DNA of 56,495 bases, the filler included, from Stramenopiles sp. TOSAG23-6 (Eukaryota), in assembly GCA_900128565.1 (NCBI GenBank). It is 4 parts of 4 records of this genome, joined end to end, with 100 filler letters (N's around TTAATTAATTAA, not from the genome) between each part and the next. Parts side by side here need not be neighbours in the genome. Positions count along the whole stretch, not along the records: positions 42,520 to 56,495 come from LT636151.1; 3 more parts are not named here. The stretch is one strand, 5' to 3'. The position numbers and the translations under genes are program-made. How positions within the stretch are numbered: the first letter of the stretch is position 1; each line of letters starts with the position of its first letter. Of this stretch, positions 1 through 56,495 are shown piece after piece. A model generated the notes under the pieces. The model was not told the origin of the DNA. It worked only from the letters and a program-made list of their open reading frames with translations, and did not search any database.

Positions 1-390
1 ATAAGTGGTCCAAATCGATCACAGAATGGTGTTGGAGAAACGTTGCTCATTCTATTAAGGGAATGATAACGTAATATAAACAATAGGTTACCCCTGCATA
101 TGTTTAACTGTGAAGAATACTGAACTATAAAACATTCATCTAGAGAGTAAAAGATTACTTCTAGTTCAGGGTAGACACAGTCTCTTGAGATTTAGATTCG
201 ATTGTAGTCTATCATCGCACAAAACACGAAAAACAAATGGCAAAATTACTACAGTACACGAAAAATAATAATAAGTCCAAGATATTACAGAAATTTTTCG
301 AATGTCAAATTTTTTCTATACTTTTGATCGATTGGTGTGACTAGTCTAACAAGAGATAATAAGAAAATAGCGTTTCTTTTAAATTTTAAA

Positions 391-3300
391 ATGTCTGAAT
401 GGTTTCATAATCCAAGAGAAGAAGCAGCCAAAAGAGAGGCCGTAGCTAACGTTGTTGCTGCTACTTTGGCTCTCAGAGAAATAACAGAGTCTGTTTCATC
501 TCTTGACAACGCAGAACGTGACATCCCATGGATTGCCAAATTAGGAAGAGAGATCGTACAATCAATGATTGATTCTATTAAAGTTGGTAAAAATACCAAG
601 CGTTTTGTTGTAAATGGACTACGTGGTCTCGTTGATGAACTTGTCGAATTTCTCAAAATAATTCTTTGTAGAAAGCCTAACAATCAAGTTGCTTCGGGTG
701 GAAAGCCTAACAATCAAGTTGCTTCGGCAATCTTGACTGTCAGCGAAATTTTTTCATACCTTCACTTGGATGTGAGACAAAGCCATGATCGCGATGTTGT
801 GACTGAACTCGCCAGACTACTTACAAATGGTTTATGTTTTCTCTCCAAATCAAAAATGGAGGCTGAACATACAGAGAAGATCACCGAACATACAACTTTA
901 TCCCAGCATGAGCAAATCAATTCGGAACTTCAACTTTATGCTGAGACTACAGGTGGTATTACGATTGATATAAATACATTTCTCAAAGTAGGATCTATAT
1001 ACAATACCAACGAAATAGCCAAACAAAGATCAGAGACTCACGTGGAATGTAGCAACTTATTGATTAACTTGAGTTCCTTACTATTCTCTACTACAAATGT
1101 GACCCTCCAATTTCGAGTAGCGTTTCTCATTTGTACTCTTTGTCTTCAGATGTTTCCAATGACTAAAGGACAATCCAGTAAATGCCAAAAAAAAGATATT
1201 TTATGTTTATTTCAAAATTCAATGAATATGGATACTGCTGGTCAATCTATCGAATTCAATCCTGGTTCTCAAATTGTCAAATTATATGATTCGCAAAAAG
1301 ATGAAATCCAAAATAAGGAATGTGGTATTTATGATTTCGTACATAATACCAATATTTCAAAAAATGATATTTCTGTTGTACATTGTAATGCTGTAAACAT
1401 TTGCACACAAAACTCAACAACTCCGATATTTGNATCAAAAAATTGTCAAGAAGACGTTACAATTGAAGAATGTCATGCTCATTTTGGTACTTTTGATTTG
1501 TATTTTGTACCGTCAAGTTCTTGTCGTTTTGAACTAAGGAATGGACTACCCGCTCTAAATTATTTTGATGTATGGTTTATTTTTTTTTTCAATTTTAATT
1601 TTAATTTTTTTTTCGTACGGAATTTCGTACCTAACGATTGTTTTTGTGATTTTGTATTTTTTCACAACACATGATATTGCATATCTTGAATGGTCTAAAG
1701 AAAATAGAGAGATTGATATAATACTTCGTCATAACGACTTTTCGTTATCAAATCCTATTCTATCAAATCTAAGCACTCTACTTAGTGAAGATAACTCTCA
1801 TATTTCTATTCGACTACGTTTTGATGATCGCGAAGCATTTACACGTAATCTTACTACAATTCGTCGACATATAAATTCTAAATTGAGACCTCGTCAAAGT
1901 GTCTGTCAAAATCGTACGTACAACGTAGCAAGTAGTCTTGCTGCGGGAAATTGTTCTCAAATAATTGCAAATGGTTCCTCTTCAACAGATCCGAAAACAC
2001 CTCTTAATGTACGTTTTCATAATGAATTTAATTTTTTTTAGTTTGTTTTTGCATCATTCACTTCAATTATTAATTATTTGACAAAAATATTGTACTAAAC
2101 TGTTTAAAAATTTATTTTTTTTCACAATACAGCGATTGGAAAATAAACCCGACTCTGATGTACCCGACTCTGATGTACGTTTTCAATTTTTTTCTTAATT
2201 TTTCGTAGGAAATTTTGTACCTAACAGTTTTTTTTCGAAAAAAAAATTTTGAATTTGTTTGTTATTTTTTCGTAGAAAATTTTGTACCTAACAGTTTTTT
2301 TTTTTGAAAAAAAATATTTCTGACAAAATATACGAGTCCTAAAAGTATATTTAATTTTAAAGTAAGTACTGAAATTGAGTGTCAACCGATGATTAATTCT
2401 TCTAAATCTTCTGATCAAATCTCAAAAAAACAATTACATGTCGCGAATCATACTAGTAGTAGTAGTAGGCCAAAAGACCTCTGGAATCTCCGCGGAACTT
2501 TGACATCTGTAACATCAGTTTTGAATGATGCAAATGAAGCAGAACTTAAAGAAGCTTGTAAACAATTAGGATTAAATTCTAATTGTGAACAAAAAGATTG
2601 GATGATCTGTCGTATCCAGGTAGAATTAATAAATTGTGGGAATATTATCAGAGATGATCAAACTATTGTATGTTTTCATGGTTAATTTTTTTTTGCTACG
2701 AAATTTCGTATCTAACGATTTAAAACTAGTTGAATAATTTTAAATTTTGAGGATTTTTTTTCATACGAAATTTTGTACCTAAAAAATTTAATAAAAATAT
2801 ATTTTTCACACTACATGTAAGTGATATATATATAATGTATGCATGCTGATTTTTATTTCGTTTAATCGTATCTAACTTTTTCATCCATGTATCTTTCACA
2901 ACACAGGTATTAAGAAATAATCAAAAACAAGAAACACGAAATGTATCTGATCAAATACAACAAACACAAGATAAAAATAATCAAAAACAAGAAACACAAG
3001 ATAAAAATAATCAAAAACAAGAAACACGACATACATCTGATACTGGTCAATCTGGTTCTGCCCAAGTAGTTAATCTGCCACAGGGACGCCATGATTCGTA
3101 CAGTATATGTAATATTGATGGTGGTGATAAAATACCTCAGATTCCTGGACTTTCACCAAAAGACAAAAGCACATTATACGATTACAAAAAATGGTGGAAA
3201 AACTTGTCTGAAAAACAAAAAATAAAGATGAAATCCGATTATACAACGTTTTTATCAAATAAAGTCCTAATTCGTGCTAAAAAAGCGAGAATGAAACAAT

Positions 3301-5198
3301 GCGTTGATAGTTCTATACCTGTATGGGAAATACAAGACCTTCCATTTGGACAAGCAATGGAGGAGGAGAGATTTCGAACTTATGCCAACCTTTATACAAT
3401 GGGTATGAAAGTCGATGGTGTGCAAGTGAATGCGTTCGACTTTTATATTTTCCAACGATATGAAAGTCAACGTAGAGGTGTCAAAAGTGGACAGTGGGAT
3501 CACTTCAAACCAGTGAGCTTGCATGATTTGACTCTGAATGGACAATTCTACTTATGCTGTAGTTGTCTGCTGTTCGGATTAATTGGGTCAGGGTTACATG
3601 ATTACAAAACAGATTATTTTGACCCTGCATTCACTGAAGATATGTCTCCGATACGGTTTGACACTGCTTTAAATACTATCGTAATCAAGGAAGAATATCC
3701 GCAGAACCCGTTTGAATTGTATAGAATGATGCAAAATCATTTATATGCTAAGTATTCAGCTTTCACCGCTGCCAATGCTGCTGCTGCCGCTGCTCCCGCC
3801 ACAGCTCCCGCCGTGGTAGAGAAATTCAACGACAGTGATACAATAGTATTAAGAAATGTCATTCGTGAATTTGAACAAAAATATTCTCATCTTCCTGCTA
3901 AACGTCAAAAAAAATGGCGGTATATCTTGATGGAAATGCAAGAAAAAGGTCATCTCAAAACCTGGGATGTAAACGACAAAAACCATTGGAAGTATTTACG
4001 ACACAAACACGACAATATACTAACACACATCGAACAAAGTAAATTAGGTCTAGTCAAGAAAAGCAATAAAGAAGATATTTGGACTGATACTGAAAAATCG
4101 AAACTAATGTCTGCGGTGGAATCGCATACAATGGGCAACAAACGTAATTGGAAAAAAATAATTCCGGCTTTTAATGCAGATGGTAACATCAATGAACGTA
4201 CAGTGAAGTCCATTAAGAGCAAGACCTACGAAATTCTTAGGGAACGTCTTAGGGAACGAATACAAAAAGAAAAAGAAGAAGACACCAAGGAAAAATACGA
4301 TGCTGATACATTAAATGCAATAAAAACACGACAAGATTTGAACAGAAATTGGACCGCAGAAAAGGATAAAATACTCTTTACTTTAGTGAAAAAATGTACC
4401 AAATCTAATTCAATGCTGAATTGGCCTAAATTGAAAAAGCTAGCGAAAATACAATTACCTAAACATAATGGAAAATCAATTAGAAATCGCATTAACGATT
4501 ACCATGACATTAATCCAGGTAAACGTTGGATTCCAAAACAGATAAATTGTTTCAAAAATGAACTATGTAGACTGGAATTCAAACCATGTACAAAAGATAA
4601 TTGGAAGAATTTTAAAAAAAATACGAAATATCCTTTCCTGAAGGAAAAGTCTGATAGAGCTTTGGCTAAGAAGGCTCGCAATCTTAAATTAGTAGAAGTA
4701 CCACGTCATCACAAATGGTCGATCGAAAATTACAGCGACATAGTTGACTATGCTGAAAAATATGGAAAAAATTGGTCGACTATCAGAATTGAATTACCTT
4801 GGACCCAAATATTTAAAAATGGCAACCAAGTGTTCCTTGATGCACTTGGTCGTTATCGAAACCCTAGAAGTAAAAGCATGAAGAATAAAATAAAACAAAT
4901 TGATAAATTTAGAAAAGACAGAAACCTGTCCAAACAAAATGACAACAACAAAAAAAGAAAAGCCATAGAAGCATCGCCAGAAGAACCACAAAAAAGACAA
5001 AAATCAACATCAAAACCAAAACCAAAAGAAAACAACAAAAAAAGAAAAGCCATAGAAGCATCGCCAGAAGAACCACGAAAAAGACAAAAATCAACATCAA
5101 ACCCAAAACCAAAAAATTACTCTGAATCAGATGTAATTATAATACATGATTCTGATTCTGATTCTGATTCTGATTCTAATTTTGAATTTGAATGTTGA
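391..5198 (+). CDS. Multi-exon nuclear protein with SAP-like motif and C-terminal Myb/SANT-like repeats; inferred exons 391-1569, 1673-2008, 2133-2174, 2332-2667, 2907-5198
   Basis: ORFs 337, 1565, 2389 and 3204 join in frame after removing the repeated introns. SAP-like ELKEACKQLGL...KDWMICRI; Myb-like WTDTEKSKLMSAVE...NWKKI, WTAEKDKILFTLVKK...NWPKL and WSIENYSDIVDYAEKYGKNWSTI; basic NLS-like tail. Confidence 0.65.
1570..1672 (+). mobile_element. Introner-like intron, GT...AT
   Basis: at|GTATGG...ttcgtacggaatttcgtacctaac...cacaacaCAT|gat; phase 0 join YFD|DIAY links ORF 337 to ORF 1565. Confidence 0.8.
2009..2132 (+). mobile_element. Introner-like intron, GT...AG variant (degenerate core)
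   Basis: at|GTACGTTTTCATAATGAA...tgtactaaac...cacaataCAG|cga; in-frame PLN|RLENK. Confidence 0.7.
2175..2331 (+). mobile_element. Introner-like intron with duplicated core, probable GT...AT
   Basis: at|GTACGT..., two ttttcgtag(g/a)aaattttgtacctaacag cores, ends caaaaTAT|acg in frame with ORF 2389. Confidence 0.65.
2668..2906 (+). other. Compound intron: GT...AT element (2668-2816) directly followed by a GTAAGT...CAG intron (2817-2906)
   Basis: att|GTATGT...cacactaCAT|GTAAGT...tctaac...acaCAG|gta tta aga; removing 2668-2906 is in frame with ORF 3204. Confidence 0.6.
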
Positions 5199-5338
5199 AA
5201 TGAATGTTTTGTGTTGTTCGTTACATCTGATTGATTTTTATTTGCAAATAAAATAGTCATTTATGATGATATATTTTTACTTTTCAAAATGTTTATTAAT
5301 TTATATTGATTTAATTTCTTTAAATGAGTGAATATTTC

Positions 5339-5395
5339 AATTTTGTACCTAACAAATTTAAGTTTTTTTTTTTGAAATATTTTTTCAAAATACAT
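5339..5395 (+). mobile_element. 3' half of introner-like intron (AT acceptor), donor not found
   Basis: aattttgtacctaacaaattt...tgaaatattttttcaaaataCAT|gta tgt gca act ggt. Confidence 0.7.
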
Positions 5396-6732
5396 GTATG
5401 TGCAACTGGTGTTTTACGCCCTCTTGAAACTGATTCTGCTCTAAGAATGATTATTATGGCAATGAGAATGTTGACCTGTATGGATGAAATGAATGAAGAA
5501 TTAGCATTAAATCTTCGAATTCGTATAGGAATGCATTCTGGAGATGTCACTGCCGGAATGATGGGTCAGAAACGGTTGGCTTTTGATTTATTTGGTCCCA
5601 CTGTGGAAATTGCAAATGAAATGGAAGCTGAAGGAGTAGCTTGCCGGATCCATGTCAGTAAAAACACAGTTGACGAAGTGCGAGGATCAAATGTTCATGA
5701 TATGAATGACATTTCATTTGAACCACATCCAAAGGCTGATGCTGACGGATGTATCCCAATTCCTGGGTACGGTTTAATGCAGACTTTTTTAGTCGTTGAT
5801 CATACCAGAGAAAATATTTTACAAAACTCAAAAAATATCAATTCAAATGCATTGCATAAAAAATCAGTAAATACTTCTTCCTCTTTAGGATCAAAATTTG
5901 ATTCTGAAAGTGGTGAAATCTCAGAACAAACAACAATCATTCAACAAAATAGTAATTCGAATAACACTAAAGAGTCATCTACTGTACATGAAGCGGATAC
6001 CAAAAAACTTCAGGAGAATCCAGCTAATATACAAAAAAGTTCAATTTGTAATGTAAGTGGAACGAAATCAAGCACAGGTATATCTAATATTCCACCAAGG
6101 GAAATCAAAGCTCCGTCACGAAAAACATCGACTCACTCCGAATTTACAGAAGAGTTCCCGAATATAATGACGTCACGGGGAAGAACGTCGCAAAAAACAA
6201 ATCACAGTCGTGGAGCTTCACTAAATTTATTAGAACAATTTGCACATTCTAAGAATCAAAGACGGCGTGAATTATCAAGGACTGTTTCTTTTTCATCTGG
6301 TATGTTTTTATTGTTTTTTTTATTTTTATTGTTTTTTTTTANTTTTTTTTTTTNAAATATTTTTATTTTTTTTTATTGTTTTTTTAAAAAAAATATTTTT
6401 ATTTTTTTTTGAAATGAGAAAATTTCATATCTAACATTTTTGTTTTACAAATATTTCTTCAAAATACATGTCGAGGAAAGAATTCTCGTAGAGTTTCATT
6501 TGAGTGTGACAATGACACTGTCGGTGGAACTCAGCAAATTCTAAATTCGTTAGGTACAAAATTTGGTTCGAAGTCAATTTCGAATTTACGCGGTGCACCT
6601 CATCCGGACAATGAAAATGATTCACAAACAAAACTTCCCCTTCATAGAAATAGAAATACTTCAGATGAATTAGAGATAGAGTCTAGTAAATTACGCCATA
6701 TGAGCTCGATGCCTAATATGGGTAGGAAATAG
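5396..6732 (+). CDS. Class III adenylate/guanylate cyclase domain protein, 5'-partial; exons 5396-6299 and 6470-6732
   Basis: VCATG...LRIRIGMHSGDVTAGMMGQKRLAFDLFGPTVEIANEMEAEG...RIHVS is the C-terminal half of a class III cyclase domain. It begins right after an element acceptor (tacat, 5395); no upstream exon is visible. Confidence 0.75.
6300..6469 (+). mobile_element. Introner-like intron, GT...AT (in-frame AG 6 nt downstream is an alternative)
   Basis: tg|GTATGTTTTTA, long T tracts, catatctaac, ttcaaaataCAT|gt; open frame continues to TAG at 6732. Confidence 0.7.
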
Positions 6733-6929
6733 TAAAATAATTTGTTTATTATCTGTTCAGAGTAATTTAAATAAATTGTAATTAAAAGAACACGACATCA
6801 CATTACTAAATTATTGCTTTCTCTTTTTGTCTAGCTAAGCTAGTAGTAGGTGTGTTGAATCTCTCTACTGAATCAATTAGTATAAGTTCGGAAAACGTAT
6901 TTTAGCCTAGATACTATAGATAGTTAATG

Positions 6930-8927
6930 TTAAAACTTCAACATTGAGAGACTTGGTACTTGACGAATTTCAGTTGGAATTGAACCAGATAGTTTGTTGC
7001 CACCCAAGTGCAAAACTTTAAGCTTTGTTAGTTGACCGATTTCCANTGGAATTGGACCAGATAGTTCGTTGTCATTCAACTCCATGCTTTTGAGGTTTGT
7101 TAGTTGACCAATTTCTTTTGGAATTGGACCAGTTAGCATGTTTCTTAACAAGTATAACCAAATGAGGTTTGTTAGTTGACCGATTTGCGTTGGAATTGGA
7201 CCAGATAGCTCGTTGTTACTCAAACTCAAACGTCTGAGCGTTGTTAGATGACCAATTTCTTTTGGAATTGGACCACTTAGTTTGTTATCAGACAAGCTCA
7301 ACTCTGCGAGCTTTGTTAGTTGACCAATTTCTTTTGGAATTGAACCAAATAGGTTGTTTTCATCCAATGTCAAGTGATTGAGATTTGCTAGTTGACCAAT
7401 TTCTTCTGGAATTGCACCAGATAGTTGGTTGCTTCTCAAGTACAAATATTTAACATTTGTTAGTTTACCAATTTGATTTGGAATTGTACCAGTTAGTTTG
7501 TTGCCGTGCAAGTACAAACCCCGAAGATTTGTTAGTTGACCAATTTCTTTTGGAATTGGACCACTTAGTTTGTTGCCGTCCAAGTACAAATATTCGAGCT
7601 TTGTTAGTTGACCAATTTCCTTCGGGATTGAACCAGTTAGTTTGTTATCATTCAAATTTAATCTTTTGAGATTTGTTAGCTGACCAATTTCATTTGGAAT
7701 CGGACCAGATAGTTTGTTTCTGTACAACCACAATGTTTGGAGATTTGATAGTTGACCAATTTCATTTGGTATTGAACCAGTTAGTTGGTTGAGACTCAAG
7801 TCCAAATCTTCAAGACTTGTTAGCTTACCGATTTCCGTTGGAATTGTACCAGATAGATTGTTCTTTGACAAAGCCAACCATTGGAGATTTGTTAGTTGGC
7901 CAATTTCCGTTGGTATTGAACCAGTTAGTTCGTTGTGTGACAAGGCCAAAACTTCGAGATTTGTCACTTGACCAATTTCTTTTGGAATTGAACCAGATAG
8001 TTTGTTGAAAACGAAATTTAATTCTTTAAGACTTGTTAGTTTACCAATTTCTTTTGGTATTGAACCAGTTAGTTGGTTGAGACTCAAGTCCAAATCTTCA
8101 AGACTTGTTAGCTTACCGATTTCCGTTGGAATTGAACCAGATAGGTCGTTGGCATTCAAGTCCAGTGTAGTAACACTTCCTTCAGTACACGTAACTCCAT
8201 ACCATTTACAAATATCTAAATCTGTGTTCCAATTATCTTTACGCTTCCATTTTTTTCCATTTGTTTTTTTATACAATACAGTTAAAAATTCTCTTTCCAA
8301 TAACTTACGATGAATACCTTCTACACGTCGTAGCCATTTGTCACAGGGTTCGTTTTTATTTCTTGTAAGAGTGGTTATCTTTTCCTTGAAGCGTTCAAAA
8401 CTTTCAAAAAACATTTTGTGAATTCTTTGTAAACGGTGAAGCCACTTCAATAAAGGTAATCTTCTGAAGAGCCTATGTTTGATATGTTTTTTCAAATGTT
8501 TGATAAGTTCTTCCTTTTTATCTTCAGTGGTGTATCCTCCAAATATTTGGACAACTCTTGCAACAGTTTTTGATAAGTAATTTTCATAATATTCATCATC
8601 TTGCTTTACATCTTGGCTGATATGCTGATGTAGCGCACGATTAGTAGCAGACAGAGATACTATGTCAGAAGCCGTGAGAAAATGTCTCCTTAGATGACGC
8701 ATACCAGGATTCGTCAACTTTTGCACATTGACCGCATTGACATATTGTTGATTGGCAGCTTCATGCACAATAGAACCACGCGCTCGTTCAGCTGCGGTGA
8801 GAAACGAGGACTCAATGTGATTTTCTTGTGAAGGCTTTGACGGCTTTGACTCTGAAGCATTGTAATTGTAGAGAATAAACGTTAATAACCCTAAGCCTAA
8901 TACCATGTACTCAGTGAATCTTTTCAT
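6930..8927 (-). CDS. Leucine-rich repeat protein: N-terminal hydrophobic segment, LRR N-cap, 17 x 24-aa plant-type LRRs; intronless
   Basis: Repeats LxxLxLxxNxLSGxIPxEIGQLT; cap LYKKTNGKKWKRKDNWNTDLDICKWYGVTC; N-terminal MVLGLGLLTFILY. Confidence 0.9.
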   Translation of the reverse strand: MKRFTEYMVLGLGLLTFILYNYNASESKPSKPSQENHIESSFLTAAERARGSIVHEAANQQYVNAVNVQKLTNPGMRHLRRHFLTASDIVSLSATNRALHQHISQDVKQDDEYYENYLSKTVARVVQIFGGYTTEDKKEELIKHLKKHIKHRLFRRLPLLKWLHRLQRIHKMFFESFERFKEKITTLTRNKNEPCDKWLRRVEGIHRKLLEREFLTVLYKKTNGKKWKRKDNWNTDLDICKWYGVTCTEGSVTTLDLNANDLSGSIPTEIGKLTSLEDLDLSLNQLTGSIPKEIGKLTSLKELNFVFNKLSGSIPKEIGQVTNLEVLALSHNELTGSIPTEIGQLTNLQWLALSKNNLSGTIPTEIGKLTSLEDLDLSLNQLTGSIPNEIGQLSNLQTLWLYRNKLSGPIPNEIGQLTNLKRLNLNDNKLTGSIPKEIGQLTKLEYLYLDGNKLSGPIPKEIGQLTNLRGLYLHGNKLTGTIPNQIGKLTNVKYLYLRSNQLSGAIPEEIGQLANLNHLTLDENNLFGSIPKEIGQLTKLAELSLSDNKLSGPIPKEIGHLTTLRRLSLSNNELSGPIPTQIGQLTNLIWLYLLRNMLTGPIPKEIGQLTNLKSMELNDNELSGPIPXEIGQLTKLKVLHLGGNKLSGSIPTEIRQVPSLSMLKF

Positions 8928-9260
8928 TTTGTGCTTTAACAACAATCAAAAAGTAATACCTTTATGAGTGTTACACAATTAGTTACGCGAGAACGACTTG
9001 ATGATCTGCGTCGATCGAGAGCTGACTCTCTCTGATCATGCTGAGGACACCACGCCACGATTTCGTGCATACGCGCCGCACCGCGAATTATTACCCACGA
9101 TTTCGTGTTCACATGATCAAGAATACGAATGATCCAATTTCAAATCAAAAATAAAAAAATTAATTTCAAAGAAAGAGGCGCGCATTTTCGCTTTTGAATA
9201 AGATAAAGAAATCGATTGGTTTGTGTGTGGTTCCTTTGGAAAGAATGTTCAATTAGTTTC

Positions 9261-12200
9261 ATGAGTATGAATAGTGAAAGTGGTTCCCTCTTTGAAGGTG
9301 GAGAAGATTCTTTATACACCTATGATGGGGATAGTTATGCTGACGAATATAATGATGATTCTAATAACGCAGATGATCTTGCGCTGATGGATTTAGGTGG
9401 TGGTATCGGTGTTTCTGATATATTTGGTACGGATATGGTAAAGAAGAAGAAACGTAAAAACAAACGGCGCTCTCTTTCAGATATAAAGGCAGAAGCTAGG
9501 CGCCGAGTGGAGCATAACGAAAGCAATCGTACTGTGCAGCTTACATCTTCTTTGAAAAAGGAGCGTCGAGAGACAGGAATATCTTCTACCGATGATGAAG
9601 ACGAGGAAGATAGAGAACGACAGGAATTACTGGCTCTTGAAGCTGAAGAGAAAAAACGTAAAATTGAGCTTGAAAACGAGGCAAAAAGAAAAGCTATGGA
9701 AGAAGAAAATGAAGCATCATTACAAAACACTCTTGGTTCACTTTCGTTATCTGAAACCGATTTTATTGTTAAAGCTAGTCAAGAACTCGTTGCTGATGGT
9801 AGGGATATAGATGAGAAGAACACCGACGACGTCGCAGATATACATGAAAATTCACCTGACGTGAAGGACACGTCATTTAATGCTAGTGGAACTGGTGGAG
9901 CAAGTCAATGGAGTGTTCGTGGGGGCTGTGGAGGAGGAGATGATAGTGGTTGGATGCTGTCAGATCAATTAAGTAATACAGGAGTTGTTCAACTAGGATC
10001 TCCTCAAGCAATTGAACTAGCAGAGTCCTCAGAATCAATAAGTGCTTCAAAAAATACGAATATGTCACCATCGGCTTCAACAAATCATTGGGATAATATG
10101 AAAGATGAAGGAGGATCAGATTCGAGTGATGATTTTGAGATTGATTCTGATAAAGAAAGTAAAGAAAAATTAACAAAAGATGATTTTGAGCTTGGTTCTG
10201 ATTCTGATAAAGAAAGTCTTAAACAACATACAATAGAAACATTAAAAACAGATACGATGGAATCAGTTGAATCTGAAAATGTTTCCTCACAGTCTCGTAA
10301 TACTGAAAATGATAAATANATTCAACACAGTGCTTCTGAAGATGGTGATGGATCTAATNTACATCAAAATCATGAATTCATGAAAAGTTTCACATCAGAG
10401 CAAAAAATGAAAATAGAATCATCAAATGATGATTTTTTTCATGAAAGTGAGTCAATGGACCTGACAACTGAAGGAAAGCAAGATATCACATTGAGTGCAC
10501 AGATCTTGAAACTTAATTCTGATATAGAAGAGGTAAATGATCCATTGAAGAAACACAAAGCTACAATGAGACAGGCTTGGGTTGAAAATAAAGAAGAATT
10601 AAAATCCCCAAAGAAGTCAAAGAAAGCAAAACGAATTGACATAAATTCTACCAAAAATGTAAAACGAAGAAAAAAAGTAAGACATCGAGGAAATAGTAAA
10701 AAACGAAGTATACGTAATAAATCAAATATTCGAAGGACCTCAAAAGAATACAGTACACATTCAATCCTCTCAAAGAAAAATGGGACAATAAAAGCAAACC
10801 AAAAAAAAAAAAAAAAAAATTTGAAATCGAGATCAAAAACAAAAACAAAAACAAAAAGCAGAGTAAACAGTCGGACACGACGTTCAAATCTAATTCCAAA
10901 AAGTGATGGTCGATCTCGACTTGCAGCCGTTCGTTCTTTGCAACCAAATGTATCCTACGACACAGATGTATGTTTTATTTTTATTTTTTTAAATTTGAAA
11001 TTGATTTTTTTTTCGTACGAAATTTTGTACCNAACAAATTTTTTTTTTATAGAAAATTTTTGAAATATTTTTCCAAAATACATGATGCAGCTGAAAAAGC
11101 TGAAAAAGAAGCATTTTGGTCCGCTATGCAGCAATCAATGTTATCGAGTCAGAAAAGCATGGAGGAAGCGAGTGATATATTACGTGGTAGTTCCCAAGAA
11201 GGATTTGGTACAATTATTTCCTCATTACAAGCTACTGTAGTTGCAAAAGAAAATGCCTTAGCTGCCGCTGAAGAAGCAATATTGTTACGCGATGGTGATG
11301 TGAGAAGACTAGAAGACGCGCTAGAACAAGCTACATCAAAAATCCAACAACAGGAATTGATTTTAAACGACGAAAAAAACTCATCCCAAATAACAGATGA
11401 ATCAAACCATAACCAAAAAGCAATAGAAGAAAAGACAAAATCTGAAATACAAAAGGAGATTATTGACTCTATAAGACTCACAGGAAACGAAACTGCAATT
11501 GAAAAAGTGAATCATTTAGAAAAAGAACTTGAACTTCAGGAGGTATTATTGAAAGGACTTCACACTGAAAATGAACGACTTGTTCAGAAAATGCGTGAAA
11601 ATGAAGAAAATTCGCGTTCTATGAGAGATGCAATGTTTCATGAAAGAAACAAACTCAATATTGAAGTAAATCAATTACGTAATGAAACTGGGACAAGTGA
11701 AACATTTAGGATGTCTCAACACGATTCTCCTGGCAGGGTCATGCATATTGCAAGTAATAGAAATGGTGAATTACTTCGACGAAATTTAGAATTAGAGACA
11801 TGTATTCAAGCAATGCGTGATGAGATGTCAGAACTGAGAGAACGTAGTGCAAGACGTCATGCAGAATTTCGTGAAGAAAGACGAATGTTAAAAGAAGAAC
11901 GACGACAATTGGAAGTTAAATTATCTGGTGTAAACGAAGATACAATAACTGCTATAAATAGTGAAGTAAAAGAACTTAGATCGAAACTTTCGATATCAGC
12001 AGCTCAGCATGCTGAAGAGGTGGCGATGCTTCAGGATAAAATTTCATTTCATGTTGAAAATGCAAAAATGGTTGATGAAAATAATGCCACAATTTCGAGG
12101 CAAGCTCAAGAAATTCGACAACTTCGTTCCCGAGTTCATTGTGATGAAGGTTTTGATCCAAATGTTGGGAATGGAAGTCGACATCGTCGTCGTCCTGGTA

Positions 12201-13344
12201 GTACATCAAATGGTAGAAATAATGTCAATGCAAAGCGAATTGCGTCATTAGAAAAGCAATTGAAGGAAGCCGAACAAGCGTTAGCGAGAAGATACCCAGA
12301 TTCTATTAGTAATTTAATACGAGCCGCTGGCCCATCTGAAGAGCAAAGGGATCAGCATACTCAACTTGTCGCAAAGGTCACAGAACTTCAAACTGAACTG
12401 GCAGATCGTAGTGACGCCGAGGAACGGAGATTACGTGCGTTGCGACAAGAGCATCATAAAGTGATCAACTTATTAGAGAAGAGATTAGAACGCCAAGAAC
12501 TTGCCGCTTCTGTGAATAATGTAGTACATCCAGGAAAGACGACTATAAAATCAAATAAAAGTCGAGTACGTGGAAAGTTTTCGAGAAATTCTGGGCACAA
12601 TGGTCCTGTATCCAAAGAGGATGAATTAGATCATGAGTTGGAGAGAGTGAGAACATTTTGGAAATCGAAAGTAGAATCACTTCAAAAACAGTTAGCTGCT
12701 GCTGGAGATAAATCTCGAAATAATGTTAATCATGCGATTGAAAATGATCAAAGGCAAAGTAATATAAATGTCACAAATAACAATGGACAAGAAAACTGTA
12801 TCCCACAAAGTGATATTAATGCTGCGACACAGAGAGCAATTAGTGCAGAAGCAGAAGTTAAACGTCTTTCAATTTTGTTAGAAAAAGGAGAATCAAATAT
12901 AATTTTCACAAACACGATGGAAAATACCTCAAAAATAAATTCTTCACAAAATGACGTTGTACAAACTGCACAAACAAAATCGTTCGATTCTGTACGTAAT
13001 ACATCGATACCTTTAACAATACACCAAGAAGCAATTCAAAAATTAGAAAGCCGATTAGCTGATAGTGAAAAATTACAACGGGAACTTTTGTCAGATTTGG
13101 CCGTATGTTTTATTTTTTTTTTAACAAAAAAATCGAATTTATTTTTCATACGAAATGTTGTACCTAACAAATTTAAGTTTTTTTTTTTTTGAAATATTTT
13201 TCCAAAATACATGAGAGGACCACAAATGAACAAGAACAGCTTTTGAGAATTAGAGCAGAACATAAACTAGAGCTTACTGAAGCAACAACGAAGCAAAATA
13301 AACAGTGGGCCTCTGCCCTTGCGGAATCAGAGAAAAAAACAGAT
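9261..13344 (+). CDS. CEP162: Centrosomal protein CEP162-like coiled-coil protein; exons 9261-10967, 11084-13102, 13213-13344; a further exon 13436-13615 is possible
   Basis: Motifs I recall from CEP162/QN1: LQEVLLKGLHTENERL, LQDKISFHVENAKMVD, IASLEKQLKEAEQALARRYPDSISNLIRAA. Frames join across the repeated introns. Confidence 0.7.
10968..11083 (+). mobile_element. Introner-like intron, GT...AT
   Basis: at|GTATGTTTTA...ttcgtacgaaattttgtacc(n)aac...ttccaaaataCAT|gat; in frame YDTD|DAAE; first downstream AG (+7) is out of frame. Confidence 0.85.
13103..13212 (+). mobile_element. Introner-like intron, GT...AT (in-frame AG at +3 possible)
   Basis: cc|GTATGT...gtacctaac...tccaaaataCAT|gag agg; gives SDLA|ERTTNEQEQLL. 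Confidence 0.8.
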
Positions 13345-13435
13345 GTACATTCTTCATATTGAATTTTATATTTGTTTTTGTAGATAATTTTGTACCTAAC
13401 AAAAATTTAAAATTTTTTGAAATATAAATTCACAT
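13345..13435 (+). mobile_element. Introner-like intron, tentative GT...AT
   Basis: at|GTACATTC...ttttgtacctaac...tgaaatataaattcaCAT; the downstream frame is open to TAA at 13615 but has no recognisable homology. Confidence 0.5.
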
Positions 13436-14186
13436 TTTTTTCATTTGGAAAAATTTCTACAATTAATAGATAAAGACATGCAAAAAGAGTCCGTTCAATC
13501 AATTTTTAATCGCAATTTTCCACGTGTTATTTGTGAACCAGCAAATTTTTCCAGATATTCATTAAAAGATAAAAAAGACTCTTTCTCGGGAGGGGGAGGA
13601 AATCTTTGTGCATAATACATACATAGGCAATTGTATGTACTATATTAAATATTTGGCAATTAAAAAAAATATATTTTTTGAAAAAACATTAAATTTTTTT
13701 TTTTTTTTTTTGAAAAAAATCAAAACAAATTTAGGGTTTTACTTTAATTTTTAATGTTATCTCTCTCTCTCTTTCTCTCTCACTAAATGATTTACAAATG
13801 AAAAACTTGAAAAAAGTATAAATAATCTTCGGTACCAGACAAATTGAGAATAATGCGATCGCATTGAACACCAAATTGTATACAAATTACCCGTAGTAAA
13901 TATCATAGTATTAGGGTTAGGGTTAATATTTTGTAGGTGTGTAGTCAATATATCAAATACTCCTGAATATATTGTGAAAAATAGCCCAAATGTTTTGTTA
14001 TTTTGTTTGTTAGGTATAATTTTTTTTTTGTTTCAAAAAAAAAAAAAAAAAAAAATCAGAAAAAAAATAAAAAAAAAAAAAAAAAANNNNNNNNNNNNNN
14101 NNNNNNNNNNNNNNNNNNNNNNNNNNNNNNTTAATTAATTAANNNNNNNNNNNNNNNNNNNNNNNNNNNNNNNNNNNNNNNNNNNN

Positions 14187-14240
14187 GTACAAAATTTCGT
14201 ACGAAAAAAAAACTCGAATTTGAAAAAAAATAAAACATAC
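14187..14240 (-). mobile_element. 5' half of introner-like intron, truncated by gap
   Basis: Minus strand GTATGTTTTATTTTTTTTCAAATTCGAG...TTCGTACGAAATTTTGTAC then N. Confidence 0.75.
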
Positions 14241-14678
14241 AGAAAAAAGTTCTATGGAGATATCTGAATTGTTTGGTGGTTTATCTTCAGAGGAGATGGC
14301 AGGGAAAGAAATATTATCTTCACTTTTATCTGTATATATGCCTGATCTTCCAAATTTTCGAGACATCTCAACTTTTGATGGCTGAGTTTCAAAAAATGTC
14401 CCTTCCAACGTTTTGTCCAAAGTTTTCCCTGAAGATTCTCTTTGATCACTATTATATTTTTTATGTTTAGACTGAGTCTTTGTGTCGATAGAATCCATAA
14501 AGTTTCCATAAAATGATCCACGAAGTGGTACGCTATCTGCAAAAGTCATTGAACTCGTAAACTCGTCAGAATCGGATTCCCACAACTCCTCAGCAAACAT
14601 ATCACTACCATAACGCATACGTGAAGCATTGTTATTTATGCTGCCGATATCAGATCTATTATTTTCTTGTGTACTCAT
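14241..14678 (-). CDS. First exon of an uncharacterised protein (3' part lost in gap)
   Basis: ATG at 14678, open to an element donor (tct|GTATGT, 14240); the element runs into N gap at 14186. Confidence 0.55.
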
Positions 14679-15090
14679 CAACAACGCGATAATTGTTATG
14701 GCTAAAACGACAGAGACAAAAAGGTAAACTATGAAATATTAATTTGAACGAAAATCTACATCCATTTGTTTGAAGTCTTTTCTAATTCAAAAAACAATAA
14801 TCATTTCCTACTAATATAATTTCTTTCATTTGAAATAAGAATCTCGGGAAAAAATCAATCCATCAAAATCGTCAATTTTATTCGCGGTCAAATTTAAAAA
14901 AAAAAAAAAAAAAANAAAAAACATTTCGTGTTTTATTGTTTTTTTTAATTGAATACTGAATATTGAATATTCGTCTGATGAATTATTATTGTCTGAACTA
15001 TTTGGAAAGCATCGACTGGTCAAAGTTGCATTACTCCAATAGCTACTCTGAGATATTTAATCCGAAAGCGTTTCTCGATTGTGCATACAG

Positions 15091-15455
15091 CTATGAAACA
15101 GGTTGTGGTGCATCTTCAATTTTAGCTGTCGGCATTGCACCATTCTCTTTTTCTCCACCTGCTTCCTGCATAAGGTCCGCAATAGATTTTTCCAAATCGT
15201 CAATACGTCCACCCATTTCATCTATTCGTCCAATAATAGTCTCTGACATGTTTGTAAAACGAGACTGCATCTGTTGAAGTAAGCTTTGCACCTGTAAACA
15301 AAACAATAAGAAGGGGGTTAATTAGTTAGTTATATCAGTTTTGCAACTGAAGTAAAGTGTGGAAATAGCATAGAAAGAACACTTACGAAAACTGTCAAAT
15401 CTTCTTCATTTTCAACACCTCCTTCAGTAGGAACCTGGCCCCCATTCTTTGCCAT
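15091..15455 (-). CDS. HSBP1: Heat shock factor binding protein 1; exons 15455-15387 and 15291-15091
   Basis: [50 protein letters not shown] is the HSBP1 signature. Confidence 0.9.
15292..15386 (-). other. Canonical GT-AG spliceosomal intron unrelated to the repeat family
   Basis: GTAAGT...actaactaat...tttaCAG, phase 0, restores HSBP1; lacks the cgtacgaaattttgtacc core. Confidence 0.88.
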
Positions 15456-15835
15456 CCTATGATTGATTTATTGTACGTAATCCAAAACAATTTTATCAAT
15501 ATAGCTCGAACTACAAGGTCTCGTGACTCTCTCGTCCGTCAAGCTGGAGAGAAGATTGATCGATTGCGATTTGATTGCTTGCGATAAGCGGAGTTTTTTT
15601 TAAGTACAACTTTTTGTACTAAATTATTTTTAGTACAACTTTTTGTACTAAAAAAAAATTGACCTCCAGGGAAGTCTTCTTTGCTCCTTACGTCGTAGTC
15701 TTTGAAATATTTTGAACAAAAATACAGAAGACATTCATCAATTGATCAGAGCCGCTGTCAAAATTTGCGTCAATAGTGCAGCAGATAATTCCGGGACATT
15801 TTGAGTCATAATTCCCTTTACTACATACATATAAA

Positions 15836-16918
15836 ATGACAATACAGAATGATGCTACTACGAGTAGTTCGCGTATAGAGAGTAAGCGAGAACGTAATCG
15901 CTTGTTTCAAAATAGCAAAAATCGACGTACCATGAGTGTACAGTCTGATAAACAGAAACGGTTAACTGAGCAAAGTGCGAGTTATATATCATCTGCAATA
16001 ATTATGGGCAATATATACCGTGCAGTTATGGAAGATTGTAGTGATAATACTATTTATTTTGTGGAATATGAGTCTCAAAAGATATATGCAGATTTATCTC
16101 TGGGGTCTCAAACAGAGTTAGAGTGCTTATTGAGTTTCTGTCCTTTTATCTCAGAAATGAAAGGTTGTTTAATTGATAAACCTATGTACCGTATTGAATT
16201 TACCAATAGCCAAACTGTTAGACGATTTAAACGAGGGTTATGCAAATCTACTTTTGAGACATTTACAGAACCTTGCGTAAATCTTTGTTTTTCTCCTCTA
16301 AGAGTCCGTCTCTCCTCTGAGCTCGTACCCTTCACAAAAACTGGTGTAAGACTTGTGATACTAGTTGATGGGAAATATGGTGCCATACAAGATAGCACTC
16401 TTAAAAAAATAGTAAAGGCATGCAATTTATGTATTGTTCAACAAAATGAAACAAATGTTCCACAAGAAGTTTTGTCCATTCGAAAAAACTCAGAAGAAAA
16501 ACACGAAAAACACCATGAAAGTTTATTTGATTTTGACAAACAGAAAAGGAAAAGCTCAAAGATTATCATTCGTCAAAAATATTTGCGTAAATTTCGTGAC
16601 TTTTGCATCTTTCGTACTCAAATAAAACAAAAACAACAGAATAAAATAACTACAAATCGCTCAAATTCATTAGGTACGGAATTTGGTACAAAAAAAAATA
16701 TTTTTTTCAAAACGAAAAATAGCGATACACTACATAGACTTTTACAAAATTTGTTAGATTCTGCAAATAATGAAAGTAGAACGACGATAACTACAAAATG
16801 TCGTACGAAATTTAATGTTATGCATGTCAACGAAGATCGCGGGGAGAGTGAACAGAAGGGGGATAACCCTAACCCTACAAGTACTCTAACACAACAATTG
16901 TATGATCTACGTGTATGA
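15836..16918 (+). CDS. Hypothetical protein; 3' part contains antisense relics of the intron element
   Basis: 360-aa ATG ORF with no recognisable domain. Confidence 0.5.
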   Translation: MTIQNDATTSSSRIESKRERNRLFQNSKNRRTMSVQSDKQKRLTEQSASYISSAIIMGNIYRAVMEDCSDNTIYFVEYESQKIYADLSLGSQTELECLLSFCPFISEMKGCLIDKPMYRIEFTNSQTVRRFKRGLCKSTFETFTEPCVNLCFSPLRVRLSSELVPFTKTGVRLVILVDGKYGAIQDSTLKKIVKACNLCIVQQNETNVPQEVLSIRKNSEEKHEKHHESLFDFDKQKRKSSKIIIRQKYLRKFRDFCIFRTQIKQKQQNKITTNRSNSLGTEFGTKKNIFFKTKNSDTLHRLLQNLLDSANNESRTTITTKCRTKFNVMHVNEDRGESEQKGDNPNPTSTLTQQLYDLRV

Positions 16919-17073
16919 TGAAAAATAAAAAAAAATATTTCGTGTCAAAAAAACTGAAACGTTTTTTAGTACTGACAGATAGTACATTTCCTTTACCTCT
17001 AGTTAGCACTTACCTCACTTACTGCTCACAAAGTTCTCATAGACAACCTCTAGCGAATATCATTTGTATTAAA

Positions 17074-17829
17074 ATGGCAAGCAATCAAATTTCCGGACTT
17101 TTGCAAGGACTCACTCCTCTAGATGAGTTAGGAACTGCTCGGGACAACTTCGCCCAAGTCATCAAACAAATGAAAAATACAAGAAAAGAACGCGTTTTAA
17201 TTAAAAATGATTGTACCCTCTTAGAAAACCGTATCAAGATATTAAAGCTAGAAGAACAACGTGCTTGGGCTCGAATTCAAAAATCTAGAGCCAGGGCTAA
17301 AAAAATCCTTTTAATACGTCAACAGCAGGCGTACGAGGGTGACGTTAGAGCTGCTGAACTAGACTTGGAAAAACGTGCAAAAAGAGCAAATAAAATGACT
17401 CTTCAAAAACATCGCGAAGTGTTAAAAGCTCAAATTGCTGCTAATCGAGAAAAGGCAAAGCTTGCAAAGAGACTTCATGTTCAAAATTTAAAAAATGAAA
17501 AAGCTAAATTACAACGAGAAATTGAGTTAGAAAAGCAAGAAGCTCTGAAGCATGCAAAAGGTAACAACGCCCGAATCCGTGATGAGGAACGCGTGAGACG
17601 TGAAAAGTTAGCATCGCGTAAAGCAGAGAAAATCAGAACAGTACAAGAACAGTACGAAGATAGACTGAGACAAGAAGAAGCTCAAAGAAGAGGTGAAGAA
17701 TTATCATTACAGAAACTCGAAGAAGAAGAATTGGAATTAATACAACGGTTACAAAGTACACAGCAATTTGCCACCAGTCAGTCTAAAATTTTTGATGTGA
17801 CATCGGCACCAGGGAGTGTCGCTAGATAA
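17074..17829 (+). CDS. Charged coiled-coil protein
   Basis: E/K/R/Q-rich helical ORF (LLENRIKILKLEEQRAWARIQKSR...); first plausible ATG 17074. Confidence 0.7.
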   Translation: MASNQISGLLQGLTPLDELGTARDNFAQVIKQMKNTRKERVLIKNDCTLLENRIKILKLEEQRAWARIQKSRARAKKILLIRQQQAYEGDVRAAELDLEKRAKRANKMTLQKHREVLKAQIAANREKAKLAKRLHVQNLKNEKAKLQREIELEKQEALKHAKGNNARIRDEERVRREKLASRKAEKIRTVQEQYEDRLRQEEAQRRGEELSLQKLEEEELELIQRLQSTQQFATSQSKIFDVTSAPGSVAR

Positions 17830-18094
17830 AGCATTCATACTATAGTACTTTGGTCTATTTATCATAACATAATATATTCTCTAGGTTATTTTATATCTTT
17901 AATTATGAATTAAATTTTATATGTAACAGCATATCTCAAATGGAATCTTATTTTTTGATTTTTGACTTTTGAGACGTGTTGGGACTTTTTCATACGAAAT
18001 TTTGTACGTAACTAACAAAAACATCAAATGTTTGAAATATTTTTGTAGAGACTTTTGAGTCAGAGTATTTCATCTACATTGCCGTAAAAATTAT

Positions 18095-19171
18095 TCATAC
18101 GAATGGATGTTTTCGTTTTCTCTCCATCTGAACTGTCTCGTCCGGAATTGTTTCTACTACAGTGTCTCGATTAAGGCTAATTTTTTCTGCATCATTGTCT
18201 TCCTGAGTTGAAATAGTATTAGGGTTAGGGTTAATAGAAATATTTTTGTCAGTTTCAACAACAATAGATTCTTCATCAACACTTTCAAGAGAATTTTCTC
18301 TCAAATATAAATCATTTCTAATCTCTTCTCTATCTGGAACAGGGAATAATTCACATAACTCGTCATGATTTAACCCATCATAAAGTTCATGCGGCTTATC
18401 ATCTCTAACATATTTCCAATGAGTCTCTAAATCATAAAACTTTCTACCGACCGGATCAAAAATATGAACTATTACTGGGCCGCAATCAACAATCATCCAA
18501 TCATCACAATCTCTACCCTCTATTTGTGGTTTCAGTTTCCATAATTTACGTCTCTTTTGTACTTGCACAAGCATATCTCCCATTTTACGCATGTGAGCTT
18601 GTGAATGGCCAGTGACGAAAACCATATGAGAAGCAATGTCAGAGCGACCTGTGAGGTCTATTGATCGGAAATCGATTCCTTTCACGGCTTCAAGTCCATT
18701 CATGATTTCATCTAATGTGAGATATTTATTCTCGTACTCAGCAGTATGTGGAATAGGAAGTGAAAGAGATGCATCAGTTGAAGGTGGTAAGAAGTCAATC
18801 ATAGACAAGTCAGCATTGGAGAAGTCATTTTCTACAGGGACCTTGCGTGAACGAGGGACTGGAGGTGCAGTTGAGCGTTTTTGAGGGCCCAACATTAACT
18901 TCCATTCATCATACGCACTGGCAGCCTCAAAATCATTGTTAAAAGTACCAATGTGAAATGTTTCACTGCCTATTGTTATGGTAGCCTCCCAGCGTCCATT
19001 GGGCAGTTCAACGACTCCTGGACGAGAACCTTGGTCAAATTTATTCCATTTTGAAATCGGTACTGATGAAAACGTCCTAATTGCTTCTTTGTATTGACGT
19101 TGAACAGTACATGCTTTGCGGCGGATAACGGTGTGAGCCATGCCAACATGGCGAAAAATATTTATAATCAT
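18095..19171 (-). CDS. RsfS/Iojap/MALSU1 ribosome silencing factor with N-terminal AP2-like domain, probably mitochondrial
   Basis: RsfS: HMVFVTGHSQAHMRKM...IEGRDCDDWMIVDCGPVIVHIFDPVGRKFYDLETHW. AP2-like: PGVVELPNGRWEATITIGSETFHIGTFNNDFEAASAYD. Basic, acid-poor N-terminus. Confidence 0.85.
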   Translation of the reverse strand: MIINIFRHVGMAHTVIRRKACTVQRQYKEAIRTFSSVPISKWNKFDQGSRPGVVELPNGRWEATITIGSETFHIGTFNNDFEAASAYDEWKLMLGPQKRSTAPPVPRSRKVPVENDFSNADLSMIDFLPPSTDASLSLPIPHTAEYENKYLTLDEIMNGLEAVKGIDFRSIDLTGRSDIASHMVFVTGHSQAHMRKMGDMLVQVQKRRKLWKLKPQIEGRDCDDWMIVDCGPVIVHIFDPVGRKFYDLETHWKYVRDDKPHELYDGLNHDELCELFPVPDREEIRNDLYLRENSLESVDEESIVVETDKNISINPNPNTISTQEDNDAEKISLNRDTVVETIPDETVQMERKRKHPFV

Positions 19172-19538
19172 GCTCACTTGTATTTATCGTAGTATCGTAT
19201 CGTAGTACGATCGTAGTACGATAAATTTCGAACTGACTCTGAATCATTCCTGTGAAAAAAAAATGGGTACCGGGTATCAAAAATTACAACATAACAGTCA
19301 TTATGCAAAATTTCGTTTGAAATTATTTTAATTTGTTTAATTTGTTTATCTCTTATACTTATACTTTGGCAAATTAAATAAACCGGAATGTTTTTTCTGT
19401 CATGAAATATCTTCAGATAAAGCGAAATTTTGGAATGGGCGTTAGAGGCTTCGTGTTTGAAAATTTTATGAAAATTTGGATTTAAAATGATTTTTATATT
19501 TATTTAAAAGGTGTCAATATAAACAATATTAATCTCCA

Positions 19539-22500
19539 TTAATCTCCATATCCAAATAAGGCTAAAGCAATGTTTTCGCCGATTTGATTAGGATCAAACG
19601 GCTCTCTCTCGATATCATTATATTCTGTTTGGTGTGATTTTCTTCTCTCTACCTTAGTTCTATTAGTATCATCTCCATATCCCTGGATGGAGTAATCTGC
19701 AGATAATCCAAATCCACTTTTTGAATTTTCAAGCGAAAGAAATTGACTCAAATCATCTCGATAATCATTTGGTTCACCTTTTGCAAAACTTCCAAATGTA
19801 AAANCNTCAGTTTTTTTTTTNANGCTTTATTCCACTCTTGTCCAGATCATCCACCCTATTTATACCACTCAAGCGCCCAGCGCAACTACAAGCCAAACGT
19901 CCGCATTCATGACAAGTATCATCTTCGTATCGATTGCGACCACCACCCACAATACCCCAGGATTCTGTTAACGCTTCTGTCACTTGGACTTCTTTTAGAC
20001 TTTTTGGTGAAGTTAGGTTCAAATTACGGTATGTAGCCCTCTGAGCAAGCTTTGGGGAATGTGCTAATCCTTTGACTTTTCGGTTAGTTATAGTATTTAG
20101 CTTTTTCTTTAATTTATGTTTTTTTGAACTAAATCCGCGCTTTTGTAAAGTATTTTTTGACTTTCGAAATCCTCTTCCTTTTGATAGAGCAACGGCCTTT
20201 CCCGATTGTCGTTGTCGATGTTTAGTTGATCCAAATCCAAAACCTTTAATATTTGGTGCGGATAAGGCTTTCATTCGGATCTTCTTATTCCGAGGTATCT
20301 TCCTCAAAACTGGGCCTCGCCTGTTTAAAAGAACCTGCTCGCGGCTTTCTTCTAATGCTACTTTCAATTTTACACTATCAGACTTCAGTTTTCTATCAAT
20401 TAGTTTTTTGTTCATACGTATCTGTTTCTCCATGTCTAATTGGAACTGTTTTTCGCGCTTCAATAAGTTGGCATTTCTACCTTGAGCATGGCGAAGATTT
20501 CTTATGCTTTCTACAGATGATTTCTTTCGATGTTGCCTGAGAGATTTTACTTCATTTATGCTTTCACGATCCACGGTTGCATTTGATGTTTTGTTTACAT
20601 GAGAAAGTAATAACTGCTCTGCCAAGTCAAGTCGACTTTTCCCTGTAGAAAAATGAGTTTCATCGCGTAAAAACGACCTTTTAGCATTTTTAGCAATATT
20701 ATTCACAAGGGATTTTGGTCCAGATGTTTTCATTGTTACCACTGCTTCTAACTTACCATCACTTATTTCTGAAGCTAAATCACGACCTTGAAAGAGATCA
20801 TTAGTTGGCGTATCAATGAGAGGGTTTTGAAGCGATTCATTACTATTATTTCTATCGACTTTCTTGAAAACATTGTGATGCTCCTTTTGTGTCGCCAAGA
20901 AGCTAAGAAGTCCTCGTCCTTTGGAAGCAATCTTAGTATTTGGTGTTGTCTTTGTTTCTTGTTCTTCACCAAGTTGCTTTTTTGGTGACTCGCTCACTAT
21001 TTTTTGTAAATGCCTAGAGATATGCTCGTCTTTATCAATATCAGCACCAATACTATCATTGGAAATTGAGTTGGGAAGTGTAGGAAATGGTTTAAGAATT
21101 GATTTAGGATTTTGAATGCCAAGTGAAATAGCTTTCTTTCTCCAATCAGCTTCAAGTTTTGATTCATATTGTGCAATGATATCCCTCTCAGCCGAAGAAA
21201 TCTTGTTTTGGGTCACTATCTCCATATTGCGGTTACTTAGCGATGCTTCGCCGCTTGTATGATCGGCAGCTTTCAAGAGGACTCCTTTATTAATATCAGC
21301 ATTTTTCAAAAGTCGTTTTGCATCATGAATATCGCGCTTAATTTTATGTTTTTTCATTTTGAATCTTCTTACTTGATGTACACTCTTTATTTTGATTGCC
21401 CCAGGAGTGTCAATATCATCAAGTTTTTCAGTTCTTATTATTTTTCTACTTGTGCTTTCTTTTACGCTATTTGACTTTATCTCTTTAATTGCCGAATTTG
21501 CGTTTTCTTTGTATTCTGTTGGTAATTTATCCACAAATAATCCAGGTCGTGCCTTCTCGTCGCCAGTAAAAAGTTGTGGAGCTAGTCTCCGTTTCTCTTC
21601 TACTAATTTTCGAAGGTCAATCACAAGAGATTCTAGTCTATGTTTCTCTGCTTCCCATTCCATTTTATCACTTCCATACTTATCAACCAATTGAGCCATG
21701 GATTCACCAACTTGTTGCTCGCGAAGCTCGATGTTTTTGTGCTTCACTTTTAGCGCAGCTTGTAAAGTTTCCACATCTTTTTTTGATATCTTGACTTCCT
21801 CTTTCAGTGCCCGCATTTTTTTTGCGTGGACTTTTCTAAGAGTAGTTATCTGAGCCTTCTGCGTTGCAGCCTCTCGAATAAATTCACAAATATGAATATG
21901 GCCCTCTGATTGTGCAACATCTTGTGGAGTTTGACCATTTGTATCTTTGGCCATCAAGCTAGCACCATTAGCACATAGAAATCGAGCAATTGAGAGGTGG
22001 CCCCGTTTACAAGCATAATGCAGAGCTGTCCATTTCTTACGATCTTCCTTCATAATCAGTGGAATCCACAGTTGTAATCGCCGTGCTTCACGTAAACCTT
22101 CCGGGTCATCGCCAGCCTCGATAGTACCTGTAACAGCACAACAGGTTTCATGCAGGAGTTTGCAAATATCCACACTTCCTTGCCAAGCAGCTAAATCCAA
22201 AAGAGTCCTTCCAAAGCCATCAACTCTAGTAATATGTTCAATAAGTTGTTTTTCTCCTCCCTCACGCAAAACATCTAACAACCACACAACTGATTTTAAT
22301 GATTTCTCTGCTTTTATTCCAAGGCCTCCAATTGGACATGATAAGATTGTGTGGTGTATTGGTGATCTTCCTGCTGAATCCAAAGCAGTTGTGAGAGCAC
22401 CATGTGAAACTAGTAATTTCATTGCAGCAATATCTGCTGCGCGAGCTGCATGATGAATGAGCTGAAGTCCATCTTTATCCGATATATCAACTGGGATAAT

Positions 22501-25500
22501 ACTGAGTACTTGATCAAGCCATACTACATTGCCCATTGCACAAGCTTCCATTGCAACTTTAACTTGGTTTTCTGGTTCCACTAGAAGCAAACGTTGTCGT
22601 ATTTTCAATGCGTGTTCTGCTTCTGCCTGGCGTGCATTAGCTGCTGCTATTTGGGCAGCTGCCTTTGCTGCTGATTCTTTCAATATAGCTTTCTCTAATG
22701 CTATCTCAACTACTTCTACCCCAAAATCGCGCAAACCTCTAGTAACCGAGGGAAGCTGTCCGCGTATTTTAGACCGTCTTAAAGATTCTTGTTTTTTTTC
22801 AGCAACATTATTTATAGCCTTTTGTACTTCCTCGGATGCTTCTGCTACAGTTTCATACGCTTCTAATTCCAAAGCTAACTTTTCTTCACGGGCAAAAACT
22901 ACTGCTTGAGGCTCTTTAAGTTCCCAAATATCCGCCGGTAACATTCCTTTTGTATTATTGTATGCTTCCAAATCTTTCGCATGTTGTTTTTTTTCAGCTT
23001 CTTTGGCTAACACAAATTGCCTTTCTTTTTCAATTTGTTTTTTCTCTTGTTCTCTATCATATCGTTTCTTTCTTGCTTCATTTTGCCTAGCTACAATAGT
23101 CTCTTTCCATCTTGCTTGTTCTTGCTCGCGGAGAACTTCTCTCGCAGCAGAGCGGCGTAATATGTCTGCGCGTCGAATCGCATTCTCCACAGTATCCTTC
23201 AAGCTTTCTGGTTCATCCGATAATATATGTCTATACATAAAAGGCCGAAATTGGTGTTCTTTAAAATTGGATTTAGAAAACAGTATTCGCGCAGCCTCCG
23301 CAGTGGTTACATCATTACCAGGTATTTTCTTTCGAAGCCCCGTGGGCCCATCAACAAAATTTTCTTTTTTGGCAGTGTTGAAGTTGGCATTCCGTTCTTC
23401 ATCACGCCGTGTTCGCCATTGCTTCAATAGCAAAGCACGTTGTTGCTTGATGTGAAATACTTCTGGATCTTGTGTAGCTGTTTTCACCATTTCTCTCGCA
23501 GAAATTAATCGCAAACGTTCAGCTTTTATATTATTTTCAATTCTGTTGTCCTTTTCGTATAATACACTGTAAAGCTCATTTCCGTACTCCTTTTCTTTAG
23601 AGGAAGTTGTAACTTCGATTATAGTTGCTCTCACCCACGCATCATTTGTATTTACAAGAACAGGCATACGATTTGAGAGCTTTGCACCAGCTCGAGGCAA
23701 ACCAAACTTTCCAAATATCAGTGATGGGGCTTCGTTTATCTCATTGGAAGATTTGGCATGTATACCAGAACTTTCGAGTTTAGGAGAAACTATTTCATCA
23801 TGTAATTCTGTATCCCGATTTCTATCTAATGTAGAATGACTAATATATTGTTCTGGTTCTGTTGTAATTGCCAAGGCATCAAGTAAACCATCGTCAGGAA
23901 TTCCTGTTGGAAAAATATCTAAATTTAAGGCAGCAAAATTTTCAACATGTTGTTTTTCAGCTGAAGGTTTGATGGATAATCTGTCTTTGTTCTCCTTCTC
24001 TTGCTTCCATATTTTTGCCTTCTCAAGACGTGTAGGCTTGCGATTTGATTCAAATGCAGGCTTTCCAAGTTCATCAAGAACTTGCTGGCCGGTGCGAAAA
24101 TCTCTCGGCAGTACACCATCAATATCAGCAAAAGCATCCACTGTCTGAGTATCAAGGGAACCTTTTGTTGCTGCATTTGCAAGTGCTACATTACGAGATG
24201 TAGTCTTTGTTAATGCTGCAGCTAACGAATCATCATTTTCAGCTAGGAGAGTAATCATCTCTCGATCAATTGCAATTGCATCTTTGGAGCGATACTTTGC
24301 TGTGCTAGAAAGCACCCCATAGTTACTTAAAACACTTGTTGCTGTCTTTGTTAAATTTTCCCATTCAGCTTTTTCAGTGGCAATTTCTTGGGCAACTCTT
24401 AATTGTAACTGAATGTCCTTTTGTGCCATTATTTGTTCTGCTGCAGCTTCACCAGCGGCTTGAGCCATGATAGCTGGTGAACCCCCGGCTGCCATTACCG
24501 CCTTAGCTGCTGCTGCAGATGCTTGTTGTGTACTTGCACCGGATATAATTGCACAATTGGCGGCAGCTTTACCTGCTGCAATTGCTGCAGCTTTTTGATT
24601 AAGCTTGGGCTGATCAAACCCAGCAAATTCAACTTCAGCTGGGGCGAAATCTTTTGCATAACCTGCTGGACCTAATTTATTCTTTGCTTCTGCTACCCTT
24701 TTGACATCTCGTTCATCAGGAACAATATTTCCAGTCTTTTGTGCATTTAAAATTTTCTCAAGATCAATGTTTCCTTCATCTTGGTCATGTCTCATTTTGT
24801 ACTTAACGTCTTCAATCCTGTTATTCTCTGTATCAATGAGTTGCCTCGCATATCCCAACAACTCCTTATATCTGCGCCTTCCTTGGACACTCTCACGATC
24901 CAGAGTTCGTTGTAATTCAAGACCAATTGCATCTTTTCTATTATTAGCAGCAGTGTTCATATTTTGTTGTGCCATGTTTATTTGTTCACGTTGTACACTT
25001 CGTGTAGCTGCAGCGGCTGTGAGTAAAGAAAGGAAAATAGACACTGAGAGTTTTGCATCATAACAAATTATGGCATTTGCCCTGGAAAATCCCAGAAAAC
25101 GCAAGCGTGTTTCATCCATAGCTTTAACCGCATGAAATGCGAGATCGACAGTTGCTGGTTTAATATCATATCCACGAAGAGATGCAAGACCACATTCAGC
25201 ACCATAACGCAAAAACCCTCGATTATCAATCTGTAGAAGTTTAAGTCCTTTTGGTTGCAATGTACCCCAATGACTACGTTCCATATTTTTGAAAATTGTG
25301 GTACTCTTATTGGCTTTTGCTAAACCAGCAATAGTGATGCCTGAAATTTCACGTGTAACCCGAGAACCTTTTTTTCCATCTCTTGATCTGGCACCAAAAG
25401 CATCATGTGAAGCAAACTCGGCAAATGTTATTTGTAATTCTGGTGACGTGCCTAACGTTTTTTCTAATTCGTCAATTTTAGATTTACGATGCTGAGCCAA

Positions 25501-27540
25501 GCTTTCTTTTTCTGCATGTTTCAATTGCTTTGTAGGAATTGATTTAGTAGAATCCCTCATTTGAATTGTGGCGTTCTTTTCCGTCTTTTTCTTTGCTTGT
25601 ACACCTTGCGGATGCTCATTCATTGATTCTTCATAGGATTTATTTCTTGACTCTCCCACTGATTTAATTTTTGATTCTTCCATTGCTTTATCTGTCGATT
25701 TCTCAAATATTTCGTTGATCTCCTTTTCTGGCGCTTGATGTTCTAGCAAGTCTTCCACAGTATCATTTTCTAACGTATCTTTTGAATTAAGACTACCGGT
25801 TGAAGTTTTTGCAGAGTGCATATGTCCAACATTATTTTCGGTTGAAACTCTGTCTGAAGGTACTGGCGAACTCTTTGTTTGTGGAAATTTAACATGCTGC
25901 GAAAGTTTACTAGGGTTTAAAATATTCTTCTGGTAACTTTCGGTATGTATTGCTTTCTTTGTGTCATATATTCTATCTACTTCAGATGTATCAATTCGTC
26001 TTTCTTTCACTTCTCGTTTATACGCTGCCCCAATTAATGCTACTTGGGTATCATTCAGTTGTAAGCTCTCAGCAGCAATTCTTATTATATCTGAAGCACT
26101 TGCGTCAGTATTTTCCTCGCAACTCTTTTCTACGGCTACCACAAAGGCTTCAAATAACTCACTTTTAAGTCCAGCTTTTGATGCTGCAGAAACGGCATCT
26201 GTTAATATGTTGACACTTTTGGCATCAATCAATGTATCATCCGGTGAAGAATGTTCCTTTAATGATTTTAATTCAGTATTATATTCAATGCTGTTATTAG
26301 AAGTTTTAATATTACCACAAAGTGGTACAGACCCCTTTGCATTCTTAAACTCATTGATTGACCAGTCCATTTCTTCGGCCAAGTCAGCTAACTCAGTACT
26401 CGACACACCAGCAGTAGTTGCCGCAAAAATCGCAGCTTCAGTCACTTCAGGAGATTTTGCCAACATTTGAACATCTATATTTGTATTGCTATTATTTTTA
26501 ACCCCACTCTTCGCAAAACTGCTTCTTTTATCCCTCTTTACTGCTTCAGCAGAAGCACCTGCAATGGCACTGGCTTGTTGCTGTGTTAGTCCAGCCACAG
26601 CAGCCGCCGCAACAACAAGGTCTGCAACTTCAGTTGCAGCATCAATCTGTGTTTTAGATGGAGAAACACTGGGGAGCAATCTTCGTTTGGGACTGGATAT
26701 ATTATGTCTGCCATAACTATCAGTGCTACGACCTGTATAAGGCCGTTTAGTGCTGAGTGGTCTATAACTATCTCTACTTCTACGACTTAATGCACGCGCA
26801 CCACTAAATGGTCTATAACTATCTCCACTCCGACGACTTGTTGCACGAGTTCTGCTGAAGGGTCTATAACTTTCTCTACTTCTTCGACTTGCTGCACGAC
26901 CTTTTAAATTGATATAATGTGCCATCACATCAACATCTTGTGCTGTTATTTTAGAAGTGTCGCTACGGAAGCTGTTCTGACTACTATGTGAAAAGGCAGA
27001 TCTCCGGGAAAAACCTCGCGAATTGTTTTCTATTATTTTTTTATTTTGTTTCGACAGTGTTTGCTGTAGATTGGTGGGAGACAGTCTATTGTTTTTCATT
27101 CTAGATTCCACAGGAATTACACGATCGTCGTTGTATGTTTGTTCTATACTATCCTTATCATATTTAATATTTCGTTCCATAAGTAAAGCTAGTCGCTGTC
27201 TAGATGATGACATATCTTGACGGTGGTGCTTACTTTCATCTAAATCCACGTATTGGGGGGTGATATAGGCATCCCTTATCTTAGTCTCAATTTTTTCCGT
27301 ATGTTCTCCTTTTTCTTTATTCGATGGATCACTCTGATCCATGGTCAAATTTTTGAGTTCTTCACCGAGTCGGGGGTCTTCATGCAATGGTTGTAGCTCA
27401 GGGAGGGCTCTAAGAGCGTCAGCGGTTGATTCAAATGGTGGGTATGAAGGGGGATGTGGCTCGTGTCGAACTTTTAAGTCTTTCTTTTCTTTCATTCTAA
27501 AAGCAATNNNNNNNNNNNNNNNNNNNGCTTCTATAGCCAT
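19539..27540 (-). CDS. Very large intronless protein with p25alpha-like, Tudor-like and ankyrin-repeat regions
   Basis: 2592-aa ORF. Ankyrin motifs GLQLIHHAARAAD, GRTLLDLAAWQG, WTALHYACKRGHLSIARFL. The stop at 19807 falls in an N/homopolymer patch and another frame continues to ORF 19539. Confidence 0.75.
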
Positions 27541-27886
27541 ATTGCATACATGTATAGGTATGTAACATGAAATATGAGTAGTCAATCGGACATTACGGGT
27601 GATGAGTGAAATATAGTAATGTCAAATGGATACATAATACGTAAATATAGCCTATCCACAGTTTCACTACTGACGTGGGTACCATAGTATATAACTGTCG
27701 CGTCAGCATTTTAAAACACGAAATAACTGAAAAGTAACCAAAAAGATACAAACTGAATTCACAAAAGTTTAAACAACAAGGTGTCGACTATTATTGATCA
27801 CTTAAAGGGTTATCTTCTATAAATTGANNNNNNNNNNNNNNNNNNNNNNNNNNNNNNNNNNNNNNNNNNNNAAAGTATAAAAACTA

Positions 27887-28264
27887 TTAGAACTCTGTAT
27901 GTATTTCATCTTGAATACTATTGCAAGACTTCGAAAACAAACCTACAATAAAGCCAATCATAAACATTACAAGCGGAATTATATACGTAAAAAATATAGA
28001 TTGTTTCGGACGAGTTGAGTTCAAAATAGACTTCTTTTTAATCACAGGTGACGCATGAGCCGTCGTAATGCGAGACATATCAATACTTCCCTTTCTTTTT
28101 AATTTCCTTTCAGCAGGAGGCTTATTTCTACTGTTTTGTTCATCACTATCTTGTTGAAGTGGCGCAATAGTACCATCACTCAATAATTGACACAAATTGC
28201 TCTCATCATTAATATTTATATGATTTGGTCGAAGTGCAAAAATGACTTGTTCAGGTAAATTCGC
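27887..28264 (-). CDS. C-terminal fragment of a protein with a C-terminal transmembrane helix
   Basis: Open frame between two N gaps, ending IFFTYIIPLVMFMIGFIVGLF. Confidence 0.5.
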   Translation of the reverse strand, partial: ANLPEQVIFALRPNHININDESNLCQLLSDGTIAPLQQDSDEQNSRNKPPAERKLKRKGSIDMSRITTAHASPVIKKKSILNSTRPKQSIFFTYIIPLVMFMIGFIVGLFSKSCNSIQDEIHTEF

Positions 28265-28364
28265 NNNNNNNNNNNNNNNNNNNNNNNNNNNNNNNNNNNN
28301 NNNNNNNNTTAATTAATTAANNNNNNNNNNNNNNNNNNNNNNNNNNNNNNNNNNNNNNNNNNNN

Positions 28365-28446
28365 AAAAAAATTAAATTCGAAATTTGTTAGGTACAAAAT
28401 TTCGTACGAAAAAAAAAAAAATTTGAAATTCATAATGAAAACGTAC
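28365..28446 (-). mobile_element. 5' part of introner-like intron, truncated by gap
   Basis: Minus: gt|GTACGTTTTCATTATGAA...TTCGTACGAAATTTTGTACCTAAC... then N. Confidence 0.8.
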
Positions 28447-29848
28447 ACCAAGTTGGCAAGTTTTTCATCAATAAAGGAAGGAAGCATAGCTGTATTAATT
28501 GTAAATTGTTGCTTCCATACCTTTTCAGGTGATACCGATGGATTACTAGCGACAAAAAATTCACTGTAAGGATCAGAAAAAATTCCTACTTCGCACCAAC
28601 TTTTTAAACAATTAAATAAAGGTTTTGTTAGTGAATCTAATTGGCTCTGAACAAAGTTACTTACTGTTATATCACCGTGTTGCATATGTAGATATATAGC
28701 AGATGCAAGCGCCCCTCCATGTATTGTGAAAAATATTCTAAAAGTTTGGATTTTTTTGTTAGGTACGGAATTTTCATCGAAAAAAAAAATAAAAGTGTTA
28801 GGTACAAAATTTCGTATGAAAAAAATAAAAAAATTTGAAATTGATGATGAAAACGTACATGAAGTCCAATAGATGAATCGGCAATTATTGCCATCAAGCG
28901 CAAGCGATCAATTGGTGTTTGTAACCATATAAACAATCGTCGCAATGTCAATGAAAAGTGCTGTGGTTTTCTATTTTCTCCTTCTTCTTTTTTATTATTT
29001 TTGTTTTGTAAAGCATCGCGATTAACTTGAGCTTGAATTATCGCAATTAATCTATAAAATTCGCTTAACTCAGTTTTCAATGAAAAACATAACGCATTTT
29101 GACATAAACCTGAACGGGTATCTTTTTCACAATGTTCAATGAAATTACCGAGCTTCCTAAAGAGCCAACCACCTTCAGTGATTTTACGTATCAAAATTCT
29201 CGTAGGTTTTGGAACTCCAAAATTAGCGCATACGACATAGCCTCGCTCAGTAGCATCATACTTAATATACGTACCATCAATACCCTGAAGAACAAATAAA
29301 ATATCTCTTATCAATAATTGCTCAGATACTTCAAATGAAAAGTTTTTACCAACGTTGTAGTGAGTCTCAGAAAAATTAATGGTTTTTGTAGTTTTTCCAG
29401 GGGATTTTTCACAGTGATTACTAGATAATGATACATTTTCTTTTAATGATAATCCTAGACTCGGTTCTAGCAAACTTGGTTGAAATGAAGGAGGGGAATC
29501 TGAACTCATACTTTGAGAACCACGTAGTGCATGGAGAATCTGAAGTACTCCACTTTTGTTCTGAATGGCGCCAGACTTTCTGAATAAATGACATAGCTCT
29601 CGGAATTTCAATGGGACGCTCGTTTCATTACTATTAACTCGAGCAAGATAACGCTCTATTTTGATAGCCATTGTATCAATATCATTCCTAGATAGTATTC
29701 GTGAGTTGGTGGTTGAGGTTGAGCCTACAATACGCACGCAGTATTCTAATAAACTTGAATGCTTTTCTTCGTTATGTGGGCATATACTGGACACAAGTCG
29801 TCGTAATAGTAACGCAACCACTTCTTCTGGTCTAGCACTACGCTCCAT
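28447..29848 (-). CDS. TUBGCP3: Gamma-tubulin complex component 3 (Spc98 family), 3'-partial; exons 29848-28859 and 28718-28447
   Basis: EVSEQLLIRDILFVLQGIDGTYIKY, GLCQNALCFSLKTELSEFYRLIA, LTLRRL, GGALASAI...HGD, DPYSEFFV, MLPSFI match GCP3 grip motifs. Confidence 0.88.
28719..28858 (-). mobile_element. Introner-like intron with two cores, GT...AT
   Basis: Minus: cat|GTACGTTTTCATC...gtacctaac x2...cacaataCAT|gga ggg gcg; restores GLH|GGALASAI. AGs at -19 and +4 are both out of frame. Confidence 0.88.
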
Positions 29849-30113
29849 TATATATCAAATGTAGTAACGCTATTTATTGAGTGTGGTTTTTTTTAGACAA
29901 ACAATACAATTTCAATCAACAATGCAATATTAATAAAGGAGGGTTCGCCGTGAAAAACCTTATCGTTGAAAATTTTACGGTGGTTTGAAATTCAAAAGAT
30001 GGAATAAACCTGCTTTATTAGTATCTCGTCCGTTTAGCTCAAGACGTTAGCGGTTAGGGTAGCTAAGAATGGAACAACTTCTTTTGTAAAAAAATTGTTA
30101 AAACATTATTGCG

Positions 30114-33100
30114 ATGGATCCCAATATATCTACAGATATGAAAGCAACAAAGGATCGCTTCGACACATTACTGAATGAACTTTGTAATGAAAATCCTGAT
30201 TTATCTGGAGTCGTGGTGGTATCTGATGAGAAGAGATTGAACGCAGTAAGGAAAGATTTTGAAGACTGTTCAAATCAAAAAGAATATCTTAGTGTTCTGC
30301 ATAGACACTTATTTCAAGAAGAACAAGCTCAATTTTGTGACAGTATAAATGTTCCTATTCGTTGGTTGCGAGAAGCATGTCGTAAAGATGATACATCTAT
30401 GCGGGAATCCCCGACCGAAAAGCAAGTCCGACTAGACGTGCAGCGTGATATAGTTGTAATCAATGACTCTACTTTTATTGGCGCTGATTCTGGTTTTGAC
30501 AAAATATTTAATCATCTCACAGGAAGCATCAAAGAAGTGGGAGAAAACGTAAACATCGATATAGAAAAACTAAATAAAGAAGCAATGAAAATTCTAACAG
30601 AAAGCTGTAGAAGTGTGTCTGCCGGCGATTCGTTTGATGCAGTAACAAATTTATTAAGTTCACCATATATCCATGTACGTTTTTTCTCATCATGAATTTT
30701 TTAAATGTATATTTTTTTCATAAAAAGTCATAGTCTTACAAAAATTGAAATTTGACATATATTTTTACAATAAATATCACACAAGATACTACTTGTTCAA
30801 AACCAATTCGTCTAGATGTTCATTTGGGTGCTTTTACAAATGGATGGGGTCTTGGTGTTGCAATAAATGTTGTGTCTCTTTTTAACATATGTTCACCAAT
30901 AACAGATACTGAAAATGAACCAAATATTTTACAAAAACTTTCAGTCACTTTTCAAAAAAAATGGTTATTAGATGTTGAAATTGGAAAAAGTATGAAACGT
31001 GCACCTAAAACAAAATACGATAAAGCAAATAATGAGATAAATACATCTAGTTATGTTCCAGATGATGGTGTGATTCTATTTTCACTGCGTTCAGAACAAA
31101 ACAAAACTGTGGATACTTCAATAATTAATGGGAAACAATATAATGAGAAAGATGAAACAAGTAGCAGCATTCCTATCAATCTCCCTTCAGATGAAAGCGA
31201 GGAAGATGGGATTATTTCGTCTGATTCTGAATTTGATCAAAATGGCAATGAAAAAGATTTCAATGAACGAAATAGCTCTGTAAATCATATGAAACGTTCG
31301 CTTAAGCGTGCTAAACATAAATCAAAAGCTCGGGCTCGTGCAAAACAAATGGCTGAAGCTGCAGGGATGATACGTAGCGATAAAACAAAGCAAGTAATGA
31401 ATCAAACAAATAATAATATAAATACAAGAAACAACTCTGCTAGTGGTGACACATTATCGACCTCAAGTCATTGGAATGGCCATTTATTAGAGGATACAGA
31501 TACGTTGGAAAATATGGCTTGCACTGAAGTCTTCTGCATGGGTGATAATTCACATGGAACTCTTGGATTAGGAGATTTAAACACGAGAAAAACTCCTTCA
31601 TTGTTATTAATACCTAGTGAAATTACTGGTCTTGCACGCGTGAAATCCATATCATGTAGTGCGTTACACTCTGTGGCTGTGACGGATCTTGGTATCGTCT
31701 ATACATGGGGATCAGGATCTGAAGGTGCATTAGGCCATGGTGATAGTGAAGACTCTGCAATCCCTAGATTTGTAGAATATCTTGCAACGATGGATCCACC
31801 TGTACAAGTAACTACAGTATCAGCAGGATCGGAGATATTAGGTGCGCATACCGCAGCAATTACATCCGGCGGAGAACTTTTTCTATGGGGTTTAGGTGTT
31901 GCCACGGGTCTCGGTAGTGGTACAAATGTTGAGCTCCCGAAACAAGTTGAAGAATCGAGGCTTGGAAGTGATAACCCTGAGAAGGGTGGAGGTATTGTGA
32001 CTGCTGTTGCGTGTGGGGGAGCATTTACAATTGCTGTAACTGCTGATGGGTCATTATATTCCTGGGGTAAGTGGGCGAGTGGTCGCCTGGGACTTGGCAT
32101 GCCTCAAGCACATAAAAGCAGAGCTCGAGGAAAACTTTTTAAACGAGCTCGAAATCCACGCTTTCAATTGGTTCCAAAACGAATTAAAAGTATTTTGCTG
32201 GACAAATTTATTACACACATTGCAGCTGGTGAGGCTCATGCATTGGCAGTAGACAGAGACGGTACTTTGTATTCGTGGGGCAGAGGTTCATCTGGTCAGC
32301 TAGGGACATCAAATAGTCGTGATAGTATGGAACCTATGAAGGTTACAGGTCAAGACGTGTACAATAGAAAAGTATTCCAAAGCAGTCAAATTATTCCGTA
32401 TACTTTAAACGGCAATCAATCCGAATTGAATCATTTAGGTCCTATTATATGTGTGTCGTGTGGTATTAATACTTCTGCAGCGGTCACACAAAATGGAAAG
32501 CTTTGGGTGTGGGGTGGAGGAGGCCGAAGAGTATTGGGGCTTGGCTTACCTTTGGGTAATAAACTTGCTGGTTTAACGGTTCAAAGACAAGCACAGATGC
32601 AAAAACTTGAAGATGAAGATAGTACCGAAGATGCAAGAAAACGACGCGGAGATTGGTTTTTGCCTCAACAAGTCAATGCACTATCTGAATTGCATGTTTC
32701 AGAAGTTTCGTGTGGCTCGCATCACATGTGTGCAGTGACTCGTCACGGTTCTTTGTATATGTGGGGTAAAATAAATGATGACCCAGTTGTATCTATACCC
32801 CGATTATTATCATCCATTGCGCCTGCTGGTGAGAGTCTAAAGGAACGCCAAGCGCGTGCTCTTGATCCAAGAAATAAACGCCAAAGGGAAGAAGAGGATT
32901 TAGGACAACGTCAAGTCATTTCTGTAGAGTGTGGTGGATCCATGATATTTGCATTAGCCCATAGTAATATATTGGGCAATGCAATGCTAAGTGAAATGGA
33001 ACGATGCGTCGCTGTTGTTATTGCTACTGAATCCCTTGACCCAACAGGATGTGATGCTACTATATTTGCATCGGGTAGACCGATATATGCACATCGCTTA

Positions 33101-34471
33101 GTACTTGGCTTGCGAAGTGAATATTTCCGTGAGCTTCTCTCAAAAGAACGAACAACACGACATGTCGAGCTTTTATTACCTGAAATATCATATACTGCTG
33201 CTACTTTAATGATACATTACTTGTATGCGGATAATGTTCCCGCAAGTAGTTTGAAACCGGGGTCGGCATTAGCACAGGAGTTAAGAGCTGTCGCGACAAA
33301 GTTTGGTTTGTCCAGATTACAACAGATTTGCGAATCTGCAATGGTAAAGGGTCAAATAATGGGTATGGATAAATCACCAACGAAAGTAATGCGAAGTATG
33401 CGAATGCGCTTGAGATCAACACTTGCAGATGATATGAGTTTGGCTGTTGGAAATCCAGCGTTTTCTGATGTGCGCATAGTTTCTGCTAAAAGTGGTAAAA
33501 GTGGAAGGGGCATACCGGCACATAGATTATTACTAATGGCTCGAAGTGCATATTTCCAAGCTATGTTTAACCAGATTGGTTATAATACTGGAGAACCAGA
33601 TCCTGAAACTGGTGTGTTACCTTTAGTAGAAGTACAATTACCTGACCATCCACCTGTTCTCATTGCAATTTTGAGATGGATATATTGTCGTAGATTAGAT
33701 TTGAAAGCACTATTATATGGAAGTAAAAAGAAGTCACAAAGTTCTGCATCAAATAGTTTACTTGTAGATCTTCTTCAAGCAGCACAACGATATGAATTAT
33801 TAGATATGGCTGAATATATCGCTAGCGAATGTGAGGGAGTACTGAATGATGCGTTGGGTGGATCTAATAAGAATATAGTCAGTAATGCGGCACAAGATTG
33901 TATACTTACACTCAAAGTATCAAATGCAATGAGAAACAGTTGTTTAGCTCAAGCAGTGCTTCATTGTATATCGTATAATTTACACATACTAATGCCTACT
34001 CCATCACAACAACAGAAAAACAAAANAAATGAAGATATCGTTCAAAGTTTTGGTAAATCTTTACGTGAAAATTCGACACTGTGTGACAAATTATTAACGT
34101 ACCTAAAACAATGCGAAAGGCGCCGATTCGTCCTCAAAGCTGCCGAGGAACGGCGATTGAGTCAACCTAATGATGTGGAATTTGAGTCAGAGCCATTTCC
34201 ATGGATAATCTTCTTAGCTGTACTAACGGTACTTACCATTTTAGTAACTACCTCTTTAGCTATGCCACAAGATTCTGGTTATAGAGAACTAATTCCTCTT
34301 TTTAATGTCATTGGCGCAATTGTTATTGTAGTTGCATCTTTCCTCAATATCGGAGGTTTAACGGATGGTTTGACAAGTGGCACTATAGATAAAGCCTCTA
34401 ATAATTTGGATAGACTAAAGCACCCGGCTGATGCTGATAGTAATAATAAGAATGTAAGTAATAATCTCTAA
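30114..34471 (+). CDS. RCC1-repeat plus two BTB/POZ domains with two C-terminal transmembrane helices; exons 30114-30674 and 30776-34471
   Basis: RCC1 blades (VYTWGSGSEGALGHG, LYSWGRGSSGQLG); BTB IYAHRLVLGLRSEYF and IPAHRLLLMARSAYFQAMF; two hydrophobic segments near the end. Confidence 0.82.
30675..30775 (+). mobile_element. Degenerate introner-like intron, GT...AT
   Basis: at|GTACGTTTTTTCTCATCATGAA...tttttacaataAAT|atc; in frame PYIH|ITQD; core eroded; first AG (+10) out of frame. Confidence 0.6.
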
Positions 34472-34625
34472 AATAATGATAGTACTTTTACTTTCATGTT
34501 TAAAAAGAATAAACTTTTATCAGAAGTATCAAAATTTTATCAAAAATATCTTTATCAAGCGTATTTCCCTCAAAGAAAATTTGTAACAACTAGAAAAATA
34601 CATTTATTCTAAATATGTGAACATT

Positions 34626-37160
34626 TCAAATGGATATAACAGGATACATTGCACTTTGAACTCTCCTCAAAACAGACTTTATTGTTGTAGATAGTTCTGG
34701 ATCTCCAGTAACAGCTTTATTTCGTTCATCAATTTCAGCTCGTCGTCCATCAACATTCACAACAATTAGTCTAGTTTTGCTATTCACTTCAACAGCTTCA
34801 CGACCAAACTGAGATCTTAATAGATTCTTTATCATATTAAATTCATCATCATCACCAGCAGTAGATGCCTCGCTACCTACACTAGTATTATTTTTCAATT
34901 TTGGCGAGTCGCTACTTAACGATGAAACTCGTTTTTTTCCACTCGTTTTTTTATCTGTTGAAGGCGCAACTTGTGACTTTACGTTCATTTCAGTTGCCAT
35001 TCGAAGACCAGCTACAGAACTCTGTGCAAGCATAGCCATCGATACAATTGAATCCGCGACCATATCAGCCACAGGACCACTATTCCATTCTAATGTTATT
35101 CGTCTCAATTTTCCATACCATGTGACAGTCACAGTATCACATACACGATACGATTGAATGTCACCATCAATCTGACCTCTTTGTCGCTCTTCACTAGCTG
35201 CTTTTGCTGCTTTAAATGCCGCTGTTGTTGTTTTTGTAGCATTCTCGGCATCACTCTTACTAGCATTAGATTTTTTTTTACCCTTTACATTTTTTTTCTT
35301 ACTATCGTCACTACTCTTTTCATCCAATGGATCCAATGGAATTATATTACCGGCAGTATCAAATTCACGAGGATTAAGTGGAGTTTTTACTTCATCAATA
35401 GCTTCAAACATTCTCTCTAATAACATAATAAGACTATCCAAACTATGATAAAAAGTGACATGTTGACGCTGTCGCACCATGCCAATACTTAATTCAGTAT
35501 GTGAACATATATCTTCGGCATCTAGTAACTGTAATTTAAAATCTCTTGATACGAGAAAACCACCAACTCGTTGAGGTGCTGATGTTACAGTCATTGTATC
35601 ACTATTTTTAGTACTATTTAGTAGAGTATTATGGAAATGTTTGGCACGTTTAGCTAAAGACCCAACAGCAGTTGCAAGACGAGATCGATCAAAATGCATC
35701 GAAATTTTACCAGGAGTTCCGTTCTGAGGGTTATGTACATTAAATGTCCCTTCTTTAATTTGTTGCTTATACATTCTTGCGAACTTATTTTTAAGACGAG
35801 ACATTACATTTGGATCTCCATGAACTAAAATAACATGTCTAGGTTTCAATTTCTCCACAAAATCTTTCGTTTCTAGAAAATCTGCATGAGCGGAGAATGA
35901 AACGACATCAATAGAGCATTTGCGCTGTAGGATTTGACCACTCAACGCTGTAATTTCTTTAGGTTCATCGATAAGCTTATGTGCCAATGTACCTTGAGTA
36001 TTATACCCTGCAAGTACAACACCATTGCGTTCATTTGATGCCCATCTTTCTAATAATTGGCGGGAGATTCCTGACTGAAGCATACCAGGACTAGCCATTA
36101 CAACACAAGCACCAACATCTTCAAACTCATTTAAACTTTTTAAATTAGAAATGTGCTGAAATGCAAAAGGATTACCATGCATATCTGCACGACGACGAAT
36201 ACGGTTGTTCATCATATTTGTATACGTTTCATACACTCTGAGAGCTTTATTTGCAAGTTTTGAGGCGTAATATATTGGAATACTTTGTAAATTTGGATTT
36301 GCTTCCCAGTACTCATCAAGAATCAAACATAACTCTTGTGCTCGACCCAATGCCCAAATTGGCATTAAACAACGTCCCTTGCGACGCACAATACGTTCGA
36401 CAATTTCTAAAAGGCGTTTCTCACGCTCAGGTTGTTTCTCATGAACTTGGATTCCATATGTCGATTCTACTATTAAAACTTCTGGAGAAAAGTCTGGAAT
36501 TTCAGCCGCCTTTAAATGTCGATCTTCGCCTCTGGAATAATCACCAGTATATAATACACGAATACCTGCAATTTCTACAGCAAACATTGCGGCACCAAGT
36601 ACATGTCCAGCTTGATATGCCCAGAAACGAATTCCAGCGACTTCACACTCCTGGTGAAAGTCTAATAATTCAACTTTTGCCATACAGCTTTCGAGATCTT
36701 TATCATTATATAGTAAATCATTATCACCAATCTGAGACACTTTCATGTAATCCGAAAGCATTACTTTCATTACAGCTTTCGTAGGATGTGTCATAAATAC
36801 ACGACCCTTAAACGTCGTTTTTTCAGTAAAGTAGGGCAAGCTTGCAGCATGATCGACGTGGAAGTGCGTCAGTAACAAAACGTCAACAGAAGCAGGATCA
36901 ATTTCATCAAAAAATGGAAGTGCACCTTGGCCATGGTAACCAGGATGTATACCACAGTCAAATAATATTTGTTTACCCTTGTATTTAAGCAAATGGCAAC
37001 TGCGTCCAACTTCTCTGCCTGAACCTAAAGGCATCATCAACATCTCTGTGTCAAACTCGTCTACCAATGACTGATCCAAAGTTCGCTTAGTAGCACCAGT
37101 TCTCCCAAGATTTACAGCATTTTGGAGCGTAGGTGCATTTTCCAACCCACTGATGCCCAT
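34626..37160 (-). CDS. CPSF3: Cleavage and polyadenylation specificity factor subunit 3 (CPSF73/Ysh1), intronless
   Basis: PLGSGREVGRSC, THFHVDH, AGHVLGAAMF, YTGDYSR, ESTYG, ALGRAQEL, MASPGMLQSG, SFSAHAD, LVHG; C-terminal LEWNSGPVADMVADS. Confidence 0.96.
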   Translation of the reverse strand: MGISGLENAPTLQNAVNLGRTGATKRTLDQSLVDEFDTEMLMMPLGSGREVGRSCHLLKYKGKQILFDCGIHPGYHGQGALPFFDEIDPASVDVLLLTHFHVDHAASLPYFTEKTTFKGRVFMTHPTKAVMKVMLSDYMKVSQIGDNDLLYNDKDLESCMAKVELLDFHQECEVAGIRFWAYQAGHVLGAAMFAVEIAGIRVLYTGDYSRGEDRHLKAAEIPDFSPEVLIVESTYGIQVHEKQPEREKRLLEIVERIVRRKGRCLMPIWALGRAQELCLILDEYWEANPNLQSIPIYYASKLANKALRVYETYTNMMNNRIRRRADMHGNPFAFQHISNLKSLNEFEDVGACVVMASPGMLQSGISRQLLERWASNERNGVVLAGYNTQGTLAHKLIDEPKEITALSGQILQRKCSIDVVSFSAHADFLETKDFVEKLKPRHVILVHGDPNVMSRLKNKFARMYKQQIKEGTFNVHNPQNGTPGKISMHFDRSRLATAVGSLAKRAKHFHNTLLNSTKNSDTMTVTSAPQRVGGFLVSRDFKLQLLDAEDICSHTELSIGMVRQRQHVTFYHSLDSLIMLLERMFEAIDEVKTPLNPREFDTAGNIIPLDPLDEKSSDDSKKKNVKGKKKSNASKSDAENATKTTTAAFKAAKAASEERQRGQIDGDIQSYRVCDTVTVTWYGKLRRITLEWNSGPVADMVADSIVSMAMLAQSSVAGLRMATEMNVKSQVAPSTDKKTSGKKRVSSLSSDSPKLKNNTSVGSEASTAGDDDEFNMIKNLLRSQFGREAVEVNSKTRLIVVNVDGRRAEIDERNKAVTGDPELSTTIKSVLRRVQSAMYPVISI

Positions 37161-37502
37161 TATATTTACAGTGCAAAATCTGCACTTCAATACTTTTGGA
37201 GAGGCTGTAAGCTGTGTGTGAGTGTTTCGCGCATGGCGGTAAGGTCCTTCGGTCACTCACGCGTCAATTATTACTAATCGTAATATTCCATTTATTTTTT
37301 GATTGATCCTTGATTTTTTATTTCGTGTTTTTTGTTGCTGTCATGACTTTGTGACTTTCGTTCGTACTTCGTAGCTAATGAAAGTGAAACTATTACCTTT
37401 TCCTATCTAGCTAGGACTATAGTAGGTAAAAATAGTAAGTAGCTGCAATGCTGCACTTACAATAATACTACTAATACAATTAGAATGATAATATGCCAAT
37501 AA

Positions 37503-38034
37503 TCAGTAATTCTTTAAATACAGCAAAGTGATACGCAGAACGAGACGCATAGTGATACNNNNNNNNNNNNNNNNNNNNNNNNNNNNNNNNNNNNNNNNNN
37601 NNNNNNNNNNNNNNNNNNNNNNNNNNNNNNNNNNNNNNNNNNNNNNNNNNNNNNNNNNNNNNNNNNNNNNNCAGTAATTCTTTAAATACAGCAAAGTGAT
37701 ACGCAGAACGAGACGCATAGTGATACGCAGAGTAAAACGTATAGTGAGACGCAGAGCGACACGCCATGGGCGATACGCATAGCGAGACACAGACCGATAT
37801 ACAGAGCGAGACACATAGCGATACGTAGAGCGAGACACATGCCACTAAACAGTAATTCTTTAAATACAGCAAAGTGATACGCAGAACGAGACGCATAGTG
37901 ATACGCAGAGTAAAACGTATAGTGAGACGCAGAGCGACACGCCATGGGCGATACGCATAGCGAGACACAGACCGATACACAGAGCGAGGTACATAGCGAT
38001 ACATAGAGCGAGACACATACCAATAATCAGTAAT
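37503..38034. repeat. Tandem repeat, 178-bp unit built from degenerate 12-bp subunits
   Basis: cagtaat-initiated units at 37672, 37850 and 38028 (178 apart), a partial unit before the N gap, and subunits like atagcgagacac / agagcgagacac. Confidence 0.9.
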
Positions 38035-38990
38035 ACTTCAGATTCAGAGTGATACACAAAATGTACTGCAAAATACATAGTTATATGCACAGTGGGATTC
38101 ATTGTATAGGCACCAACCCTTAGAACTGGATTGGACAAGTTGTGAAATAGAAACCTCTGTTCATTGTATAGGCACCAACCCTTACAACTGGAAATACTCT
38201 ATCCATCATTTTTTTTTTCTCTTTTTTTTTTTTCGTAGATAATTTCGTACCTAAGTATTTTTTTTCTTCTTTTGGGCATCAGCCTTTACAATTGGACTAT
38301 CATAGGATCGCTATATTTTCCAGACAATTATACCCTAGTACACATCACTTTACAGTAGATACAGACCAAATGGACAAATGCTACTTCCTACACTTCTGCA
38401 CCAACTCTTTATTTATAATGGATCAGCTATGTGAATAGGGGCGGCTGAGGAAGGTAGGTCGGATTGTGTGAACCTCAGCTACAACCCTTTTTTTTTGAAT
38501 GTTGTCTATCAGTACAGGAATGACAATTTTACTCTTATGACTTGAATGTTATCTATCTCTTCAGATATGTCATTTGCAGTTCTTACTAATCGTGGGTATG
38601 ATACTGCAGCATGTGCCAATACATGGGCCAATTCAGTTTCATCACCTATATTTGCGATTTTGTAATTTATGATTATTGGCAATCAGTGGTGTTTCCATTA
38701 TTATATAGTCTGTAGTTTCATCTTTTTAAGATGTGATTATGGACATAAATATATTCCCTGGATTTACTTCTGATCTTTTTTTTTTTTCGTGAAAGGGGGA
38801 GTAACGAGATAGCTGTTTTTTGGCCATATTTCGTGTTTCGCAATGGACAAGGACCTCGCGCGGATTGACTCTTTTGTTTTCTTTTCATGTAATAAACTAT
38901 TTTTCCAGTATAACCATTTTAGTTGTTGCACTGTGATGACATACAACGAGAATTATTGTATATAAGAAATTCATTTACAATATTCAAACT

Positions 38991-39961
38991 ATGGTACTTG
39001 ATTTTGCAAGGTTGCGAAAGGAAATGAAAATGCAAAGGAAAAAAAAAGTTGAAGTCAAGCAGACTTCAACTCTTCTAGATGACTCCCTGACTTTCAATTT
39101 GGCATCACGCCGCCTTACAATTCCTGGCTGTAAGTATGAAGTATTTTATATACCAAACTTTTTGAATGAAAAAGAGAGTCAATTGGTAGACGCTGGAATT
39201 TTTGAATGCTCTGGTGTGTGGTCGACTCTATCCAATCGAGAACTTCTCAATTTGGGTGGTATTCCACATCCAAGTGGGATGATGGCAGATGAACTCCCTA
39301 ATTTCACAAAAGTCATTTGTGATCGTCTTGTCTCTTCAGGTATATTCCCAAGCAATTTATACCCAAACCAAATTCTTGTAAATAAATATACACCTGAGGG
39401 AGGAATTGCTCCACATCAAGATGGACCATTGTACTATCCTCAAGCTGCTGTTCTTTCTCTACGAAGTGCTTCTGTAATTCATTTTTGGACTTTACCAAAT
39501 GATAAATTTAAAAAAAATGGTTTTGAAGTTGTCGCAGACAAAGATCCTTTATTTTCTGTAGTATTAGAACCGCGTAGTCTATTAGTATTTAGCAAAGAAG
39601 CATATAGTAATCTTCTTCATGGAATTTATCCCGGAAATTCTCCTATTGTTGTAAACCCCAAAACATGTACGTTCATCATATTTTTTATTTTTTTTTCGTA
39701 CGAAAATTTGTACCTAACAAATTGTAACGTTTTTTTTGAAATATTTTTCGTAATACATGTAACTTGAAAGAACTTTACTGCAATCAACAAAAAATAAATA
39801 TATCTATTGGCGATGAAATAAAACGAAACAATAGAGTTAGTTTGACTTTTCGTACTGTCAAATTTGTAAAAAAAGAATCGAATGATTTTTTATCAGATGA
39901 AGAAAAATTTGAAAAAAAAAGGAGATGGAATTGGTGGTTAAGTTCAATTTCAGAAGACTAA
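38991..39961 (+). CDS. ALKBH6: AlkB-family 2OG-Fe(II) dioxygenase, ALKBH6-like; exons 38991-39666 and 39759-39961
   Basis: YIPNFL, NRELLNLGG, PNQILVNKY, PHQDGPLYYP (HxD), LEPRSLL, LHGI; terminal RVSLTFR lies in exon 2. Confidence 0.85.
39667..39758 (+). mobile_element. Introner-like intron, GT...AT
   Basis: at|GTACGTTCATC...ttcgtacgaaaatttgtacctaac...cgtaataCAT|gt; brings RVSLTFR into frame; the first downstream AG (+12) creates TAA. Confidence 0.87.
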
Positions 39962-40379
39962 ATCTAAATAATATACGCCGTTATTTTTGTTGTTCCTCAT
40001 ATTTTACATTTATTTTTAATTCCCGGTTCATCGTGGTTCATATCGATCAGAATTTGTATTTTATTATTATAATGTAAAATTTAATCTTGAGATTTACAAG
40101 TTAATTACCAAGAGAAATTTCAAATTTGGAAACTTTGACTCTTTGAGATTTGATTGCGATTGGGCTTTAATTTCGATTTCCGGATTTCCGGATTTCGATG
40201 ATTTCGATGAGTCAAAATTGATGGCCATCGAAGACTCATCTGAGTCAAAGCCACGAAAGTTCACACGACCGCGACGACCACATTCCACACACTTCCTTTT
40301 TTAAGAAAAGTAGATTTCTTGCTAGCCAGGGAAGAAAAGTTGTCAAAGTCCATTGATACCCGTGCATATAGCCTGACGT

Positions 40380-42360
40380 ATGCCTAGAGAGTGTATCATG
40401 AGTTCTGGATTTGATCTTTTATCGAGTCTACAGGACAGACTCGCTCAAAAGAAGCTAGAACGCCATTCCATTGAAGAAATGGCAAAAACTTTAGATCTTC
40501 AGGTAAGCGGTGCTTTGAAAAGAGTCCCACCTCGACCGCGATTATCAATGAACGAAATTGATCAAAAAATTTCGGAATTAGATTGGAAACGTTCTACTTC
40601 AAGCCAAAGTCTTCAAGAAGAAAAACAGCTGTTGCGTCGTATCAAGGAGCTCAATCAAAACAAACGCGAACATGCCGAAGTGGCCAAGTTTCAATACATG
40701 GTTGATGAACTCAGAGCAAAATCCAAACAAGCCCGAGCTAAACTTCCAATAATGAATATTGCTATTAAAGAACTTCAGGATGCACTTCGTCGATTTGAAG
40801 TCTCACGCAAAATTTTAGCTTCTACCGGAGAAACTGTGAGGCCGTCAGATCTCCATGAGGTTTCAGTTGATATTCCTCCTTCTCAAATGAATACTCTTCA
40901 AGGACGTGAGGGTGAAAATGTCCAAAATATTGAAAACAAATATCATGTTGTACTTGATGTAGATTTTCGTCGATATAAAGTGAATATTTTAGGTTCTGAG
41001 ACTTCTGTAGCTGCAGCTCTAATTGAAGTAGATAAAATTGCCAAAGCAATCGTTCTAAAAGTAAAACTCATGCCTGTAGCTTTAAATATACTCAATTGTC
41101 AAAATCTTCATCATATAAGAGCAATAGAAGAGAAATTTGGTATTATGTGTGAACTAAATAAAATCAAAAGTTTTCTACTAATGTATGGACTCAGAGAAGT
41201 TTGTGAGGAAGCAAAAAAAGAAGTTGATATTATAACTTCTGGCATGGTTAGATTACCCATTGAGAAAAAAATTATATCAAGTATAATCGGAAAAGGAGGT
41301 TCAACTATCTCTGAGCTTCAACGCAAACATATCGTCAATATTAAAATTTTATCAGTGGATGAGAAAACAGGTTTGAATAAAGCCAGTGGTACTAATAAAA
41401 TTTGTCAAATTTCAGGGTCTCCCGAGTCTGTCAAATCTTGTGAGGTTGATATTCATAATATTATCAATGAAAACAAAAGAATAACAGAAATAAAGCCAAT
41501 TTCAACAAATGTTAGTAGTGCAGTTATCGGAAAGAAAGGAAATGTTATTCGTGAAATTGAACGAAAATCAAGATGTAGAGTCAATATTGAAAATGTTAAC
41601 TTTCGAGCTATCAATAAACCAAAAACTGTAAATATCACATTTAATGGAACGCGAACTCAAATTGCAGCTGCGCGTGTTTTGGTTGAAGAAGCAATTAGTA
41701 AATGGCATCGGGAAAATTGTCTTGTGGAGTTGACGATAAACCAAAGATTAGCATTATCAAGATCCCAAACTTTGCTAAAATCCATTCGAAAAGAAGTAAC
41801 TAAATCTGTACAAATTGAATTACTACGTAATGAAAATGTTCTTCGCATATCAGGTGAAGAAACAAATGTAGAAGCTGCGTTTGCAACTACAAAAAACATT
41901 CTTGACAAGGTATGTAGTAAATCTATTACATTTCATTCAAATGTCATTCCAGCAGTTATTGGTAAAAAAGGTGCAAAAATCAAAGAAATTGAGACTACTT
42001 CAGGTGTTCATGTAAAGATTGATCGCGGAAGTGATTGTGTTGAAATTATTGGAAGTGTCGAATCTGTTCAAAAGGCCGAAGGAATACTTCTTGAAATAAA
42101 AAGACAAAATAGTATTGTAGATATTCCTATACAATCAAATATTATTGGGGAGCTTGTTGGAAAAGGTGGAAGTGCAGCAAAAGCATTTGAAAAAGAGTTT
42201 AATGTTCGATTTGATGTTCAACGAAAAAATACAGAACCTACAGCAATGCTCACACTACGCGGTGAGGAAGAGAAAGTAATTATCGCAAAGAAAGCAATTG
42301 AAAAAAAATTGGACATGTGGGAAAAAGAACATTTTGTTTTAAAATTATTTCCAAGTGCAT
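40380..42360 (+). CDS. Multi-KH-domain RNA-binding protein with N-terminal coiled coil, 3'-partial
   Basis: GxxG loops IIGKGGSTI, VIGKKGNVI, VIGKKGAKI, LVGKGGSAA; ends at element donor 42361 followed by a gap. Confidence 0.85.
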
Positions 42361-42419
42361 GTATGTTTTATTTTTTTTTCAATTTCAAATTTATTTTTCG
42401 TACGAAATTTTGTACCTAA
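42361..42419 (+). mobile_element. 5' half of introner-like intron, truncated by gap
   Basis: at|GTATGTTTTA...ttcgtacgaaattttgtacctaa then N. Confidence 0.8.
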
Positions 42420-42573
42420 NNNNNNNNNNNNNNNNNNNNNNNNNNNNNNNNNNNNNNNNNNNNTTAATTAATTAANNNNNNNNNNNNNNNNNNNNNNNNN
42501 NNNNNNNNNNNNNNNNNNNTTTGTACCTAACAATTTTTTTTAGATTTTTTTGAAATATTTTTCCAAAATACAT

Positions 42574-42935
42574 GGGCAACCAAACTGCTCTTGAGCAAGA
42601 AATGCTGCTGGAAGCGGATATTAATAAAGATGTATGTTTTAGTTTTTTTTTAAACAAAAAAATCGAGTTTTTTTTTCGTACGAAAATTTGTACCTAACAA
42701 ATTTTAGTTTTTTTTTTTGAAATATTTTTCCAAAGTACAGGGCGTTCTTTCAAAAGAGGAGAAATTGAATTTTGTTAAGAAAAAGAGTAAGAGCATTGGA
42801 AGACGAAAAAAACGAAAGAAGAAATCAAAAAAAGACTTGTCCTTTGATTTTGATGATACAAGTAAAATGGTACTTTTAGGGGTTGGAGTAGCTACTGTTG
42901 CAATAGGTGTATTTTTTTATATGAAGAGACGGTGA
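42574..42935 (+). CDS. C-terminal exons of a tail-anchored protein (42574-42631, 42741-42935)
   Basis: Follows an AT acceptor at 42573; GNQTALEQEMLLEADINKD|GVLSKEE...MVLLGVGVATVAIGVFFYMKRR. Confidence 0.6.
42632..42740 (+). mobile_element. Introner-like intron, GT...AG variant
   Basis: at|GTATGTTTTAG...ttcgtacgaaaatttgtacctaac...ttccaaagtaCAG|ggc; phase 0. Confidence 0.85.
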
Positions 42936-43114
42936 GAAATCCACAACAAAAGTCTTCTAGAAACACGAAATCCACAATTTTAGCAGTTACTTGCAATTGC
43001 TGTAAGACTTTTGATTTTGACTTGTGACAATAAAATAAACAAAAAATAAGCGTCTACTACTTTTAAGTCTTTTATAGTTCATTATTTCAGGAACACTATA
43101 GTAGCACTATAATT

Positions 43115-43909
43115 ATGTCCCATCACCATCAATCTGGCTATGGCTCTCAAAATACCGGAAATTCATTAGGTAGTCGAAGTTGTATACGTCAAAGTAGAAC
43201 GTTTCGTCGTCTCGAATCGGGCAACGCAATGAAAGGTTTACTTGGACATGCTAACTTATCTTGGGATGAGAATAGAAAAGAAGGGGCATATTCTGGACAG
43301 GCTTTATATGACGCTGATAGAGGTATCAATGGGATGGACATTGGATTTGACAGAGGAGTGAATAAAAGACGACAAAATCAGTCACTTCACAATAAAAAAA
43401 AATCACAACAATGGAAAAAAGCTCCAATAGTCAGTGGTTTAGCACGAAAGAGATGGGAGGAAGAACAGATGGGGAAAGCAACTATATCTCTAGATATGGG
43501 AGGTGAATGTAAACATTCCGACATCCATTCAAGCATAGAAGTGAGGTCATTTGTTCCAAATAGTAAAAGTAATCTTTCAAATGCAAAAAACACGAAAAAC
43601 AAAAAAAACAAAATAGTGAAAGGTAAAGGACGTAGCGACGGAACTTTTGGTATTCATTCATTTGAAAACGGTGTTCAGTCTGCACCACCTAAAACACTCC
43701 TGGTAAAATGTGCAGATGAGACAAATAATATAATATCAAAGACTAATACTCAATCAATACCAATGAACCCTAACCCTAACCCTAATAAAAAAAAAATAGA
43801 AAAACCAGAACAAAGTCAAGTTACAACTGTTACACGAAATACACGAGTATCAAGAAATGGCAGTAGCAGATGGAGAACTTCAAATTCTACTTATGGTAAC
43901 CATATCTAG
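43115..43909 (+). CDS. Hypothetical basic low-complexity protein
   Basis: 264-aa ATG ORF; no domain recognised. Confidence 0.6.
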   Translation: MSHHHQSGYGSQNTGNSLGSRSCIRQSRTFRRLESGNAMKGLLGHANLSWDENRKEGAYSGQALYDADRGINGMDIGFDRGVNKRRQNQSLHNKKKSQQWKKAPIVSGLARKRWEEEQMGKATISLDMGGECKHSDIHSSIEVRSFVPNSKSNLSNAKNTKNKKNKIVKGKGRSDGTFGIHSFENGVQSAPPKTLLVKCADETNNIISKTNTQSIPMNPNPNPNKKKIEKPEQSQVTTVTRNTRVSRNGSSRWRTSNSTYGNHI

Positions 43910-44491
43910 AATTATATCAAGTATCAGGTAGCTGTGTAATCTAGTGTAATAGAACATTAGGGTTAGGGATACTTTGTTGACGTTTTTCAAATGTTTTTTT
44001 CGTACGAAATTTTGTACCTAACAATTTTTCAATAAAAGACACTATAACTATAGCAGTATTTACATTAAAAAATGATCTTTTGAATTTTTTTTTACATATA
44101 CAATATAATAAACATATTGTGTAATCTCGACAAGTAGTAGTAGACGCGACGCAAGCCACTAGTTAGCATTATTTTCGACTTACTATTTAGCAATCTCGAA
44201 AATTCTGAAAAGTATAAACCTGATAACTTCATTTTCAAATTTTCGAAATTTCGACTGGCGCTGGCTATAGCTAGGGTTAGGGTTAAATAAATATCCTTGG
44301 CGGCTAAACACAGACAGAGAGAGCGCAGCTGCATCTGGAGCGGTAATTACCAAAAGCAGCTGCGGGTGAGCGGTCCAAGTTCTTCTACCAACTCTGTAAT
44401 TAGATTAATGGTACTATAATTTAAAATTTCCATCGCAAATTACGTGAAGAGTTTGATCTTGTAAAGTGTAAATAAAAATCACTCAGAATTA

Positions 44492-46049
44492 ATGTGGAAT
44501 AACGGGACGAATGCACTTCCTGTAGATTTGAAGAGGCTAGATAACTTACGTAACTCTAAAGACCCTATGCTGCTGCTGCCGAAAAGTAGCCAGCAAGCAG
44601 CATGTAATAGTCTTGCTTGGATTGCAGAAATTGCCGATGAAGTAAGAAAGCAAGATTCGTCGACAATTACGTCAAATGCGTCAATAGCTGCGTTACAGAA
44701 TAATAAAACTGTTCCACGCGGGTTCAATCCAACTGAGTATAGTAGTAATTTCACGTATACACAAATGAATACACAACCTAAAGTACATAGACTTATACAA
44801 TCAAAATCACCCATACAACAACAGCAGTTTATGCCATCCCCGGAAGGTAACCATTCAAGTTATATAGGTGACGTATATCATACTGGAAATAATATAAATG
44901 CCGCGTATGCCTCTCATGGGCCTGGTCGTAATCAATCCAGGTACGAAAATAGTAATTGTTTGTCGAATAGCCCTAATAGAACAAATGCTTTGAATATGAA
45001 TAGATTACAATTTGCGCAGAATAATAATTCTAATTTTTTGTTTCCTAGGCGAATGACATCTCACCAGAGCATTGCGTTCCAAAATTCCAGTGCCTATGCA
45101 CAACAAGCTCAAATGAATCATTCCATGCCTGGGTACGTTTTCGTCATGAATTTCATTTTTTTTTTGGTACGAAATTTTGTACCTAACATTCTTGTTTTTC
45201 GAAATATTTATTCACAATACAGTTTGACAACTGGAATGACAACAGGATTGAAGCGCAAATTCATGGGGGACATTATAGACCCATCAATGGCAGACAGCAT
45301 GTGTGTTTTATTTTTTTTCAATTTCGAATTTTTTTAATATGAAATTTTGTACCTAACATTTTTAGTTTTTTTTTAAATATTTTTCCAAAATACATCCAAC
45401 GAAACAGAAAATTACTGAAACTATCTGCACCTCCACCACCCTATATGTCACAACAATCTAATTTAGTTTTTCCTAACCGTAACTTTTCAGGCCGAGTTGG
45501 AAACAATCAAATACAAAAAAGTAAAGCACCAGTTCGACGCCCACGGCCAAAAAAAGGCCCTTTAACTGCCGAAGAGAAGCTGAGACGTAAAAAGCAGCAT
45601 GCTGATGTTGAACGAAGGCGGAGTGCTCGCATTATTAGTTTATTCAATACCTTACGAAGAGTTTTACCATCGCAGAATGTATGTTTTANTTTTTTTCNAA
45701 NTCNAAANTTTTTTTTTTATAGTAAATTTTGTACCTAACGAATTTTTTTTTGAAATATTTTTTCAAAATATATGATTTGGAATACGTTGGTCCGGGTATT
45801 TCGGCGTCTTTAGTGAAAAAAAATGCAACACCGGTCAAGAAAAAAAAGAAACGGTCTAATGTGAATACAGTTGTTTTAGATAAGGTTTCCGTTTTGTCTC
45901 AGGCAGTGAATCGTATTAAAAAGCTGGGAGCTACACTGAGGGCAGCTGGCAAATTGGTAGTTTCTACTGTTACGTCTGATGGTGGTAAACCTACAGGGAC
46001 ATCTGGTAAACCTAACCCTAAACCTAATAAGAAGAAAGATAATAAATGA
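44492..46049 (+). CDS. bHLH transcription factor; exons 44492-45132, 45223-45300, 45396-45678, 45774-46049
   Basis: Basic/helix 1 RRKKQHADVERRRSARIISLFNTLRRVLP and helix 2 LDKVSVLSQAVNRIKKL are joined by removing 45679-45773; N/Q/S-rich N-terminus. Confidence 0.82.
45133..45222 (+). mobile_element. Introner-like intron, GT...AG variant
   Basis: gg|GTACGTTTTCGTCATGAA...gtacgaaattttgtacctaac...cacaataCAG|t; 90 nt. Confidence 0.85.
45301..45395 (+). mobile_element. Introner-like intron, GT...AT (in-frame AG at +12 possible)
   Basis: at|GTGTGTTTTA...gaaattttgtacctaac...ttccaaaataCAT|c; in frame with ORF 45445. Confidence 0.78.
45679..45773 (+). mobile_element. Introner-like intron, GT...AT
   Basis: at|GTATGT...ttttgtacctaac...ttcaaaataTAT|gat; first downstream AG is +40 and out of frame. 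Confidence 0.83.
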
Positions 46050-46272
46050 TAAATGAAAATTTTACCCTGAAAAGAATTACAACTTAATTAATTTACTTTT
46101 ATAAAAAGTGAATACATAATTTAGCTTCCTTAGGCTAGCCGTCCTATCCATTCAACTTTTCATACTTACATGTATTACATTTTCTATTTGAATTTTTTTA
46201 GCTGTAACCAACAAAAGTTTTACATATAAATATTAACTTTTTCAATACAATGTAGTAAAAACAATTTTAGTT

Positions 46273-49146
46273 TCAACCATCCAGAGTTTTTGCCATGTCA
46301 AAAGGATCAATTTGCCTCGCTTTAGAATGTAAAGCAACAGTTACAAAAAAAGTACTTGCAAATTGAAGTGCCATTCTAGCTGACACTAAATCATTTGCGT
46401 CTTCCAATTTTATTCGTACCAAAGATGCTAATTGACTTGCTCCAATGACAAGTTCATTCCAATCCTCATTGTTTAATCCTAAATGATTGACCCCATCACT
46501 ATATGCAGTATAATGATCAGCATTTCGTGTAATTCCTTTTATATCTGTTGTATCAGTATTACTACTGAGTAAAGCTTGGTATGCTTTGCCAATATTAATA
46601 CCATGTGCAGTCGCTGCAGTTTCAATTTTGTTGAGAATATCTTCGGCATCAGACACAAGACGAATGCCCTCGTGATAAGAGTTTCTTGTACTAAAATCAT
46701 GACGCAATAAACACGTTACCTCAAACCATTGCTGTGATAACTTTTCCGCAGATACAAGATTAGCTTCTTCTTGGGTTACGTCATCATCTCCCATTGCATC
46801 AGGTGCTTCTTCTAGTACTTTATTTTGAACATTCTCTAAATTGTCTAATTCATTTTTATTTGATAGTACATCCACTTGGTCATCTTCAACAATGTAATCA
46901 ACTTCTATATCATAATCTTCGGCAACACATTCATCACCCATTGTCATTTCATTTTCATCACTTTCATATTCATCAAAAGGTGATGCTAATGTTACAGCGG
47001 ATGGCGATACTGCAGCCTCTTCTATTTCAACTACATTTGATGTTTTCCTATTTTTGTCTAGATTATTGGCAGCCGCGGCGGCTGCAGCGACTGCCTTTGC
47101 ACTAGTTATGTCTGAATTTGAAATAGTTTCTTGGGTTTCGTTTTCGGATTCTANTTTTGAACTTTTGTTTCGTTTTGTACTTCGTATTTGTGGGGATATT
47201 TTCTCTATTTGTGGACAATTTGAAACATTTGGATCTAAAGCAACAGTCAAAGAACTTAGTCTGATTTTTGATCGTCTTCTTGCACCTCTTCCACTTTGAA
47301 TCTTTGAATTTCTTATATTTGTTCTACTTGTCCGCTTACTTCCTCTACCTCTACCTCTTCTATTTCGTGTCAAACCTCGACCTCCTCTTTTATTACGAAT
47401 ATTTTTTCCCCTGATAAAATATGATTGTCCATATGCAGCTACGGTTTTCTGATCAAGACCACGAAGCGATGGCTTTCTTGGTTCTAATCCAAGTGCCGCT
47501 CGCAAACTGCTAGTACTAGCAAGGCTATTGGTGCTATAAACACTTTCAGGTCTTGATTTTTTATCTCCATGATCCCAGAAACCAGCTTTAAAAGAATTTT
47601 TCATCCATTGGCTTGATCTAGATTCGGCTCTTTGTAAACGCTCTTTTCTAAGTGTTCGAAGCCTTGCACAGTCTTGGAGACTTTGTTGATTTCTTTGAAC
47701 CCACTCTGCAACGAGAATTTTTGGTATCGTTCCACTATCACTAGTATTCGATTTATGTGATTTGTCTTTATCTGCTGTATCTGTTTGATTAATATGACTC
47801 TCAATATGTGTTTTTAGTCGTAACCGTTCTTCAAAATATTGATCCCGTAATCGTTTTAAATCCTCAATCTCTCTAGCTTCATCGCTTCTCCGTTTTTCTT
47901 CTCTTCTAGCTAAAATTTCATGTCTCATGTCTTGTTTTATATCATTATTAATGACATCATCCACACCATTTGTATTATATGACGATGTTGCATGCATAGC
48001 TTGTATAGCAGTTCTTAGAACATTTGATTGATCCTTGGAATTTGACGACTTTAGTATTGCTGTAGATAATTGAAAATCCGCATTTCTAGGAGTACTACCT
48101 GTTGGTGTATAAAAAGGTCGAAAACCACTGTCTAGTGCATAAGGGACAGATAATTTTACATTGGAAACATTGGGATTTTTACTTTTATTAAGGTCTTCCG
48201 ATGTGTTTTTCATTTCAGTAGAATTTGGGCTTTGGTCACTTCTTTTCTGTCTTGTTTGCTGTGTTTTGCTATTAATTTGTTTCTGATTCGAAGTATGTCG
48301 CAGGGATTGTTTTTTAGGTTTCAGAGGTTTGTTATGGGGGTTACCTCGTTCATTTTGTTTTCGAGTTAAATCGATTTTCCTGCCTCGACCCCTACCTCGA
48401 CGCGACATTCGTTTACGCATACTTGGAACCCTTGGGGGAGATCCAAAGAATCCAAAACGTTTTGCCTTTGATGACGTTTCTTCATTTTGTGTATTTTTTG
48501 TATTTTTTGTATTTTTTGTATATCGTGTATTTTGTGGGCTGGGGATACTCTTTTTTTGGCATTTTCCTCCAGTTGTCTCTAAACTATTAGTAGTATTATC
48601 TATTGTTTTGGAGGATAGCCTTTTTTTGAGGACACTCCTCGGAGAACACAAGGCAGCTGCACGCAGGACTTTTTCTTGTAGAGAAATACTATTTTTTTTA
48701 TTTGATGATTTCTCAGCAACAGAAGAAAGTCTTGGAGAAGTTGATTGAGGACTATCTATTCTTGGAGACGTTGATCGAGGACAATCTATATTACCTCCAA
48801 GGAAATGATCACTATTGTCACTTCGTACTGATGTTGATCGGTTACGTACAGACAGTCCAATAGGAGGAGTACTAGGTGGCGTATGATGGATTTCAGAGGA
48901 GCCTCTATTTTTATTGGGTACCTCAGGCAGCCCATCGGCGATCACATCTCCTGAATCAGGTCTTGCGATTTCGTCAATCCTTATTATTTCTTCTCGGGAA
49001 TCTTCTATTGTTTGTTTTGATTGTCTACGTCGATTTAATTTAAAAAGAGCCTTAAAACTTGCCGCACGCCTTCGACGCTTTGGATTAGGATTATTGCCTT
49101 CATCACTCTCCTCTTTCTGCGGCCGTGCTGAAGCAGCTGCTCCCAT
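46273..49146 (-). CDS. Large low-complexity hypothetical protein, possible N-myristoylation (MGAAAS)
   Basis: Uninterrupted ~957-aa frame with basic and acidic blocks; no domain recognised. Confidence 0.65.
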   Translation of the reverse strand: MGAAASARPQKEESDEGNNPNPKRRRRAASFKALFKLNRRRQSKQTIEDSREEIIRIDEIARPDSGDVIADGLPEVPNKNRGSSEIHHTPPSTPPIGLSVRNRSTSVRSDNSDHFLGGNIDCPRSTSPRIDSPQSTSPRLSSVAEKSSNKKNSISLQEKVLRAAALCSPRSVLKKRLSSKTIDNTTNSLETTGGKCQKKSIPSPQNTRYTKNTKNTKNTQNEETSSKAKRFGFFGSPPRVPSMRKRMSRRGRGRGRKIDLTRKQNERGNPHNKPLKPKKQSLRHTSNQKQINSKTQQTRQKRSDQSPNSTEMKNTSEDLNKSKNPNVSNVKLSVPYALDSGFRPFYTPTGSTPRNADFQLSTAILKSSNSKDQSNVLRTAIQAMHATSSYNTNGVDDVINNDIKQDMRHEILARREEKRRSDEAREIEDLKRLRDQYFEERLRLKTHIESHINQTDTADKDKSHKSNTSDSGTIPKILVAEWVQRNQQSLQDCARLRTLRKERLQRAESRSSQWMKNSFKAGFWDHGDKKSRPESVYSTNSLASTSSLRAALGLEPRKPSLRGLDQKTVAAYGQSYFIRGKNIRNKRGGRGLTRNRRGRGRGSKRTSRTNIRNSKIQSGRGARRRSKIRLSSLTVALDPNVSNCPQIEKISPQIRSTKRNKSSKXESENETQETISNSDITSAKAVAAAAAAANNLDKNRKTSNVVEIEEAAVSPSAVTLASPFDEYESDENEMTMGDECVAEDYDIEVDYIVEDDQVDVLSNKNELDNLENVQNKVLEEAPDAMGDDDVTQEEANLVSAEKLSQQWFEVTCLLRHDFSTRNSYHEGIRLVSDAEDILNKIETAATAHGINIGKAYQALLSSNTDTTDIKGITRNADHYTAYSDGVNHLGLNNEDWNELVIGASQLASLVRIKLEDANDLVSARMALQFASTFFVTVALHSKARQIDPFDMAKTLDG

Positions 49147-49435
49147 TATGCAATTATCAATGTCTATGTTACAGCAATAACAAATACGTGTGTTGTGCAA
49201 GTGCAAAAGATACTTCCAAGAAAGAAAGTACAGACATTGTGTAACTGTATTTTTCGAATTTAATATTCTGCGGCTTGCTTGAGCAGGTTTGTGTTGAAGA
49301 ATTTTTTTTGAAAAGCTCCAAAAATTCGGATATCGTGCTTTGAGTAAATTTTGAAACTCTTCCTCCTCTCGCGTTATTCTTACAACTTTTATTTTCTCGA
49401 TCTACGATCTAAAATTTCTGTGCATATAGTAGAAA

Positions 49436-52400
49436 ATGCTAGTAGATGAAGACGGTAAAGACAACTCTATTGTAAATGAAGAGTCCAAGCCACTCTTGAG
49501 TAGCACCGACTCACAATTTAAAGAAAATACTAACGAAAATCAAACAGTAAAAAACGTTTGTTGGAATCGACATTATGTTATCATAATTCTCGTGACGTTA
49601 ACAGTTATAACTGCTATCTCTTTGGTAGTTGCACTTAAACTACAACCTACAAAAAAAAGCCCAAACAATGTAATTACTCCAAACAATGACGGGGGAGCTG
49701 AAGATAAAAGTTTTTTTGATCGAACAAATGAGGTGACTAGTTTAGTCCAGGGCACCCAAAACTATGTAAAGAAAGCTAAACGAGACGACCGCACTTACAA
49801 ATATATCACTCTATCTAATAAGTTAGAGGTTCTACTTGTCAGTGATCCTTCTACAGATGTTGCTGCTGCATCAATGTCAGTGGGTGTTGGGTCTCTTTGT
49901 GACCCTGAGCAATTTGCAGGACTTGCACACTTTTTGGAGCATATGCTTTTTTTAGGTTCGGAAAAATTTCCAAATGAAGACCAGTTTGCAAAGATAATCT
50001 CTCAACATGGTGGGTTTACTAATGCTTATACTGCATCTTCTGAAACGAATTATCACTTTAATATTGGCGAGCAATATCTTAAAACTGCGTTAAAAGTTTG
50101 GAGTCAATTTTTTGTATCGCCACTTTTGACAAAGAGTGCCATTGAGCGTGAAGTGAACGCAGTGAACAGTGAGCACGAGAAAAATATAAATAATGATGCA
50201 TGGAGATTCTCTCAGCTACTAAAATCTACTTCATCAGCATCACATCCGTATCACAAGTTCGCAACAGGTAATTTAGACACACTTTTGAAGTCTAATTCAA
50301 ACGATAATTTGGAAAAGGCTTTAAAAACTTTCTTTACACAATATTACGTAGCAAATAAAATGAAGCTTTCTATTTTAGGTAGTGAATCTGTGAATGATCT
50401 CCAAAAATATGCCAAAACACTATTCCAAGATATAAAAATGTCTGCTGATGATTCTGATTTCTGTTACTCTCCTTCGGTGTACGTTTTTATCCCTACCCTT
50501 AATTTCAAATTTATTTTTTTCGTACGAAATTTTGTACCTAACGAATTTTTTTTGAAAAAAAAAAATCCTTTTCACAATGCATCGTACGCGAGCCAGATAA
50601 GCTTGGAGTTCAATATATTCTTAAACCTATTGCAAAAAAGTATACTTTAGAAGTTTTTTGGTTCTTCCCGCTGATGCGTACTCATTTCAAAATCAAACCT
50701 TTAAGTTACATTGCAAGTCTTATGTATGTTTTATTTTTTTGAAAATTTGAATTTGTTTTCGTACGAAATTTTGTACCTAACAATTTTTTTTAGATTTTTT
50801 TTTGAAATATTTTTCGAAAATACATTAGCAATGAGGGCAAAAATTCTTTATTATCGAATCTAAGAAAGAAAAAGTGGGCTGATAATGTTGCAGCTAGTGA
50901 GGGGGATGAAGGTTATGATTACACTATATTTTCAGTGTATTTCTCCTTGACAGAATTAGGAGTTACAAAGGTTGACGAAATATTGCTTCTTCTTTTTGAA
51001 TTGATAGGTAAAATGCGCCAGGAGGGTGCTGAGGAATGGCGTTGGCGTGAACTTCAAAAGATATCACAATCTTCATTTGACTATCAAGAAAAAATGGATC
51101 CTTCTGATTATGTTGAATTTATATCAAATGCAATGCAACAATATCCAAGGGTTAATATTCTTACTGGTAGTTTCATTTTCGAAAATTATGAAGCTGACGT
51201 TATTCGTAATGCGATTGATATGTTGACCCCAGAGCGAATGGTTGTAATGGTTGGCGATCCAAGTAAAAAAGATGATTTTTATACAAAGGAAGAACATATT
51301 TATAAGACCAAGTATACGGATAATAATATACCCAAAGAGTTTCTTAAAAAACTCGGGAATGTATCAACCACACACACAAAATCCTTATCGCTTCCACTGG
51401 AAAATCAATACATTTCTACAGATTTTTCATTATCCCCTAATGTTCAAAAATATCATGATGAAAAAAGTCCTAGCACGGATAGTAAGAATTGCGATCAAAA
51501 TTCCTGTAGACCAAAGTTACTGGAGAGTCAAAGTCGTCACAGAGTTTGGGTTCGACCCGACCGTTACTTTGGAAACCCTCATATAGACCTAACGATCTTA
51601 ATTGACATGGGAAGGGGAGAGAAAAGAGAAGTTCAAGAAGTAGAAACTCCATCTGATAAAATGCGATTTAAAAGATCGGCTACCAGTGTATATACTGATG
51701 AAATGATGGAGGTTCAGGGAAATGACAGTAAAAAAGTAAATGTGAGCAGTAGCATTGTAGAAACAAAGAAGCTCTTACGACAAGAGTTGATTAAAATTAT
51801 TTATGCTAATGTGCTGTCACATGCGTTAGTAGAAAAAATGGCAGATGCTTCGGTAGCAGGATATTCAGTCGATTTCGATAGAACAAGCACTGGAGTTTCA
51901 CTGAATATTCGAGGATTTTCAGAAAAGTTTGACAAAGTTTTGAAAGAAACTTTAGATTTTATTAGAACTTTTCTTTCAAGCGAAGAAAACTTTGAAAACT
52001 TTGAAGAAATTGTACAGAGCATTACAAGAGGATGGGAAAATTTCCCCAAACAACAACCTTACGAAAAGGCATTGTTTTTGCTTAAATATACACTTCGAGA
52101 ACCTGTATTTACACCTGCCGAATTCCTACAAGAATTACATAAAACAGAGTCGGAATCTAAAATTAGTAATGGCAATGGCGATGAAAGTCCTTCCCCAGTA
52201 TCTTCTTCACTAAAAGCAGGTAATGTACCAGAATCTAAAAGTAGTAAAGACTCAGTAATACATGAACTAAAAAGCAGTGATGGAGGTCCCATAAGTCCAC
52301 CAAAAGGACCACCAAAAGCTAGGTTTAAAGAGAAACAAAGGCGGGAGAACAACGGTCGATTTCGTGCAGTGAAAACTCTTGCACCTACCGCCCCGAGTAG

Positions 52401-53925
52401 TACTAAATTAACCAATCCATTGGGTTCTCAAGATGTGCATACATCTTCAAGTGTTGAAAATAAAACAGGAAAAATACCAGAAAATCCAGATTTTCAAAAA
52501 TCAAAAAAGAAACACAATGTAACAATACAAGAAGTGAAGGATACCATGGCAGAGCTGTTTCAAGATGTCTGTCTTGAAACATTAATCTATGGAAATATTG
52601 ATATGGAACATGGTAAAAGAATTACATCAATCATTGAAGGAGAGACTGGTTTCAACGTTAACAAAAAGAAAACGCAATCAGGTTCTAGTGTACGCTGCCA
52701 ACGAAAATTTCTCAGTAATAAAGAACTGCCATCCTCCAAAGATTCAAATGCAATAAGCACTGTAATACAACTAAAAGATGAAAATGAAAATGAAAGTAAT
52801 TCAGCATGTATTCTTAATTTTCAAATTGGCCCACGAGGAACGCCACTTGATGTAAGACTTCAACTATTGAATGAAATCATACAACTATCGATTTTCGATG
52901 AATTGCGAACAAAACAACAGTTAGGATATATTGTACGATCACAAGTATCTTCAAATCCATCAAGAAATGATCTACTAACCATTGTCCAAAGCCCTGTGAA
53001 AGATGCGGCTACTTTGTCTGAATTAACTATGAAATTTTTTAGCACATTTGAAAAACATCTGAATGCTTTAGGCAAACCGGAATTCGAAAATAGAGTTAAG
53101 GCACTTGCACGATTGAAAGAGAGAAAATTAAAATCTCCGTCGGAGGAAATACATTACCTTCTAAGTGAAATAGTGTCAAGGCAATATGAGTTTAACAAGA
53201 GGTTTTTGCATGCAGATGAGTTTAAAAAGGTAACAAAACAGGAAATCATAGATTTATTTAAAAAACATATTTTTGGAGATGGTGAAAAGAAAATATTAGC
53301 CATTGAAACGTTTGGAAAAGACCACACAGTTCCTAAGGGAGGTGATAAGAAAGTAATACATTCAATGGAAGAATTAAAGCAGTTACGAAAGACATTGAAA
53401 ATATATCCTCATCGATCTCAACGCACACCCAAAGAAGATAATGATGTCGAAGAAAGCAAATCGAGACCTGCTGATGTTCCTACTGATGATCCTGATTCAA
53501 CAAGTAGTGGTACAGGACCAAGTGATGCACCAGAACCTACTCCACCTGCTGATCTTTCTTCACCTAAATATAAAAATAGTCCATCTTCTACTCCTATATC
53601 TGCACCTGCTGAAAAATCATGTGTTAAGCAAAAAGACGCTGCTAAATGTGTCAATGATCTCACGCAAGGAGATGTATATAAGAACAAAAAAAGCTGTAAT
53701 GCTGTGAAAGCCTATGCGCTTTGCTTTAGCAAACATGATTGTTGTAATAACAAAAATAAAAAAATAGTAGAGGAAGAGTCAATGAAGTTCAAAGTTTCTG
53801 AGGATGAGGACGCAAAAGTTTGTAAAGTTGGCTGCGATTATTTACCACGTGGATCATCTTCGACTTTATCTATTGGAGTTACATCTATCGTTTTGGCAGT
53901 TGTATCATTTTCAAATTTTGTATGA
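49436..53925 (+). CDS. M16A (insulysin/pitrilysin-type) zinc metallopeptidase, membrane-anchored; exons 49436-50478, 50583-50723, 50826-53925
   Basis: GLAHFLEHMLFLGSEKFP (HxxEH), NAYT, REVNAVNSEH, HPYHKFATGN, KPLSYIASLISNEGKNSLLS, FDELRTKQQLGYIV. Confidence 0.9.
50479..50582 (+). mobile_element. Introner-like intron, GT...AT
   Basis: gt|GTACGTTTTT...ttcgtacgaaattttgtacctaac...cacaatgCAT|c; opens the otherwise hidden exon VREPDKLG...KPLSYIASL. Confidence 0.8.
50724..50825 (+). mobile_element. Introner-like intron, GT...AT
   Basis: at|GTATGT...ttcgaaaataCAT|t agc aat gag; gives YIASLISNEG, matching insulysin YLGHLIGHEG spacing. Confidence 0.87.
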
Positions 53926-54302
53926 AATTNTTTATGTGAAAATTTTTATATTATATATAATTGATTATATTNTTTTTCAAAATTTAATAAAAAATAGGAA
54001 TAAAAAGTGATTTTTTATTTTTAATGCTCCCGAGATCAGATACAAAATTGTCTACAAAAAAAAATCCTTAATGTATTTTATGATCTCGATCTCTCAATCA
54101 TCAAAGAAAGCAAGCATAAGAATTCCATGATTCCGTACCATTTTTTNGTATGAAAAGACAAGAAGAATTTGACACAGAAAGAATTCCGGAAAAATCATTT
54201 TTTGGCCATTTTTAAAATTTTCGGGTCAGCTTGACTCGAGTGAAAAAAAACACTATTCACAAACACGCTTACACAGTTTTTATATCAAAAGGTAATACCG
54301 TA

Positions 54303-55805
54303 ATGGATTACTCGAAATGGGATAATCTTGACACTGGAAGTAGTGGTGACGATTCTGATGATGCGTATGGACGCTTGCCACCATCTCTACCCACATTTAA
54401 CGACACGTCGCTTTTGCAGTGTGGTGTTCAAGAGCGAAAAATTGGTCAGCTAGCAGTAGATGCCTGTCTGGAGAAGCTTGCTTCTGGAGCTGACCCAAAT
54501 AGCTGTAATAGAATGGGCCAGACTGCGTTGCACATTGCTGCCATCTGGGGTGGAATGGGAGTTGGGCGAACTCTACTCAAAGCTGGGGCTAATGTAAACG
54601 CTCGTAATATGATGCGTGGTTCAACGCCTCTTATGATGGCTGCTGGACGGGACCAAGCTGAATTTGCAAAGTTCCTTCTCGAGAACGGTGCAGACCCCAC
54701 GATGCGGGATACTTCCGGTCAATGTGCCTGGCAAATGGCTTCTGACGAGTCTCTTCGCATGCTTTTAGGAGGTCCATCGCCAGAGCTCACTGATGCGACT
54801 CTCGAAGGAAATCTTCAAAGGGTCAAAGACGTCCTTCGCCGCAATCCCGAGCTTTTAACCGTGCGCAATGGTGACGAAGAAACAGCCCTTACACTTGCTC
54901 TCAAAGAAAGACATTGGCCAATCGCTAGATACTTTATCAATCACCCTGACGCGGCATCTCTAATAAATTTAGAAGATTCAGACGGCGCATATCCTCTGCA
55001 CCTTTGTGTTCGTATGGAAAATCTCCCTCTTGTTGCTGAATTGCTGAAATGTGGTGCTGATCCTAACCAGAAAGCCTATCGTTATACTGAATATACCAGT
55101 GGTAGGTTTGATAAAATAGATAAGGCTACTGGAGAAAAGACGACTGTTTCAAACGAACATTGTACGCCCCTACTTGAATGTGCAAAAAATGGTAATATCG
55201 ATATTGCGAAGTTACTCATTCAGAGTCGATGTGACGTTGACGCGACAGATGGCGATGGATGTACAGCTCTTTATATCACGCTTGATGAATACGCTGATGC
55301 TCTTGATGATGATGAATCTGAATCTAAATCTAAAGATCGTATCGAGAAGAAAAAAGCGATGGCGGCTCTTTTGCTATCAAGTGGTGCATCCCCAAATATT
55401 GGTAACGCTTATATAGGCTACGATAATACACTTCTTGCTTGGGCATCATCGTCAAAAAATATTGAAGTTGTTAAACTTCTTTTACAATACAAAGCAGACC
55501 CAAATATTGCTGGGAAATCTGGAATGTACCCGCTTCATATGGCAACTCGTGTAAACTGTGTCCCAATACTACAATTATTATTGGAGGCTGGTGCTACGAT
55601 TGATGTAAAGAACAAAACAGGCCAAACTGCTTTATGTACTTTTTTTTTTTTTCACATTTTTTTTTCATATGAAATTTTGTACCTAACGATTTTTTTTTGT
55701 TAGTAAAAAAAAAATATATTTTTTCACAGTACATATCTATCCCAAACTTGTAAGAAGACAGATATTACAAACCTATTATTACAAGCAGCTGCCGCTCTTA
55801 TATAG
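54303..55805 (+). CDS. Ankyrin-repeat protein; exons 54303-55635 and 55735-55805
   Basis: Many repeats (GQTALHIAA, GSTPLMMAA, GAYPLHL, GMYPLHMA); last repeat GQTALYLSQTCKKTDITNLLLQA is completed by splicing; N-terminal MDYSKWD motif. Confidence 0.9.
55636..55734 (+). mobile_element. Introner-like intron, GT...AT
   Basis: at|GTACTTTT...gaaattttgtacctaac...ttcacagtaCAT|at; the CAG 5 nt upstream would break the ankyrin frame. Confidence 0.87.
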
Positions 55806-56442
55806 TTTTTCATTAGTGTATGGAAACAAAAATGACATTGGTATATTATTTATAAATAATAAGACCAAGTGCAATACAATGTGAAATGTCTTTTTAGGGA
55901 TAATATTTCGTGTCTTTTTAGGGATAATATTTCGTGTCTTTTTAGATGTAGAGTGATTTGCGTGAACTGTGTGAAACAATGTTGTAAGCGTGTGACTATG
56001 ATTCTATGAAATAATTTGTATGAGAGAAAATGTGGTGCGAGTGAGTGTGTAGTATTACGTGGTGTTTATATTTTGGAGTGTGTGTATATTTAAATTTCAT
56101 ACAAAATTTGAAAATTTCATAAAAAACATAAAAAAGAGCTAAAAAAGAAATGATTTCATTTCATATATATTATATGAATATTTCAAAAACAACGTTAGGT
56201 ACAAAATTTCGTACGAAAAAGAAATCGAAAAAAATATGGAACATGTTTTTTTATTTATTGTTTGTCCAGTTCAAATAATATTCGTTTTTACTTTTGCTAA
56301 CGTAACAAAATTTGTACCAAAATTTATCAATCAAGTAACAAAATTTGTACGAAAACATTTAATCATACATCTGACTTCACATACACCACTACATGCCTCA
56401 TTTTCGTACATCCATTCTTCTACATAATAATATCACATTGTC

Positions 56443-56495
56443 ATGTATTTTGGAAAAATATTTCAAAAAAAAATCTAAAAAAATTTGTTAGGTAC
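56443..56495 (-). mobile_element. 3' half of introner-like intron (AT acceptor) running off the window
   Basis: Minus: GTACCTAACAAATTTTTT...TGAAATATTTTTCCAAAATACAT|gac. Confidence 0.75.

What the first reader, a model, noticed from the sequence alone, without database searches (positions are those of the whole stretch)
1570..55734. Abundant non-canonical GT-AT intron class formed by one repeated element
Seen: 18 complete copies of a 90-170 nt element interrupt coding frames (starting at 1570, 2009, 2175, 2668, 6300, 10968, 13103, 13345, 28858-, 30675, 39667, 42632, 45133, 45301, 45679, 50479, 50724, 55636). All begin GT and nearly all have a CTAAC-type branch motif a few tens of nt before the end. 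Fifteen end in AT (mostly TACAT) and three end in AG at the same aligned position. Three orphan 3' halves (5395, 42573, 56443) also end TACAT. Removing GT...AT restores the frame in all three phases. Established: U2-type introns almost always end in AG. Inference: this organism routinely splices an AU 3' splice site in conserved genes, implying altered 3' splice-site recognition or an element-specific splicing aid. A few copies (6300, 13103, 45301) also have an in-frame AG close by and are not diagnostic.
Basis: partly seen in the sequence, partly recalled or inferred. Interest (0 to 1): 0.95.

Follow-up and report, generated by a model that had tools for sequence, protein, structure and literature searches.

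The report
Repeat-made introns that end AT
A small mobile DNA element has seeded about twenty introns in this stretch of a marine protist genome, and most of them appear to end in AT instead of the near-universal AG, although this still needs proof from RNA.

Summary
One roughly 100-nt repeat family interrupts coding frames 20 times in 56 kb, always in sense. Every copy starts GT (mostly GTAYGT) and most have a CTAAC branch motif and a T-tract. Sixteen end in AT and four in AG.

The window is a marine stramenopile. Its proteins match EukProt entries labelled GSMAST32 (MAST-3) at 99-100%.

- 14 of 20 copies are preceded by AT, so the element looks like a MITE (ends GTAT...ATAC) with a 2-bp AT target duplication.
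- In 12 of 16 AT-enders the borders can therefore slide, for example to AT-AC. GT-AT is the only reading open to all 16.

Supporting evidence:
- The left AT varies freely, while the right one varies only between T and G, as a splice site would.
- At one insulinase junction, 192 of 192 homologues favour GT-AT removal over an AG 3 nt downstream.
- The public gene model forces GT-AG and reads into the intron.

No RNA evidence could be obtained.

Best reading: an introner family whose 3' splice site is the AT duplication (confidence 0.6). Precedents exist in Fritillaria and Amoebophrya, so this is a new variant of a known kind.

The parts
1570..1672 (+). element copy, gat|GT..ACAT|g, phase 0
   Evidence: joins 414 and 122 open codons
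2009..2132 (+). diverged copy, GT..ACAG (canonical end)
2175..2331 (+). copy with tandemly duplicated core, GT..ATAT, phase 0
2668..2906 (+). composite: an element ending ACAT at 2816, then GTAAGT and a second 3' end CACAG; only 2668-2906 joins the ORFs
5337..5395 (+). 3' half of an element ending TACAT, directly before a cyclase-like exon; no 5' half found
6300..6469 (+). copy, ctg|GT..ACAT, phase 1; no 5' AT; in-frame AG at +6
10968..11083 (+). copy, gat|GT..ACAT, phase 0
   Evidence: joins 587 and 702 open codons
13103..13212 (+). copy, gcc|GT..ACAT, phase 0; no 5' AT; in-frame AG at +3
13345..13435 (+). copy, gat|GT..CACAT, phase 0
28365..28446 (-). 5' half of a second copy in the gamma-tubulin-complex gene, ggt|GTACG.., running into a scaffold gap
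28719..28858 (-). copy in the gamma-tubulin-complex gene, cat|GT..ACAT, phase 0
30675..30775 (+). diverged copy, cat|GT..AAAT, phase 0, in the RCC1-BTB gene
39667..39758 (+). copy in a 2OG-Fe(II) oxygenase gene, cat|GT..ACAT, phase 1
42361..42573 (+). copy split by a scaffold gap, cat|GT..ACAT
42632..42740 (+). copy, gat|GT..ACAG (canonical end)
45133..45222 (+). copy, tgg|GT..ACAG (canonical end), phase 2
45301..45395 (+). copy, cat|GTGTGT..ACAT, phase 2
45679..45773 (+). copy splitting a helix-loop-helix domain, aat|GT..ATAT, phase 0; no AG from -45 to +30
50479..50582 (+). copy in the insulinase gene, ggt|GT..GCAT, phase 2; AT-AC reading impossible
50724..50825 (+). copy in the insulinase gene, tat|GT..ACAT, phase 2; the best-tested junction
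   Evidence: 192 of 192 homologues
55636..55734 (+). copy in the last ankyrin repeat, tat|GT..ACAT, phase 1; competing CAG at -5
56443..56495 (-). 3' part of a minus-strand copy cut off by the window end

Best explanation
The window comes from a compact, AT-rich marine stramenopile of the MAST-3 group. This assignment rests on a source's label and on the best named hits.

A non-autonomous DNA element of about 90-170 nt has inserted into many genes. It has short inverted ends (GTAT(G)TTTT ... AAAATAC) and a palindromic core (CGTACGAAATTTTGTAC) followed by CTAAC. It appears to insert at AT and to duplicate that AT.

The element carries a strong U2-type 5' splice site (GTAYGT), a branch motif (CTAAC) and a T-rich tract. 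The 3' splice site is supplied by the downstream copy of the duplicated AT. Cutting at |GT...(C)AT| removes the element plus one AT and restores the original message exactly. In 4 of 20 copies the last T has become G, giving an ordinary AG.

What is shown:
- the repeat family and its sense-only orientation;
- the terminal anatomy;
- frame restoration;
- residue-exact homology at one junction;
- a forced GT-AG public gene model that reads into the intron.

What is inferred:
- that the copies are spliced at all;
- that the chemical borders are GT and AT;
- that this lineage's major spliceosome tolerates U at the last intron position.
For: - Repeat family: 24 core matches against 0.03 expected; alignment of 14 copies.
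- 20 of 20 copies are in sense and start GT. 16 end in AT and 4 in AG. 18 of 20 have CTAAC or CNAAC 25-48 nt upstream of the end.
- 14 of 20 are preceded by AT, against a window-wide AT frequency of 0.093. The binomial tail computed for 14 of 19 was 2.7e-11. It was not recomputed for 20.
- GT-AT is the only register open to all 16 AT-enders. AT-AC is open to 9. Four copies have no 5' AT at all.
- The upstream dinucleotide varies like exon sequence (TT, TG, CC, CT, GG, GT). The terminal one varies only between T and G.
- The ends are complementary: 6.6 of 10 positions against 4.48 +/- 0.33 for shuffles, with a maximum of 5.67 in 2000 shuffles. Folds pair GUAU with AUAC and leave the terminal AU free.
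- Insulinase junction 50724-50825: 192 homologues span it. All 192 score higher with the 102-nt removal. 191 align without a gap near the junction. All 192 need a gap if the AG at +3 is used.
- The last ankyrin repeat keeps its 33-residue register with GT-AT. It scores 11.0 bits against 5.3 bits for the CAG at -5, using a small self-built profile.
- The gamma-tubulin-complex Pfam profile runs to position 129 five residues before the end of the upstream exon and resumes at position 138 at the first residue of the downstream exon.
- With the element's own donor, 5 of the 11 correctly set AT-enders have no usable in-frame AG from -45 to +60.
- The public model P0241 (99% identical, named GSMAST32.ASY1.ANO1.1295.1) reads 22 codons into intron 50479 and uses the +3 AG at 50724.
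Against: - I obtained no RNA evidence.
- Frame restoration is expected for any insertion with a 2-bp duplication, whether spliced or not.
- In 12 of 16 AT-enders other registers give the same message.
- If any GY donor within +/-60 nt and any AG within -60 to +90 nt is allowed, all 14 copies examined have at least one in-frame, stop-free canonical combination.
- At junction 50479 homology is inconclusive. Of 221 spanning homologues, GT-AT scores best in 92, a GT(-2)...AG(+10) alternative in 101, the annotated model in 13, and 15 tie. Only the five top-scoring homologues shown favour GT-AT.
- From recalled knowledge, a G at the first and a U at the last intron position are not a pair known to work well in the second splicing step.
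- Between the branch motif and the end there are 3-6 other AT dinucleotides, so AT alone cannot be the signal.
- All evidence comes from one 56-kb window. Motif scans of three public collections found nothing.
Confidence: 0.6

Rival explanations
1. The same element and the same spliced message, but the spliceosome cuts two bases upstream at both ends wherever it can. That gives AT-AC introns (ATGTAT...ATAC), a terminal pair known to work. Copies without a 5' AT would use some other register.
For: AT-AC is available in 9 of 16 AT-enders. AT-AT is available in 2 and AT-AA in 1. These are termini seen among non-canonical minor-type introns in Physarum (bioRxiv 10.1101/2020.10.12.336362, passages). 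The element proper (GTAT...ATAC) is symmetric, so either copy of the AT could serve.
Against: Four AT-enders (6300, 13103, 14240-, 50479) have no 5' AT. The 5' dinucleotide varies as TT, TG, CC, CT, GG and GT, which would be odd for a splice site. The 3' one varies only between T and G. The conserved GTAYGT would sit at +3 to +8, unlike the known AT-AC 5' sites (recalled; the U12 consensus [G/A]TATC[C/T]TTT is quoted).
Confidence: 0.12
2. The copies are removed by ordinary GT-AG splicing at cryptic sites near each insertion, as the public annotation assumes. Each host protein would then carry a small insertion or deletion.
For: All 14 copies examined have some in-frame, stop-free GY..AG combination within the search range. 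In-frame AGs lie at +3 (13103, 50724), +6 (6300) and +12 (45301). At junction 50479 a canonical alternative scores best for 101 of 221 homologues.
Against: At 50724 the +3 AG is rejected by 192 of 192 homologues. The annotated model at 50479 scores worst on average: 62.1 bits against 66.5 and 66.2. With the element's own conserved donor, the nearest usable AG lies 39-78 nt downstream for 1570, 2175, 10968, 13345, 28858-, 39667 and 45679, and there is none for 30675 or 50479. This reading also fails to explain why the last positions (C-A-T/G) are among the best conserved in the element.
Confidence: 0.08
3. The element is cut out by a mechanism that does not depend on terminal dinucleotides. Pairing of the intron ends would guide it, as proposed for non-conventional introns of euglenids and for Amoebophrya introners.
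For: The ends are more complementary than shuffled controls. Amoebophrya introners combine inverted repeats with 3-5 nt direct repeats that overlap the borders (PMC7789003, passages).
Against: The pairing is only about 4-9 weak A-U or G-U pairs. The consensus fold finds only a 5-bp internal hairpin at -1.14 kcal/mol, with no covariation. All copies keep a full set of U2-type signals (GTAYGT, CTAAC, T-tract). The borders are uniform, not variable.
Confidence: 0.07
4. The copies are unspliced recent transposon insertions in decaying genes, or they are artefacts of single-cell amplification and assembly.
For: A duplicated AT and inverted ends are transposon hallmarks. Three scaffold gaps sit inside copies. 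Fragments of the core also lie outside introns.
Against: 20 of 20 genic copies are in sense. The copies are diverged (mean column identity 47%), yet the flanking frames stay open for hundreds of codons in conserved genes such as the insulinase and the gamma-tubulin-complex component. Four copies have acquired AG at exactly the terminal position.
Confidence: 0.05
5. They are minor (U12-type) introns, in which GT-AT and AT-AC termini are tolerated.
For: [quoted passage not shown] ACCTAAC loosely resembles the U12 branch motif (recalled).
Against: 0 of 20 copies have the TATCC 5' motif. The branch motif lies 25-48 nt from the end and is followed by a T-tract. U12-type branch sites lie about 10-12 nt from the end (passages).
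Confidence: 0.03

Closest known systems
Introners: transposon-derived spliceosomal introns of Micromonas, Aureococcus, Symbiodinium, Chrysochromulina and others (PMC9860276 passages; PMC12130899 passages)
   Same: A short non-autonomous element is present in many unrelated genes, with a target-site duplication and/or inverted ends. One splice site is carried by the element and the other is taken from the duplication, so splicing restores the original message. These elements are typical of aquatic protists.
   Different: In the passages I read, introner families use GY-AG. The 2025 survey discarded families with unfamiliar splice sites unless RNA supported them. Here the duplication that supplies the 3' site is AT, so the site is non-canonical. 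MAST and stramenopiles are not mentioned in the main text of either paper (0 occurrences). I could not see the supplementary tables.
Non-canonical introns of the larvacean tunicates Fritillaria borealis and F. pellucida (PMC13326754: abstract, section 21 in full, passages)
   Same: 3' AT is a major 3' splice site there: 34% and 44% of introns. A YAY triplet forms the last three bases and is often present just before the 5' site. A U-rich tract is kept. According to a review, those introns carry inverted terminal repeats (PMC11282704, passage cut short); their MITE origin is recalled. Here 15 of 16 AT-enders end in CAT or TAT, and 6 of 20 copies are preceded by CAT or TAT. A further 8 are preceded by GAT or AAT.
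   Different: The Fritillaria classes start mostly with AG, and only 5% of its introns are canonical. Here every copy keeps a strong GTAYGT. The host is a stramenopile protist, not an animal. Whether U2AF is duplicated, as it is in F. borealis, could not be checked because no genome is held.
Amoebophrya non-canonical introns and introner elements (PMC7789003, passages)
   Same: A marine protist with repeated intronic elements that have inverted repeats and 3-5 nt direct repeats overlapping the borders. The exact borders are therefore ambiguous, and classical gene predictors fail.
   Different: Amoebophrya shows no dominant terminal dinucleotides and has longer (8-20 nt) inverted repeats. Here the termini are uniform (GT, then AT or AG) and standard branch and T-tract signals are present.
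Non-canonical U12-type introns of Physarum, proposed to be transposon-driven (bioRxiv 10.1101/2020.10.12.336362, passages)
   Same: GT-AT, AT-AA and AT-AT termini occur. A transposon with a 2-bp duplication (TA there) is proposed as the source, and the earlier annotation had forced GY-AG.
   Different: Those introns carry U12-type 5' motifs and a branch motif 10-12 nt from the end. Neither is present here.

Membership tests
Introner (transposon-derived spliceosomal intron family) | Many similar copies as introns of unrelated genes | tested here: met
   20 copies in about 12 genes within 56 kb; core motif 24 matches against 0.03 expected; alignment
Introner (transposon-derived spliceosomal intron family) | Transposon hallmarks: target-site duplication and/or terminal inverted repeats | tested here: met
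   AT on both sides in 12 of 20 copies and 5' AT in 14 of 20; ends GTAT..ATAC more complementary than any of 2000 shuffles. No empty site was available to prove the duplication.
Introner (transposon-derived spliceosomal intron family) | Copies are removed from the transcript at defined splice sites | not testable with these tools
   The read-laying run was lost. No transcript-derived proteins were found. There is only indirect support from open frames and homology.
Introner (transposon-derived spliceosomal intron family) | Presence/absence differences between strains or relatives | not tested
   No related DNA was found: 0 hits in metagenome, genome and viral contigs
U2-type GT-AG intron | 5' GT with extended consensus, branch motif, pyrimidine tract | tested here: met
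   GT in 20 of 20 (GTAYGT in 15 of the 19 tallied); CTAAC or CNAAC in 18 of 20, 25-48 nt from the end, followed by T-runs
U2-type GT-AG intron | 3' terminal AG | tested here: not met
   AG in 4 of 20 and AT in 16 of 20 at the aligned terminal position
U12-type (minor) intron | 5' motif [G/A]TATCCTT | tested here: not met
   0 of 20 copies
U12-type (minor) intron | Branch motif about 10-12 nt (up to about 20) from the 3' end, no pyrimidine tract | tested here: not met
   Distance 25-48 nt, with T-tracts
Fritillaria-type non-canonical intron | YAY triplet as the last three intron bases | tested here: met
   CAT 12 and TAT 3 of the 16 AT-enders; one ends AAT
Fritillaria-type non-canonical intron | Non-GT 5' end (AG most often) | tested here: not met
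   GT in 20 of 20
Hairpin-guided non-conventional intron (euglenid or Amoebophrya type) | Stable pairing of the intron ends and variable borders | tested here: not met
   The consensus fold gives only a 5-bp internal hairpin at -1.14 kcal/mol. End pairing is 4-9 weak pairs. The borders are uniform.

The most novel reading that the evidence does not exclude
A free-living marine stramenopile lineage (MAST-3) routinely splices U2-type introns that have a standard GUAYGU 5' site but (C)AU at the 3' end. The cause would be an AT-targeting miniature transposon that seeded most of its introns. This would be a relaxation of 3' splice-site recognition independent of the one in tunicates. It would predict changes in U2AF or in second-step factors. 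It would also mean that published gene sets for the lineage are systematically mis-modelled.
Probability: 0.55. Interest if true: 0.8.

Novelty: new variant of a known kind. Interest (0 to 1): 0.7.

Why it matters
If RNA confirms it, this would be a second, independent and much simpler case of a major spliceosome accepting a non-AG 3' end on a large scale. The 5' site and branch site stay canonical and only the last base differs. That isolates 3' splice-site choice as the variable. It also ties the change directly to the target preference of one transposon family.

There is a practical consequence too. The public model of the insulinase gene in this window reads into the intron and drops conserved residues. 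Gene catalogues for this abundant group of uncultured ocean predators may therefore be badly fragmented. The group's genome paper reports only 2,694-3,289 genes for assemblies of 19-21 Mb (PMC5778133, Table 1 as quoted), while this window alone holds about two dozen genes in 56 kb. The link between those two numbers is my inference.

Tried and rejected
- RNA reads. Five coded seawater metatranscriptome runs hold 10-19% of the sampled words of 44400-54300. So there is no read evidence either way.
- Transcript-derived proteins.
  - A search with insulinase exon A (222-709 aa range) gave nothing above 52% identity.
  - A search for shorter proteins with the start of exon C gave no hits.
  - The representative search gave only the annotation-derived model P0241.
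- More copies elsewhere. A 22-nt core pattern had 0 matches in metagenome, genome and viral contig collections. No whole genome is held. Earlier findings of this scan returned nothing.
- Rfam at gathering thresholds gave 0 matches in the window, so no snRNA gene could be inspected.
- The consensus RNA fold gave no meaningful structure.
- Pfam on the short downstream exons (ankyrin tail, HLH second half, oxygenase tail) gave nothing useful.
- The protein-atlas look-up of the CPSF73 homologue did not place the organism.
- Tunicate origin was considered because of the Fritillaria parallel. I rejected it because the best named hits are oomycetes and ochrophytes and because of the GSMAST32 label.
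- U12-type splicing was considered and rejected (see the membership test).
- Systematic miscall of TACAG as TACAT is judged unlikely, because 16 copies have T and 4 have G in the same assembly. It was not tested against raw reads.
Full report
**What is there.** The window has 34% G+C and is densely packed with long open frames. A repeat search and a motif scan show one family of short elements. The 17-nt core GAAATTTTGTACCTAAC, allowing up to two mismatches, occurs 24 times against 0.03 expected, and none of 100 shuffles reaches that count. Fourteen copies align over their whole length to this consensus: (AT)GTATGTTTTATTTTT...TTTTTCGTACGAAATTTTGTACCTAAC...T-run...TTTGAAATATTTTTYCAMAATACAT.

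**The copies.** My final table lists 20 copies with both ends inside the window.
- All 20 lie in sense to the flanking ORFs and all start GT.
- 18 have CTAAC or CNAAC 25-48 nt before the end.
- 16 end in AT and 4 in AG at the same aligned position.
- Removing GT...A[T/G] joins long open frames in phase 0 (11 copies), phase 1 (3) and phase 2 (4). Two copies interrupted by gaps were left out of the phase count.

- The ends of 2175, 13345 and 30675 are at other positions.
- 2668 is a composite that only works as 2668-2906 with an AG end.
- The 'orphan' halves at 42573 and 56443 are not orphans. One is a copy split by a scaffold gap and the other is a minus-strand copy cut off by the window edge.
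- A further minus-strand copy lies at 14240-13967.

**Whose genome.**
- The intron-free CPSF73 homologue (34626-37256, minus) is 100% identical over the searched part (residues 60-520) to a protein from a public assembly.
- It is 89% identical to a EukProt entry named GSMAST32.ASY1.ANO1.515.1.
- Its next named hits, at about 60%, include oomycetes and ochrophyte algae alongside many animals.
- The insulinase gene matches GSMAST32.ASY1.ANO1.1295.1 at 99%.
- By that label and those neighbours, the organism is a marine stramenopile of the MAST-3 group.
- Five seawater polyA metatranscriptome runs hold 10-19% of the sampled words of one 9.9-kb stretch.

In 14 of 20 copies the two bases before the GT are also AT, where the window-wide frequency of AT is 0.093. 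The first four bases (GTAT) pair with the four bases before the terminal AT (ATAC). Over ten positions the ends are more complementary than any of 2000 shuffles, 6.6 against 4.48 +/- 0.33. The simplest anatomy is therefore a miniature inverted-repeat element, GTAT...ATAC, flanked by a duplicated AT.

Two consequences follow:
- Removing the element plus one AT restores the frame for any such insertion, spliced or not.
- The borders can slide. AT-AC is possible in 9 of the 16 AT-enders, AT-AT in 2 and AT-AA in 1.

**Why I still favour GT-AT.**
1. *Register.* GT-AT is the only register open to all 16. Four copies (6300, 13103, 14240-, 50479) have no AT upstream.
2. *Variation pattern.* The upstream dinucleotide varies as coding sequence would (TT, TG, CC, CT, GG, GT). 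The terminal one shows only T or G, and the A and C before it are invariant in the ten aligned copies. That is how a splice site behaves.
3. *The donor.* The conserved GTAYGT is a textbook U2-type donor only in this register.
4. *Evidence that the copies are removed.*
   - They are diverged (mean column identity 47%).
   - All 20 are in sense.
   - They sit in conserved genes whose frames stay open for hundreds of codons: an insulinase, a gamma-tubulin-complex component, a 2OG-Fe(II) oxygenase, an RCC1-BTB protein and an ankyrin protein.

**Can ordinary AG sites do the job?** The evidence is mixed.
- With the element's own donor, 5 of the 11 correctly set AT-enders have no usable in-frame AG between -45 and +60. 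The copy at 1570 was given a wrong end in that call.
- If any GY within +/-60 nt and any AG within -60 to +90 nt is allowed, all 14 copies examined have some in-frame, stop-free combination. Open frames alone therefore cannot exclude cryptic canonical splicing.

Homology is more informative.

*Junction 50724-50825 (insulinase).* An AG lies 3 nt downstream and in frame. 192 homologues span the site. All 192 score higher with the 102-nt removal. 191 align without a gap. All 192 need a one-residue gap if the AG is used.

*Junction 55636 (ankyrin).* A CAG lies 5 nt upstream and opens another frame. Only the AT junction keeps the 33-residue ankyrin register. It scores 11.0 bits against 5.3 bits with a small profile built from three of the protein's own repeats, which is modest support.

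*Junction 28858- (gamma-tubulin complex).* The Pfam profile resumes within a few positions across the junction.

*Junction 50479 (insulinase).* The result is inconclusive. Of 221 spanning homologues, GT-AT is best for 92, a canonical alternative for 101, and the annotated model for 13, with 15 ties. The five top-scoring homologues shown, which conserve an R-E-P motif encoded just after the AT, favour GT-AT.

**The public model.** The EukProt protein for this gene reads 22 codons into intron 50479. It then splices from a GT inside GTACCTAAC to a downstream AG, and uses the +3 AG at 50724. It scores worst against homologues, 62.1 bits against 66.5. The paper on MAST-3 single-cell genomes describes gene prediction with protein, transcript and ab initio evidence. 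It says nothing about non-canonical introns in the passages I saw. The word 'intron' occurs twice and 'splice' and 'canonical' not at all (PMC5778133).

**Mechanism proposed.** The element brings the donor, the branch site and the T-tract, and the downstream AT of the duplication serves as acceptor. In 13 of 18 copies the acceptor is the first CAT or CAG after the last branch-like motif. Another 3-6 AT dinucleotides lie in between, so the signal is probably YA[U/G] read in context rather than AU alone. The four AG copies look like later T-to-G improvements. How U at the last position is accommodated in the second splicing step is unknown. I could not inspect splicing factors or snRNAs, because no genome is held and Rfam finds nothing in the window. 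No strong RNA structure supports an element-specific splicing aid.

**Comparison with what is known.**
- *Introners.* Transposon-made introns are well described in aquatic protists. In some families one splice site comes from the target duplication (PMC9860276, passages). In the passages I read they are GY-AG. The 2025 survey discarded families with unfamiliar sites unless RNA supported them (PMC12130899, passage).
- *Fritillaria.* 3' AT is already the commonest 3' end in F. pellucida (44%) and F. borealis (34%), with a YAY triplet at the end and often before the 5' site (PMC13326754, section 21 read in full). Those introns mostly start with AG.
- *Amoebophrya.* It has repeated non-canonical introns whose direct repeats blur the borders (PMC7789003, passages).
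- *Physarum.* GT-AT also occurs as a rare U12-type variant there. The U12 signals are absent here.

**Is it in print?** I found no paper that reports introners or non-canonical introns in MAST-3.
- I ran searches.
- None of the 15 papers listed holds the word 'introner'.
- The Incisomonas genome paper has 0 occurrences of 'intron'.
- I could not see supplementary tables of the introner surveys, which covered Tara Oceans genomes. They may list this lineage.

**Verdict.** The best reading is a new variant of a known kind: an introner family whose target duplication (AT) doubles as a non-canonical 3' splice site in a stramenopile. My confidence is 0.6. The main gap is the lack of any RNA evidence.

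Noticed in passing
window 6549-6565(-), 16685(-), 17996-18012(+), 38239(+), 44006-44022(+), 56194-56210(-): Short fragments of the element's palindromic core (..CGTACGAAATTTTGTACCTAAC..) lie outside introns. Three of them lie 100-370 nt downstream of the stop of a same-strand ORF: 17829 to 17996, 43909 to 44006, and the LRR gene stop at 6930 to 6565 on the minus strand. They could be decayed copies or a motif with a role at 3' ends.
   Followed up: no
window 14087-14186, 28265-28364, 42420-42519: Three of the six N gaps sit inside element copies. All three are of the kind '44 N + TTAATTAATTAA + 44 N'. The repeat evidently breaks the assembly, which hints at a high copy number genome-wide.
   Followed up: partly
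window 49436-53922 (+): The public gene model for the insulinase (P0241) also removes two in-frame, stop-free stretches inside the long last exon. One is about 370 nt between 52164 and 52534, and the other is 23 codons after '..DMEHG'. These are probably spurious predicted introns.
   Followed up: no
window 5199-6412 (+): A guanylate/adenylate-cyclase-like ORF starts at Pfam profile position 63, directly after an element 3' half ending at 5395. The exon that should encode the first third of the domain is not found in the roughly 200 nt back to the preceding gene's stop. This could be a truncated gene, a chimeric join or a missing exon.
   Followed up: partly
window 6877-8184 (-): A 72-nt tandem periodicity corresponds to 24-residue leucine-rich repeats of the ORF at 6930-8945.
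   Followed up: no
window 37672-38027: Two 178-nt tandem units at 96% identity lie next to a 113-N gap in an apparently non-coding stretch.
   Followed up: no
window 18095-19183 (-): An ORF combines an RsfS ribosomal-silencing-factor domain with a weak, below-threshold AP2 match (E 5.6e-05, 23.8 bits against a cut-off of 33.3).
   Followed up: no
window 2668-2906 (+): An element copy ending ACAT at 2816 is followed at once by GTAAGT and a second 3' end, CACAG, at 2906. This could be a nested or two-step intron, or a copy that recruited a downstream canonical acceptor.
   Followed up: partly

Follow-up and report, generated by a model that had tools for sequence, protein, structure and literature searches.

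A 116-nucleotide interruption of a marine stramenopile gene, a likely copy of a high-copy introner family with putative GT-AT borders

INTRODUCTION

A long open reading frame (ORF) of the marine stramenopile TOSAG23-6 is broken by 116 nucleotides with reverse-complementary ends, which raises the question of what kind of element this is and where its borders lie. The window, meaning the whole stretch of DNA analyzed here, comprises 56,495 nucleotides (filler included) joined from four records of assembly GCA_900128565.1. The genome is gene dense and AT rich, and its closest named relative is EukProt record GSMAST32, which, going by its label, we take to represent the MAST-3 lineage. The host lineage consists of abundant, uncultured marine grazers.

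An earlier note on this DNA had read the element as a MITE that duplicated an AT target and so acquired an AT acceptor. Passages of PMC9860276 and PMC11282704 describe introners whose target duplications are taken over as splice sites, and parts of the latter describe MITE-derived AG-AT and AG-AC introns in Fritillaria. Our best account, which we hold to be rather probable, is that the element is a copy of a high-copy introner family with GT-AT borders, and that this family spread recently, most likely by insertion at the DNA level.

RESULTS

The interruption spans 10968-11083 and reads AT|GTATGT...ATAC AT|G. The earlier note had described matching ends, ATGTA and TACAT, and a host sequence restored without a scar once the element is removed together with one AT. 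The ends do lie at 10966-10970 and 11079-11083, and the reading frame is intact after removal: with 10968-11083 taken out, runs of 587 and 702 open codons connect in phase 0. The upstream ORF runs in frame 0, with GAT at 10965-10967 as its last codon, and the downstream ORF restarts in frame 2 with GAT at 11084. Compared with the family model described below, 10968-11083 scores E = 5.6e-23 in nhmmer. The features of the locus are as follows.

9207..10967, + strand: upstream exon of the host gene, frame 0
10966..10967, + strand: exonic AT before the donor, possibly one half of a 2-bp target duplication, or else a trace of AT|G insertion preference
10968..11083, + strand: target introner copy, a 116-nt intron read as GT...AT on the basis of frame, nhmmer, and the X3 contig
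10968..10973, + strand: donor motif GTATGT (family consensus GTAYGTTT, from the logo of 18 copies)
11011..11022, + strand: perfect 12-nt palindrome, the core of the element
11027..11035, + strand: branch-site-like motif GTACC(N)AAC, 49 nt before the 3' end
11082..11083, + strand: intron-terminal AT, a putative noncanonical acceptor (AT and AG alternate at the aligned position)
11084..13102, + strand: downstream exon of the host gene, frame 2

The earlier note had proposed looking for an empty site in related genomes or environmental reads, and one was found among the contigs of an independent seawater run, X3. In contig 2 of X3 (593 letters), just 2 letters separate 10963 from 11082, which makes it 116 nt shorter than the window at this point. 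The contig is probably DNA; the run is labeled "DNA?", and the sole support is that the longest contig measures 96 kb. Since 6 of 382 neighboring positions differ from the window, the contig represents another lineage rather than a processed copy of the same genome, and contig 3 of X3 enters the next intron by 4 nt (13103-13106). These observations fit a presence/absence polymorphism of 10968-11083 between close relatives, unpolarized as to gain or precise loss. The empty site is expected to carry a single AT. The comparison with seawater contigs covered 10360-14086, with 10964-11031 and 13107-13133 masked. Among the RNA contigs displayed there, none bridges a junction, and X7 record 17 and X8 record 31 were ambiguous.

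With each exon read in its own frame, 12 of the 16 host-gene differences from the X3 lineage fall at third codon positions and 11 of the 16 are synonymous; in the downstream exon (11084-13102), third positions account for 11 of 13. These mostly synonymous changes suggest that the host gene is functional. The first 50 residues after the junction, used as a protein query, gave no match among 56 candidates.

Seawater contigs also reveal the high copy number of the family. Summed contig depth over intron bins is about 670 to 72,000 in the seawater runs, versus 6 to 8 on the flanking exons in X3, and contigs from other loci diverge directly behind 13212-13214. In contigs from RNA libraries, including a poly(A) library, unspliced intron tails are joined to the exons of other loci; carry-over of DNA is possible in these libraries.

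Within the 56-kb window, the family accounts for 31 nhmmer matches at E<1e-3 (the 13 copies from which the model was built are themselves among the 31) and supplies nearly every intron. Copies are 90 to 160 nt long and share 48 to 90% pairwise identity; in the alignment of 13 copies, the 5' end, the core, and the 3' end are conserved. Each copy is laid out as a donor GTAYGTTT, the palindromic core with GTACCTAAC behind it as a strong branch-site-like motif, a tail rich in T, and an end in ...TAC-A[T/G]. The donor logo of 18 copies has G in 18, T in 18, A in 17, C or T in 9 each, G in 16, and T in 17. Ten exact copies of the 12-nt palindrome occur in the window, all within family copies, where 0.01 would be expected, and 40 matches to the branch-like 9-mer were counted, up to one mismatch being allowed, versus 5.5 expected. 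In most copies this motif sits 34 to 49 nt from the 3' end.

Similar introns thus occupy unrelated positions in unrelated genes (those encoding GCP, peptidase M16, HLH, ankyrin, KH, and 2OG-oxygenase proteins), as is characteristic of introners; presence/absence between close relatives, a further hallmark, was observed at 10968-11083, with the DNA status of X3 a guess. Every copy with both ends lies in the sense orientation in a gene. Stretches free of ORFs hold degenerate or truncated copies, and one antisense core fragment lies inside an ORF. Three scaffold gaps of the assembly fall within family copies.

The catalogue on which the counts below are based holds 18 copies with both ends, 3 with the donor only, and 3 with the acceptor only. 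The following core-only or truncated matches, which lack recognizable ends, were left out: ~43989, 17986, 6540-6602, 16658-16708, 15633-15667, and 38225. The unused internal sites 2816 and 2837 and an intron near 16900, whose borders could not be fixed, were also omitted. Unconstrained enumeration of donors and acceptors gave 8,496 combinations and was uninformative. Besides the target, the window holds the following copies.

1570..1672, + strand: GT...AT, flank AT
2009..2132, + strand: family-like 5' part, flank AT; AG end assigned by sequence alone, with no open frame at acceptor 2132
2175..2331, + strand: GT...AT with duplicated core, flank AT
2668..2906, + strand: composite intron GT...AG, flank TT; the ACAT end of the inner family copy (2816) is out of frame
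5339..5395, + strand: 3' half upstream of a cyclase ORF, ends ACAT|G
13103..13212, + strand: GT...AT, flank CC; best match to the family model (E = 4.5e-24)
13345..13469, + strand: diverged copy, GT...AG, flank AT
14187..14240, - strand: 5' part, flank CT; remainder lost in an assembly gap
28377..28446, - strand: 5' part, flank GT; 3' part lost in an assembly gap
28719..28858, - strand: GT...AT, flank AT, inside GCP_N_terminal; no in-frame AG alternative
30675..30775, + strand: 5' part resembling the family; the 16 in-frame acceptors listed are all AT, and the 3' end used here is one among several in-frame AT sites
39667..39758, + strand: GT...AT, flank AT
42361..42573, + strand: copy or copies across an assembly gap, flank AT, end ACAT
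42632..42740, + strand: GT...AG, flank AT; 90% identity with 13103-13212
45133..45222, + strand: GT...AG, flank GG
45301..45395, + strand: GT...AT, flank AT
45679..45773, + strand: GT...AT (ATAT), flank AT; no in-frame AG alternative
50479..50582, + strand: GT...AT (GCAT), flank GT, peptidase M16 gene
50724..50825, + strand: GT...AT, flank AT, peptidase M16 gene; in-frame AG 3 nt downstream
55636..55729, + strand: flank AT; by frame, the acceptor used is an AG that precedes the family's ACAT end by 5 nt
56160..56242, - strand: degenerate copy in an ORF-less stretch, flank AT
56443..56495, - strand: 3' part at the window edge, ends ACAT|G

Several searches for relatives or for structure returned nothing of the family. 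A metagenome scan with the 17-nt core gave 64 loci, among which nhmmer matched the core alone in 3 and recognized no family member, which marks them as chance matches; one of these loci, L019, has several core matches and is an unrelated, GC-richer tandem array. A scan of a viral collection gave 6 loci with core-only matches and no family copies. RNAalifold on 12 copies predicted just a 5-pair core stem (-0.58 kcal/mol, no covarying pairs), and an Rfam scan of the window found no match and no snRNA gene.

We then asked what the junctions say about the target site. AT precedes the donor in 15 of 21 copies and T occupies -1 in 19 of 21, compared with 176/1745 (10%) and 502/1745 (29%) at coding GT sites in the long ORFs of the same window (binomial p = 3e-11 for AT and 6e-9 for T). 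The bias seen in the earlier note is therefore real, with its counts of 14 and 18 corrected upward by one each. The six other flanks are CC, GT, GT, CT, TT, and GG, of which CC and GG differ from AT at both bases. At the other end, 15 of 21 introns finish in AT and 6 of 21 in AG, and this alternation at one aligned column occurs in both subtypes of the family. The exon resumes with G in 12 of 21 copies versus 20% G in coding sequence (p = 2e-4). AT stands at both junctions in 10 of 18 copies.

Had a target duplication supplied the AT acceptor, as the earlier note proposed, flank and intron end should covary from locus to locus. This prediction failed: among 18 copies, matches at -2 and -1 numbered 14 and 12 versus 14.0 and 11.0 after shuffling (Fisher p = 0.57), and matches equaled the shuffled expectation at each position from -8 to +8. 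For want of locus-specific covariation, an AT duplication is indistinguishable from a preference for insertion at AT|G, and a flank pattern of this kind corresponds to the case termed ambiguous in a passage of PMC9860276. Moreover, the copies at 13103-13212 (flank CC, AT end) and 45133-45222 (flank GG, AG end) indicate that the 3' A[T/G] is probably borne by the element. AT|G may accordingly reflect insertion preference instead of duplication; a 2-bp AT target duplication is possible.

The MITE reading survives in part, in that the family is repeated and intron forming. Its inverted termini are too short, at 3 nt family-wide where MITEs usually have about 10 nt or more and where a section of PMC9860276 sets 6 nt or more. 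The termini shared across the family are just GTA (17 to 18 of 18) and TAC (13, 17, and 14 of 18). In the target copy, 6 of 7 terminal positions are complementary, or 8 of 9 with the flanking AT counted, and in the GTACG subtype 3 to 4 of 10 are (judged by eye on the aligned ends). As the earlier note stated, no transposase was seen in the window: 35 ORF pieces yielded no transposase, integrase, or reverse transcriptase domain. A 1042-aa ORF (46276-49401), a possible transposase candidate, has no Pfam or PDB match.

Spread through RNA is the main competitor and, in our judgment, an unlikely one, if still to be taken seriously. On this account a spliced intron reverse-splices at AT|G proto-splice sites, is reverse transcribed, and recombines into a gene. 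No target would be duplicated; the AT ahead of the donor would reflect the choice of site, and the terminal AT would be part of the element. In its favor, the inserted unit coincides exactly with the intron (116 nt), a single AT being expected where the element is missing, and flank and end do not covary. That the best-matching copy (13103-13212) combines flank CC with an AT end, that copies with both ends are all sense in genes, and that the window offers neither a convincing inverted repeat nor a transposase all point the same way, and fungal introner-like elements are interpreted along these lines in part of PMC9860276. However, the matches at 43989, 17986, 56160-56242, and 16658-16708, which comprise truncated and degenerate copies and one antisense core fragment, are located outside ORFs or run against them, the ends of the target subtype are complementary at 8 of 9 positions, and no reverse transcriptase was seen in the window. 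DNA-transposon marks also characterize most non-fungal introner families in the portion of PMC9860276 that treats them. Insertion of DNA at AT|G sites is the most likely route of a probably recent spread; much of the family is not very young, given that copies are only 48 to 90% identical.

The remaining question concerns how the copies leave the message. Removal at GT...A[T/G] restores reading frames, and two genes provide domain-level evidence for the borders. Over 28719-28858, the GCP_N_terminal Pfam profile is covered from position 1 to position 130, five residues short of the junction, and restarts at position 138 with residue 1 after it. In the peptidase M16 gene, exon 1 carries Peptidase_M16_C up to about position 58 and exon 3 takes it up again at position 107, the 47-residue middle exon filling the gap; at junction 2, homologues align gap-free to the AT-acceptor model, and at junction 1, VREPD follows directly and is common to P0123. 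Frames, domain continuity, and homologue alignment thus lead us to infer removal at GT...AT borders. At 45679-45773, the HLH domain is not traceable across the intron.

Copies flanked by AT could alternatively be AT-AC introns of the U12 or U2 type (|ATGTAYG...ATAC|), which would yield the same mRNA through the duplicated AT. The 10 of 18 copies with AT at both flanks do leave a 2-nt ambiguity in the borders, and AT-AC introns satisfy the pairing rule for first and last intron bases. In Physarum, moreover, U12-type introns tolerate odd 3' ends, GT-AT included (part of bioRxiv 10.1101/2020.10.12.336362). Yet copies with any of the six non-AT flanks cannot begin with AT, GTAYGT is conserved in register with G at +1, and 6 of 21 copies have AG at their last two positions. 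A U12-type origin in particular conflicts with the donor, which departs at +5 and +6 from the [G/A]TATC[C/T]TT given in a passage of the same preprint, and with a branch-like motif 34 to 49 nt from the 3' end instead of ~10 to 12 nt. Taken together, this makes AT-AC splicing quite improbable. Two known noncanonical classes were considered in the same light. Assignment to U12-type introns fails on G at +5 (16/18), T at +6 (17/18), and the 34- to 49-nt distance of the branch-like motif, and assignment to hairpin-dependent introns of the Euglena or Amoebophrya type fails on the lack of conserved pairing between intron ends.

A more trivial explanation would be that these are ordinary GT-AG introns whose AT ends have been misread, and we consider it very improbable. 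The gene model of a near-identical EukProt record, P0121, adopts this solution, using an AG 3 nt past 50825 and, for the intron at 50479, an internal GT with a downstream AG. Some in-frame AG is indeed available in 6 of 11 AT-type copies (at +3 in two, at +12 and -30 in one, and at +39/+48 or further in the rest), but 5 of 11 have none between 30 nt after the donor and 60 nt past the AT. The P0121 model, moreover, retains 18 intron-derived residues, loses the VREPDK conserved in P0123, and needs a 1-residue gap in a block that is gap-free among 7 homologues. Domain continuity at the GCP intron matches the AT site, and the X3 contig is shorter by precisely 116 nt at the target.

Excision of the copies from DNA, with the X3 contig as processed DNA, is barely credible: a probably-DNA contig precisely without the element, and short, AT-rich elements with a repeated dinucleotide at their flanks, do recall ciliate internal eliminated sequences, whose excision leaves one copy of the flanking dinucleotide, but the X3 lineage retains the next copy (contig 3), the conserved donor, branch-like, and T-tract signals would be superfluous for DNA excision, and intron tails are joined to exons in RNA-library contigs.

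DISCUSSION

According to the GT-AT reading, the spliceosome would remove these copies from pre-mRNA as GT-AT introns, and about a third of them as GT-AG introns. The acceptor would lie 34 to 49 nt past the branch motif, and nearer AGs, 7 to 18 nt downstream of the motif, would be passed over. Tolerance of U at the last intron position would imply relaxed recognition of the 3' splice site in this lineage, and the Fritillaria case would direct the search for the change to U2AF-type or second-step factors.

The broader proposition is that the major spliceosome here routinely takes an AT 3' splice site and that an element targeting AT|G seeded most introns genome-wide; we regard the case for it as evenly balanced. 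Were it true, extrapolation from at least 21 copies per 56 kb would put the number of GT-AT introns, with their strict donors and branch sites, in the thousands, and public gene models that force GT-AG would be systematically wrong at family sites. The errors of the P0121 model in peptidase M16 suggest that the proteomes of these grazers are probably corrupted wherever the family sits. If RNA confirms the borders, most introns of this protist would depart from the GT-AG rule solely at the last letter, with donor and branch signals of the textbook kind. This would offer a clean natural experiment on the choice of 3' splice site and, after the tunicate Fritillaria, a second independent case of joint change in element and spliceosome.

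Surveys that start from annotated GT-AG introns would overlook such a family. PMC12130899 and, in the part concerned, PMC9860276 start from annotated introns, and the 3' ends accepted in PMC12130899 are AG and AC only. A literature search that left uncovered the supplementary family lists of PMC9860276 and PMC12130899 returned no report of MAST-3 introners or of stramenopile GT-AT introns; in PMC5778133, "canonical" occurs 0 times and "intron" 2 times. The kind of family is already known, and what differs is the majority of GT-AT borders.

The closest parallels are the introners of Micromonas pusilla and Aureococcus, which, in the passages of PMC11282704 and PMC9860276 that describe them, are likewise short, nonautonomous, high-copy elements inserted in exons and removed as introns. 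There too, by the same passages, some signals are borne by the element, a flanking repeat can complete a splice site, and presence or absence varies between close isolates. Those families are described with clear 3- to 8-bp duplications, terminal inverted repeats, and GT/GC-AG borders, whereas our family has no more than a putative 2-bp repeat (AT), inverted ends of 3 to 9 nt, and an AT terminus in two thirds of its copies. Amoebophrya introners (parts of PMC7789003) resemble the present family as repeated noncanonical introns with short direct repeats across their junctions, for which a MITE-like origin is discussed and no cognate transposase is reported in those parts. Unlike their 8- to 20-nt inverted repeats, which form hairpins, and their lack of consistent terminal dinucleotides, our copies have uniform borders and no predicted conserved RNA structure.

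In Physarum polycephalum, a mass gain of U12-type introns has been proposed to have come about through a transposon whose inverted ends are short and whose flanks repeat 2 bp (TA), which is a similar picture, and GT-AT makes up 17% of its 1,014 U12-type noncanonical introns (sections of bioRxiv 10.1101/2020.10.12.336362). The U12-type donor and the branch motif 9 to 12 nt from the 3' end described there are both absent from the present family, and GT-AT, a rare variant in those sections, is the majority here. Finally, excerpts of PMC11282704 and bioRxiv 10.1101/2025.08.15.670264 describe in Fritillaria borealis transposon-like introns at lineage-specific positions, with an exonic motif before the intron that recurs at its 3' end and serves as an acceptor other than AG. 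In those accounts, too, introns frequently finish in AT (the AG-AT class), and an altered spliceosome is implied. The Fritillaria introns are portrayed as mostly starting with AG and as having very diverse borders, and their host is an animal; the present family, by contrast, combines a strict GTAYGT donor and a strong branch-like motif with deviation at the last base alone, in a protist host.

Removal of 116 nt at 10968-11083 rejoins the host reading frame

The window (56,495 bases, 462 Ns, 31-41% G+C) is densely filled on both strands with long open reading frames (ORFs) that carry eukaryotic domains, among them CPSF73, RCC1-BTB, ankyrin, KH, peptidase M16 and gamma-tubulin complex protein. 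As nearest named relatives, two EukProt records carry the label GSMAST32; one is 79% identical over CPSF73 and the other 97% identical over the first peptidase M16 exon. We take the label to denote a MAST-3 marine stramenopile. The 1042-codon minus-strand ORF 46276-49401 had neither a Pfam match nor a PDB sequence match. Dimers of the telomere-type hexamer TTAGGG gave 10 matches (≤1 mismatch) versus 0.08 expected; several apparently lie between ORFs, and the dimers might serve as a motif of promoters or terminators.

8889: TTAGGG dimer
13911: TTAGGG dimer
16867: TTAGGG dimer
18219: TTAGGG dimer
43768-43785: TTAGGG dimers
43957: TTAGGG dimer
44271: TTAGGG dimer
46010-46027: TTAGGG dimers

At the target copy, a frame 0 ORF whose last codon is GAT (10965-10967) is followed by a frame 2 ORF that restarts with GAT at 11084. 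After excision of 10968-11083, 587 open codons run on into 702 more in phase 0, as expected from an earlier claim of scarless removal. AT stands before the G of GTATGT and again as the final two bases, so that the notations AT...AC, TG...CA and GT...AT are equivalent and yield an identical product. The earlier note's observation at 10966-11083 was confirmed: ATGTA (10966-10970) and TACAT (11079-11083) are reverse complements, and the extended inverted arms are complementary at 8 of 9 positions.

The interruption belongs to a repeated intron-forming family

Junctions between neighboring ORFs throughout the window follow one common sequence plan, and the interruption at 10968-11083 is a member of this repeat family. 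The 5' part reads GTAYGTTTT followed by a variable T-rich stretch; the core consists of the perfect palindrome TTTCGTACGAAA, then GTACCTAAC, then a T-rich tail; and the 3' end is ...ATATTTTT(C)CAAAATAC-AT or ...TTCACAATAC-A[T/G]. The family 9-mer has 40 matches in the window (≤1 mismatch; 5.5 expected) and the 12-mer palindrome 10 exact matches (0.01 expected). A profile built from 13 copies recovered 31 stretches at E<1e-3, supporting the proposal that these are introners, and pairwise identity among copies is 48 to 90%. Nearly all introns located in the window are family members, and ORFs of 876 to 2,604 codons contain none. No conserved RNA pairing of intron ends was predicted across the family.

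Contigs from seawater sequencing runs had summed depths of hundreds to tens of thousands on intron bins, and exon contig depth in one such run, X3, was 6 to 8. Contigs from other loci diverge right after 13212-13214, the 3' border of the neighboring copy. All three scaffold gaps start within a family copy, as expected if the repeat breaks assembly.

14087-14143: scaffold gap, N runs around the TTAATTAATTAA linker
28265-28321: scaffold gap, N runs around the TTAATTAATTAA linker
42420-42515: scaffold gap, N runs around the TTAATTAATTAA linker

Probable GT-A[T/G] borders, mostly behind AT

Borders were cataloged for 18 copies with both ends, 3 donor-only copies and 3 acceptor-only copies. AT precedes 15 of 21 donors versus 176 of 1,745 coding GT sites (p = 3e-11), T precedes 19 of 21 versus 502 of 1,745 (p = 6e-9), and the first exon base downstream is G in 12 of 21 (p = 2e-4). 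Of 21 3' ends, 15 have AT as the final intron dinucleotide and the other 6 have AG. Both dinucleotides occupy one aligned column in both subtypes, and the AT-ending copy 13103-13212 is 90% identical to the AG-ending copy 42632-42740. This alternation at one column favors GT-A[T/G] borders over AT-AC, as do the strict GTAYGT in register with G at +1 and the 5' flanks other than AT in six copies (TT, CC, CT, GT, GG and GT). A U12-type identity was considered and rejected on U12 criteria.

In two copies the family ACAT end is out of frame: 2668-2906, with an in-frame AG 90 nt downstream, and 55636-55734, with one 5 nt upstream. These individual copies have shifted to canonical acceptors.

Frames, domains and homologs support removal at AT

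Several independent lines of indirect support suggest that the family is removed at AT. Removal at family borders restores the reading frames across copies. The GCP_N_terminal profile ends at position 130, five residues upstream of intron 28719-28858, and restarts at 138, the first residue past it. Likewise, exon 1 ends at approximately position 58 of Peptidase_M16_C and the profile restarts at 107, residue 3 of exon 3, the gap being filled by a 47-residue exon between two GT-AT introns. The AT-acceptor peptidase M16 model aligns without gaps against a conserved block in seven homologs, and VREPD, right after the first junction, is common to P0123, an insulysin from a JGI metagenome. In P0121, the public model from a near-identical EukProt record and restricted to GT-AG introns, 18 intron-derived residues are included at 50479-50828 while VREPDK (six real residues) is skipped; at the second junction one residue is dropped, leaving a 1-residue gap in the alignment. 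Between 30 nt after the donor and 60 nt after AT, five of 11 AT-type copies lack any in-frame AG; of the other six, two have one at +3, one has it at +12 and -30, and the rest have it at +39 or +48 or further. Wherever the family occurs, gene models of this MAST-3-like lineage are probably in error. A further example may be the CPSF73 model P0002 (79% identity), which has 634 aa where the window ORF has 876 codons.

P0123 (51% identical) carries a 39-residue low-complexity insertion (FLFSLSLFLFLFL...) exactly at intron 50479-50582, followed by VREPD. The insertion may represent an intron left unspliced at this site in a distant relative, in which case the intron position would be older than the family.

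A contig from seawater lacks exactly the 116 nt

The comparison with seawater-run contigs covered 10360-14086, with 10964-11031 and 13107-13133 masked. X3 is an independent run labelled "DNA?", and its longest contig, 96 kb, fits DNA. In X3 contig 2 (593 letters), letters 67-163 match 10867-10963 and letters 166-547 match 11082-11463, so that two letters replace 118 window bases, a net loss of exactly 116 nt. The expected empty-site sequence is ...ACAC-AG-AT-GATG with a single AT, where we infer the two joining letters. Over the next 382 positions contig and window disagree at 6, so the contig represents a close but distinct lineage. Of 16 differences from the X3 lineage, scored in each exon's own frame, 12 fall at third codon positions and 11 leave the residue unchanged, showing selection on the host gene on both sides of the frame switch. 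X3 contig 3 extends to 13106, four bases inside the next intron, so the X3 population seems to carry the next copy.

If X3 is DNA, contig 2 is a presence/absence polymorphism at 10968-11083, by gain or precise loss, and the empty site that the earlier note had proposed to look for exists; if X3 is RNA instead, contig 2 is direct evidence of splicing at the target borders. Two contigs from RNA libraries reach a border (X7 record 17 and X8 record 31), and both are ambiguous. Contigs from RNA libraries also join unspliced intron tails to exons from other loci, which fits pre-mRNA and also DNA carry-over.

Route of spread

The interpretation as polymorphic, scarlessly removed introners stood, while the MITE and target-duplication mechanism is unproven, with short ends and no covariation. 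Only GTA/TAC is inverted in the whole family; the inverted ends reach 6 of 7 in the target subtype and, by our own reading of aligned ends, approximately 3 to 4 of 10 in the GTACG subtype, below the 6-nt criterion given in the cited part of PMC9860276. Following the approach described there, flanks were matched locus by locus against shuffled pairs. Flank/end matches equaled the shuffled expectation at 16 of 16 positions, and AT ends occurred in 10 of 14 AT-flanked copies versus 2 of 4 others (Fisher p = 0.57). The flanks CC and GG would each require two substitutions under target duplication. Given these flanks and the lack of covariation, the element probably brings its own terminal A[T/G]; AT/G (the slash marking the border) may stem from a strong preference for such targets, from a 2-bp duplication, or from the two combined.

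The earlier note stated that no transposase is present, and Pfam domain scans found none among 35 ORF pieces of the window. No family copies were found outside the window in metagenome or viral collections. Truncated and degenerate copies in ORF-free stretches, together with one antisense core fragment within an ORF, point to DNA-level spread. Spread by an RNA route fits equally well: complete copies lie strictly in the sense orientation, and the inserted unit is identical to the intron.

Three partial copies have features of their own. The truncated copy 17964-18060 (core only, E = 3.8e-6) lies between two 10-nt GACTTTTGAG approximately 83 nt apart, which resembles a flanking duplication that exceeds in length the AT beside genic copies. 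The antisense core fragment 16658-16708 is a minus-strand match inside the plus-strand ORF 15812-16915; read on the plus strand, where it is bounded by GTACGG...AATAG, it is a possible 54-nt in-frame mini-intron. The 3' half copy 5339-5396 places ACAT/G at the start of a guanylate/adenylate cyclase ORF, whose ATG overlaps the element end. Because the Pfam match of this ORF leaves out the profile before position 63, where it begins, an upstream exon seems missing or far off.

Proposed mechanism and comparison with known systems

Beyond what is observed (the family, its anatomy and flank bias, frame and domain restoration, and an intron-less molecule), we propose that the element supplies the donor, branch site, T tract and terminal YA[T/G], and that it would insert behind AT and then be removed by the major spliceosome. 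Copies contain AGs 7 to 18 nt past the branch motif, upstream of the family 3' end; these would be skipped, the acceptor being chosen 34 to 49 nt past the motif, with U tolerated at the last intron position. The six copies that end in AG may have arisen by later T-to-G improvement or may represent sub-variants.

We found no literature report of a GT-AT introner family in MAST-3 or other stramenopiles, although supplements of two introner surveys could list one. Both surveys (PMC9860276, PMC12130899), in the parts cited here, begin from annotated introns, and PMC12130899 admits only AG and AC as 3' ends. Non-canonical introns go unmentioned in the main text of PMC5778133, the paper on MAST single-cell genomes ("canonical" occurs 0 times).

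That a flanking repeat can give an introner one of its splice sites is established, according to the cited parts of PMC9860276 and PMC11282704. Fritillaria has MITE-derived AG-AC and AG-AT introns after exonic TAC (PMC11282704), and its divergent U2AF paralogs are described as recognizing non-AG ends (bioRxiv 10.1101/2025.08.15.670264); by analogy, the 3' site readers of the host lineage would be a place to look. In Physarum, the U12-type expansion is proposed to go back to a TA-flanked element, and GT-AT is a minority among the borders (bioRxiv 10.1101/2020.10.12.336362); the introners of Amoebophrya form hairpins and lack fixed borders (PMC7789003). As these systems are described in the cited parts, the present family differs from them in combining a strict canonical donor and a branch-like signal with a majority AT acceptor, minimal inverted ends and no hairpin.

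Follow-up and report, generated by a model that had tools for sequence, protein, structure and literature searches.

How a core gene keeps its reading frame when the sequence interrupting it does not end in AG is the question raised by the locus described here. GCP3 (gamma-tubulin complex component 3) is a core microtubule-nucleation gene and, from what is known of GCP3, presumably an essential one. In the window, by which we mean the whole stretch of 56,495 nt analysed (filler included), a GCP3-like gene on the minus strand is interrupted by 140 nt which carry a strong 5' splice-site hexamer and finish with CAT. The window is a chain of contigs, with linkers identical to the one given in Table 1 (N44-TTAATTAATTAA-N44) also at 14087-14186 and 42420-42519. 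The gene ends at the linker of Table 1, and what remains of GCP3, with the GCP_C_terminal domain (GRIP2) that binds gamma-tubulin, lies outside the window.

Table 1. Positions of the GCP3 exons, the interrupting element and its parts, counted from the first letter of the window.
Feature	Position	Strand	Content or basis
GCP3 exon 1	28859-29854	minus	ORF, 996 nt = 332 codons, phase 0; Pfam GCP_N_terminal
CAT upstream of donor	28859-28861	minus	the same three bases close the intron (28719-28721), as a direct repeat; sequence
GCP3 intron, member of the repeated introner-like family	28719-28858	minus	140 nt, GTACGT start, CAT end
5' splice-site hexamer GTACGT (family GTAYGT)	28853-28858	minus	also heads the AG-ending copies 42632 and 45133
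GTACCTAAC block, first copy (branch-point-like CTAAC)	28797-28805	minus	TTTCATACGAAATTTT just before; family alignment
GTACCTAAC block, second copy	28758-28766	minus	followed by A/T-rich stretch; offset 48, block to first exon base
Conserved 3' block tAGAATATTTTTCACAATACAT, non-AG CAT end	28719-28740	minus	holds out-of-frame AG 28739-28738
GCP3 exon 2	28447-28718	minus	90 codons + 2 nt; translation, Pfam GCP_N_terminal, RNA contigs on top
Second introner-type intron of GCP3, 5' part (GTACGTTTTCATTATG...GTACCTAAC)	28365-28446	minus	ended by contig end
Contig linker, artificial	28265-28364		44 N + TTAATTAATTAA + 44 N

Both exons point to the same protein. Residues 182-327 of exon 1, whose third codon (about 29848) is the probable ATG, match positions 1-130 of the Pfam profile PF17681 GCP_N_terminal (GRIP1) with an E value of 1.2e-27, and the profile resumes at 138 in exon 2, where it is followed up to 234 (E 8e-23). 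Searches against solved structures in the PDB returned GCP3 in all three matches of exon 1 (best E about 6e-24 to 7e-24). For exon 2 three GCP3 entries were found at E 2e-13 to 3e-12, far ahead of GCP2 (3e-5) and Spc98 (1.5e-4). The best solved relatives of the two exons are human GCP3, Xenopus GCP3 and a third GCP3 entry. The original prediction had assigned the gene to GCP3, and by these similarities the interrupted fragment is indeed a GCP3 orthologue. In addition, residue 327 of exon 1 corresponds to residue 387 of human GCP3 and residue 1 of exon 2 to residue 393; five residues lie between these anchor positions in both the query and the human protein and therefore no insertion or deletion is present at the junction.

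The junction can be followed base by base. The 3' end of exon 1 reads ...attggacttcat, the interrupting sequence opens with GTACGTTTTC (first G of the GT at 28858) and closes with ...ttttcacaatacat (cacaataCAT, the final T at 28719), and exon 2 begins with ggaggggcgcttgca, translated GGALASAIYLHMQHGD...; read across the splice, the protein continues ...SIGLH-GGALASAIYLHMQHGD. It had been claimed beforehand that the junction is cat|GTACGT...cacaataCAT| with the product GLH-GGALASAIYLHMQHGD, and every sequence statement in that claim was confirmed on the minus strand. As had been stated, one AG dinucleotide lies 19 nt ahead of the end (28739-28738) and another 4 nt beyond it (28716-28715); these are the nearest, and each shifts the frame when the donor at 28858 is used. 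With this donor the AT at offset 48 is the only 3' end that is in frame.

We joined the exons at GT..AT and aligned the product with 22 homologues, 21 of them from a HMMER search and one from a word-based search; these were picked from the top of the match lists and were long enough to cross the junction, and the remaining HMMER matches were left unaligned. The word-based search for GCP3 gave two matches only. Alignment at the junction is gap-free against 21 of the 22 homologues, the exception being P0129, which has an insertion upstream of the junction. A conserved GG..LAS...HGD block had been expected here: the GG directly after the junction is present in 21/22 homologues (P0148 has GC), HGD is retained in 15/22, and the block is restored only by the non-AG junction. 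The string LHGGALASA, identical to the GT..AT product, occurs in two environmental homologues, and a search for short database ORFs crossing the GCP3 junction found none. On this alignment, exact removal of the 140 nt is what the GCP3 protein needs, with a fit that goes beyond chance.

The AT end had also been described as the only local solution, and this wording is too strong on two counts. Pairing the second GT, at 28854-28853, with the AG at 28716-28715 gives an ordinary GT-AG intron, displaced by 4 nt, that is canonical at both ends and in frame, with the product ...GLHVRALAS.... This product has VR instead of the GG shared by 21 of the 22 homologues, and VR occurs at this site in none of the 22. 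Its donor, GTTTTC, is also poor, while the GTACGT donor conserved in the family lies 4 nt upstream. Secondly, the repeat itself blurs the cut. With one CAT ahead of the GT and another closing the intron, cuts at GT..AT, TG..CA, AT..AC and CA..TA all yield an identical mRNA. This direct repeat may be a target-site duplication.

The interrupting sequence is not unique to GCP3. Its GTACCTAA block recurs at about 25-30 places in the window, where the repeat families D3-D5, D8 and D13 are all the same element, and 12 full copies can be aligned well. These copies share a 5' GTAYGTTTT, a middle block TTTTTTTCGTACGAAATTTTGTACCTAAC that contains the 12-nt palindrome TTTCGTACGAAA, a T-rich stretch and the 3' sequence TTTTTGAAATATTTTTCCAAAATACAT; across the 12 aligned copies the GTACCTAAC block shows little or no variation. 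An exact scan of metagenome_contigs for the 22-nt core of the element gave 0 matches. The GCP3 copy is 140 nt in length as compared to 90-116 nt in its siblings because the middle block occurs twice, and the A of its second GTACCTAAC block is about 41 nt upstream of the 3' cut. Host genes include GCP3, an M16 peptidase, a 2OG-oxygenase-like ORF and an ankyrin ORF, among others. Relative to the flanking ORFs, each of the 12 full copies is sense-oriented (fragments at 6557 and 16677 are unclassed), and such strict orientation fits RNA splicing. Near-identical intron sequence in many unrelated genes, with a sense bias, marks the element as introner-like, and it probably is, or once was, mobile. 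The inverted match between its ends is short (about 6-10 nt), with (AT)GTAT(G)TTTT facing AAAATAC(AT), and neither a transposase nor an empty site was seen. Among the M16 peptidase introns, compared with insulin-degrading enzyme, a middle exon of 46 residues is without a significant match and the spacing is 62 versus 60 residues.

The 3' ends of the family fall into two kinds. Ten of the 12 copies end in AT, with CAT or TAT as the last three bases, and the other two, at 42632 and 45133, end in ACAG and so have CAG. The ten AT-ending copies were tested from the longest upstream open frame, with a minimum of 40 open codons demanded downstream. Nine of them are in frame at the AT (1570, 10968, 13103, 39667, 45301, 45679, 50479, 50724 and 28858, the last being the GCP3 copy), against a chance expectation of one third for each (P 3.6e-4). 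In the tenth, at 55636, only an AG lying 5 nt upstream keeps the frame. In a gene with three copies (45133 ending in AG, 45301 and 45679 ending in AT), the exons joined across all three form a single open frame. The argument made earlier against pseudogene insertions is supported by these frames, which the displaced GT-AG intron in GCP3 would leave unexplained.

The same copies speak to another possibility, namely that this GCP3 copy is simply disrupted by a dead or polymorphic insertion, with the function and the RNA contig both supplied by another copy or by an allele free of the insertion. The element does look like a MITE, with its short inverted ends, its AT repeat and its many copies; only a part of GCP3 is in the window, and RNA libraries could contain some DNA. 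Against this, the sense orientation of all 12 full copies is coupled with splice-like signals and with the in-frame AT ends; to either side the flanking ORFs run uninterrupted over hundreds of codons (up to 732 and 1039); GCP3 itself contains the element a second time; and a contig from a polyA library is identical to the locus over 246 nt. We consider a dead insertion to be quite improbable.

Still less credible, and the least so of the explanations considered, is precise excision at the DNA level, as for the TA-bounded eliminated sequences of ciliates, in which case the expressed copy of the genome would keep a single AT. AT direct repeats, short inverted ends and a removal that leaves one copy of the repeat are what such a process would show. 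However, GTAYGT, CTAAC and the T-tract, which are conserved across the family copies, together with the sense orientation, are needs of RNA splicing and not of DNA excision; the AG-ending siblings look like normal introns, and the element sequences are abundant in RNA libraries, as would be expected of unspliced precursors. We know of no nuclear dimorphism in stramenopile flagellates.

The signals carried by the element suggest how it is removed. It has those of a major-type intron minus the AG, that is, a consensus 5' site, CTAAC about 35-50 nt before the end and a T-rich tract, and removal is presumably by the spliceosome. The reading that we prefer, at a probability of roughly 0.6, is that the 140 nt are a spliceosomal intron derived from a short, non-autonomous, transposon-like introner, which the major spliceosome cuts at GT...CAT, AG being dispensable for the family. 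The element would supply its own GTAYGT 5' site, the branch-point-like GTACCTAAC, the T-rich tract and the conserved 3' end ...AAATACAT. It would sit between two AT or CAT copies, probably a target-site duplication left by a small DNA transposon with short inverted ends. The U2-type spliceosome of a MAST-3-like stramenopile would then cut before the GT and after the CAT, splicing would remove the element together with one copy of the repeat so that the GCP3 frame is restored as ...GLH|GGALAS..., and the usual AG at the intron end would be dispensable for this element family in its host.

A different register within the repeat would give the same intron and the same mRNA by AT..AC chemistry. 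Here the intron would run from 28860 to 28721, starting with ATGTACGT and ending with CAATAC, with both ends shifted 2 nt to the left, and could be handled by either the major or the minor spliceosome. An A at the start of an intron and a C at its end are a known alternative pair to G and G. The CAT repeat makes the product identical to that of GT..AT, and AT precedes the GT in 9/12 copies (P about 9e-8, given a background frequency of 0.093 for AT), among them eight of the ten that end in AT. The AT-ending copies that lack it, 13103 and 50479, each also have an in-frame GT-AG alternative, which would give a different mRNA from the AT end. Since all copies without the AT..AT repeat (13103, 50479 and 45133) have an in-frame AG, no end that is neither AG nor AC is strictly forced in the window; each copy that truly needs the AT end has an AT upstream.

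The 5' ends of the family argue in the other direction. In the AT register they read ATGTAYGT (in GCP3, ATGTACGT), whereas the 5' motif of minor-type introns is ATATCCTT and that of major-type AT-AC introns is ATAAGT, and neither is seen; in the GT register the same bases are a perfect GTAYGT. In minor introns a branch motif, TCCTTAAC, is placed 10-26 nt from the 3' end. The nearest likeness in the element, GTACCTAAC, ends 39 nt before the cut in GCP3 and 34-48 nt before it in the siblings, which is out of range. Thus a minor-spliceosome version of AT..AC appears unlikely from its motifs. Rfam gave no matches on the 56-kb window. Two siblings have an identical 5' context, gat|GTATGTTTTA: 10968, which ends in AT, and 42632, which ends in AG and must be cut at the GT. 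Cutting the latter at GT-AG gives an EF-hand loop DINKDGVLSKEE that is intact, so that this 5' sequence is used in the GT register. The first catalytic step of splicing is taken before the 3' end is chosen, and because AG- and AT-ending copies have a common 5' context, the GT..AT register is favoured over AT..AC. The upstream AT is explained equally well by target-site duplication. We regard AT..AC removal as rather unlikely, though a serious rival, and the cut in GCP3 is probably at GT..AT.

RNA from the environment is consistent with the GT..AT junction. Parts of the window are present in four seawater metatranscriptome runs from two studies, and RNA contigs were placed on 28365-42419. Several genes of this contig are matched by low-depth RNA contigs at 0-2 mismatches, so the organism was present in the runs. 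Exon 2 is covered over 28455-28701 by X2 record 9. In the polyA metatranscriptome library X4, record 27 (260 nt, depth 2.1) matches 28476-28721 with its letters 15-260, with no mismatches and no gaps; its 14 unplaced letters, unread and short of the 31-letter bridging threshold, are not counted as bridging, and their position at the overhanging end of a minus-strand record is our interpretation of the placement table. The stop at 28721 fits GT..AT because exon 2 begins at 28718 and the three bases of CAT are shared with the end of exon 1. Unspliced RNA would be expected to match beyond 28721, and use of the AG 19 nt upstream would be expected to carry the match to 28737. The displaced GT-AG intron predicts two mismatches in 28715-28721, where the record has none; with the VR it would put in the protein, this makes that intron very improbable, somewhat more so than a dead insertion. 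The break of this one RNA contig at the base predicted by GT..AT stands beside the restored frame in nine of the ten AT-ending copies. Together with the collinearity of the orthologues and the family statistics, it supports the earlier proposal of a core gene that relies on splicing at a non-AG end.

Repeats complicate the RNA picture elsewhere along the locus. Most of 28834-29854, and the intron proper, are without organism-specific RNA cover, and other copies of the element account for the very high depth at 28365-28833, which is repeat cover. Apparent RNA joints linking 28417-28445 with 28780-28797, and 39749/39758 with 42358-42371, were rejected as splices since they link different copies of the element. 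The stop of X2 record 16 at 42361, 1 nt past an exon end, was also set aside: the intron enters a contig linker there, and the two sides are not one gene. Even if X4 record 27 simply ended at 28721, where its match stops, this is the place at which spliced and unspliced forms would part in an assembly graph. The break in the same record would be mimicked by DNA of an intron-less allele, with a likelihood lowered by polyA selection.

Pairing between the intron ends was looked for as well. RNA folding of the GCP3 intron gave no end-pairing fold that stands out (z 0.25). Folding of the family consensus gave a 5-pair stem only (part of TACGA/TTGTA) without compensatory change, and no conserved structure joining the ends. 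A structural model based on end pairing is thus unsupported.

The host was placed by an uninterrupted CPSF73 gene on the minus strand at 34626-37256, which is 79% identical to a EukProt CDS named GSMAST32... and about 53% identical to proteins of oomycetes, a xanthophyte and brown algae. We take the name to denote a MAST-3 single-cell assembly, and on the CPSF73 similarity we take the host to be a MAST-3-like marine stramenopile. A larvacean origin (Fritillaria), suspected from the likeness in YAY and 3'AT, was rejected on the similarity of CPSF73 to GSMAST32 and the stramenopiles. An Amoebophrya origin was rejected on the GC content, which is 54-58% there and 35.6% in the window.

Introners that behave in a comparable way are known from several lineages. 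Huff et al. reportedly described in 2016 that the introners of Micromonas and Aureococcus are GT-AG introns made of short non-autonomous DNA elements with inverted ends and target-site duplications. These are said to insert in the sense direction in genes and to be spliced by means of one element-borne site together with the duplication. The family in the window resembles them in being a short element with inverted ends, a repeat at its borders and a sense position in genes, and differs from them in its ends, theirs being GT-AG. Minor U12-type AT-AC introns are also similar in that AT..AC termini are available in a shifted register; they differ in that the 5' motif and the branch distance do not fit and the AG-ending siblings have the same 5' end. 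The nonconventional introns of Euglena depend on base pairing of the intron ends and are without a GTAYGT 5' site. The GCP3 intron is unlike them, having GTAYGT and no end-pairing structure. In the part of the source drawn on here, the nonconventional introns of Euglena are described as lacking GT-AG borders and as routine in essential genes (PMC12501133).

There is a functional likeness to the larvacean Fritillaria. According to the portion of the report used here (PMC13326754), introns most often have a 3'AT in both species studied (44% in F. pellucida, 34% in F. borealis), YAY stands before the 5' site and as the final three intron bases, and the U-rich tract is kept. The same portion states that these introns are spliced by the major spliceosome, with duplicated U2AF subunits helping in F. 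borealis, and that the non-canonical introns are thought to be derivatives of introner-type transposons (PMC13326754). As far as that portion goes, the family in the window is similar to both species in its non-AG 3' ends, in YAY at both borders (CAT and CAT in GCP3), in the T/U-rich tract, and in the proposed introner origin and removal by the major spliceosome. It is unlike F. borealis, where AG/AC and AG/AT are said there to predominate, in its strong GTAYGT 5' end. Judged from the CPSF73 comparison, the likeness is convergent and functional only, the lineages being unrelated.

Amoebophrya (Syndiniales) offers a second marine comparison. The part of the source consulted describes its introners as having direct repeats of 3-5 nt over the exon/intron borders, inverted repeats of 8-20 nt and a hairpin (PMC7789003). 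On that description the two systems are alike in being repeated introns of a marine protist with direct repeats at the borders, inverted ends, non-GT-AG borders and a MITE-like origin. They differ in that Amoebophrya introners are described there as having no consistent terminal dinucleotides, whereas the ends in the window are uniform (GT with AT or AG), with short inverted ends and no fold that stands out.

The GCP3 intron belongs to an introner family whose 3' ends are non-canonical, and for this lineage the literature searched has no earlier description of such introns. A full-text search of open texts (subscription journals and supplements being outside its scope) found no introner-type non-AG introns in MAST-3. 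The word 'intron' is absent from the text of two MAST-3 genome papers (PMC8163842 and PMC12614181); in the main text of a third (PMC5778133) it occurs twice, incidentally, and no word there begins with 'splic'. A 2025 survey of introners expects AG or AC 3' ends and discards unfamiliar sites without RNA support, according to the portion of the text used here (PMC12130899). Such a filter, as described in that portion, would therefore tend to pass over a family that ends in AT.

A wider claim seems to us about evenly balanced, namely that a MAST-3-like host carries a proliferating introner family that is routinely spliced at GT...CAT|, even in essential genes, through a relaxed recognition of the 3' site that arose independently of larvaceans and Syndiniales. 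It is still not explained why almost every eukaryotic intron ends in AG, and each independent exception tests the requirements of the spliceosome. Non-AG introns of transposon origin in a third marine lineage would make a useful natural test, and would show that non-AG introners can spread through essential genes without killing them. The finding is of good interest for studies of intron origin and of the splice-site rules.

If the wider claim holds, there would also be practical consequences for genomes of this kind. Gene callers that demand AG would break many of their genes. MAST-3 genomes are fragmented single-cell assemblies annotated with standard gene finders, and an unrecognised class of introns would split or hide genes in them; low gene counts and apparent pseudogenes in these assemblies might then be partly artefacts. 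The repeats of the element would moreover break contigs, as is seen for GCP3 in the window.

The gene at 44465-46030 (+) carries three introner copies, members of the repeated, transposon-like intron family that starts with GTAYGT and mostly ends in AT, inside 650 nt, and a single open frame is obtained once all three are removed. From a reading of the translation, the product contains a putative bHLH-like stretch. Coordinates of the copies and of the other features are presented in the table below.

Introner copies, palindrome and assembly features of the window
Feature	Positions	Strand	End
Introner copy	45133-45222	+	AG
Introner copy	45301-45395	+	AT
Introner copy	45679-45773	+	AT
Compound/tandem element copies	2009-2330 and 2668-2906	+	
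GCP3-copy form of the palindrome, TTTCATACGAAA	28807-28818	-	
Linker	14087-14186		
Linker	28265-28364		
Linker	42420-42519		
Further N runs	27508-27526, 27828-27871, 37559-37671		

Compound and tandem arrangements of the element are also present. One of the two listed copies contains the middle block, the conserved inner part of the element, twice (at 2217 and 2284, a spacing of 67 nt). In the other, the element end cacactacat is followed immediately by gtaagt and a second end, cacaacacag, is located 93 nt further; the 239 nt of this tandem copy are in frame when taken as a single GT-AG intron. A perfect 12-nt palindrome, TTTCGTACGAAA, lies in the middle block of most copies directly 5' of GTACCTAAC, and a form of it is found in the 140-nt intron of the GCP3 gene. 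This palindrome might serve the transposon as a site for protein binding, or it might form a local stem.

Over 28365-28833, the summed contig depth on the element reaches thousands in three of the four seawater metatranscriptome runs containing parts of the window, whereas the flanking exons remain in single digits; the RNA libraries are thus very rich in sequences of the element. This abundance suggests that the genome has many copies, that unspliced precursors are present, or that related organisms share the family.

Separate contigs make up the window, strung together by an artificial linker that consists of 44 N, TTAATTAATTAA and a further 44 N, and genes flanking a linker on opposite sides need not go together. 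The contig boundaries at 28365 and at 42419/42520 fall within introner copies; the introner family thus seems to break the assembly. The apparent single intron at 42361-42573 consists of a contig-terminal 5' half, which follows a KH-domain ORF, and a 3' half that opens the next contig before an EF-hand exon. The frames are mismatched when the halves are joined at GT..AT, as expected if they come from two different genes.

At 19807-27621 (-), a very long ORF runs without interruption for 2604 codons, and its translation contains ankyrin-like repeats; this ORF shows that many genes in the window are intron-free while others contain several introner copies. A tandem repeat at 6877-8184 (-), with at least 15 units of 72 nt that are ~70-76% alike, codes for leucine-rich repeats within a 671-codon ORF. 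Adjoining an N run, a 178-nt tandem pair (96% alike) is located at 37672-38027, where RNA contigs show mismatches at many positions, suggesting that they derive from other strains or copies.

Follow-up and report, generated by a model that had tools for sequence, protein, structure and literature searches.

The focal intron and its core

The DNA analysed here (the window) is a stretch of 56,495 nucleotides, filler included, and the intron that holds the motif under study occupies positions 42632..42740 on the + strand (109 nt, GTATGT...TACAG). With this intron taken out, the frame is open and reads ...DINKD|GVLSKEE..., and the retained upstream AT completes the Asp of what we take to be a DxNxDG EF-hand-like loop. 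This intron is among the few AG-ending members of a large family. The exonic AT and donor GTATGT (42630..42637, + strand) are complementary to the 5' end of a variant U1 RNA (see below), while the acceptor dinucleotide (42739..42740, + strand), AG here and AT in most copies, stands at the position of the second target-site copy.

The core lies at 42673-42698 and reads TTTTCGTACGAAAATTTGTACCTAAC, one base off the consensus quoted in an earlier note on this DNA. That note described a perfect 12-bp palindrome overlapping a near-palindrome next to a branch-like TACCTAAC, all of which were located (42674-42685, 42678-42693 and 42691-42698, respectively), and flanking T tracts that vary in length, which was borne out. 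The 12-bp palindrome, TTTCGTACGAAA (42674..42685, without strand), is an inherited part of the element that is not conserved after insertion; the near-palindrome, GTAC-N-AAAWTT-Y-GTAC (42678..42693, + strand), is a weak possible hairpin without covariation; and GTACCTAAC (42690..42698, + strand) is a putative branch site, the branch A most likely being 42697. The core itself is a loose dimer of the 12-bp unit TTTYGTACSWAA.

In the window the palindrome has 18 matches at ≤1 mismatch (0.29 expected) and TTTTGTACCTAAC has 30 at ≤2 mismatches (2.44 expected). The exact 22-mer has 2351 matches in the 21.1-Mb assembly (G000), its reversed pattern has none, and the branch half plus TACAT has 4001; these genome-wide counts are approximate, as some contigs are duplicated and contigs often break within the element. 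A related motif, ATCCGTACCAAATTTCGTACC, occurs outside family introns (L092:9518-9570, L102:8390 and L040:9213; once in tandem) and has seven exact matches in the assembly. CCTAAC is also contained in the telomere-like CCCTAA/TTAGGG repeat, runs of which were seen at window 43770-43787, 43960-43970 and 44275-44287 and in L036, in intergenic and intronic sequence as well as inside ORFs.

On the + strand of the window, family introns flanked by AT/AT are found at 1570..1672, 10968..11083, 39667..39758, 45301..45395 and 45679..45773, the last two with palindromes decayed to AATATG and TATAGT, respectively; 13103..13212 is flanked by CC/AT and 45133..45222 by GG/AG. An M16 peptidase gene carries two, at 50479..50582 (+, GT/AT) and 50724..50825 (+, AT/AT). 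The member on the - strand, 28719..28858, is flanked by AT/AT and has two tandem cores. A further AT/AT copy (55636..55734, +), near the end of an ORF that by eye is ankyrin-repeat-like, failed the 40-codon frame test used below, and the core of yet another (42395..42420, +) runs into an assembly gap. Perfect cores without intron ends lie at 43997..44022 (+, intergenic) and 56194..56219 (-); such end-less cores were seen at window 6549, 13375, 17987, 43997 and 56194 and at other loci. Among those flanked by long ORFs on both sides, 11 of 23 lie between convergent genes, and end-less cores may be 3'-UTR insertions or a 3'-end motif.

An intron family with 2-bp target duplications

The sample analysed comprised the window and 80 stretches of the assembly, in all 856 kb. 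A core scan at ≤6 mismatches gave 345 distinct matches in this sample, compared with 2 in the reversed sequence. Of these 345, 259 are copies that have both ends, 11 fall at the edge of a contig and 75 belong to neither group. The 259 full copies are spread over many unrelated Pfam families, that is, look-alike introns are present at unrelated gene positions. Their layout is GTAYGTTTT...core...AATAY followed by two bases, with a median length of 97 nt, and the longest ORF nearby runs in the direction of the element in 231 copies and against it in 15 (259 examined).

The dinucleotide that precedes the GT recurs at the end of the copy; this is a 2-bp target duplication of the type made by DNA transposons. 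Among 196 clean copies, 125 have AT/AT flanks. Of the 60 left dinucleotides other than AT, 20 are found again on the right, where 2.0 would be expected and 10,000 shuffles gave 9 at most; TT, GT, CT and AG are duplicated too. A 3-bp target duplication received no support (p=0.11). The terminal inverted repeat is restricted to GTAT/ATAC, or 6 nt if the AT is counted; a repeat of at least 6 nt is not universal among introners.

When the element is taken out together with two further nucleotides, 198 of 258 copies have 40 or more open codons on both sides, compared with 32 at +0 and 26 at +1. The acceptors of these 198 frame-supported copies are AT (165), TT (9), AG (8) and GT (7), so that the AG-acceptor rule of U2-type introns fails in this family, AG ending 8 of 198. 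The final triplet is CAT for 141 of the 198 and TAT for 23, behind T-rich tracts, and AT is most commonly preceded by C and followed by G. Use of the next downstream AG was rejected: it is in frame in only 57 of 190 copies, and 14 of the 190 have an in-frame AG no more than 6 nt away.

Some further features of the copies and their surroundings were recorded. Cores are duplicated in tandem within 95 nt, mostly inside one intron (window 2200-2292, 2691-2783 and 28758-28822, and 11 more pairs), and assembly gaps with a TTAATTAATTAA linker lie inside family copies (window 14087-14186, 28265-28364 and 42420-42519). By eye, the 73 exon lengths measured from one insertion to the next reveal no clear nucleosome periodicity. 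A tandem-repeat-like stretch with an N gap (window 37480-38040) is located upstream of the CPSF73 gene. For Ras-family genes (L055-L084), most strong matches have no intron in the GTPase domain and a few have GT-AG introns (L069, L070 and L080); one candidate has TACTAAC adjoining AG. Apart from the GT-AT family the genome looks intron-poor. The closest named relative of a window protein has a MAST-3-style label (89% identity) and the host is therefore probably an uncultured marine stramenopile, MAST-3-like.

Removal of family introns in RNA

Contigs of four seawater metatranscriptome runs were aligned to L099:1-9700, a region with four family introns. Exactly 96 nt, corresponding to the family intron in the urocanase gene, are skipped in RNA contigs of runs X4 and X5 (one study), and exactly 99 nt, the family intron in the Rab gene, in contigs of X4; for the GT-AG control intron 124 nt are skipped (X4). 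Neither of the two skipped family introns has an equivalent cut that would end in AG, and the RNA of a TT/AT copy retains the upstream TT, which excludes a cut slid back by two bases. These two exact RNA joints without AG accompany the 2-bp duplication and the frame restoration in the family. They cover two of the four family introns of L099:1-9700, with none in runs X1 or X2, and among the RNA contig joints listed (contigs only) none was a lariat joint branched at the predicted A. The joined forms could conceivably come from an intron-less allele in the sea.

In two of the RNA runs hundreds of contigs hold the element with other flanks, which implies unspliced RNA or family-carrying DNA in those libraries. 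The shares of the query that the runs match are small (0.09-0.16), hence the runs are uninformative on habitat.

Spliceosomal RNAs and splicing factors

The U5, U2, U1 and U4 genes are arranged head to tail within 640 bp (L054:9-645; G000:C1146), with U6 elsewhere. U2 carries the standard GUAGUA, U6 has ACAGAGA and U5 the usual loop, and the GT donor and YTRAY branch consensus of U2-type introns are present along with U1, U2, U4, U5 and U6. Searches of the incomplete assembly gave no match to U12 and U6atac genes at E≤1. Minor (U12-type) introns have the donor consensus RTATCCTT and the branch consensus TCCTTAAC; the donors of the family, GTATGT/GTACGT, and its branch, TACCTAAC, depart from both.

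The U1 gene begins AAACGUACAUGG, where the Rfam consensus has AUACUUACCUGG; the only U1 sequence found thus starts ACGUACAUG instead of ACUUACCUG and is complementary to CAU/GUACGU. It is represented by two identical matches with an E value of 8e-12 and 54 bits, which is below the Rfam cut-off of 69.5. One of the two 5'-end changes faces donor position +4 (C/T in the family) and the other exon position -1 (T in 180 of 198), and together they are predicted to pair with U/GUAY: the variant U1 would form 7.3 Watson-Crick pairs per donor compared with 6.0 for the standard one, and would fit 174 of 178 donors better. We infer that the variant is the working U1; a standard copy could be unassembled. 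Since a GT-AG intron outside the family also carries GTACGT, the +4 change may predate the family. As far as the accessible part of the source goes, lineages with C/U at donor +4, such as Thecamonas, Mamiellales and 69 yeasts, mostly keep the standard U1 (10.1101/2022.06.08.495308).

Turning to the protein factors, Slu7, Isy1 and Prp8 were found, while Prp18 and Cactin were undetected in the incomplete assembly (searches made without a positive control genome) and none of 15 CCCH matches was, by eye, a U2AF35-like ORF. Prp18, Cactin and U2AF35 are linked to 3' splice-site recognition. That they were undetected is a lead only as to the cause of AU acceptance, as a gene missing from an incomplete assembly proves nothing. 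According to the part available to us of a yeast study (PMC10711555), the non-G acceptors used best without Prp18 are CAU and UAU, which rely on poly(U) tracts.

Conservation of the core

The earlier note held that the core, and not the ends, is the best-conserved part of the family and a selected cis signal. This applies to the branch half, which is the best-kept block, but not to the palindrome, which is the worst kept. In 255 gap-free full copies the mismatch frequency at G/C positions is 0.283 in the palindrome and 0.051 in GTACCTAAC, and at A/T positions 0.038 and 0.006, respectively. When copies were found by their ends alone (n=188), CCTAAC was intact in 156 and TACCTA in 164, compared with 84 for CGTACG and 64 for the 12-bp palindrome. 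When they were found by the branch half alone (n=315), CGTACG was intact in 107, and a perfect donor hexamer was present in 192 and a perfect 3'-end hexamer in 176, numbers that include some chance matches, both hexamers having been sought over a window. The reversed-window control is unusable for donor hexamers because TGTATGT reads the same backwards.

The more a copy diverges outside the core, the more mismatches its palindrome has (rho 0.34, p 3e-8), and 52% of the least diverged copies but 10% of the most diverged have a perfect palindrome; mismatches in the branch 9-mer show no trend (rho 0.10, p 0.11). CTAAC is intact in 226 of 255 intron copies and in 13 of 39 end-less copies (p 6e-13), a pattern that would be expected of a branch site. 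The YTRAY branch consensus is present in 239 of 255 copies and GTACCTAAC sits 32-50 nt from the intron end. Only GTACCTAAC is held by selection, CTAAC in intron copies only. The palindrome is not maintained, its G/C positions (kept in approximately 72%) being no better kept than G elsewhere in the element (107 of 131).

Genome-wide CpG depletion was discarded as a cause of the decay, CG being at 0.9 observed/expected in the sample and many of the changes being transversions. The inner palindrome positions are jointly intact more often than in shuffles (170 vs 145 for positions 5-10, 153 vs 129 for positions 6-9), which copy age can explain, as may selection. T19-A20-C21 of the core are as invariant as CTAAC, the GTAC beside CTAAC persists in 33 of 39 end-less copies, and the core has collapsed to TACTAAC in none of 188 copies, though TACTAAC pairs better with U2 (-5.0 vs -2.8 kcal/mol). 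Something beyond simple U2 pairing may therefore hold this GTAC.

Interpretation and alternatives

The reading that we favour, with a probability of roughly 0.7, is that the core is the middle of an introner and consists of a branch site and a decaying inherited palindrome, the intron being removed as GT-AT. A non-coding DNA element would insert with a 2-bp target duplication, mostly of AT, and the RNA would be cut at the GT that the element brings and again just behind the second target copy; removal through this second copy would make most introns GT...AT and leave the mRNA unchanged. GTACCTAAC would be read as branch site by an ordinary U2, the extra C being bulged or tolerated. The palindrome would be inherited sequence and at most a DNA site used in copying. 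It is of little importance in itself, what matters being the system around it. AU acceptors may pass, tentatively, through a relaxed check of the last base combined with a U-rich tract that positions YAU, as in yeast without Prp18.

We consider a broader version unlikely, namely that an invading element retuned the major spliceosome: in U1 a G would have arisen opposite +4 and, opposite exon -1, where the AT duplication ends, an A; the AG check would have been dropped (Prp18, Cactin and U2AF35 being undetected), giving mostly GU-AU introns; and the dyad would be a copying site of Harbinger-like proteins. The last part can also be taken alone. GTAC-AAATTT-GTAC may be a DNA site for mobilising proteins, e.g. 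a Myb-like protein that acts with a PIF/Harbinger-type transposase; it would have to be intact in donor copies and would decay after a copy has become fixed. Although we would not expect this to hold, it is compatible with the favoured reading. The loss of perfect palindromes with divergence agrees with it, but any inherited sequence shows the same age trend, and decay after insertion agrees as well with plain inheritance as with a copying signal. The GTAC halves persist in end-less copies, but end-less cores are common between convergent genes anyway.

Two PHIS-type transposase loci are present in the genome. One (L140:3-2769; G000:C2432, identical in C2433, C2439 and C2440) has convergent ORFs, Plant_tran/DDE_Tnp_4 and NAM/Myb-SANT-like, and in the spacer of this two-gene Harbinger-like locus is a near-consensus core, part of a compact 45-nt CAT/GT...core...AT copy; a possible end, CCGGCC-TAA, lies near L140:2915. 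The other (L139:389-1648) is a second DDE_Tnp_4 transposase-like ORF of 420 codons with no core nearby. A Myb-like protein of Harbinger has a subterminal motif of 9 bp as its binding site (PMC9710019, in part), and ISL2EU elements duplicate AT, as the family does (PMC4482050, in part). Against this, L140:900-2950 shares only 35-43 nt around the core with other sites, the termini are GT..AC and not GG, the duplication is 2 bp and not TWA, and the context is Y-AT-G instead of the A/AT/T given for PHIS transposons (ISL2EU, PIF/Harbinger) in the accessible part of PMC4482050; no transposase with ends matching those of the family was found at the transposase loci seen. The Harbinger-like locus is at most a candidate partner of the family: within L140:900-2950 the sharing is limited to the core region, and neither the 3-bp TWA duplication nor the common ends of PIF/Harbinger were seen.

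Somewhat less probable still is that the GTACG in the palindrome acts as a decoy donor for the variant U1, so that the palindrome decays faster than neutrally. TTC/GTACGA would pair with the variant U1 at -6.6 kcal/mol compared with -3.0 after G6A, which is the commonest change (80 of 255), and C5T, expected to make the decoy stronger, was counted in 3 of the 124 copies that have GT..G intact and in 38 of the 135 that do not. These frequencies are confounded with copy age and subfamily, however, and the retention of G elsewhere in the element is close to that in the palindrome.

The earlier note proposed that the AU acceptor is licensed by a signal joined to the branch point, such as a hairpin or a site for a factor or a variant U2. 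This is largely refuted, and we regard what is left of it as improbable. The near-palindrome can form a 6-bp stem, GUACGA/UUGUAC, with a predicted -4.4 kcal/mol alone and a mean pair probability of 0.33-0.41 in whole introns; it leaves CUAAC open, and T17C perfects it in some copies. Yet none of its eight pairs shows excess pairing (n=255), all six outer hairpin pairs are kept in only 108 of 255 copies, with 3 double changes in all, and the pairing probability of the 12-bp palindrome in RNA is 0.02. The fold of the focal intron is not better than chance (z -1.37; 20 of 200 shuffles as good).

A loose genome-wide count did give a difference, with the palindrome half intact in 1179 of 4001 AT and 67 of 286 AG matches (p=0.03), but approximately 1/4-1/3 of the AG matches listed are by eye other-ended copies followed by exonic TACAG. 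With matched 3' ends it is intact in 618 of 1876 AT (33%) and 12 of 39 AG copies (31%; p=0.86), and the 197 AT- and 11 AG-ending copies of the 856-kb sample show no palindrome difference. Moreover, AT introns without the palindrome restore the frame (window 45301 and 45679) and the RNA-joined 96-nt intron carries GATACG. A variant U2 did not emerge, as both U2 matches score alike and L051 reads GUGUAGUA, which is standard; nor is any of the snRNAs complementary to the core above shuffles (U1 61/300, U2 94/300, U4 128/300, U5 133/300, U6 249/300). That the palindrome licenses AU acceptors is thus not supported, and both results that the note had named as speaking against its idea, conservation no better than elsewhere in the element and the same decay whether copies end in AT or in AG, were obtained for the palindrome.

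Removal by something other than the major spliceosome (as U12-type/AT-AC introns or by another enzyme's cut), or absence of the copies from expressed alleles, is the least probable alternative: for AT/AT copies the mRNA would come out the same if the cut were AT...AC, TACCTAAC is similar to the branch site of minor introns and the RNA evidence is from contigs, but the TT/AT copy keeps its upstream TT in RNA, the GTAYGT donors match U1 and U6, U12 and U6atac were undetected in the incomplete genome, and the longest nearby ORFs follow the strand of the element.

Relation to known introns and elements

With the favoured introner reading, the family shares with the introners of Micromonas, Aureococcus and Chrysochromulina type the thousands of look-alike short introns and the target duplication (PMC9860276 and PMC11282704, in part), and with the Chrysochromulina type also that the element brings the 5' splice site and the duplication gives the 3' site, leaving the mRNA length unchanged (PMC9860276, in part). 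It differs from the accessible parts of these accounts in that the 2-bp, mostly AT, duplication gives an AT acceptor (also TT, GT and CT) and not AG, in that the inverted repeat is only GTAT/ATAC, and in the matching U1 change, which is not among them (PMC9860276, PMC11282704). It shows the introner features of look-alike introns at unrelated gene positions, target duplication and frame-restoring removal that is seen in RNA, and it breaks the AG rule; the interest lies in the AT ends and the U1 change and not in the palindrome.

Similar in their ends are the U2 introns of Fritillaria borealis and F. pellucida, which in the consulted part of the report mostly have non-AG ends, 3' AT being common, and a YAY triplet both before the donor and at the acceptor (PMC13326754); the non-canonical Fritillaria introns are of transposon origin (PMC11282704, in part). 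Their donors, however, are often AG, and they have adapted through duplicated U2AF and through m6A on U1, whereas here we find GT donors, one sequence family, a fixed branch site and an altered U1 gene sequence (PMC13326754, in part). Entamoeba, Mastigamoeba and Physarum likewise have a U1 5' end altered to fit an atypical donor, but here one change fits a +4 Y and the second an exon -1 U, with which the target duplication ends (10.1101/2022.06.08.495308, in part). Yeast without Prp18 also uses CAU/UAU acceptors behind U-rich tracts, and a G+1/U-1 contact has been proposed; there these are minor errors in a mutant, while here they apparently are the main route (PMC10711555, in part).

No report of GT-AT introns or of an altered U1 in MAST lineages turned up in the openly searchable literature; the main text of PMC8163842 does not mention introns, and the part of the PMC9860276 supplement at hand has no MAST entry and no GTACCTAAC.

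An AG at the intron end is among the firmest rules of splicing, and one copied family appears to break it thousands of times. With standard U2, U5 and U6 kept, this lineage offers a natural test of which proteins (Prp18, U2AF35, Cactin) enforce the AG. The U1 gene bears on the co-evolution of snRNAs and splice sites, for which few cases are listed in the accessible part of 10.1101/2022.06.08.495308. On the practical side, gene models that assume GT-AG are wrong for this lineage.

In the JGI metagenomes the exact 22-mer had 0 matches and a degenerate pattern 5, of which 2 have element context and 3 are apparently chance. Two public metagenome contigs carry the element; the copy in L144 is without the usual 3' end and that in L148 is complete, with AT/AT flanks.

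Follow-up and report, generated by a model that had tools for sequence, protein, structure and literature searches.

Fritillaria borealis and F. pellucida splice with a U2 spliceosome and have many introns with non-AG ends, 3' AT being reported for 34% and 44% of their introns in the available text of PMC13326754. The same text reports that the 3' end reads YAY, a motif that frequently precedes the donor as well, as in the introns presented here. However, the main donors in Fritillaria are AG and the termini are very diverse, whereas the introns studied here have a GT donor and belong to one dominant family. U2AF is duplicated in Fritillaria, with divergent subunits, and there are two U1 versions with the same 5' ends, U1 divergence not being the route according to that text; here the U1 arm differs from the standard at three positions (comparisons with PMC13326754). 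In Entamoeba and Mastigamoeba balamuthi the U1 5' arm has co-evolved with an atypical donor, and the Mastigamoeba U1 has the same ACGUAC core as found here (available portions of 10.1101/2022.06.08.495308). The amoeban changes relate to intron positions +3, +4 and +7, and those portions show no acceptor other than AG; unlike in these amoebae, U1 is here also changed (C to A) at position 9, opposite the last exon base, which would mirror the AT that ends both exon and intron.

In Micromonas and Aureococcus, introners number in the thousands; they are short introns that resemble one another, carry a target-site duplication and have short inverted ends (PMC11282704, PMC9860276, as far as their available text goes). 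The present family shares the copy number and the duplication, and possibly the inverted ends. Introners too take one splice site from the duplicated target (available text of PMC11282704, PMC9860276 and PMC7789003). Their splice motifs are canonical (stated for Aureococcus in the accessible part of PMC7789003), while here the duplicated dinucleotide would be the acceptor whether it is AG or not. The main text of PMC9860276 contains neither 'MAST' nor 'stramenopile'. The non-canonical introns and introners of Amoebophrya resemble the present ones in being repeated and in having direct repeats, and perhaps also inverted ones, at non-canonical ends, yet they show no clear terminal signature, their inverted repeats measure 8-20 nt and U1 was not found, whereas donor, branch motif and 3' block are fixed here and U1 is present (comparisons with the available text of PMC7789003). 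Frequent 3' AT, duplication-derived splice sites and co-evolved U1 are separately known; their combination here appears to be new. In a literature search with subscription journals and supplements outside its scope, we found no paper on GT-AT introns or altered U1 in stramenopiles and none combining 3' AT, duplication-derived sites and co-evolved U1, and the main text of two MAST genome papers (PMC5778133, PMC12614181) makes no mention of non-canonical splicing.

The intron studied here lies in a window (the whole stretch of DNA analysed) of 56,495 nucleotides from Stramenopiles sp. TOSAG23-6. The host gene is assigned to the M16A (insulysin-like) peptidases by its HxxEH motif and by matches to Pfam PF00675, PF05193, PF16187 and PF22456. 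It is modelled as three exons (49436-50478, 50583-50723 and 50826-53925) that are open across 1,427 codons and keep HFLEH intact. Features are listed below; a slash marks a splice junction.

49436..50478, + strand: exon 1 of the M16A peptidase, with N-terminal hydrophobic segment, Peptidase_M16 domain and HFLEH zinc motif
50479..50582, + strand: intron 1, of the same family as intron 2, GTACGT…CAT, 104 nt
50583..50723, + strand: exon 2, 141 nt; its last bases AT (50722-50723) are the upstream copy of a putative 2-nt target-site duplication
50721..50731, + strand: donor region of intron 2, TAT/GTATGTTT
50724..50825, + strand: intron 2, the intron studied, GTATGT…CAT, 102 nt, phase 2
50759..50781, + strand: family core, a near-palindrome that leads into a branch-like CTAAC at 50777-50781, with 50780 as the putative branch A
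50792..50793, + strand: first AG 3' of the branch A, 13 nt downstream
50810..50825, + strand: 3' block, consisting of a U-tract that stops 11 nt short of the junction, followed by AATAC and the terminal AT
50826..50828, + strand: competing TAG
50826..53925, + strand: exon 3, with Peptidase_M16_M, M16_C and PqqF-like_C_4 domains

Compared with the M16A members insulysin and protease III, this peptidase has an extra N-terminal hydrophobic segment and a long C-terminal tail. The protein is hydrophobic near residues 45-70 and again in the C-terminal tail, after a Cys-rich stretch, unlike the soluble insulysins, and is possibly membrane-anchored.

The acceptor of intron 2

A sequence-only reading had placed this intron at 50724-50825, had noted CAT directly followed by TAG at the acceptor, and had proposed that splicing to CAT gives YIASLISNEG and splicing to TAG gives YIASLINEG. 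The sequence is as described, with GTATGT from 50724, CAT at 50823-50825 and TAG at 50826-50828, and both acceptors keep the frame and yield these peptides. That reading also gave YLGHLIGHEG for insulysins, a spacing compatible with CAT only, and the alignment agrees with it. Among 119 homologs (the 120 best of 2,445 listed relatives, with the organism's own model left out) the column consensus is Y-L-G-H-L-I-G-H-E-G, a spacing that the CAT join fits and from which the TAG join removes a residue; S-N in this peptidase replaces G-H ahead of the conserved E-G. A block of 25 columns, which starts at the upstream Tyr and extends to the downstream Leu, is gap-free in all 119, and with an alignment-free pattern two residues separate LI from E in 113 of the 119 and one residue in none. 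A profile of the homologs scored the CAT form at 594.2 bits against 587.5 for TAG (+6.7 for CAT), CAT being the top scorer among 12 in-frame acceptors of the intron. On homology, the predicted end of intron 2 is therefore confirmed as CAT rather than the adjacent TAG.

Use of the AG at 50792-50793 as acceptor leads to a stop at codon 418, so this AG must be skipped under either reading. The AG of the competing TAG makes up the first two bases of the Ser codon AGC, in a column that is Gly in 118 of the 119 homologs, and it probably arose by a single exonic substitution, GGC to AGC.

The database gene model for this gene uses TAG and also reads part of intron 1 as coding; it is a prediction and says nothing on actual acceptor use. 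The source label of this database protein points to a marine stramenopile of the MAST-3 group. Gene models for this organism would be wrong at such junctions, the database peptidase with its AG join and partly translated intron 1 being an example. Searches of transcript-derived proteins over the junction gave nothing beyond this model: exon 2 matched only the database gene model (one of two candidates), and residues 1-200 of exon 3 matched none of 572 shorter candidates. Five seawater metatranscriptome runs from two studies had 0.11-0.18 of words in common with a 9.9-kb stretch and carry no evidence on splicing. At intron 1 the four nearest AGs are all frame-breaking with the motif donor, and the alignment with the closest relative (P0002) runs gap-free through the CAT junction; the homolog profile is uninformative there, other ends scoring up to 3.8 bits above CAT.

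Similar competitions occur elsewhere in the genome. From 106 genome matches to branch…CAT/NAG, 30 loci were fetched, 21 of which had a recognisable donor, and 15 exon pairs were scanned. Only the glycerol-3-phosphate dehydrogenase gene (GPD1) was decisive. At its CAT/GAG intron the upstream exon stops at human residue 227 and the downstream part resumes at 230, a two-residue spacing present in all eight solved chains matching both exons; joining at CAT gives two residues and joining at AG gives one. GPD1 would thus give the same answer as intron 2 of the peptidase, namely CAT. The cases in Hsp90, a PLP decarboxylase, a C2 protein and an ABCA transporter (downstream exon only) were uninformative. 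The roughly 100 CAT/NAG introns, peptidase intron 2 included, are ready-made competitions between position and AG that can be read by RNA-seq alone.

The intron family, its register and its origin

The 23-nt core of intron 2 occurs 20 times in the window at no more than three mismatches and not at all in shuffles, and 2,265 exact copies are present in the 21-Mb assembly. Genome-wide, branch…AATACAT gave 3,995 matches and branch…AATACAG gave 162, both counts including duplicated contigs. The family was sampled over 816 kb from 77 sources, containing 251 unique cores. For 127 copies with both ends above 8 bits, the last two bases having been left unscored, the termini are AT (96), AG (15), TT (5), GT (5), AA (2) and four single cases. 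A looser cut gave 160 introns, 115 of them with exactly one open frame (at least 50 codons on both sides of the intron), 34 with none and 11 ambiguous. The frame is open at the motif end in 110 of the 115, with termini AT (87), AG (10) and other (13). Within this frame-supported sample, which consists of motif-bearing introns only, 87 copies end in CAT or TAT and only 10 have the terminal AG usual for U2-type introns; frequent YAT, with AG in a minority, is also the pattern of Fritillaria-type splicing. It had been proposed that AT is preferred over an adjacent AG. Homology speaks for this here and in GPD1, but it is not a base preference as such, because AG, TT, GT, AA and AC occur at the same position.

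Family members are 78-149 nt long, with the donor logo GTAYGTTTT. Of the 110 frame-supported copies 105 start with GT, a result favoured by the seeding of the donor matrix on GT. The other five start with AT (three times), TT and GC (L064, L082, L019, L074 and L040). The copy at L064:1060-1166 (+) reads AT…AC with AC upstream too, a known compensatory pair. Two copies in the window (2203-2292 and 2669-2816) carry two cores in tandem, which suggests that one copy inserted into another or that part of the element was duplicated internally. At 17990, 38240 and 44000 (+) and at 6549, 16670 and 56194 (-) the core motif occurs with no family ends that could be recognised; these may be decayed copies or copies outside genes. 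The window also contains a 72-nt tandem array (6877-8184) and a 168-178-nt repeat (37493-38027).

Four registers of intron 2 give an identical protein (50721-50822; 50722-50823, which reads AT..AC; 50723-50824; and 50724-50825, which reads GT..AT), so the terminal dinucleotides cannot be fixed from the peptidase junction alone. Across the family, where the -2 base has changed while the end stays AT, 10 of 11 cases are phase 1 (share of this phase 27.6%, p=2e-5). The -2 base is then the third codon position, which argues that the upstream AT is exon sequence and the intron GT…AT. A version of the test limited to synonymous changes points in the same direction and is non-significant (7/12 vs 1/6, p=0.15). 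In the scored copies the donor G is present in 127 of 127 and the T in 99%, and the two preceding bases vary like exon sequence. Codon-phase statistics therefore favour GT…AT over AT…AC as the probable register. U12-type introns have the donor consensus RTATCCTT, which is absent from the family donor.

The family has many similar copies at unrelated sites, as is expected of introners or MITEs. The flanking dinucleotides are equal in 90 of the 127 copies (67.8 expected), and non-AT termini equal the upstream dinucleotide in 12 of 31 (1.3 expected), so the end is not set by the identity of the last two bases. A repeated dinucleotide is what a 2-nt target-site duplication gives, and the AT end is probably a tolerated duplication. 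The inverted ends are limited to GTA(T)…(A)TAC, 3-4 exact bases, without covariation. A search covering DDE_Tnp_4 as sole transposase family returned five matches at two distinct loci, without the family's ends. These are PIF/Harbinger-type frames of 420 and 508 codons, one on G000:C4153 (L119) and the other on four near-identical contigs (L120-L123), flanked by long inverted repeats that are not the ends of the intron family. The first base of the downstream exon is G in 54% of the 127 copies and A at +2 is rare (856 of 3,995), from which the pre-insertion site would resemble CAT/G(T). Such a site is a palindrome and also the complement of the U1 arm.

Placement of the 3' end and the splicing components

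The sequence-only reading held that the site is set by element position or structure and not by AG scanning. Across the family a first-AG rule does fail: an AG lies between branch and end in 37 of the 100 frame-supported non-AG introns, 29 of the 37 being unable to keep the frame, and in 37 of the 100 the next AG is within 12 nt and frame-breaking. Genome-wide, AG at +4, which breaks the frame, is not depleted (265 seen, 259 expected). Two observations make the picture less tidy. Frame-keeping GT/GC-AG alternatives with a shifted donor exist for 23, 42 and 65 of the 100 at windows of 6, 12 and 24 nt. In addition, AG at +3 was seen in 106 of 3,995 copies against 220 expected from exon composition and about 132 from local A/G frequencies (A at +2, 856; G at +3, 701; all counts inflated by duplicated contigs). 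The depletion against local frequencies is about 20% and leaves room for a minor TAG isoform.

Position was correctly named as far as the local 3' block is concerned, and not as a fixed distance from the branch. The branch-to-end distance ranges over 22-58 nt with peaks at 33-35 and 42-45 (45 nt in intron 2); these distances, with intron lengths of 78-149, rule out a fixed ruler from branch point or donor. In 90 of 105 copies, 10-11 nt separate the end of the last U-run from the junction, a figure that is partly circular, as the ends were placed by a matrix including the U-tract and frame alone is independent. Most likely the 3' end follows the local U-tract/AATAC block, though conservation of the block may reflect shared ancestry and not function. 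Copies ending in AG less often keep the upstream AT (3/9 vs 73/85, p=0.001), which suggests that an in-register AG compensates a weaker donor or marks older copies. According to the available part of 10.1101/212811, a 3' AG is held by pairing of G-1 with G+1 and of A-2 with the branch A. The yeast structure has A-2 and the pyrimidine at -3 in contact with the branch A and Prp8, and most copies here retain both bases.

Genes for U5, U2, U1 and U4 snRNA lie head to tail in one cluster of about 640 bases (G000:C1146:9-645; L013, L118), with gaps of 2-23 bases between them, an arrangement suggestive of one transcription unit. U1 scored 54.1 bits, below the Rfam cut-off of 69.5, with the whole model matched at E 3e-12. 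Its 5' arm is changed (AAACGUACAUG) and is complementary to the family donor CAT/GTACGTTT. Over model positions 1-12 the arm AAACGUACAUGG, the same on two contigs, differs from the Rfam consensus AUACUUACCUGG at positions 2, 5 and 9, which face donor positions +7, +4 and -1, in the family T, C/T and T. Mean pairing over 110 donors is 9.3 of 11 with the genome's own arm and 7.0 of 11 with the standard arm; for the donor region of intron 2 the figures are 9 Watson-Crick plus 2 wobble pairs and 7 plus 1. No second, standard U1 was found: the search gave 58 matches to the standard arm at one mismatch against 68 for a control, and neither the three exact standard-arm matches nor one chosen near match had an Rfam match. 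The U1 arm was unmatched in a metagenome collection that may leave out near relatives, from which the intron motif was likewise absent.

The U6 ACAGAGA box, the U2 branch arm (GUAGUA) and the U5 loop are all standard. The GT donor shows complementarity to U1 as well as to the ACAGA box of U6, as for U2-type introns, and CTAAC at 50777-50781 would be readable by standard U2; this match is at the sequence level only, and the bases upstream of CTAAC pair imperfectly. The Prp8 alpha-finger matches that of human, including the residues aligning to yeast Gln1594 and Arg1604, whose roles in the alpha-finger are described in the available part of 10.1101/212811; with the finger unchanged, no step-2 adaptation was found. 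One U2AF65-like gene and Slu7 are present. In the incomplete assembly none of 15 zf-CCCH matches resembled U2AF35, and three U2AF35 motifs gave one match each, two spurious on inspection and the third at control level. Prp18, U11 and U12 gave no match there in searches run without a positive control. Absence of U2AF35, Prp18, U11 and U12 from an incomplete assembly shows little.

Weighing the explanations

The explanation we regard as probable is a GT…AT introner of the major spliceosome, with a co-adapted U1 and an acceptor placed by its local block. Intron 2 would be a U2-type intron with GT donor and AT acceptor, and one copy of a non-autonomous mobile element of about 100 nt (GTAYG…ATAC), presumably of transposon origin, whose insertion, mostly at AT, duplicates 2 nt. 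Of the two duplicates, the one upstream would remain exonic and the one downstream would become the last two intron bases. U1 with its rewritten 5' arm would read the donor CAT/GTAYGTTT, and standard U6 and U2 would read the donor and the putative branch point in CTAAC. The local block of U-tract, spacer, AATAC and two bases, through a postulated reader factor, would then place the 3' end, which would dock whatever its last two bases are, here with U instead of G at -1. The AG three bases on would be out of register and mostly ignored, and the main mRNA would be predicted to join 50723 to 50826.

Splicing of the family at AT could be combined with a large share, or most, of the splicing going to a directly following NAG, giving a peptidase one residue shorter. 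This would be consistent with the deficit of AG at +3 relative to local frequencies, with the existence of AG-ending copies (162, and the commonest non-AT end at 15 of 31), which suggests that AG is still favoured in register, with the TAG of the database model and with a peptidase already without the near-invariant Gly at the acceptor spot. We nevertheless judge it distinctly unlikely, since none of the 119 homologs has a deletion at that spot, the AG form of GPD1 would cut into a stretch whose length is constant across 8 of 8 chains, and frame-breaking AG at +4 has not been purged. Structure-guided excision, of the kind proposed for euglenid non-conventional introns or for Amoebophrya introners, seems very improbable; pairing between the inverted ends would present the two junctions, whether or not the spliceosome takes part. 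The minimum free energy fold of intron 2 does pair both ends, and in 49 of 105 copies the pairing of G+1 with base -3 has a probability exceeding 0.5, but the folds are weak (z = -1.66 for intron 2, 12 of 200 shuffles folding as well; family median z -0.83, with 15 of 105 below -2). Of 43 copies with C at donor +4, only 3 have a G opposite it. Among 20 copies with non-AT flanks, the flanks form direct repeats in 7 and inverted repeats in none, and a U1 matching the donor would compete with the hairpin. With no such compensatory support, a role of RNA structure in placing the 3' end, the other half of the earlier proposal, is unsupported, though conceivable.

An AT…AC intron at 50722-50823, removed by the minor spliceosome or as a U2-type AT-AC intron, would yield the same mRNA, and AT…AC is what one sampled copy (L064) shows in the main register; docking of an A+1/C-1 pair is known (available part of 10.1101/212811). 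Against this stand the near-invariant GT and the exon-like variation of the two bases before it, the fit of U1 and U6 to the GT register only, and the lack of a U12-type donor, with U11 and U12 not found in searches without a positive control, which together make such an intron highly improbable. It is scarcely credible that the inserts stay in the RNA, the gene being broken or mis-assembled or undergoing repair as DNA. In favour of this, searches gave no transcript-derived protein across the junction, and the metagenome collection, which may leave out near relatives, lacked the motif; but the three-exon model is open across all its codons with HFLEH intact, a frame is restored in 110 of the 115 copies that could be tested, and the U1 of this genome fits them. 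A bolder version of the preferred GT…AT introner can also be put forward, which we hold to be rather unlikely: the whole spliceosome would have been re-specified by the invading element from AG/GU…AG/G to AU/GU…AU/G, a single U1 (C9 to A) reading CAU/G at both intron ends, and U2AF35 and perhaps Prp18 would have been lost, so that RNA and not protein marks the acceptor. A U1 reading CAG/G at both intron ends was reportedly proposed in fission yeast by Reich et al. in 1992. Bearing on such a re-specification are the exon +1 G in 54% of 127 copies and the failure to find U2AF35 and Prp18 in the incomplete assembly.

With about 4,000 GT…AT introns, a Prp8 alpha-finger that is unchanged and a U1 arm that has been rewritten, this genome is a natural test of which 3' contacts are needed. 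These features also bear on how the spliceosome chooses an acceptor, and the genome tests the old idea of U1 touching the 3' splice site. Adjoining the peptidase is an ankyrin-repeat-like gene (54310-55760), in which a family copy near 55635-55720 starts with GTACTT.

What the first reader, a model, noticed from the sequence alone, without database searches (positions are those of the whole stretch)
55636..55734. Ankyrin intron skips a perfect upstream CAG to use CAT
Seen: ...tttttcaCAGtaCAT|at cta. The CAG follows a pyrimidine tract, yet only the CAT 5 nt later gives a register-perfect ankyrin repeat (GQTALYLSQTCKKTDITNLLLQA). Inference: the first-AG-after-branch-point rule does not hold for these introns.
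Basis: partly seen in the sequence, partly recalled or inferred. Interest (0 to 1): 0.7.

Follow-up and report, generated by a model that had tools for sequence, protein, structure and literature searches.

The report
AT-ending intron ignores upstream AG
In a marine protist, an intron of an ankyrin gene appears to be cut out after AT and to pass over two ordinary AG ends; it is one of thousands of look-alike introns, and the cell's U1 splicing RNA has three changed letters that match the start of these introns, which suggests the splicing machine itself has adapted to them.

Summary
The 99-nt intron 55636-55734 must end at CAT. That junction ranks first of 1,540 donor/acceptor pairs against an ortholog profile, and one poly(A) metatranscriptome contig from a near strain joins exactly these exons. 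Two AGs are skipped: TAG 55703 and CAG 55729.

The intron belongs to a repeat family (4,487 exact core copies). Sampled copies end in AT in 90 of 115. Where an upstream AG could be tested, the family end won 14 of 14; 14 more were undecided. The 3' cut follows a conserved terminal box, and the CAG is a minor variant inside it.

The only U1 snRNA found carries three changes that pair with the family donor, one with the exon's last T. This favours GT-AT over AT-AC and points to the major spliceosome. I did not find this U1 in the earlier notes I saw.

The scan already reported this family and AG skipping on other DNA of this genome. The RNA support is one contig, and an intron-less allele is not excluded.

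The parts
54303..55635 (+). Exon 1 of an ankyrin-repeat protein gene (ATG 54303); ends in AT
   Evidence: ORF, Pfam Ank families, 15 full-length orthologs at 44-56% identity
55636..55734 (+). 99-nt intron, GT...AT, phase 1; member of the genome-wide repeat-intron family
   Evidence: Best of 1,540 junction pairs; RNA contig joint skipping 99 nt; median identity 0.74 to 115 family copies vs 0.60 shuffled
55633..55643 (+). 5' splice site (-3 to +8); pairs 10 of 11 positions with this genome's U1 5' end, 7 of 11 with the Rfam consensus U1
   Evidence: U1 alignment
55634..55635 (+). Exonic AT, repeated as the last two intron bases (candidate 2-bp target-site duplication; makes the junction slide by 2)
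   Evidence: sequence; family test 80 of 115 identical vs 61.5 +/- 2.6 permuted
55671..55687 (+). Family core 17-mer ending in the branch-like CCTAAC; putative branch A at 55686
   Evidence: 4,487 exact copies in G000, control 0; branch use inferred, not shown
55700..55703 (+). TTAG, first AG after the branch motif, skipped
   Evidence: 64.4 bits vs 77.1; can pair into a hairpin with the branch region in the predicted fold
55715..55732 (+). Conserved 3' terminal box (A-rich, T tract, then ...CA-A/C-AA-TAC in most copies); the cut lies 2 nt after it
   Evidence: column frequencies and frame test 78 of 85 determinable
55727..55729 (+). Skipped CAG, made by G at position -6 of the box (A in 91% of copies, G in 6%)
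   Evidence: 34 genomic matches with the same end
55735..55805 (+). Exon 2, second half of the last, degenerate ankyrin repeat, to stop TAG
   Evidence: 96 nt of it covered without difference by RNA contig of run X1
50724..50825 (+). Family intron in the neighbouring insulysin-like gene, GT...AT, with a skipped TAG 32 nt upstream
   Evidence: family end opens 1,033 codons, AG 23, upstream frame undetermined by my cut-off
45133..45222 (+). Family intron that ends in AG at the box-defined place
   Evidence: box call only
42632..42740 (+). Family intron that ends in AG at the box-defined place, with another AG 5 nt upstream
   Evidence: box call; frame undetermined
45301..45395 (+). Family intron, GT...AT
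   Evidence: box call only
13103..13212 (+). Family intron, GT...AT, preceded by exonic CC (no slide, so not readable as AT-AC)
   Evidence: box call only
1570..1672 (+). Family intron, GT...AT
   Evidence: box call only
28719..28858 (-). Family intron with a doubled core in the gamma-tubulin complex gene, GT...AT, upstream TAG skipped
   Evidence: family end 133 codons vs AG 21; GCP_N_terminal profile 1-130 then 136-237 on the two exons

Best explanation
This is one copy of a very large family of about 98-nt, repeat-derived introns that the major (U2-type) spliceosome removes as GT...AT. Step by step: (1) Inferred from sequence complementarity: a changed U1 snRNA (5' end AAACGUACAUGG; U2A, U5G, C9A against the Rfam consensus) pairs with (C)AT|GTAYGTTT and sets the 5' cut at GT. 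(2) Inferred: a normal U2 pairs with the CTAAC branch motif. (3) Shown by frames, homology and one RNA contig: the 3' cut falls 2 nt after the TAC of a conserved terminal box, whatever AGs lie upstream. (4) Inferred: a protein reads the box and its T tract (U2AF65 is present and is the first candidate) and positions the cut, so there is no scan for the first AG; second-step docking keeps Y(-3) and mostly A(-2) but takes U instead of G at -1. (5) Inferred: the last two bases arose as a 2-bp duplication of the insertion site, mostly AT, and selection keeps AT somewhat better at the intron end (78%) than at the exon end (67%). The CAG here is a chance variant inside the box and is ignored.
For: Junction. 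Family size 4,487 exact cores, control 0. 3' dinucleotide, not scored when the end was placed: AT 90, GT 6, TT 6, AG 4, other 9 of 115; box end in frame in 78 of 85 determinable copies (binomial p 2e-29 against 1/3). First AG loses 14 to 0, 14 undecided. Same-end copies: 17 AT, 2 AG, 8 no call of 27; in 5 of 15 exon pairs tested one Pfam family lies on both sides in the AT frame, in L036 with profile positions 71 then 74. Branch-to-end distance varies from 20 to 53 nt, so it is no ruler from the branch point. AG is no rarer after the branch motif (observed/expected 0.55) than before it (0.41). U1 sits in a U5-U2-U1-U4 cluster; mean pairs 10.2 of 11 with own U1, 7.3 with consensus U1, 5.9 if the cut were 2 nt upstream. 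U2 branch-pairing region, U5 loop 1 and U6 ACAGAGA match the Rfam consensus. Non-AT ends copy the upstream exon end in 10 of 25 vs 1.3 expected.
Against: RNA support is one contig of depth 6.8 from one run, with 3 differences in 216 nt, so another strain or allele; an intron-less allele would give the same contig. Contigs drop rare forms, so minor use of the CAG is not excluded. Frame tests resolve only modulo 3 and misjudged this very gene. 43 of 158 cores got no confident ends, at least one box call is wrong (50479), and the donor profile was seeded on GT, so 114 of 115 GT is partly circular. 7 of 85 copies were out of frame at the box end. 10 of 15 exon pairs gave no shared Pfam family. L058 favours AG and is set aside only as a probable chimera; L057 looks chimeric too. 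Family copies are related, so counts are not independent. The U1 hit (54.1 bits) is below Rfam's gathering score (69.5), its expression is untested, and another U1 could be missing from the assembly. No reader of the box is shown; U2AF35 was not found. Hundreds of contigs in RNA libraries hold the unspliced core (402 and 416 records laid in X1 and X4), unexplained.
Confidence: 0.75

Rival explanations
1. U1 reads both ends: U1 nucleotides 9-11 (now A-U-G) pair with CAU at the exon end and also with CAU at the intron end, so the one change C9A moved the whole splice code from AG to AU, and the AG is skipped because it no longer pairs.
For: CAT is the last triplet in 77 of 115 copies and TAT in 12, the complement of U1 9-11. 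A 1992 paper title states that 3' splice site mutations are suppressed by compensatory U1 changes in fission yeast (seen only as a reference title in PMC9508853).
Against: 25 of 115 ends are not AT and most determinable ones are still in frame (13 of 17). A 2-bp duplication of U1-selected exon ends explains terminal AT without a second pairing. Many CAT triplets lie elsewhere, so a box is needed anyway. Contrary results in budding yeast are recalled, not checked.
Confidence: 0.1
2. The true register is AT...AC (55634-55732), spliced either by the minor spliceosome or as U2-type AT-AC introns.
For: The junction slides by 2 nt, and the read-laying tool prints it as AT..AC; it scores the same. 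AT-AC keeps the known A+1/C-1 terminal pairing (established knowledge, recalled).
Against: Own U1 pairs 10.2 of 11 in the GT register vs 5.9 in the AT register. 38 of 115 copies have no AT before the GT, and 20 of these still end in AT. No U12 snRNA found (incomplete genome). Donor and branch motifs do not look U12-type (consensus recalled).
Confidence: 0.06
3. The two ends pair with each other (short inverted repeat, ATGTAY...RTACAT) and structure sets the 3' cut and hides the CAG, as proposed for euglenid non-conventional introns.
For: In this intron the predicted fold pairs 55633-55640 with 55728-55735 (8 bp, covering the AG) and buries TTAG in a hairpin; z -2.7, 2 of 200 shuffles as good. 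Five consecutive end positions pair in 77-97% of copies.
Against: No covariation: +4 against -6 is C-A mismatched in 42 of 115; copies with G at -6 are not enriched for C at +4 (p 0.35). Mean 5.44 of 8 pairs vs 5.38 with partners shuffled between introns. AGs 17-35 nt upstream are skipped too. U1, then U6, must occupy the same 5' bases.
Confidence: 0.05
4. The element is not spliced at this site: it is a polymorphic DNA insertion or an assembly error, and the RNA contig comes from an intron-less allele.
For: The RNA contig differs from the window at 3 places, and no contig with this intron's own exon-intron border was listed. The assembly has duplicate and apparently chimeric contigs.
Against: Thousands of copies sit inside coding frames that reopen exactly at the box end. 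U1 is matched to their donor. The best other matches to this copy are 86-92% over part of its length (40 of 1,031 candidates scored), far more distant than the 1.4% between the strains' exons, so the insertion probably predates their split (inference).
Confidence: 0.04

Closest known systems
Non-canonical, transposon-derived U2-type introns of the tunicates Fritillaria borealis and F. pellucida (PMC13326754: abstract, section 21 and part 1 of the Discussion read; PMC11282704: passages)
   Same: 3' AT is the commonest intron end there too (34% and 44%); a YAY triplet ends the intron and often precedes the 5' site; origin from small transposons with target-site duplication; major spliceosome.
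   Different: There the main classes start with AG (AG/AC, AG/AT), both U1 versions have identical 5' ends and weak complementarity, and U2AF is duplicated. Here the donor is a strong GT site, one family dominates, and U1 itself is changed; one U2AF65-like gene was found and U2AF35 was not.
Co-evolved U1 snRNAs of Entamoeba and Mastigamoeba balamuthi (bioRxiv 10.1101/2022.06.08.495308, passages read)
   Same: U1 5' end changed to pair with an atypical donor; Mastigamoeba has the same ACGUAC core; Entamoeba has the same extra A at position 2.
   Different: The passages report no change at U1 position 9, which pairs with the exon's last base, and no loss of the 3' AG. Here C9A matches T at exon -1 (89%) and goes with AT-ending introns.
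Introners of Micromonas, Aureococcus, dinoflagellates and others (PMC11282704 and PMC12130899, passages read)
   Same: Thousands of look-alike short introns; one splice end carried by the element and the other made from the duplicated target; short inverted ends.
   Different: The survey passage lists AG and AC as expected 3' ends and subjects families with unfamiliar ends to extra scrutiny; an AT end as the rule is not described in the passages read. No transposase or empty site was found here.
Scanning model for 3' splice site choice (PMC1431707, PMC4484395, passages) and AG-independent splicing in C. elegans (Aroian 1993, reference title only)
   Same: AGs within about 12-15 nt of the branch point can be bypassed, and close AGs compete; C. 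elegans can cut at a box-defined place when AG is mutated (title; detail recalled).
   Different: Here wild-type introns bypass AGs at 17 and 43 nt from the branch A in favour of a non-AG end, as the genome-wide rule.

Membership tests
U2-type (major) spliceosomal intron | 5' GT site that pairs with U1 snRNA | tested here: met
   10 of 11 pairs here, mean 10.2 over 115 copies with the genome's own U1
U2-type (major) spliceosomal intron | Branch motif able to pair with U2 | tested here: met
   CCTAAC at 55682-55687; U2 pairing region equals Rfam consensus; actual branch use not shown
U2-type (major) spliceosomal intron | Terminal AG, first AG after the branch point | tested here: not met
   AT in 90 of 115, AG in 4; first AG loses 14 to 0
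U2-type (major) spliceosomal intron | Precise removal from RNA | tested here: inconclusive
   One contig with the exact joint, from another strain or allele
U2-type (major) spliceosomal intron | Lariat formation and snRNP dependence | not testable with these tools
   needs lariat sequencing or extracts
U12-type (minor) intron | U12-type donor and branch consensus, short branch-to-end distance | tested here: not met
   Donor GTAYGTTT, branch-to-end 20-53 nt; U12 consensus recalled, not from a call
U12-type (minor) intron | Minor snRNAs in the genome | tested here: inconclusive
   No U12 at E <= 1; weak U6-model hits are not U6atac; U11 not searched; assembly incomplete
Introner (transposon-derived intron family) | Many similar introns at unrelated sites | tested here: met
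   4,487 exact cores; nearest-neighbour identity median 0.87 among 115
Introner (transposon-derived intron family) | Target-site duplication | tested here: met
   2 bp: 80 of 115 vs 61.5 +/- 2.6; 10 of 25 non-AT ends vs 1.3; no excess at -3/-4
Introner (transposon-derived intron family) | Terminal inverted repeats | tested here: inconclusive
   Only 3-4 bp inside the duplication pair in most copies; no covariation
Introner (transposon-derived intron family) | Autonomous element or transposase; empty sites in relatives | not tested
   no search made; no related genomes held
Fritillaria-type non-canonical intron | Non-GT 5' end (AG/AC, AG/AT classes) | tested here: not met
   GT in 114 of 115 (profile seeded on GT), supported by U1 pairing
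Fritillaria-type non-canonical intron | Duplicated, divergent U2AF subunits | tested here: inconclusive
   One U2AF65-like gene; U2AF35 not found by three searches in an incomplete assembly

The most novel reading that the evidence does not exclude
This lineage has recoded the spliceosome's AG signal to AU at both ends of the reaction. The U1 change C9A pairs with AU at the exon end and also helps to mark AU at the intron end, and the AG-reading factor U2AF35 is lost or changed. It would be a natural test of the old proposal that U1 contacts the 3' splice site, and a case in which an invading element and an snRNA drove each other to a new splice code.
Probability: 0.15. Interest if true: 0.93.

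Novelty: new variant of a known kind. Interest (0 to 1): 0.76.

Why it matters
The terminal AG and the scan for the first AG are among the most conserved rules of spliceosomal splicing. Here ordinary GT donors and branch motifs go with an AT end as the genome-wide norm, and perfect YAGs are passed over, which separates 'where to cut' from 'find AG'. The matched U1 shows that the machinery, not only the introns, has shifted; a change at U1 position 9 was not in the passages I read. The system offers natural variants (34 matches with a CAG 5 nt upstream; ends in GT, TT, AG) for testing how the second step picks its site. In practice, gene finders that require AG will call wrong proteins in this lineage; for this gene they would pick a frameshifted C-terminus.

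Tried and rejected
1) First 3'-end regex locked onto an internal AAATAT and gave false TT ends; replaced by a profile that does not score the last two bases. 2) DNA-elimination reading (cut between TA repeats, leaving 6 more bases): same frame but adds two residues inside the repeat; off-diagonal in the generic profile and against the 99-nt RNA joint. 3) Ruler from the branch point: distance spans 20-53 nt. 4) End-pairing: no covariation. 5) U2AF35: not among 16 zinc-finger matches; two short motif searches gave 0 and 2 matches, the latter at control level; absence not shown. 6) Relatives of the changed U1 in metagenome contigs: 13 pattern hits, 0 of 13 are U1 by Rfam. 7) U12 snRNA: none. 8) RNA: 4 of 7 listed runs laid, on the ankyrin stretch only; X2-X4 had no contig over the junction, which proves nothing; the other introns of the window were not tested in RNA. 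9) Literature: 9 searches found no paper on GT-AT introns or an altered U1 in stramenopiles; two single-cell genome papers mention introns only in general (passages). The library lacks most subscription papers and supplements were not read, so this is not proof of novelty. 10) ORF-length test alone calls this gene 'AG' (51 vs 23 codons); rejected on homology and RNA.

Full report
Setting. The window is eukaryotic, about 35% GC, standard code, with long exons. Its CPSF73 has one named match at 79% whose source label contains MAST, then a broad spread of eukaryotes, with oomycetes and ochrophytes among the best, at about 50-54%. A MAST-group marine stramenopile fits; 'MAST-3' comes from earlier scan notes, not from my test. 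The assembly G000 has 21.1 Mb in 6,236 contigs, with visible duplicates.

Observation. The ankyrin ORF from 54303 runs into a T-rich stretch after 55635. The stretch starts GTACTT, holds CCTAAC at 55682-55687 and ends TTTTTCACAGTACAT at 55734. It contains two AGs, TTAG 55700-55703 and CAG 55727-55729, so the CAG is the second AG, not the first. With an HMM of 15 orthologs, 55636/55734 and its two slide-equivalents rank first of 1,540 pairs at 77.1 bits; CAG gives 63.4 and TAG 64.4. A generic profile of 471 repeats keeps both halves on one diagonal only for CAT among 7 forms, with weak scores.

RNA. Seven seawater metatranscriptome runs held small shares of the region; four were laid on 54148-56100. 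One contig of run X1 (216 nt, depth 6.76, 120 + 96 nt on the two sides) skips 99 nt with 2 letters of slide, which equals removal of 55636-55734. No joint at either AG appeared, but only X1 covered the junction. The contig has 3 differences, all at third codon positions, 2 silent, so it is another strain or allele. An intron-less allele would look the same. Against that, this copy's best other matches are 86-92% over part of its length (40 of 1,031 candidates scored), which suggests an insertion older than the strain split (inference).

Family. A 17-base core recurs 25 times in the window with up to 3 mismatches and 4,487 times exactly in G000, control 0. In 400 kb of fetched stretches, the window and 30 core loci, 158 cores gave 115 copies with both ends called; 43 were dropped. 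The end was placed by a profile that ignores the last two bases. These were AT 90, GT 6, TT 6, AG 4, AC 3, AA 2, CT 2, TC 1, CG 1. Median length is 98 nt. The called end restored the long frame in 78 of 85 determinable copies; 30 were undetermined. The ankyrin intron is not among the 115 (its donor has T at +5); it is 0.74 identical to them at the median vs 0.60 for shuffles. Of 136 GTAYGTTT donors in the 400 kb, 87 have the core within 130 nt, several others look like decayed copies, and GTAAGT is below expectation (155 vs 273).

Is AG skipping general? 28 of 115 copies have an AG at least 8 nt after the branch motif and before the end. The frame favours the family end in 14, the first AG in 0; 14 are undecided, several because the AG is in frame. 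The genome has 34 matches of core plus CAGTACAT; 30 were given as loci, 3 were duplicates, and the 27 left gave 17 AT, 2 AG, 8 no call. One AG call is this gene (short last exon). The other, L058, is 99.8% identical from the donor onward to L050 but has an unrelated upstream exon, and the downstream coiled-coil-like exon suits L050, so it is probably a chimera; this is not proven. L057, called AT, also looks chimeric. In 5 of 15 exon pairs scanned, one Pfam family lies on both sides in the AT frame (L036, L045, L046, L047, L054); 10 gave no shared family. AG is not rarer after the branch motif than before it (0.55 vs 0.41 observed/expected), and the branch-to-end distance spans 20-53 nt. Copies are related, so these counts are not independent.

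Origin of the AT. The last two intron bases equal the last two bases of the upstream exon in 80 of 115 (permuted 61.5 +/- 2.6, maximum 71 of 5,000). Among 25 non-AT ends, 10 match vs 1.3 expected (0 of 20,000 permutations). This fits a 2-bp target-site duplication. Where the exon does not end in AT (38 copies), 20 introns still end in AT, so AT is also favoured at the intron end. Inverted ends are short and do not covary, although this copy can fold its ends together over the CAG.

Spliceosome. U5, U2, U1 and U4 lie in tandem on C1146 (duplicate C6122), U6 on C3740. U2, U5 loop 1 and the U6 ACAGAGA box match the Rfam consensus. U1 (E 3e-12; 54.1 bits, under the 69.5 cut-off; model 1-166) starts AAACGUACAUGG where the consensus has AUACUUACCUGG. 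The three changes pair with +7 T (99%), +4 C/T (99%) and exon -1 T (89%) of the family donor. Mean pairing is 10.2 of 11 with own U1, 7.3 with the consensus, and 5.9 if the cut were 2 nt upstream. This favours GT...AT over AT...AC and points to the major spliceosome; U12 was not found. A U2AF65-like gene is present. U2AF35 was not found by three searches, which in this assembly is a hint only. No relative of the changed U1 was found in metagenome contigs.

Mechanism. Shown: the junction, the family, the position of the cut 2 nt after the box, the bypass of AGs, the U1 sequence. Inferred: that this U1 is the working one, that CCTAAC is the branch, that a protein such as U2AF65 reads the box, and that the AT began as a duplication. 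I give this 0.75. The bolder reading, that U1 9-11 also pairs with the terminal CAU (77 of 115 ends), echoes a fission-yeast result seen only as a title; I give it 0.10 as the main mechanism and 0.15 as a contribution.

Comparison. Fritillaria has AT as its commonest 3' end, but with AG-starting classes, identical U1 5' ends and duplicated U2AF. Entamoeba and Mastigamoeba have co-evolved U1 at positions 2 and 5-6, with no position-9 change or loss of AG in the passages read. Introners share the repeat-plus-duplication anatomy. The scanning model allows bypass of AGs within 12-15 nt of the branch and competition among close AGs, not choice of AT over an AG at 43 nt. Nine paper searches found no report for stramenopiles; supplements were not read.

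Earlier scan notes. The family, its AT ends, AG skipping and the 2-bp duplication were noted on other DNA of this genome, mostly without RNA. The altered U1 did not appear in the notes shown, and a word search for it returned none.

Verdict. Interest 0.76.

Noticed in passing
L108:9-645 (G000:C1146; duplicate C6122): U5, U2, U1 and U4 snRNA genes lie head to tail within 640 bp with gaps of 2-23 nt, a possible polycistronic snRNA cluster; U1 has three changes in its splice-site-pairing end.
   Followed up: partly
L041:1449, L059 and L050 (donor positions): A few family copies appear to start with AT or GA instead of GT at the family donor position and still restore the frame; L041 also has an in-frame GT 6 nt upstream.
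   Followed up: partly
window 55640-55700: Hundreds of contigs in RNA libraries (402 records laid in X1, 416 in X4) carry the unspliced family core from other loci: retained introns, stable lariats, UTR copies or DNA.
   Followed up: no
window 17996, 44006 (+) and 56210 (-): Family cores that seem to lie outside coding sequence (after stops or between genes), without a clear donor.
   Followed up: no
window 2209/2276, 2700/2767, 28774/28813; L049, L060, L064: Doubled cores within one intron, and in L049 a second donor directly after the CAT end, suggesting nested or back-to-back insertions.
   Followed up: no
L050 and L058; L057: Contigs that share an intron and downstream exon but have unrelated upstream exons: probable mis-joins through the repeated intron.
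   Followed up: partly
window 14087-14186, 28265-28364, 42420-42519: Paired 44-base N runs with 12 bases between them (TTAATTAATTAA where read), a scaffolding spacer; the window spans more than one contig of G000.
   Followed up: no
L128-L131 (G000:C433): U2AF65-like gene with an RS-rich start, two similar RRMs and a C-terminal UHM-like domain; its partner U2AF35 was not found.
   Followed up: partly
window 19807-27621 (-): Open frame of 2,604 codons with ankyrin-like motifs in its C-terminal half and no family core inside; not scanned against Pfam.
   Followed up: no
window 6930-8945 (-): Protein with a long run of plant-type 24-residue leucine-rich repeats.
   Followed up: no
window 55888-55945: About 2.4 tandem copies of a 24-base unit downstream of the ankyrin stop, seen by eye.
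   Followed up: no
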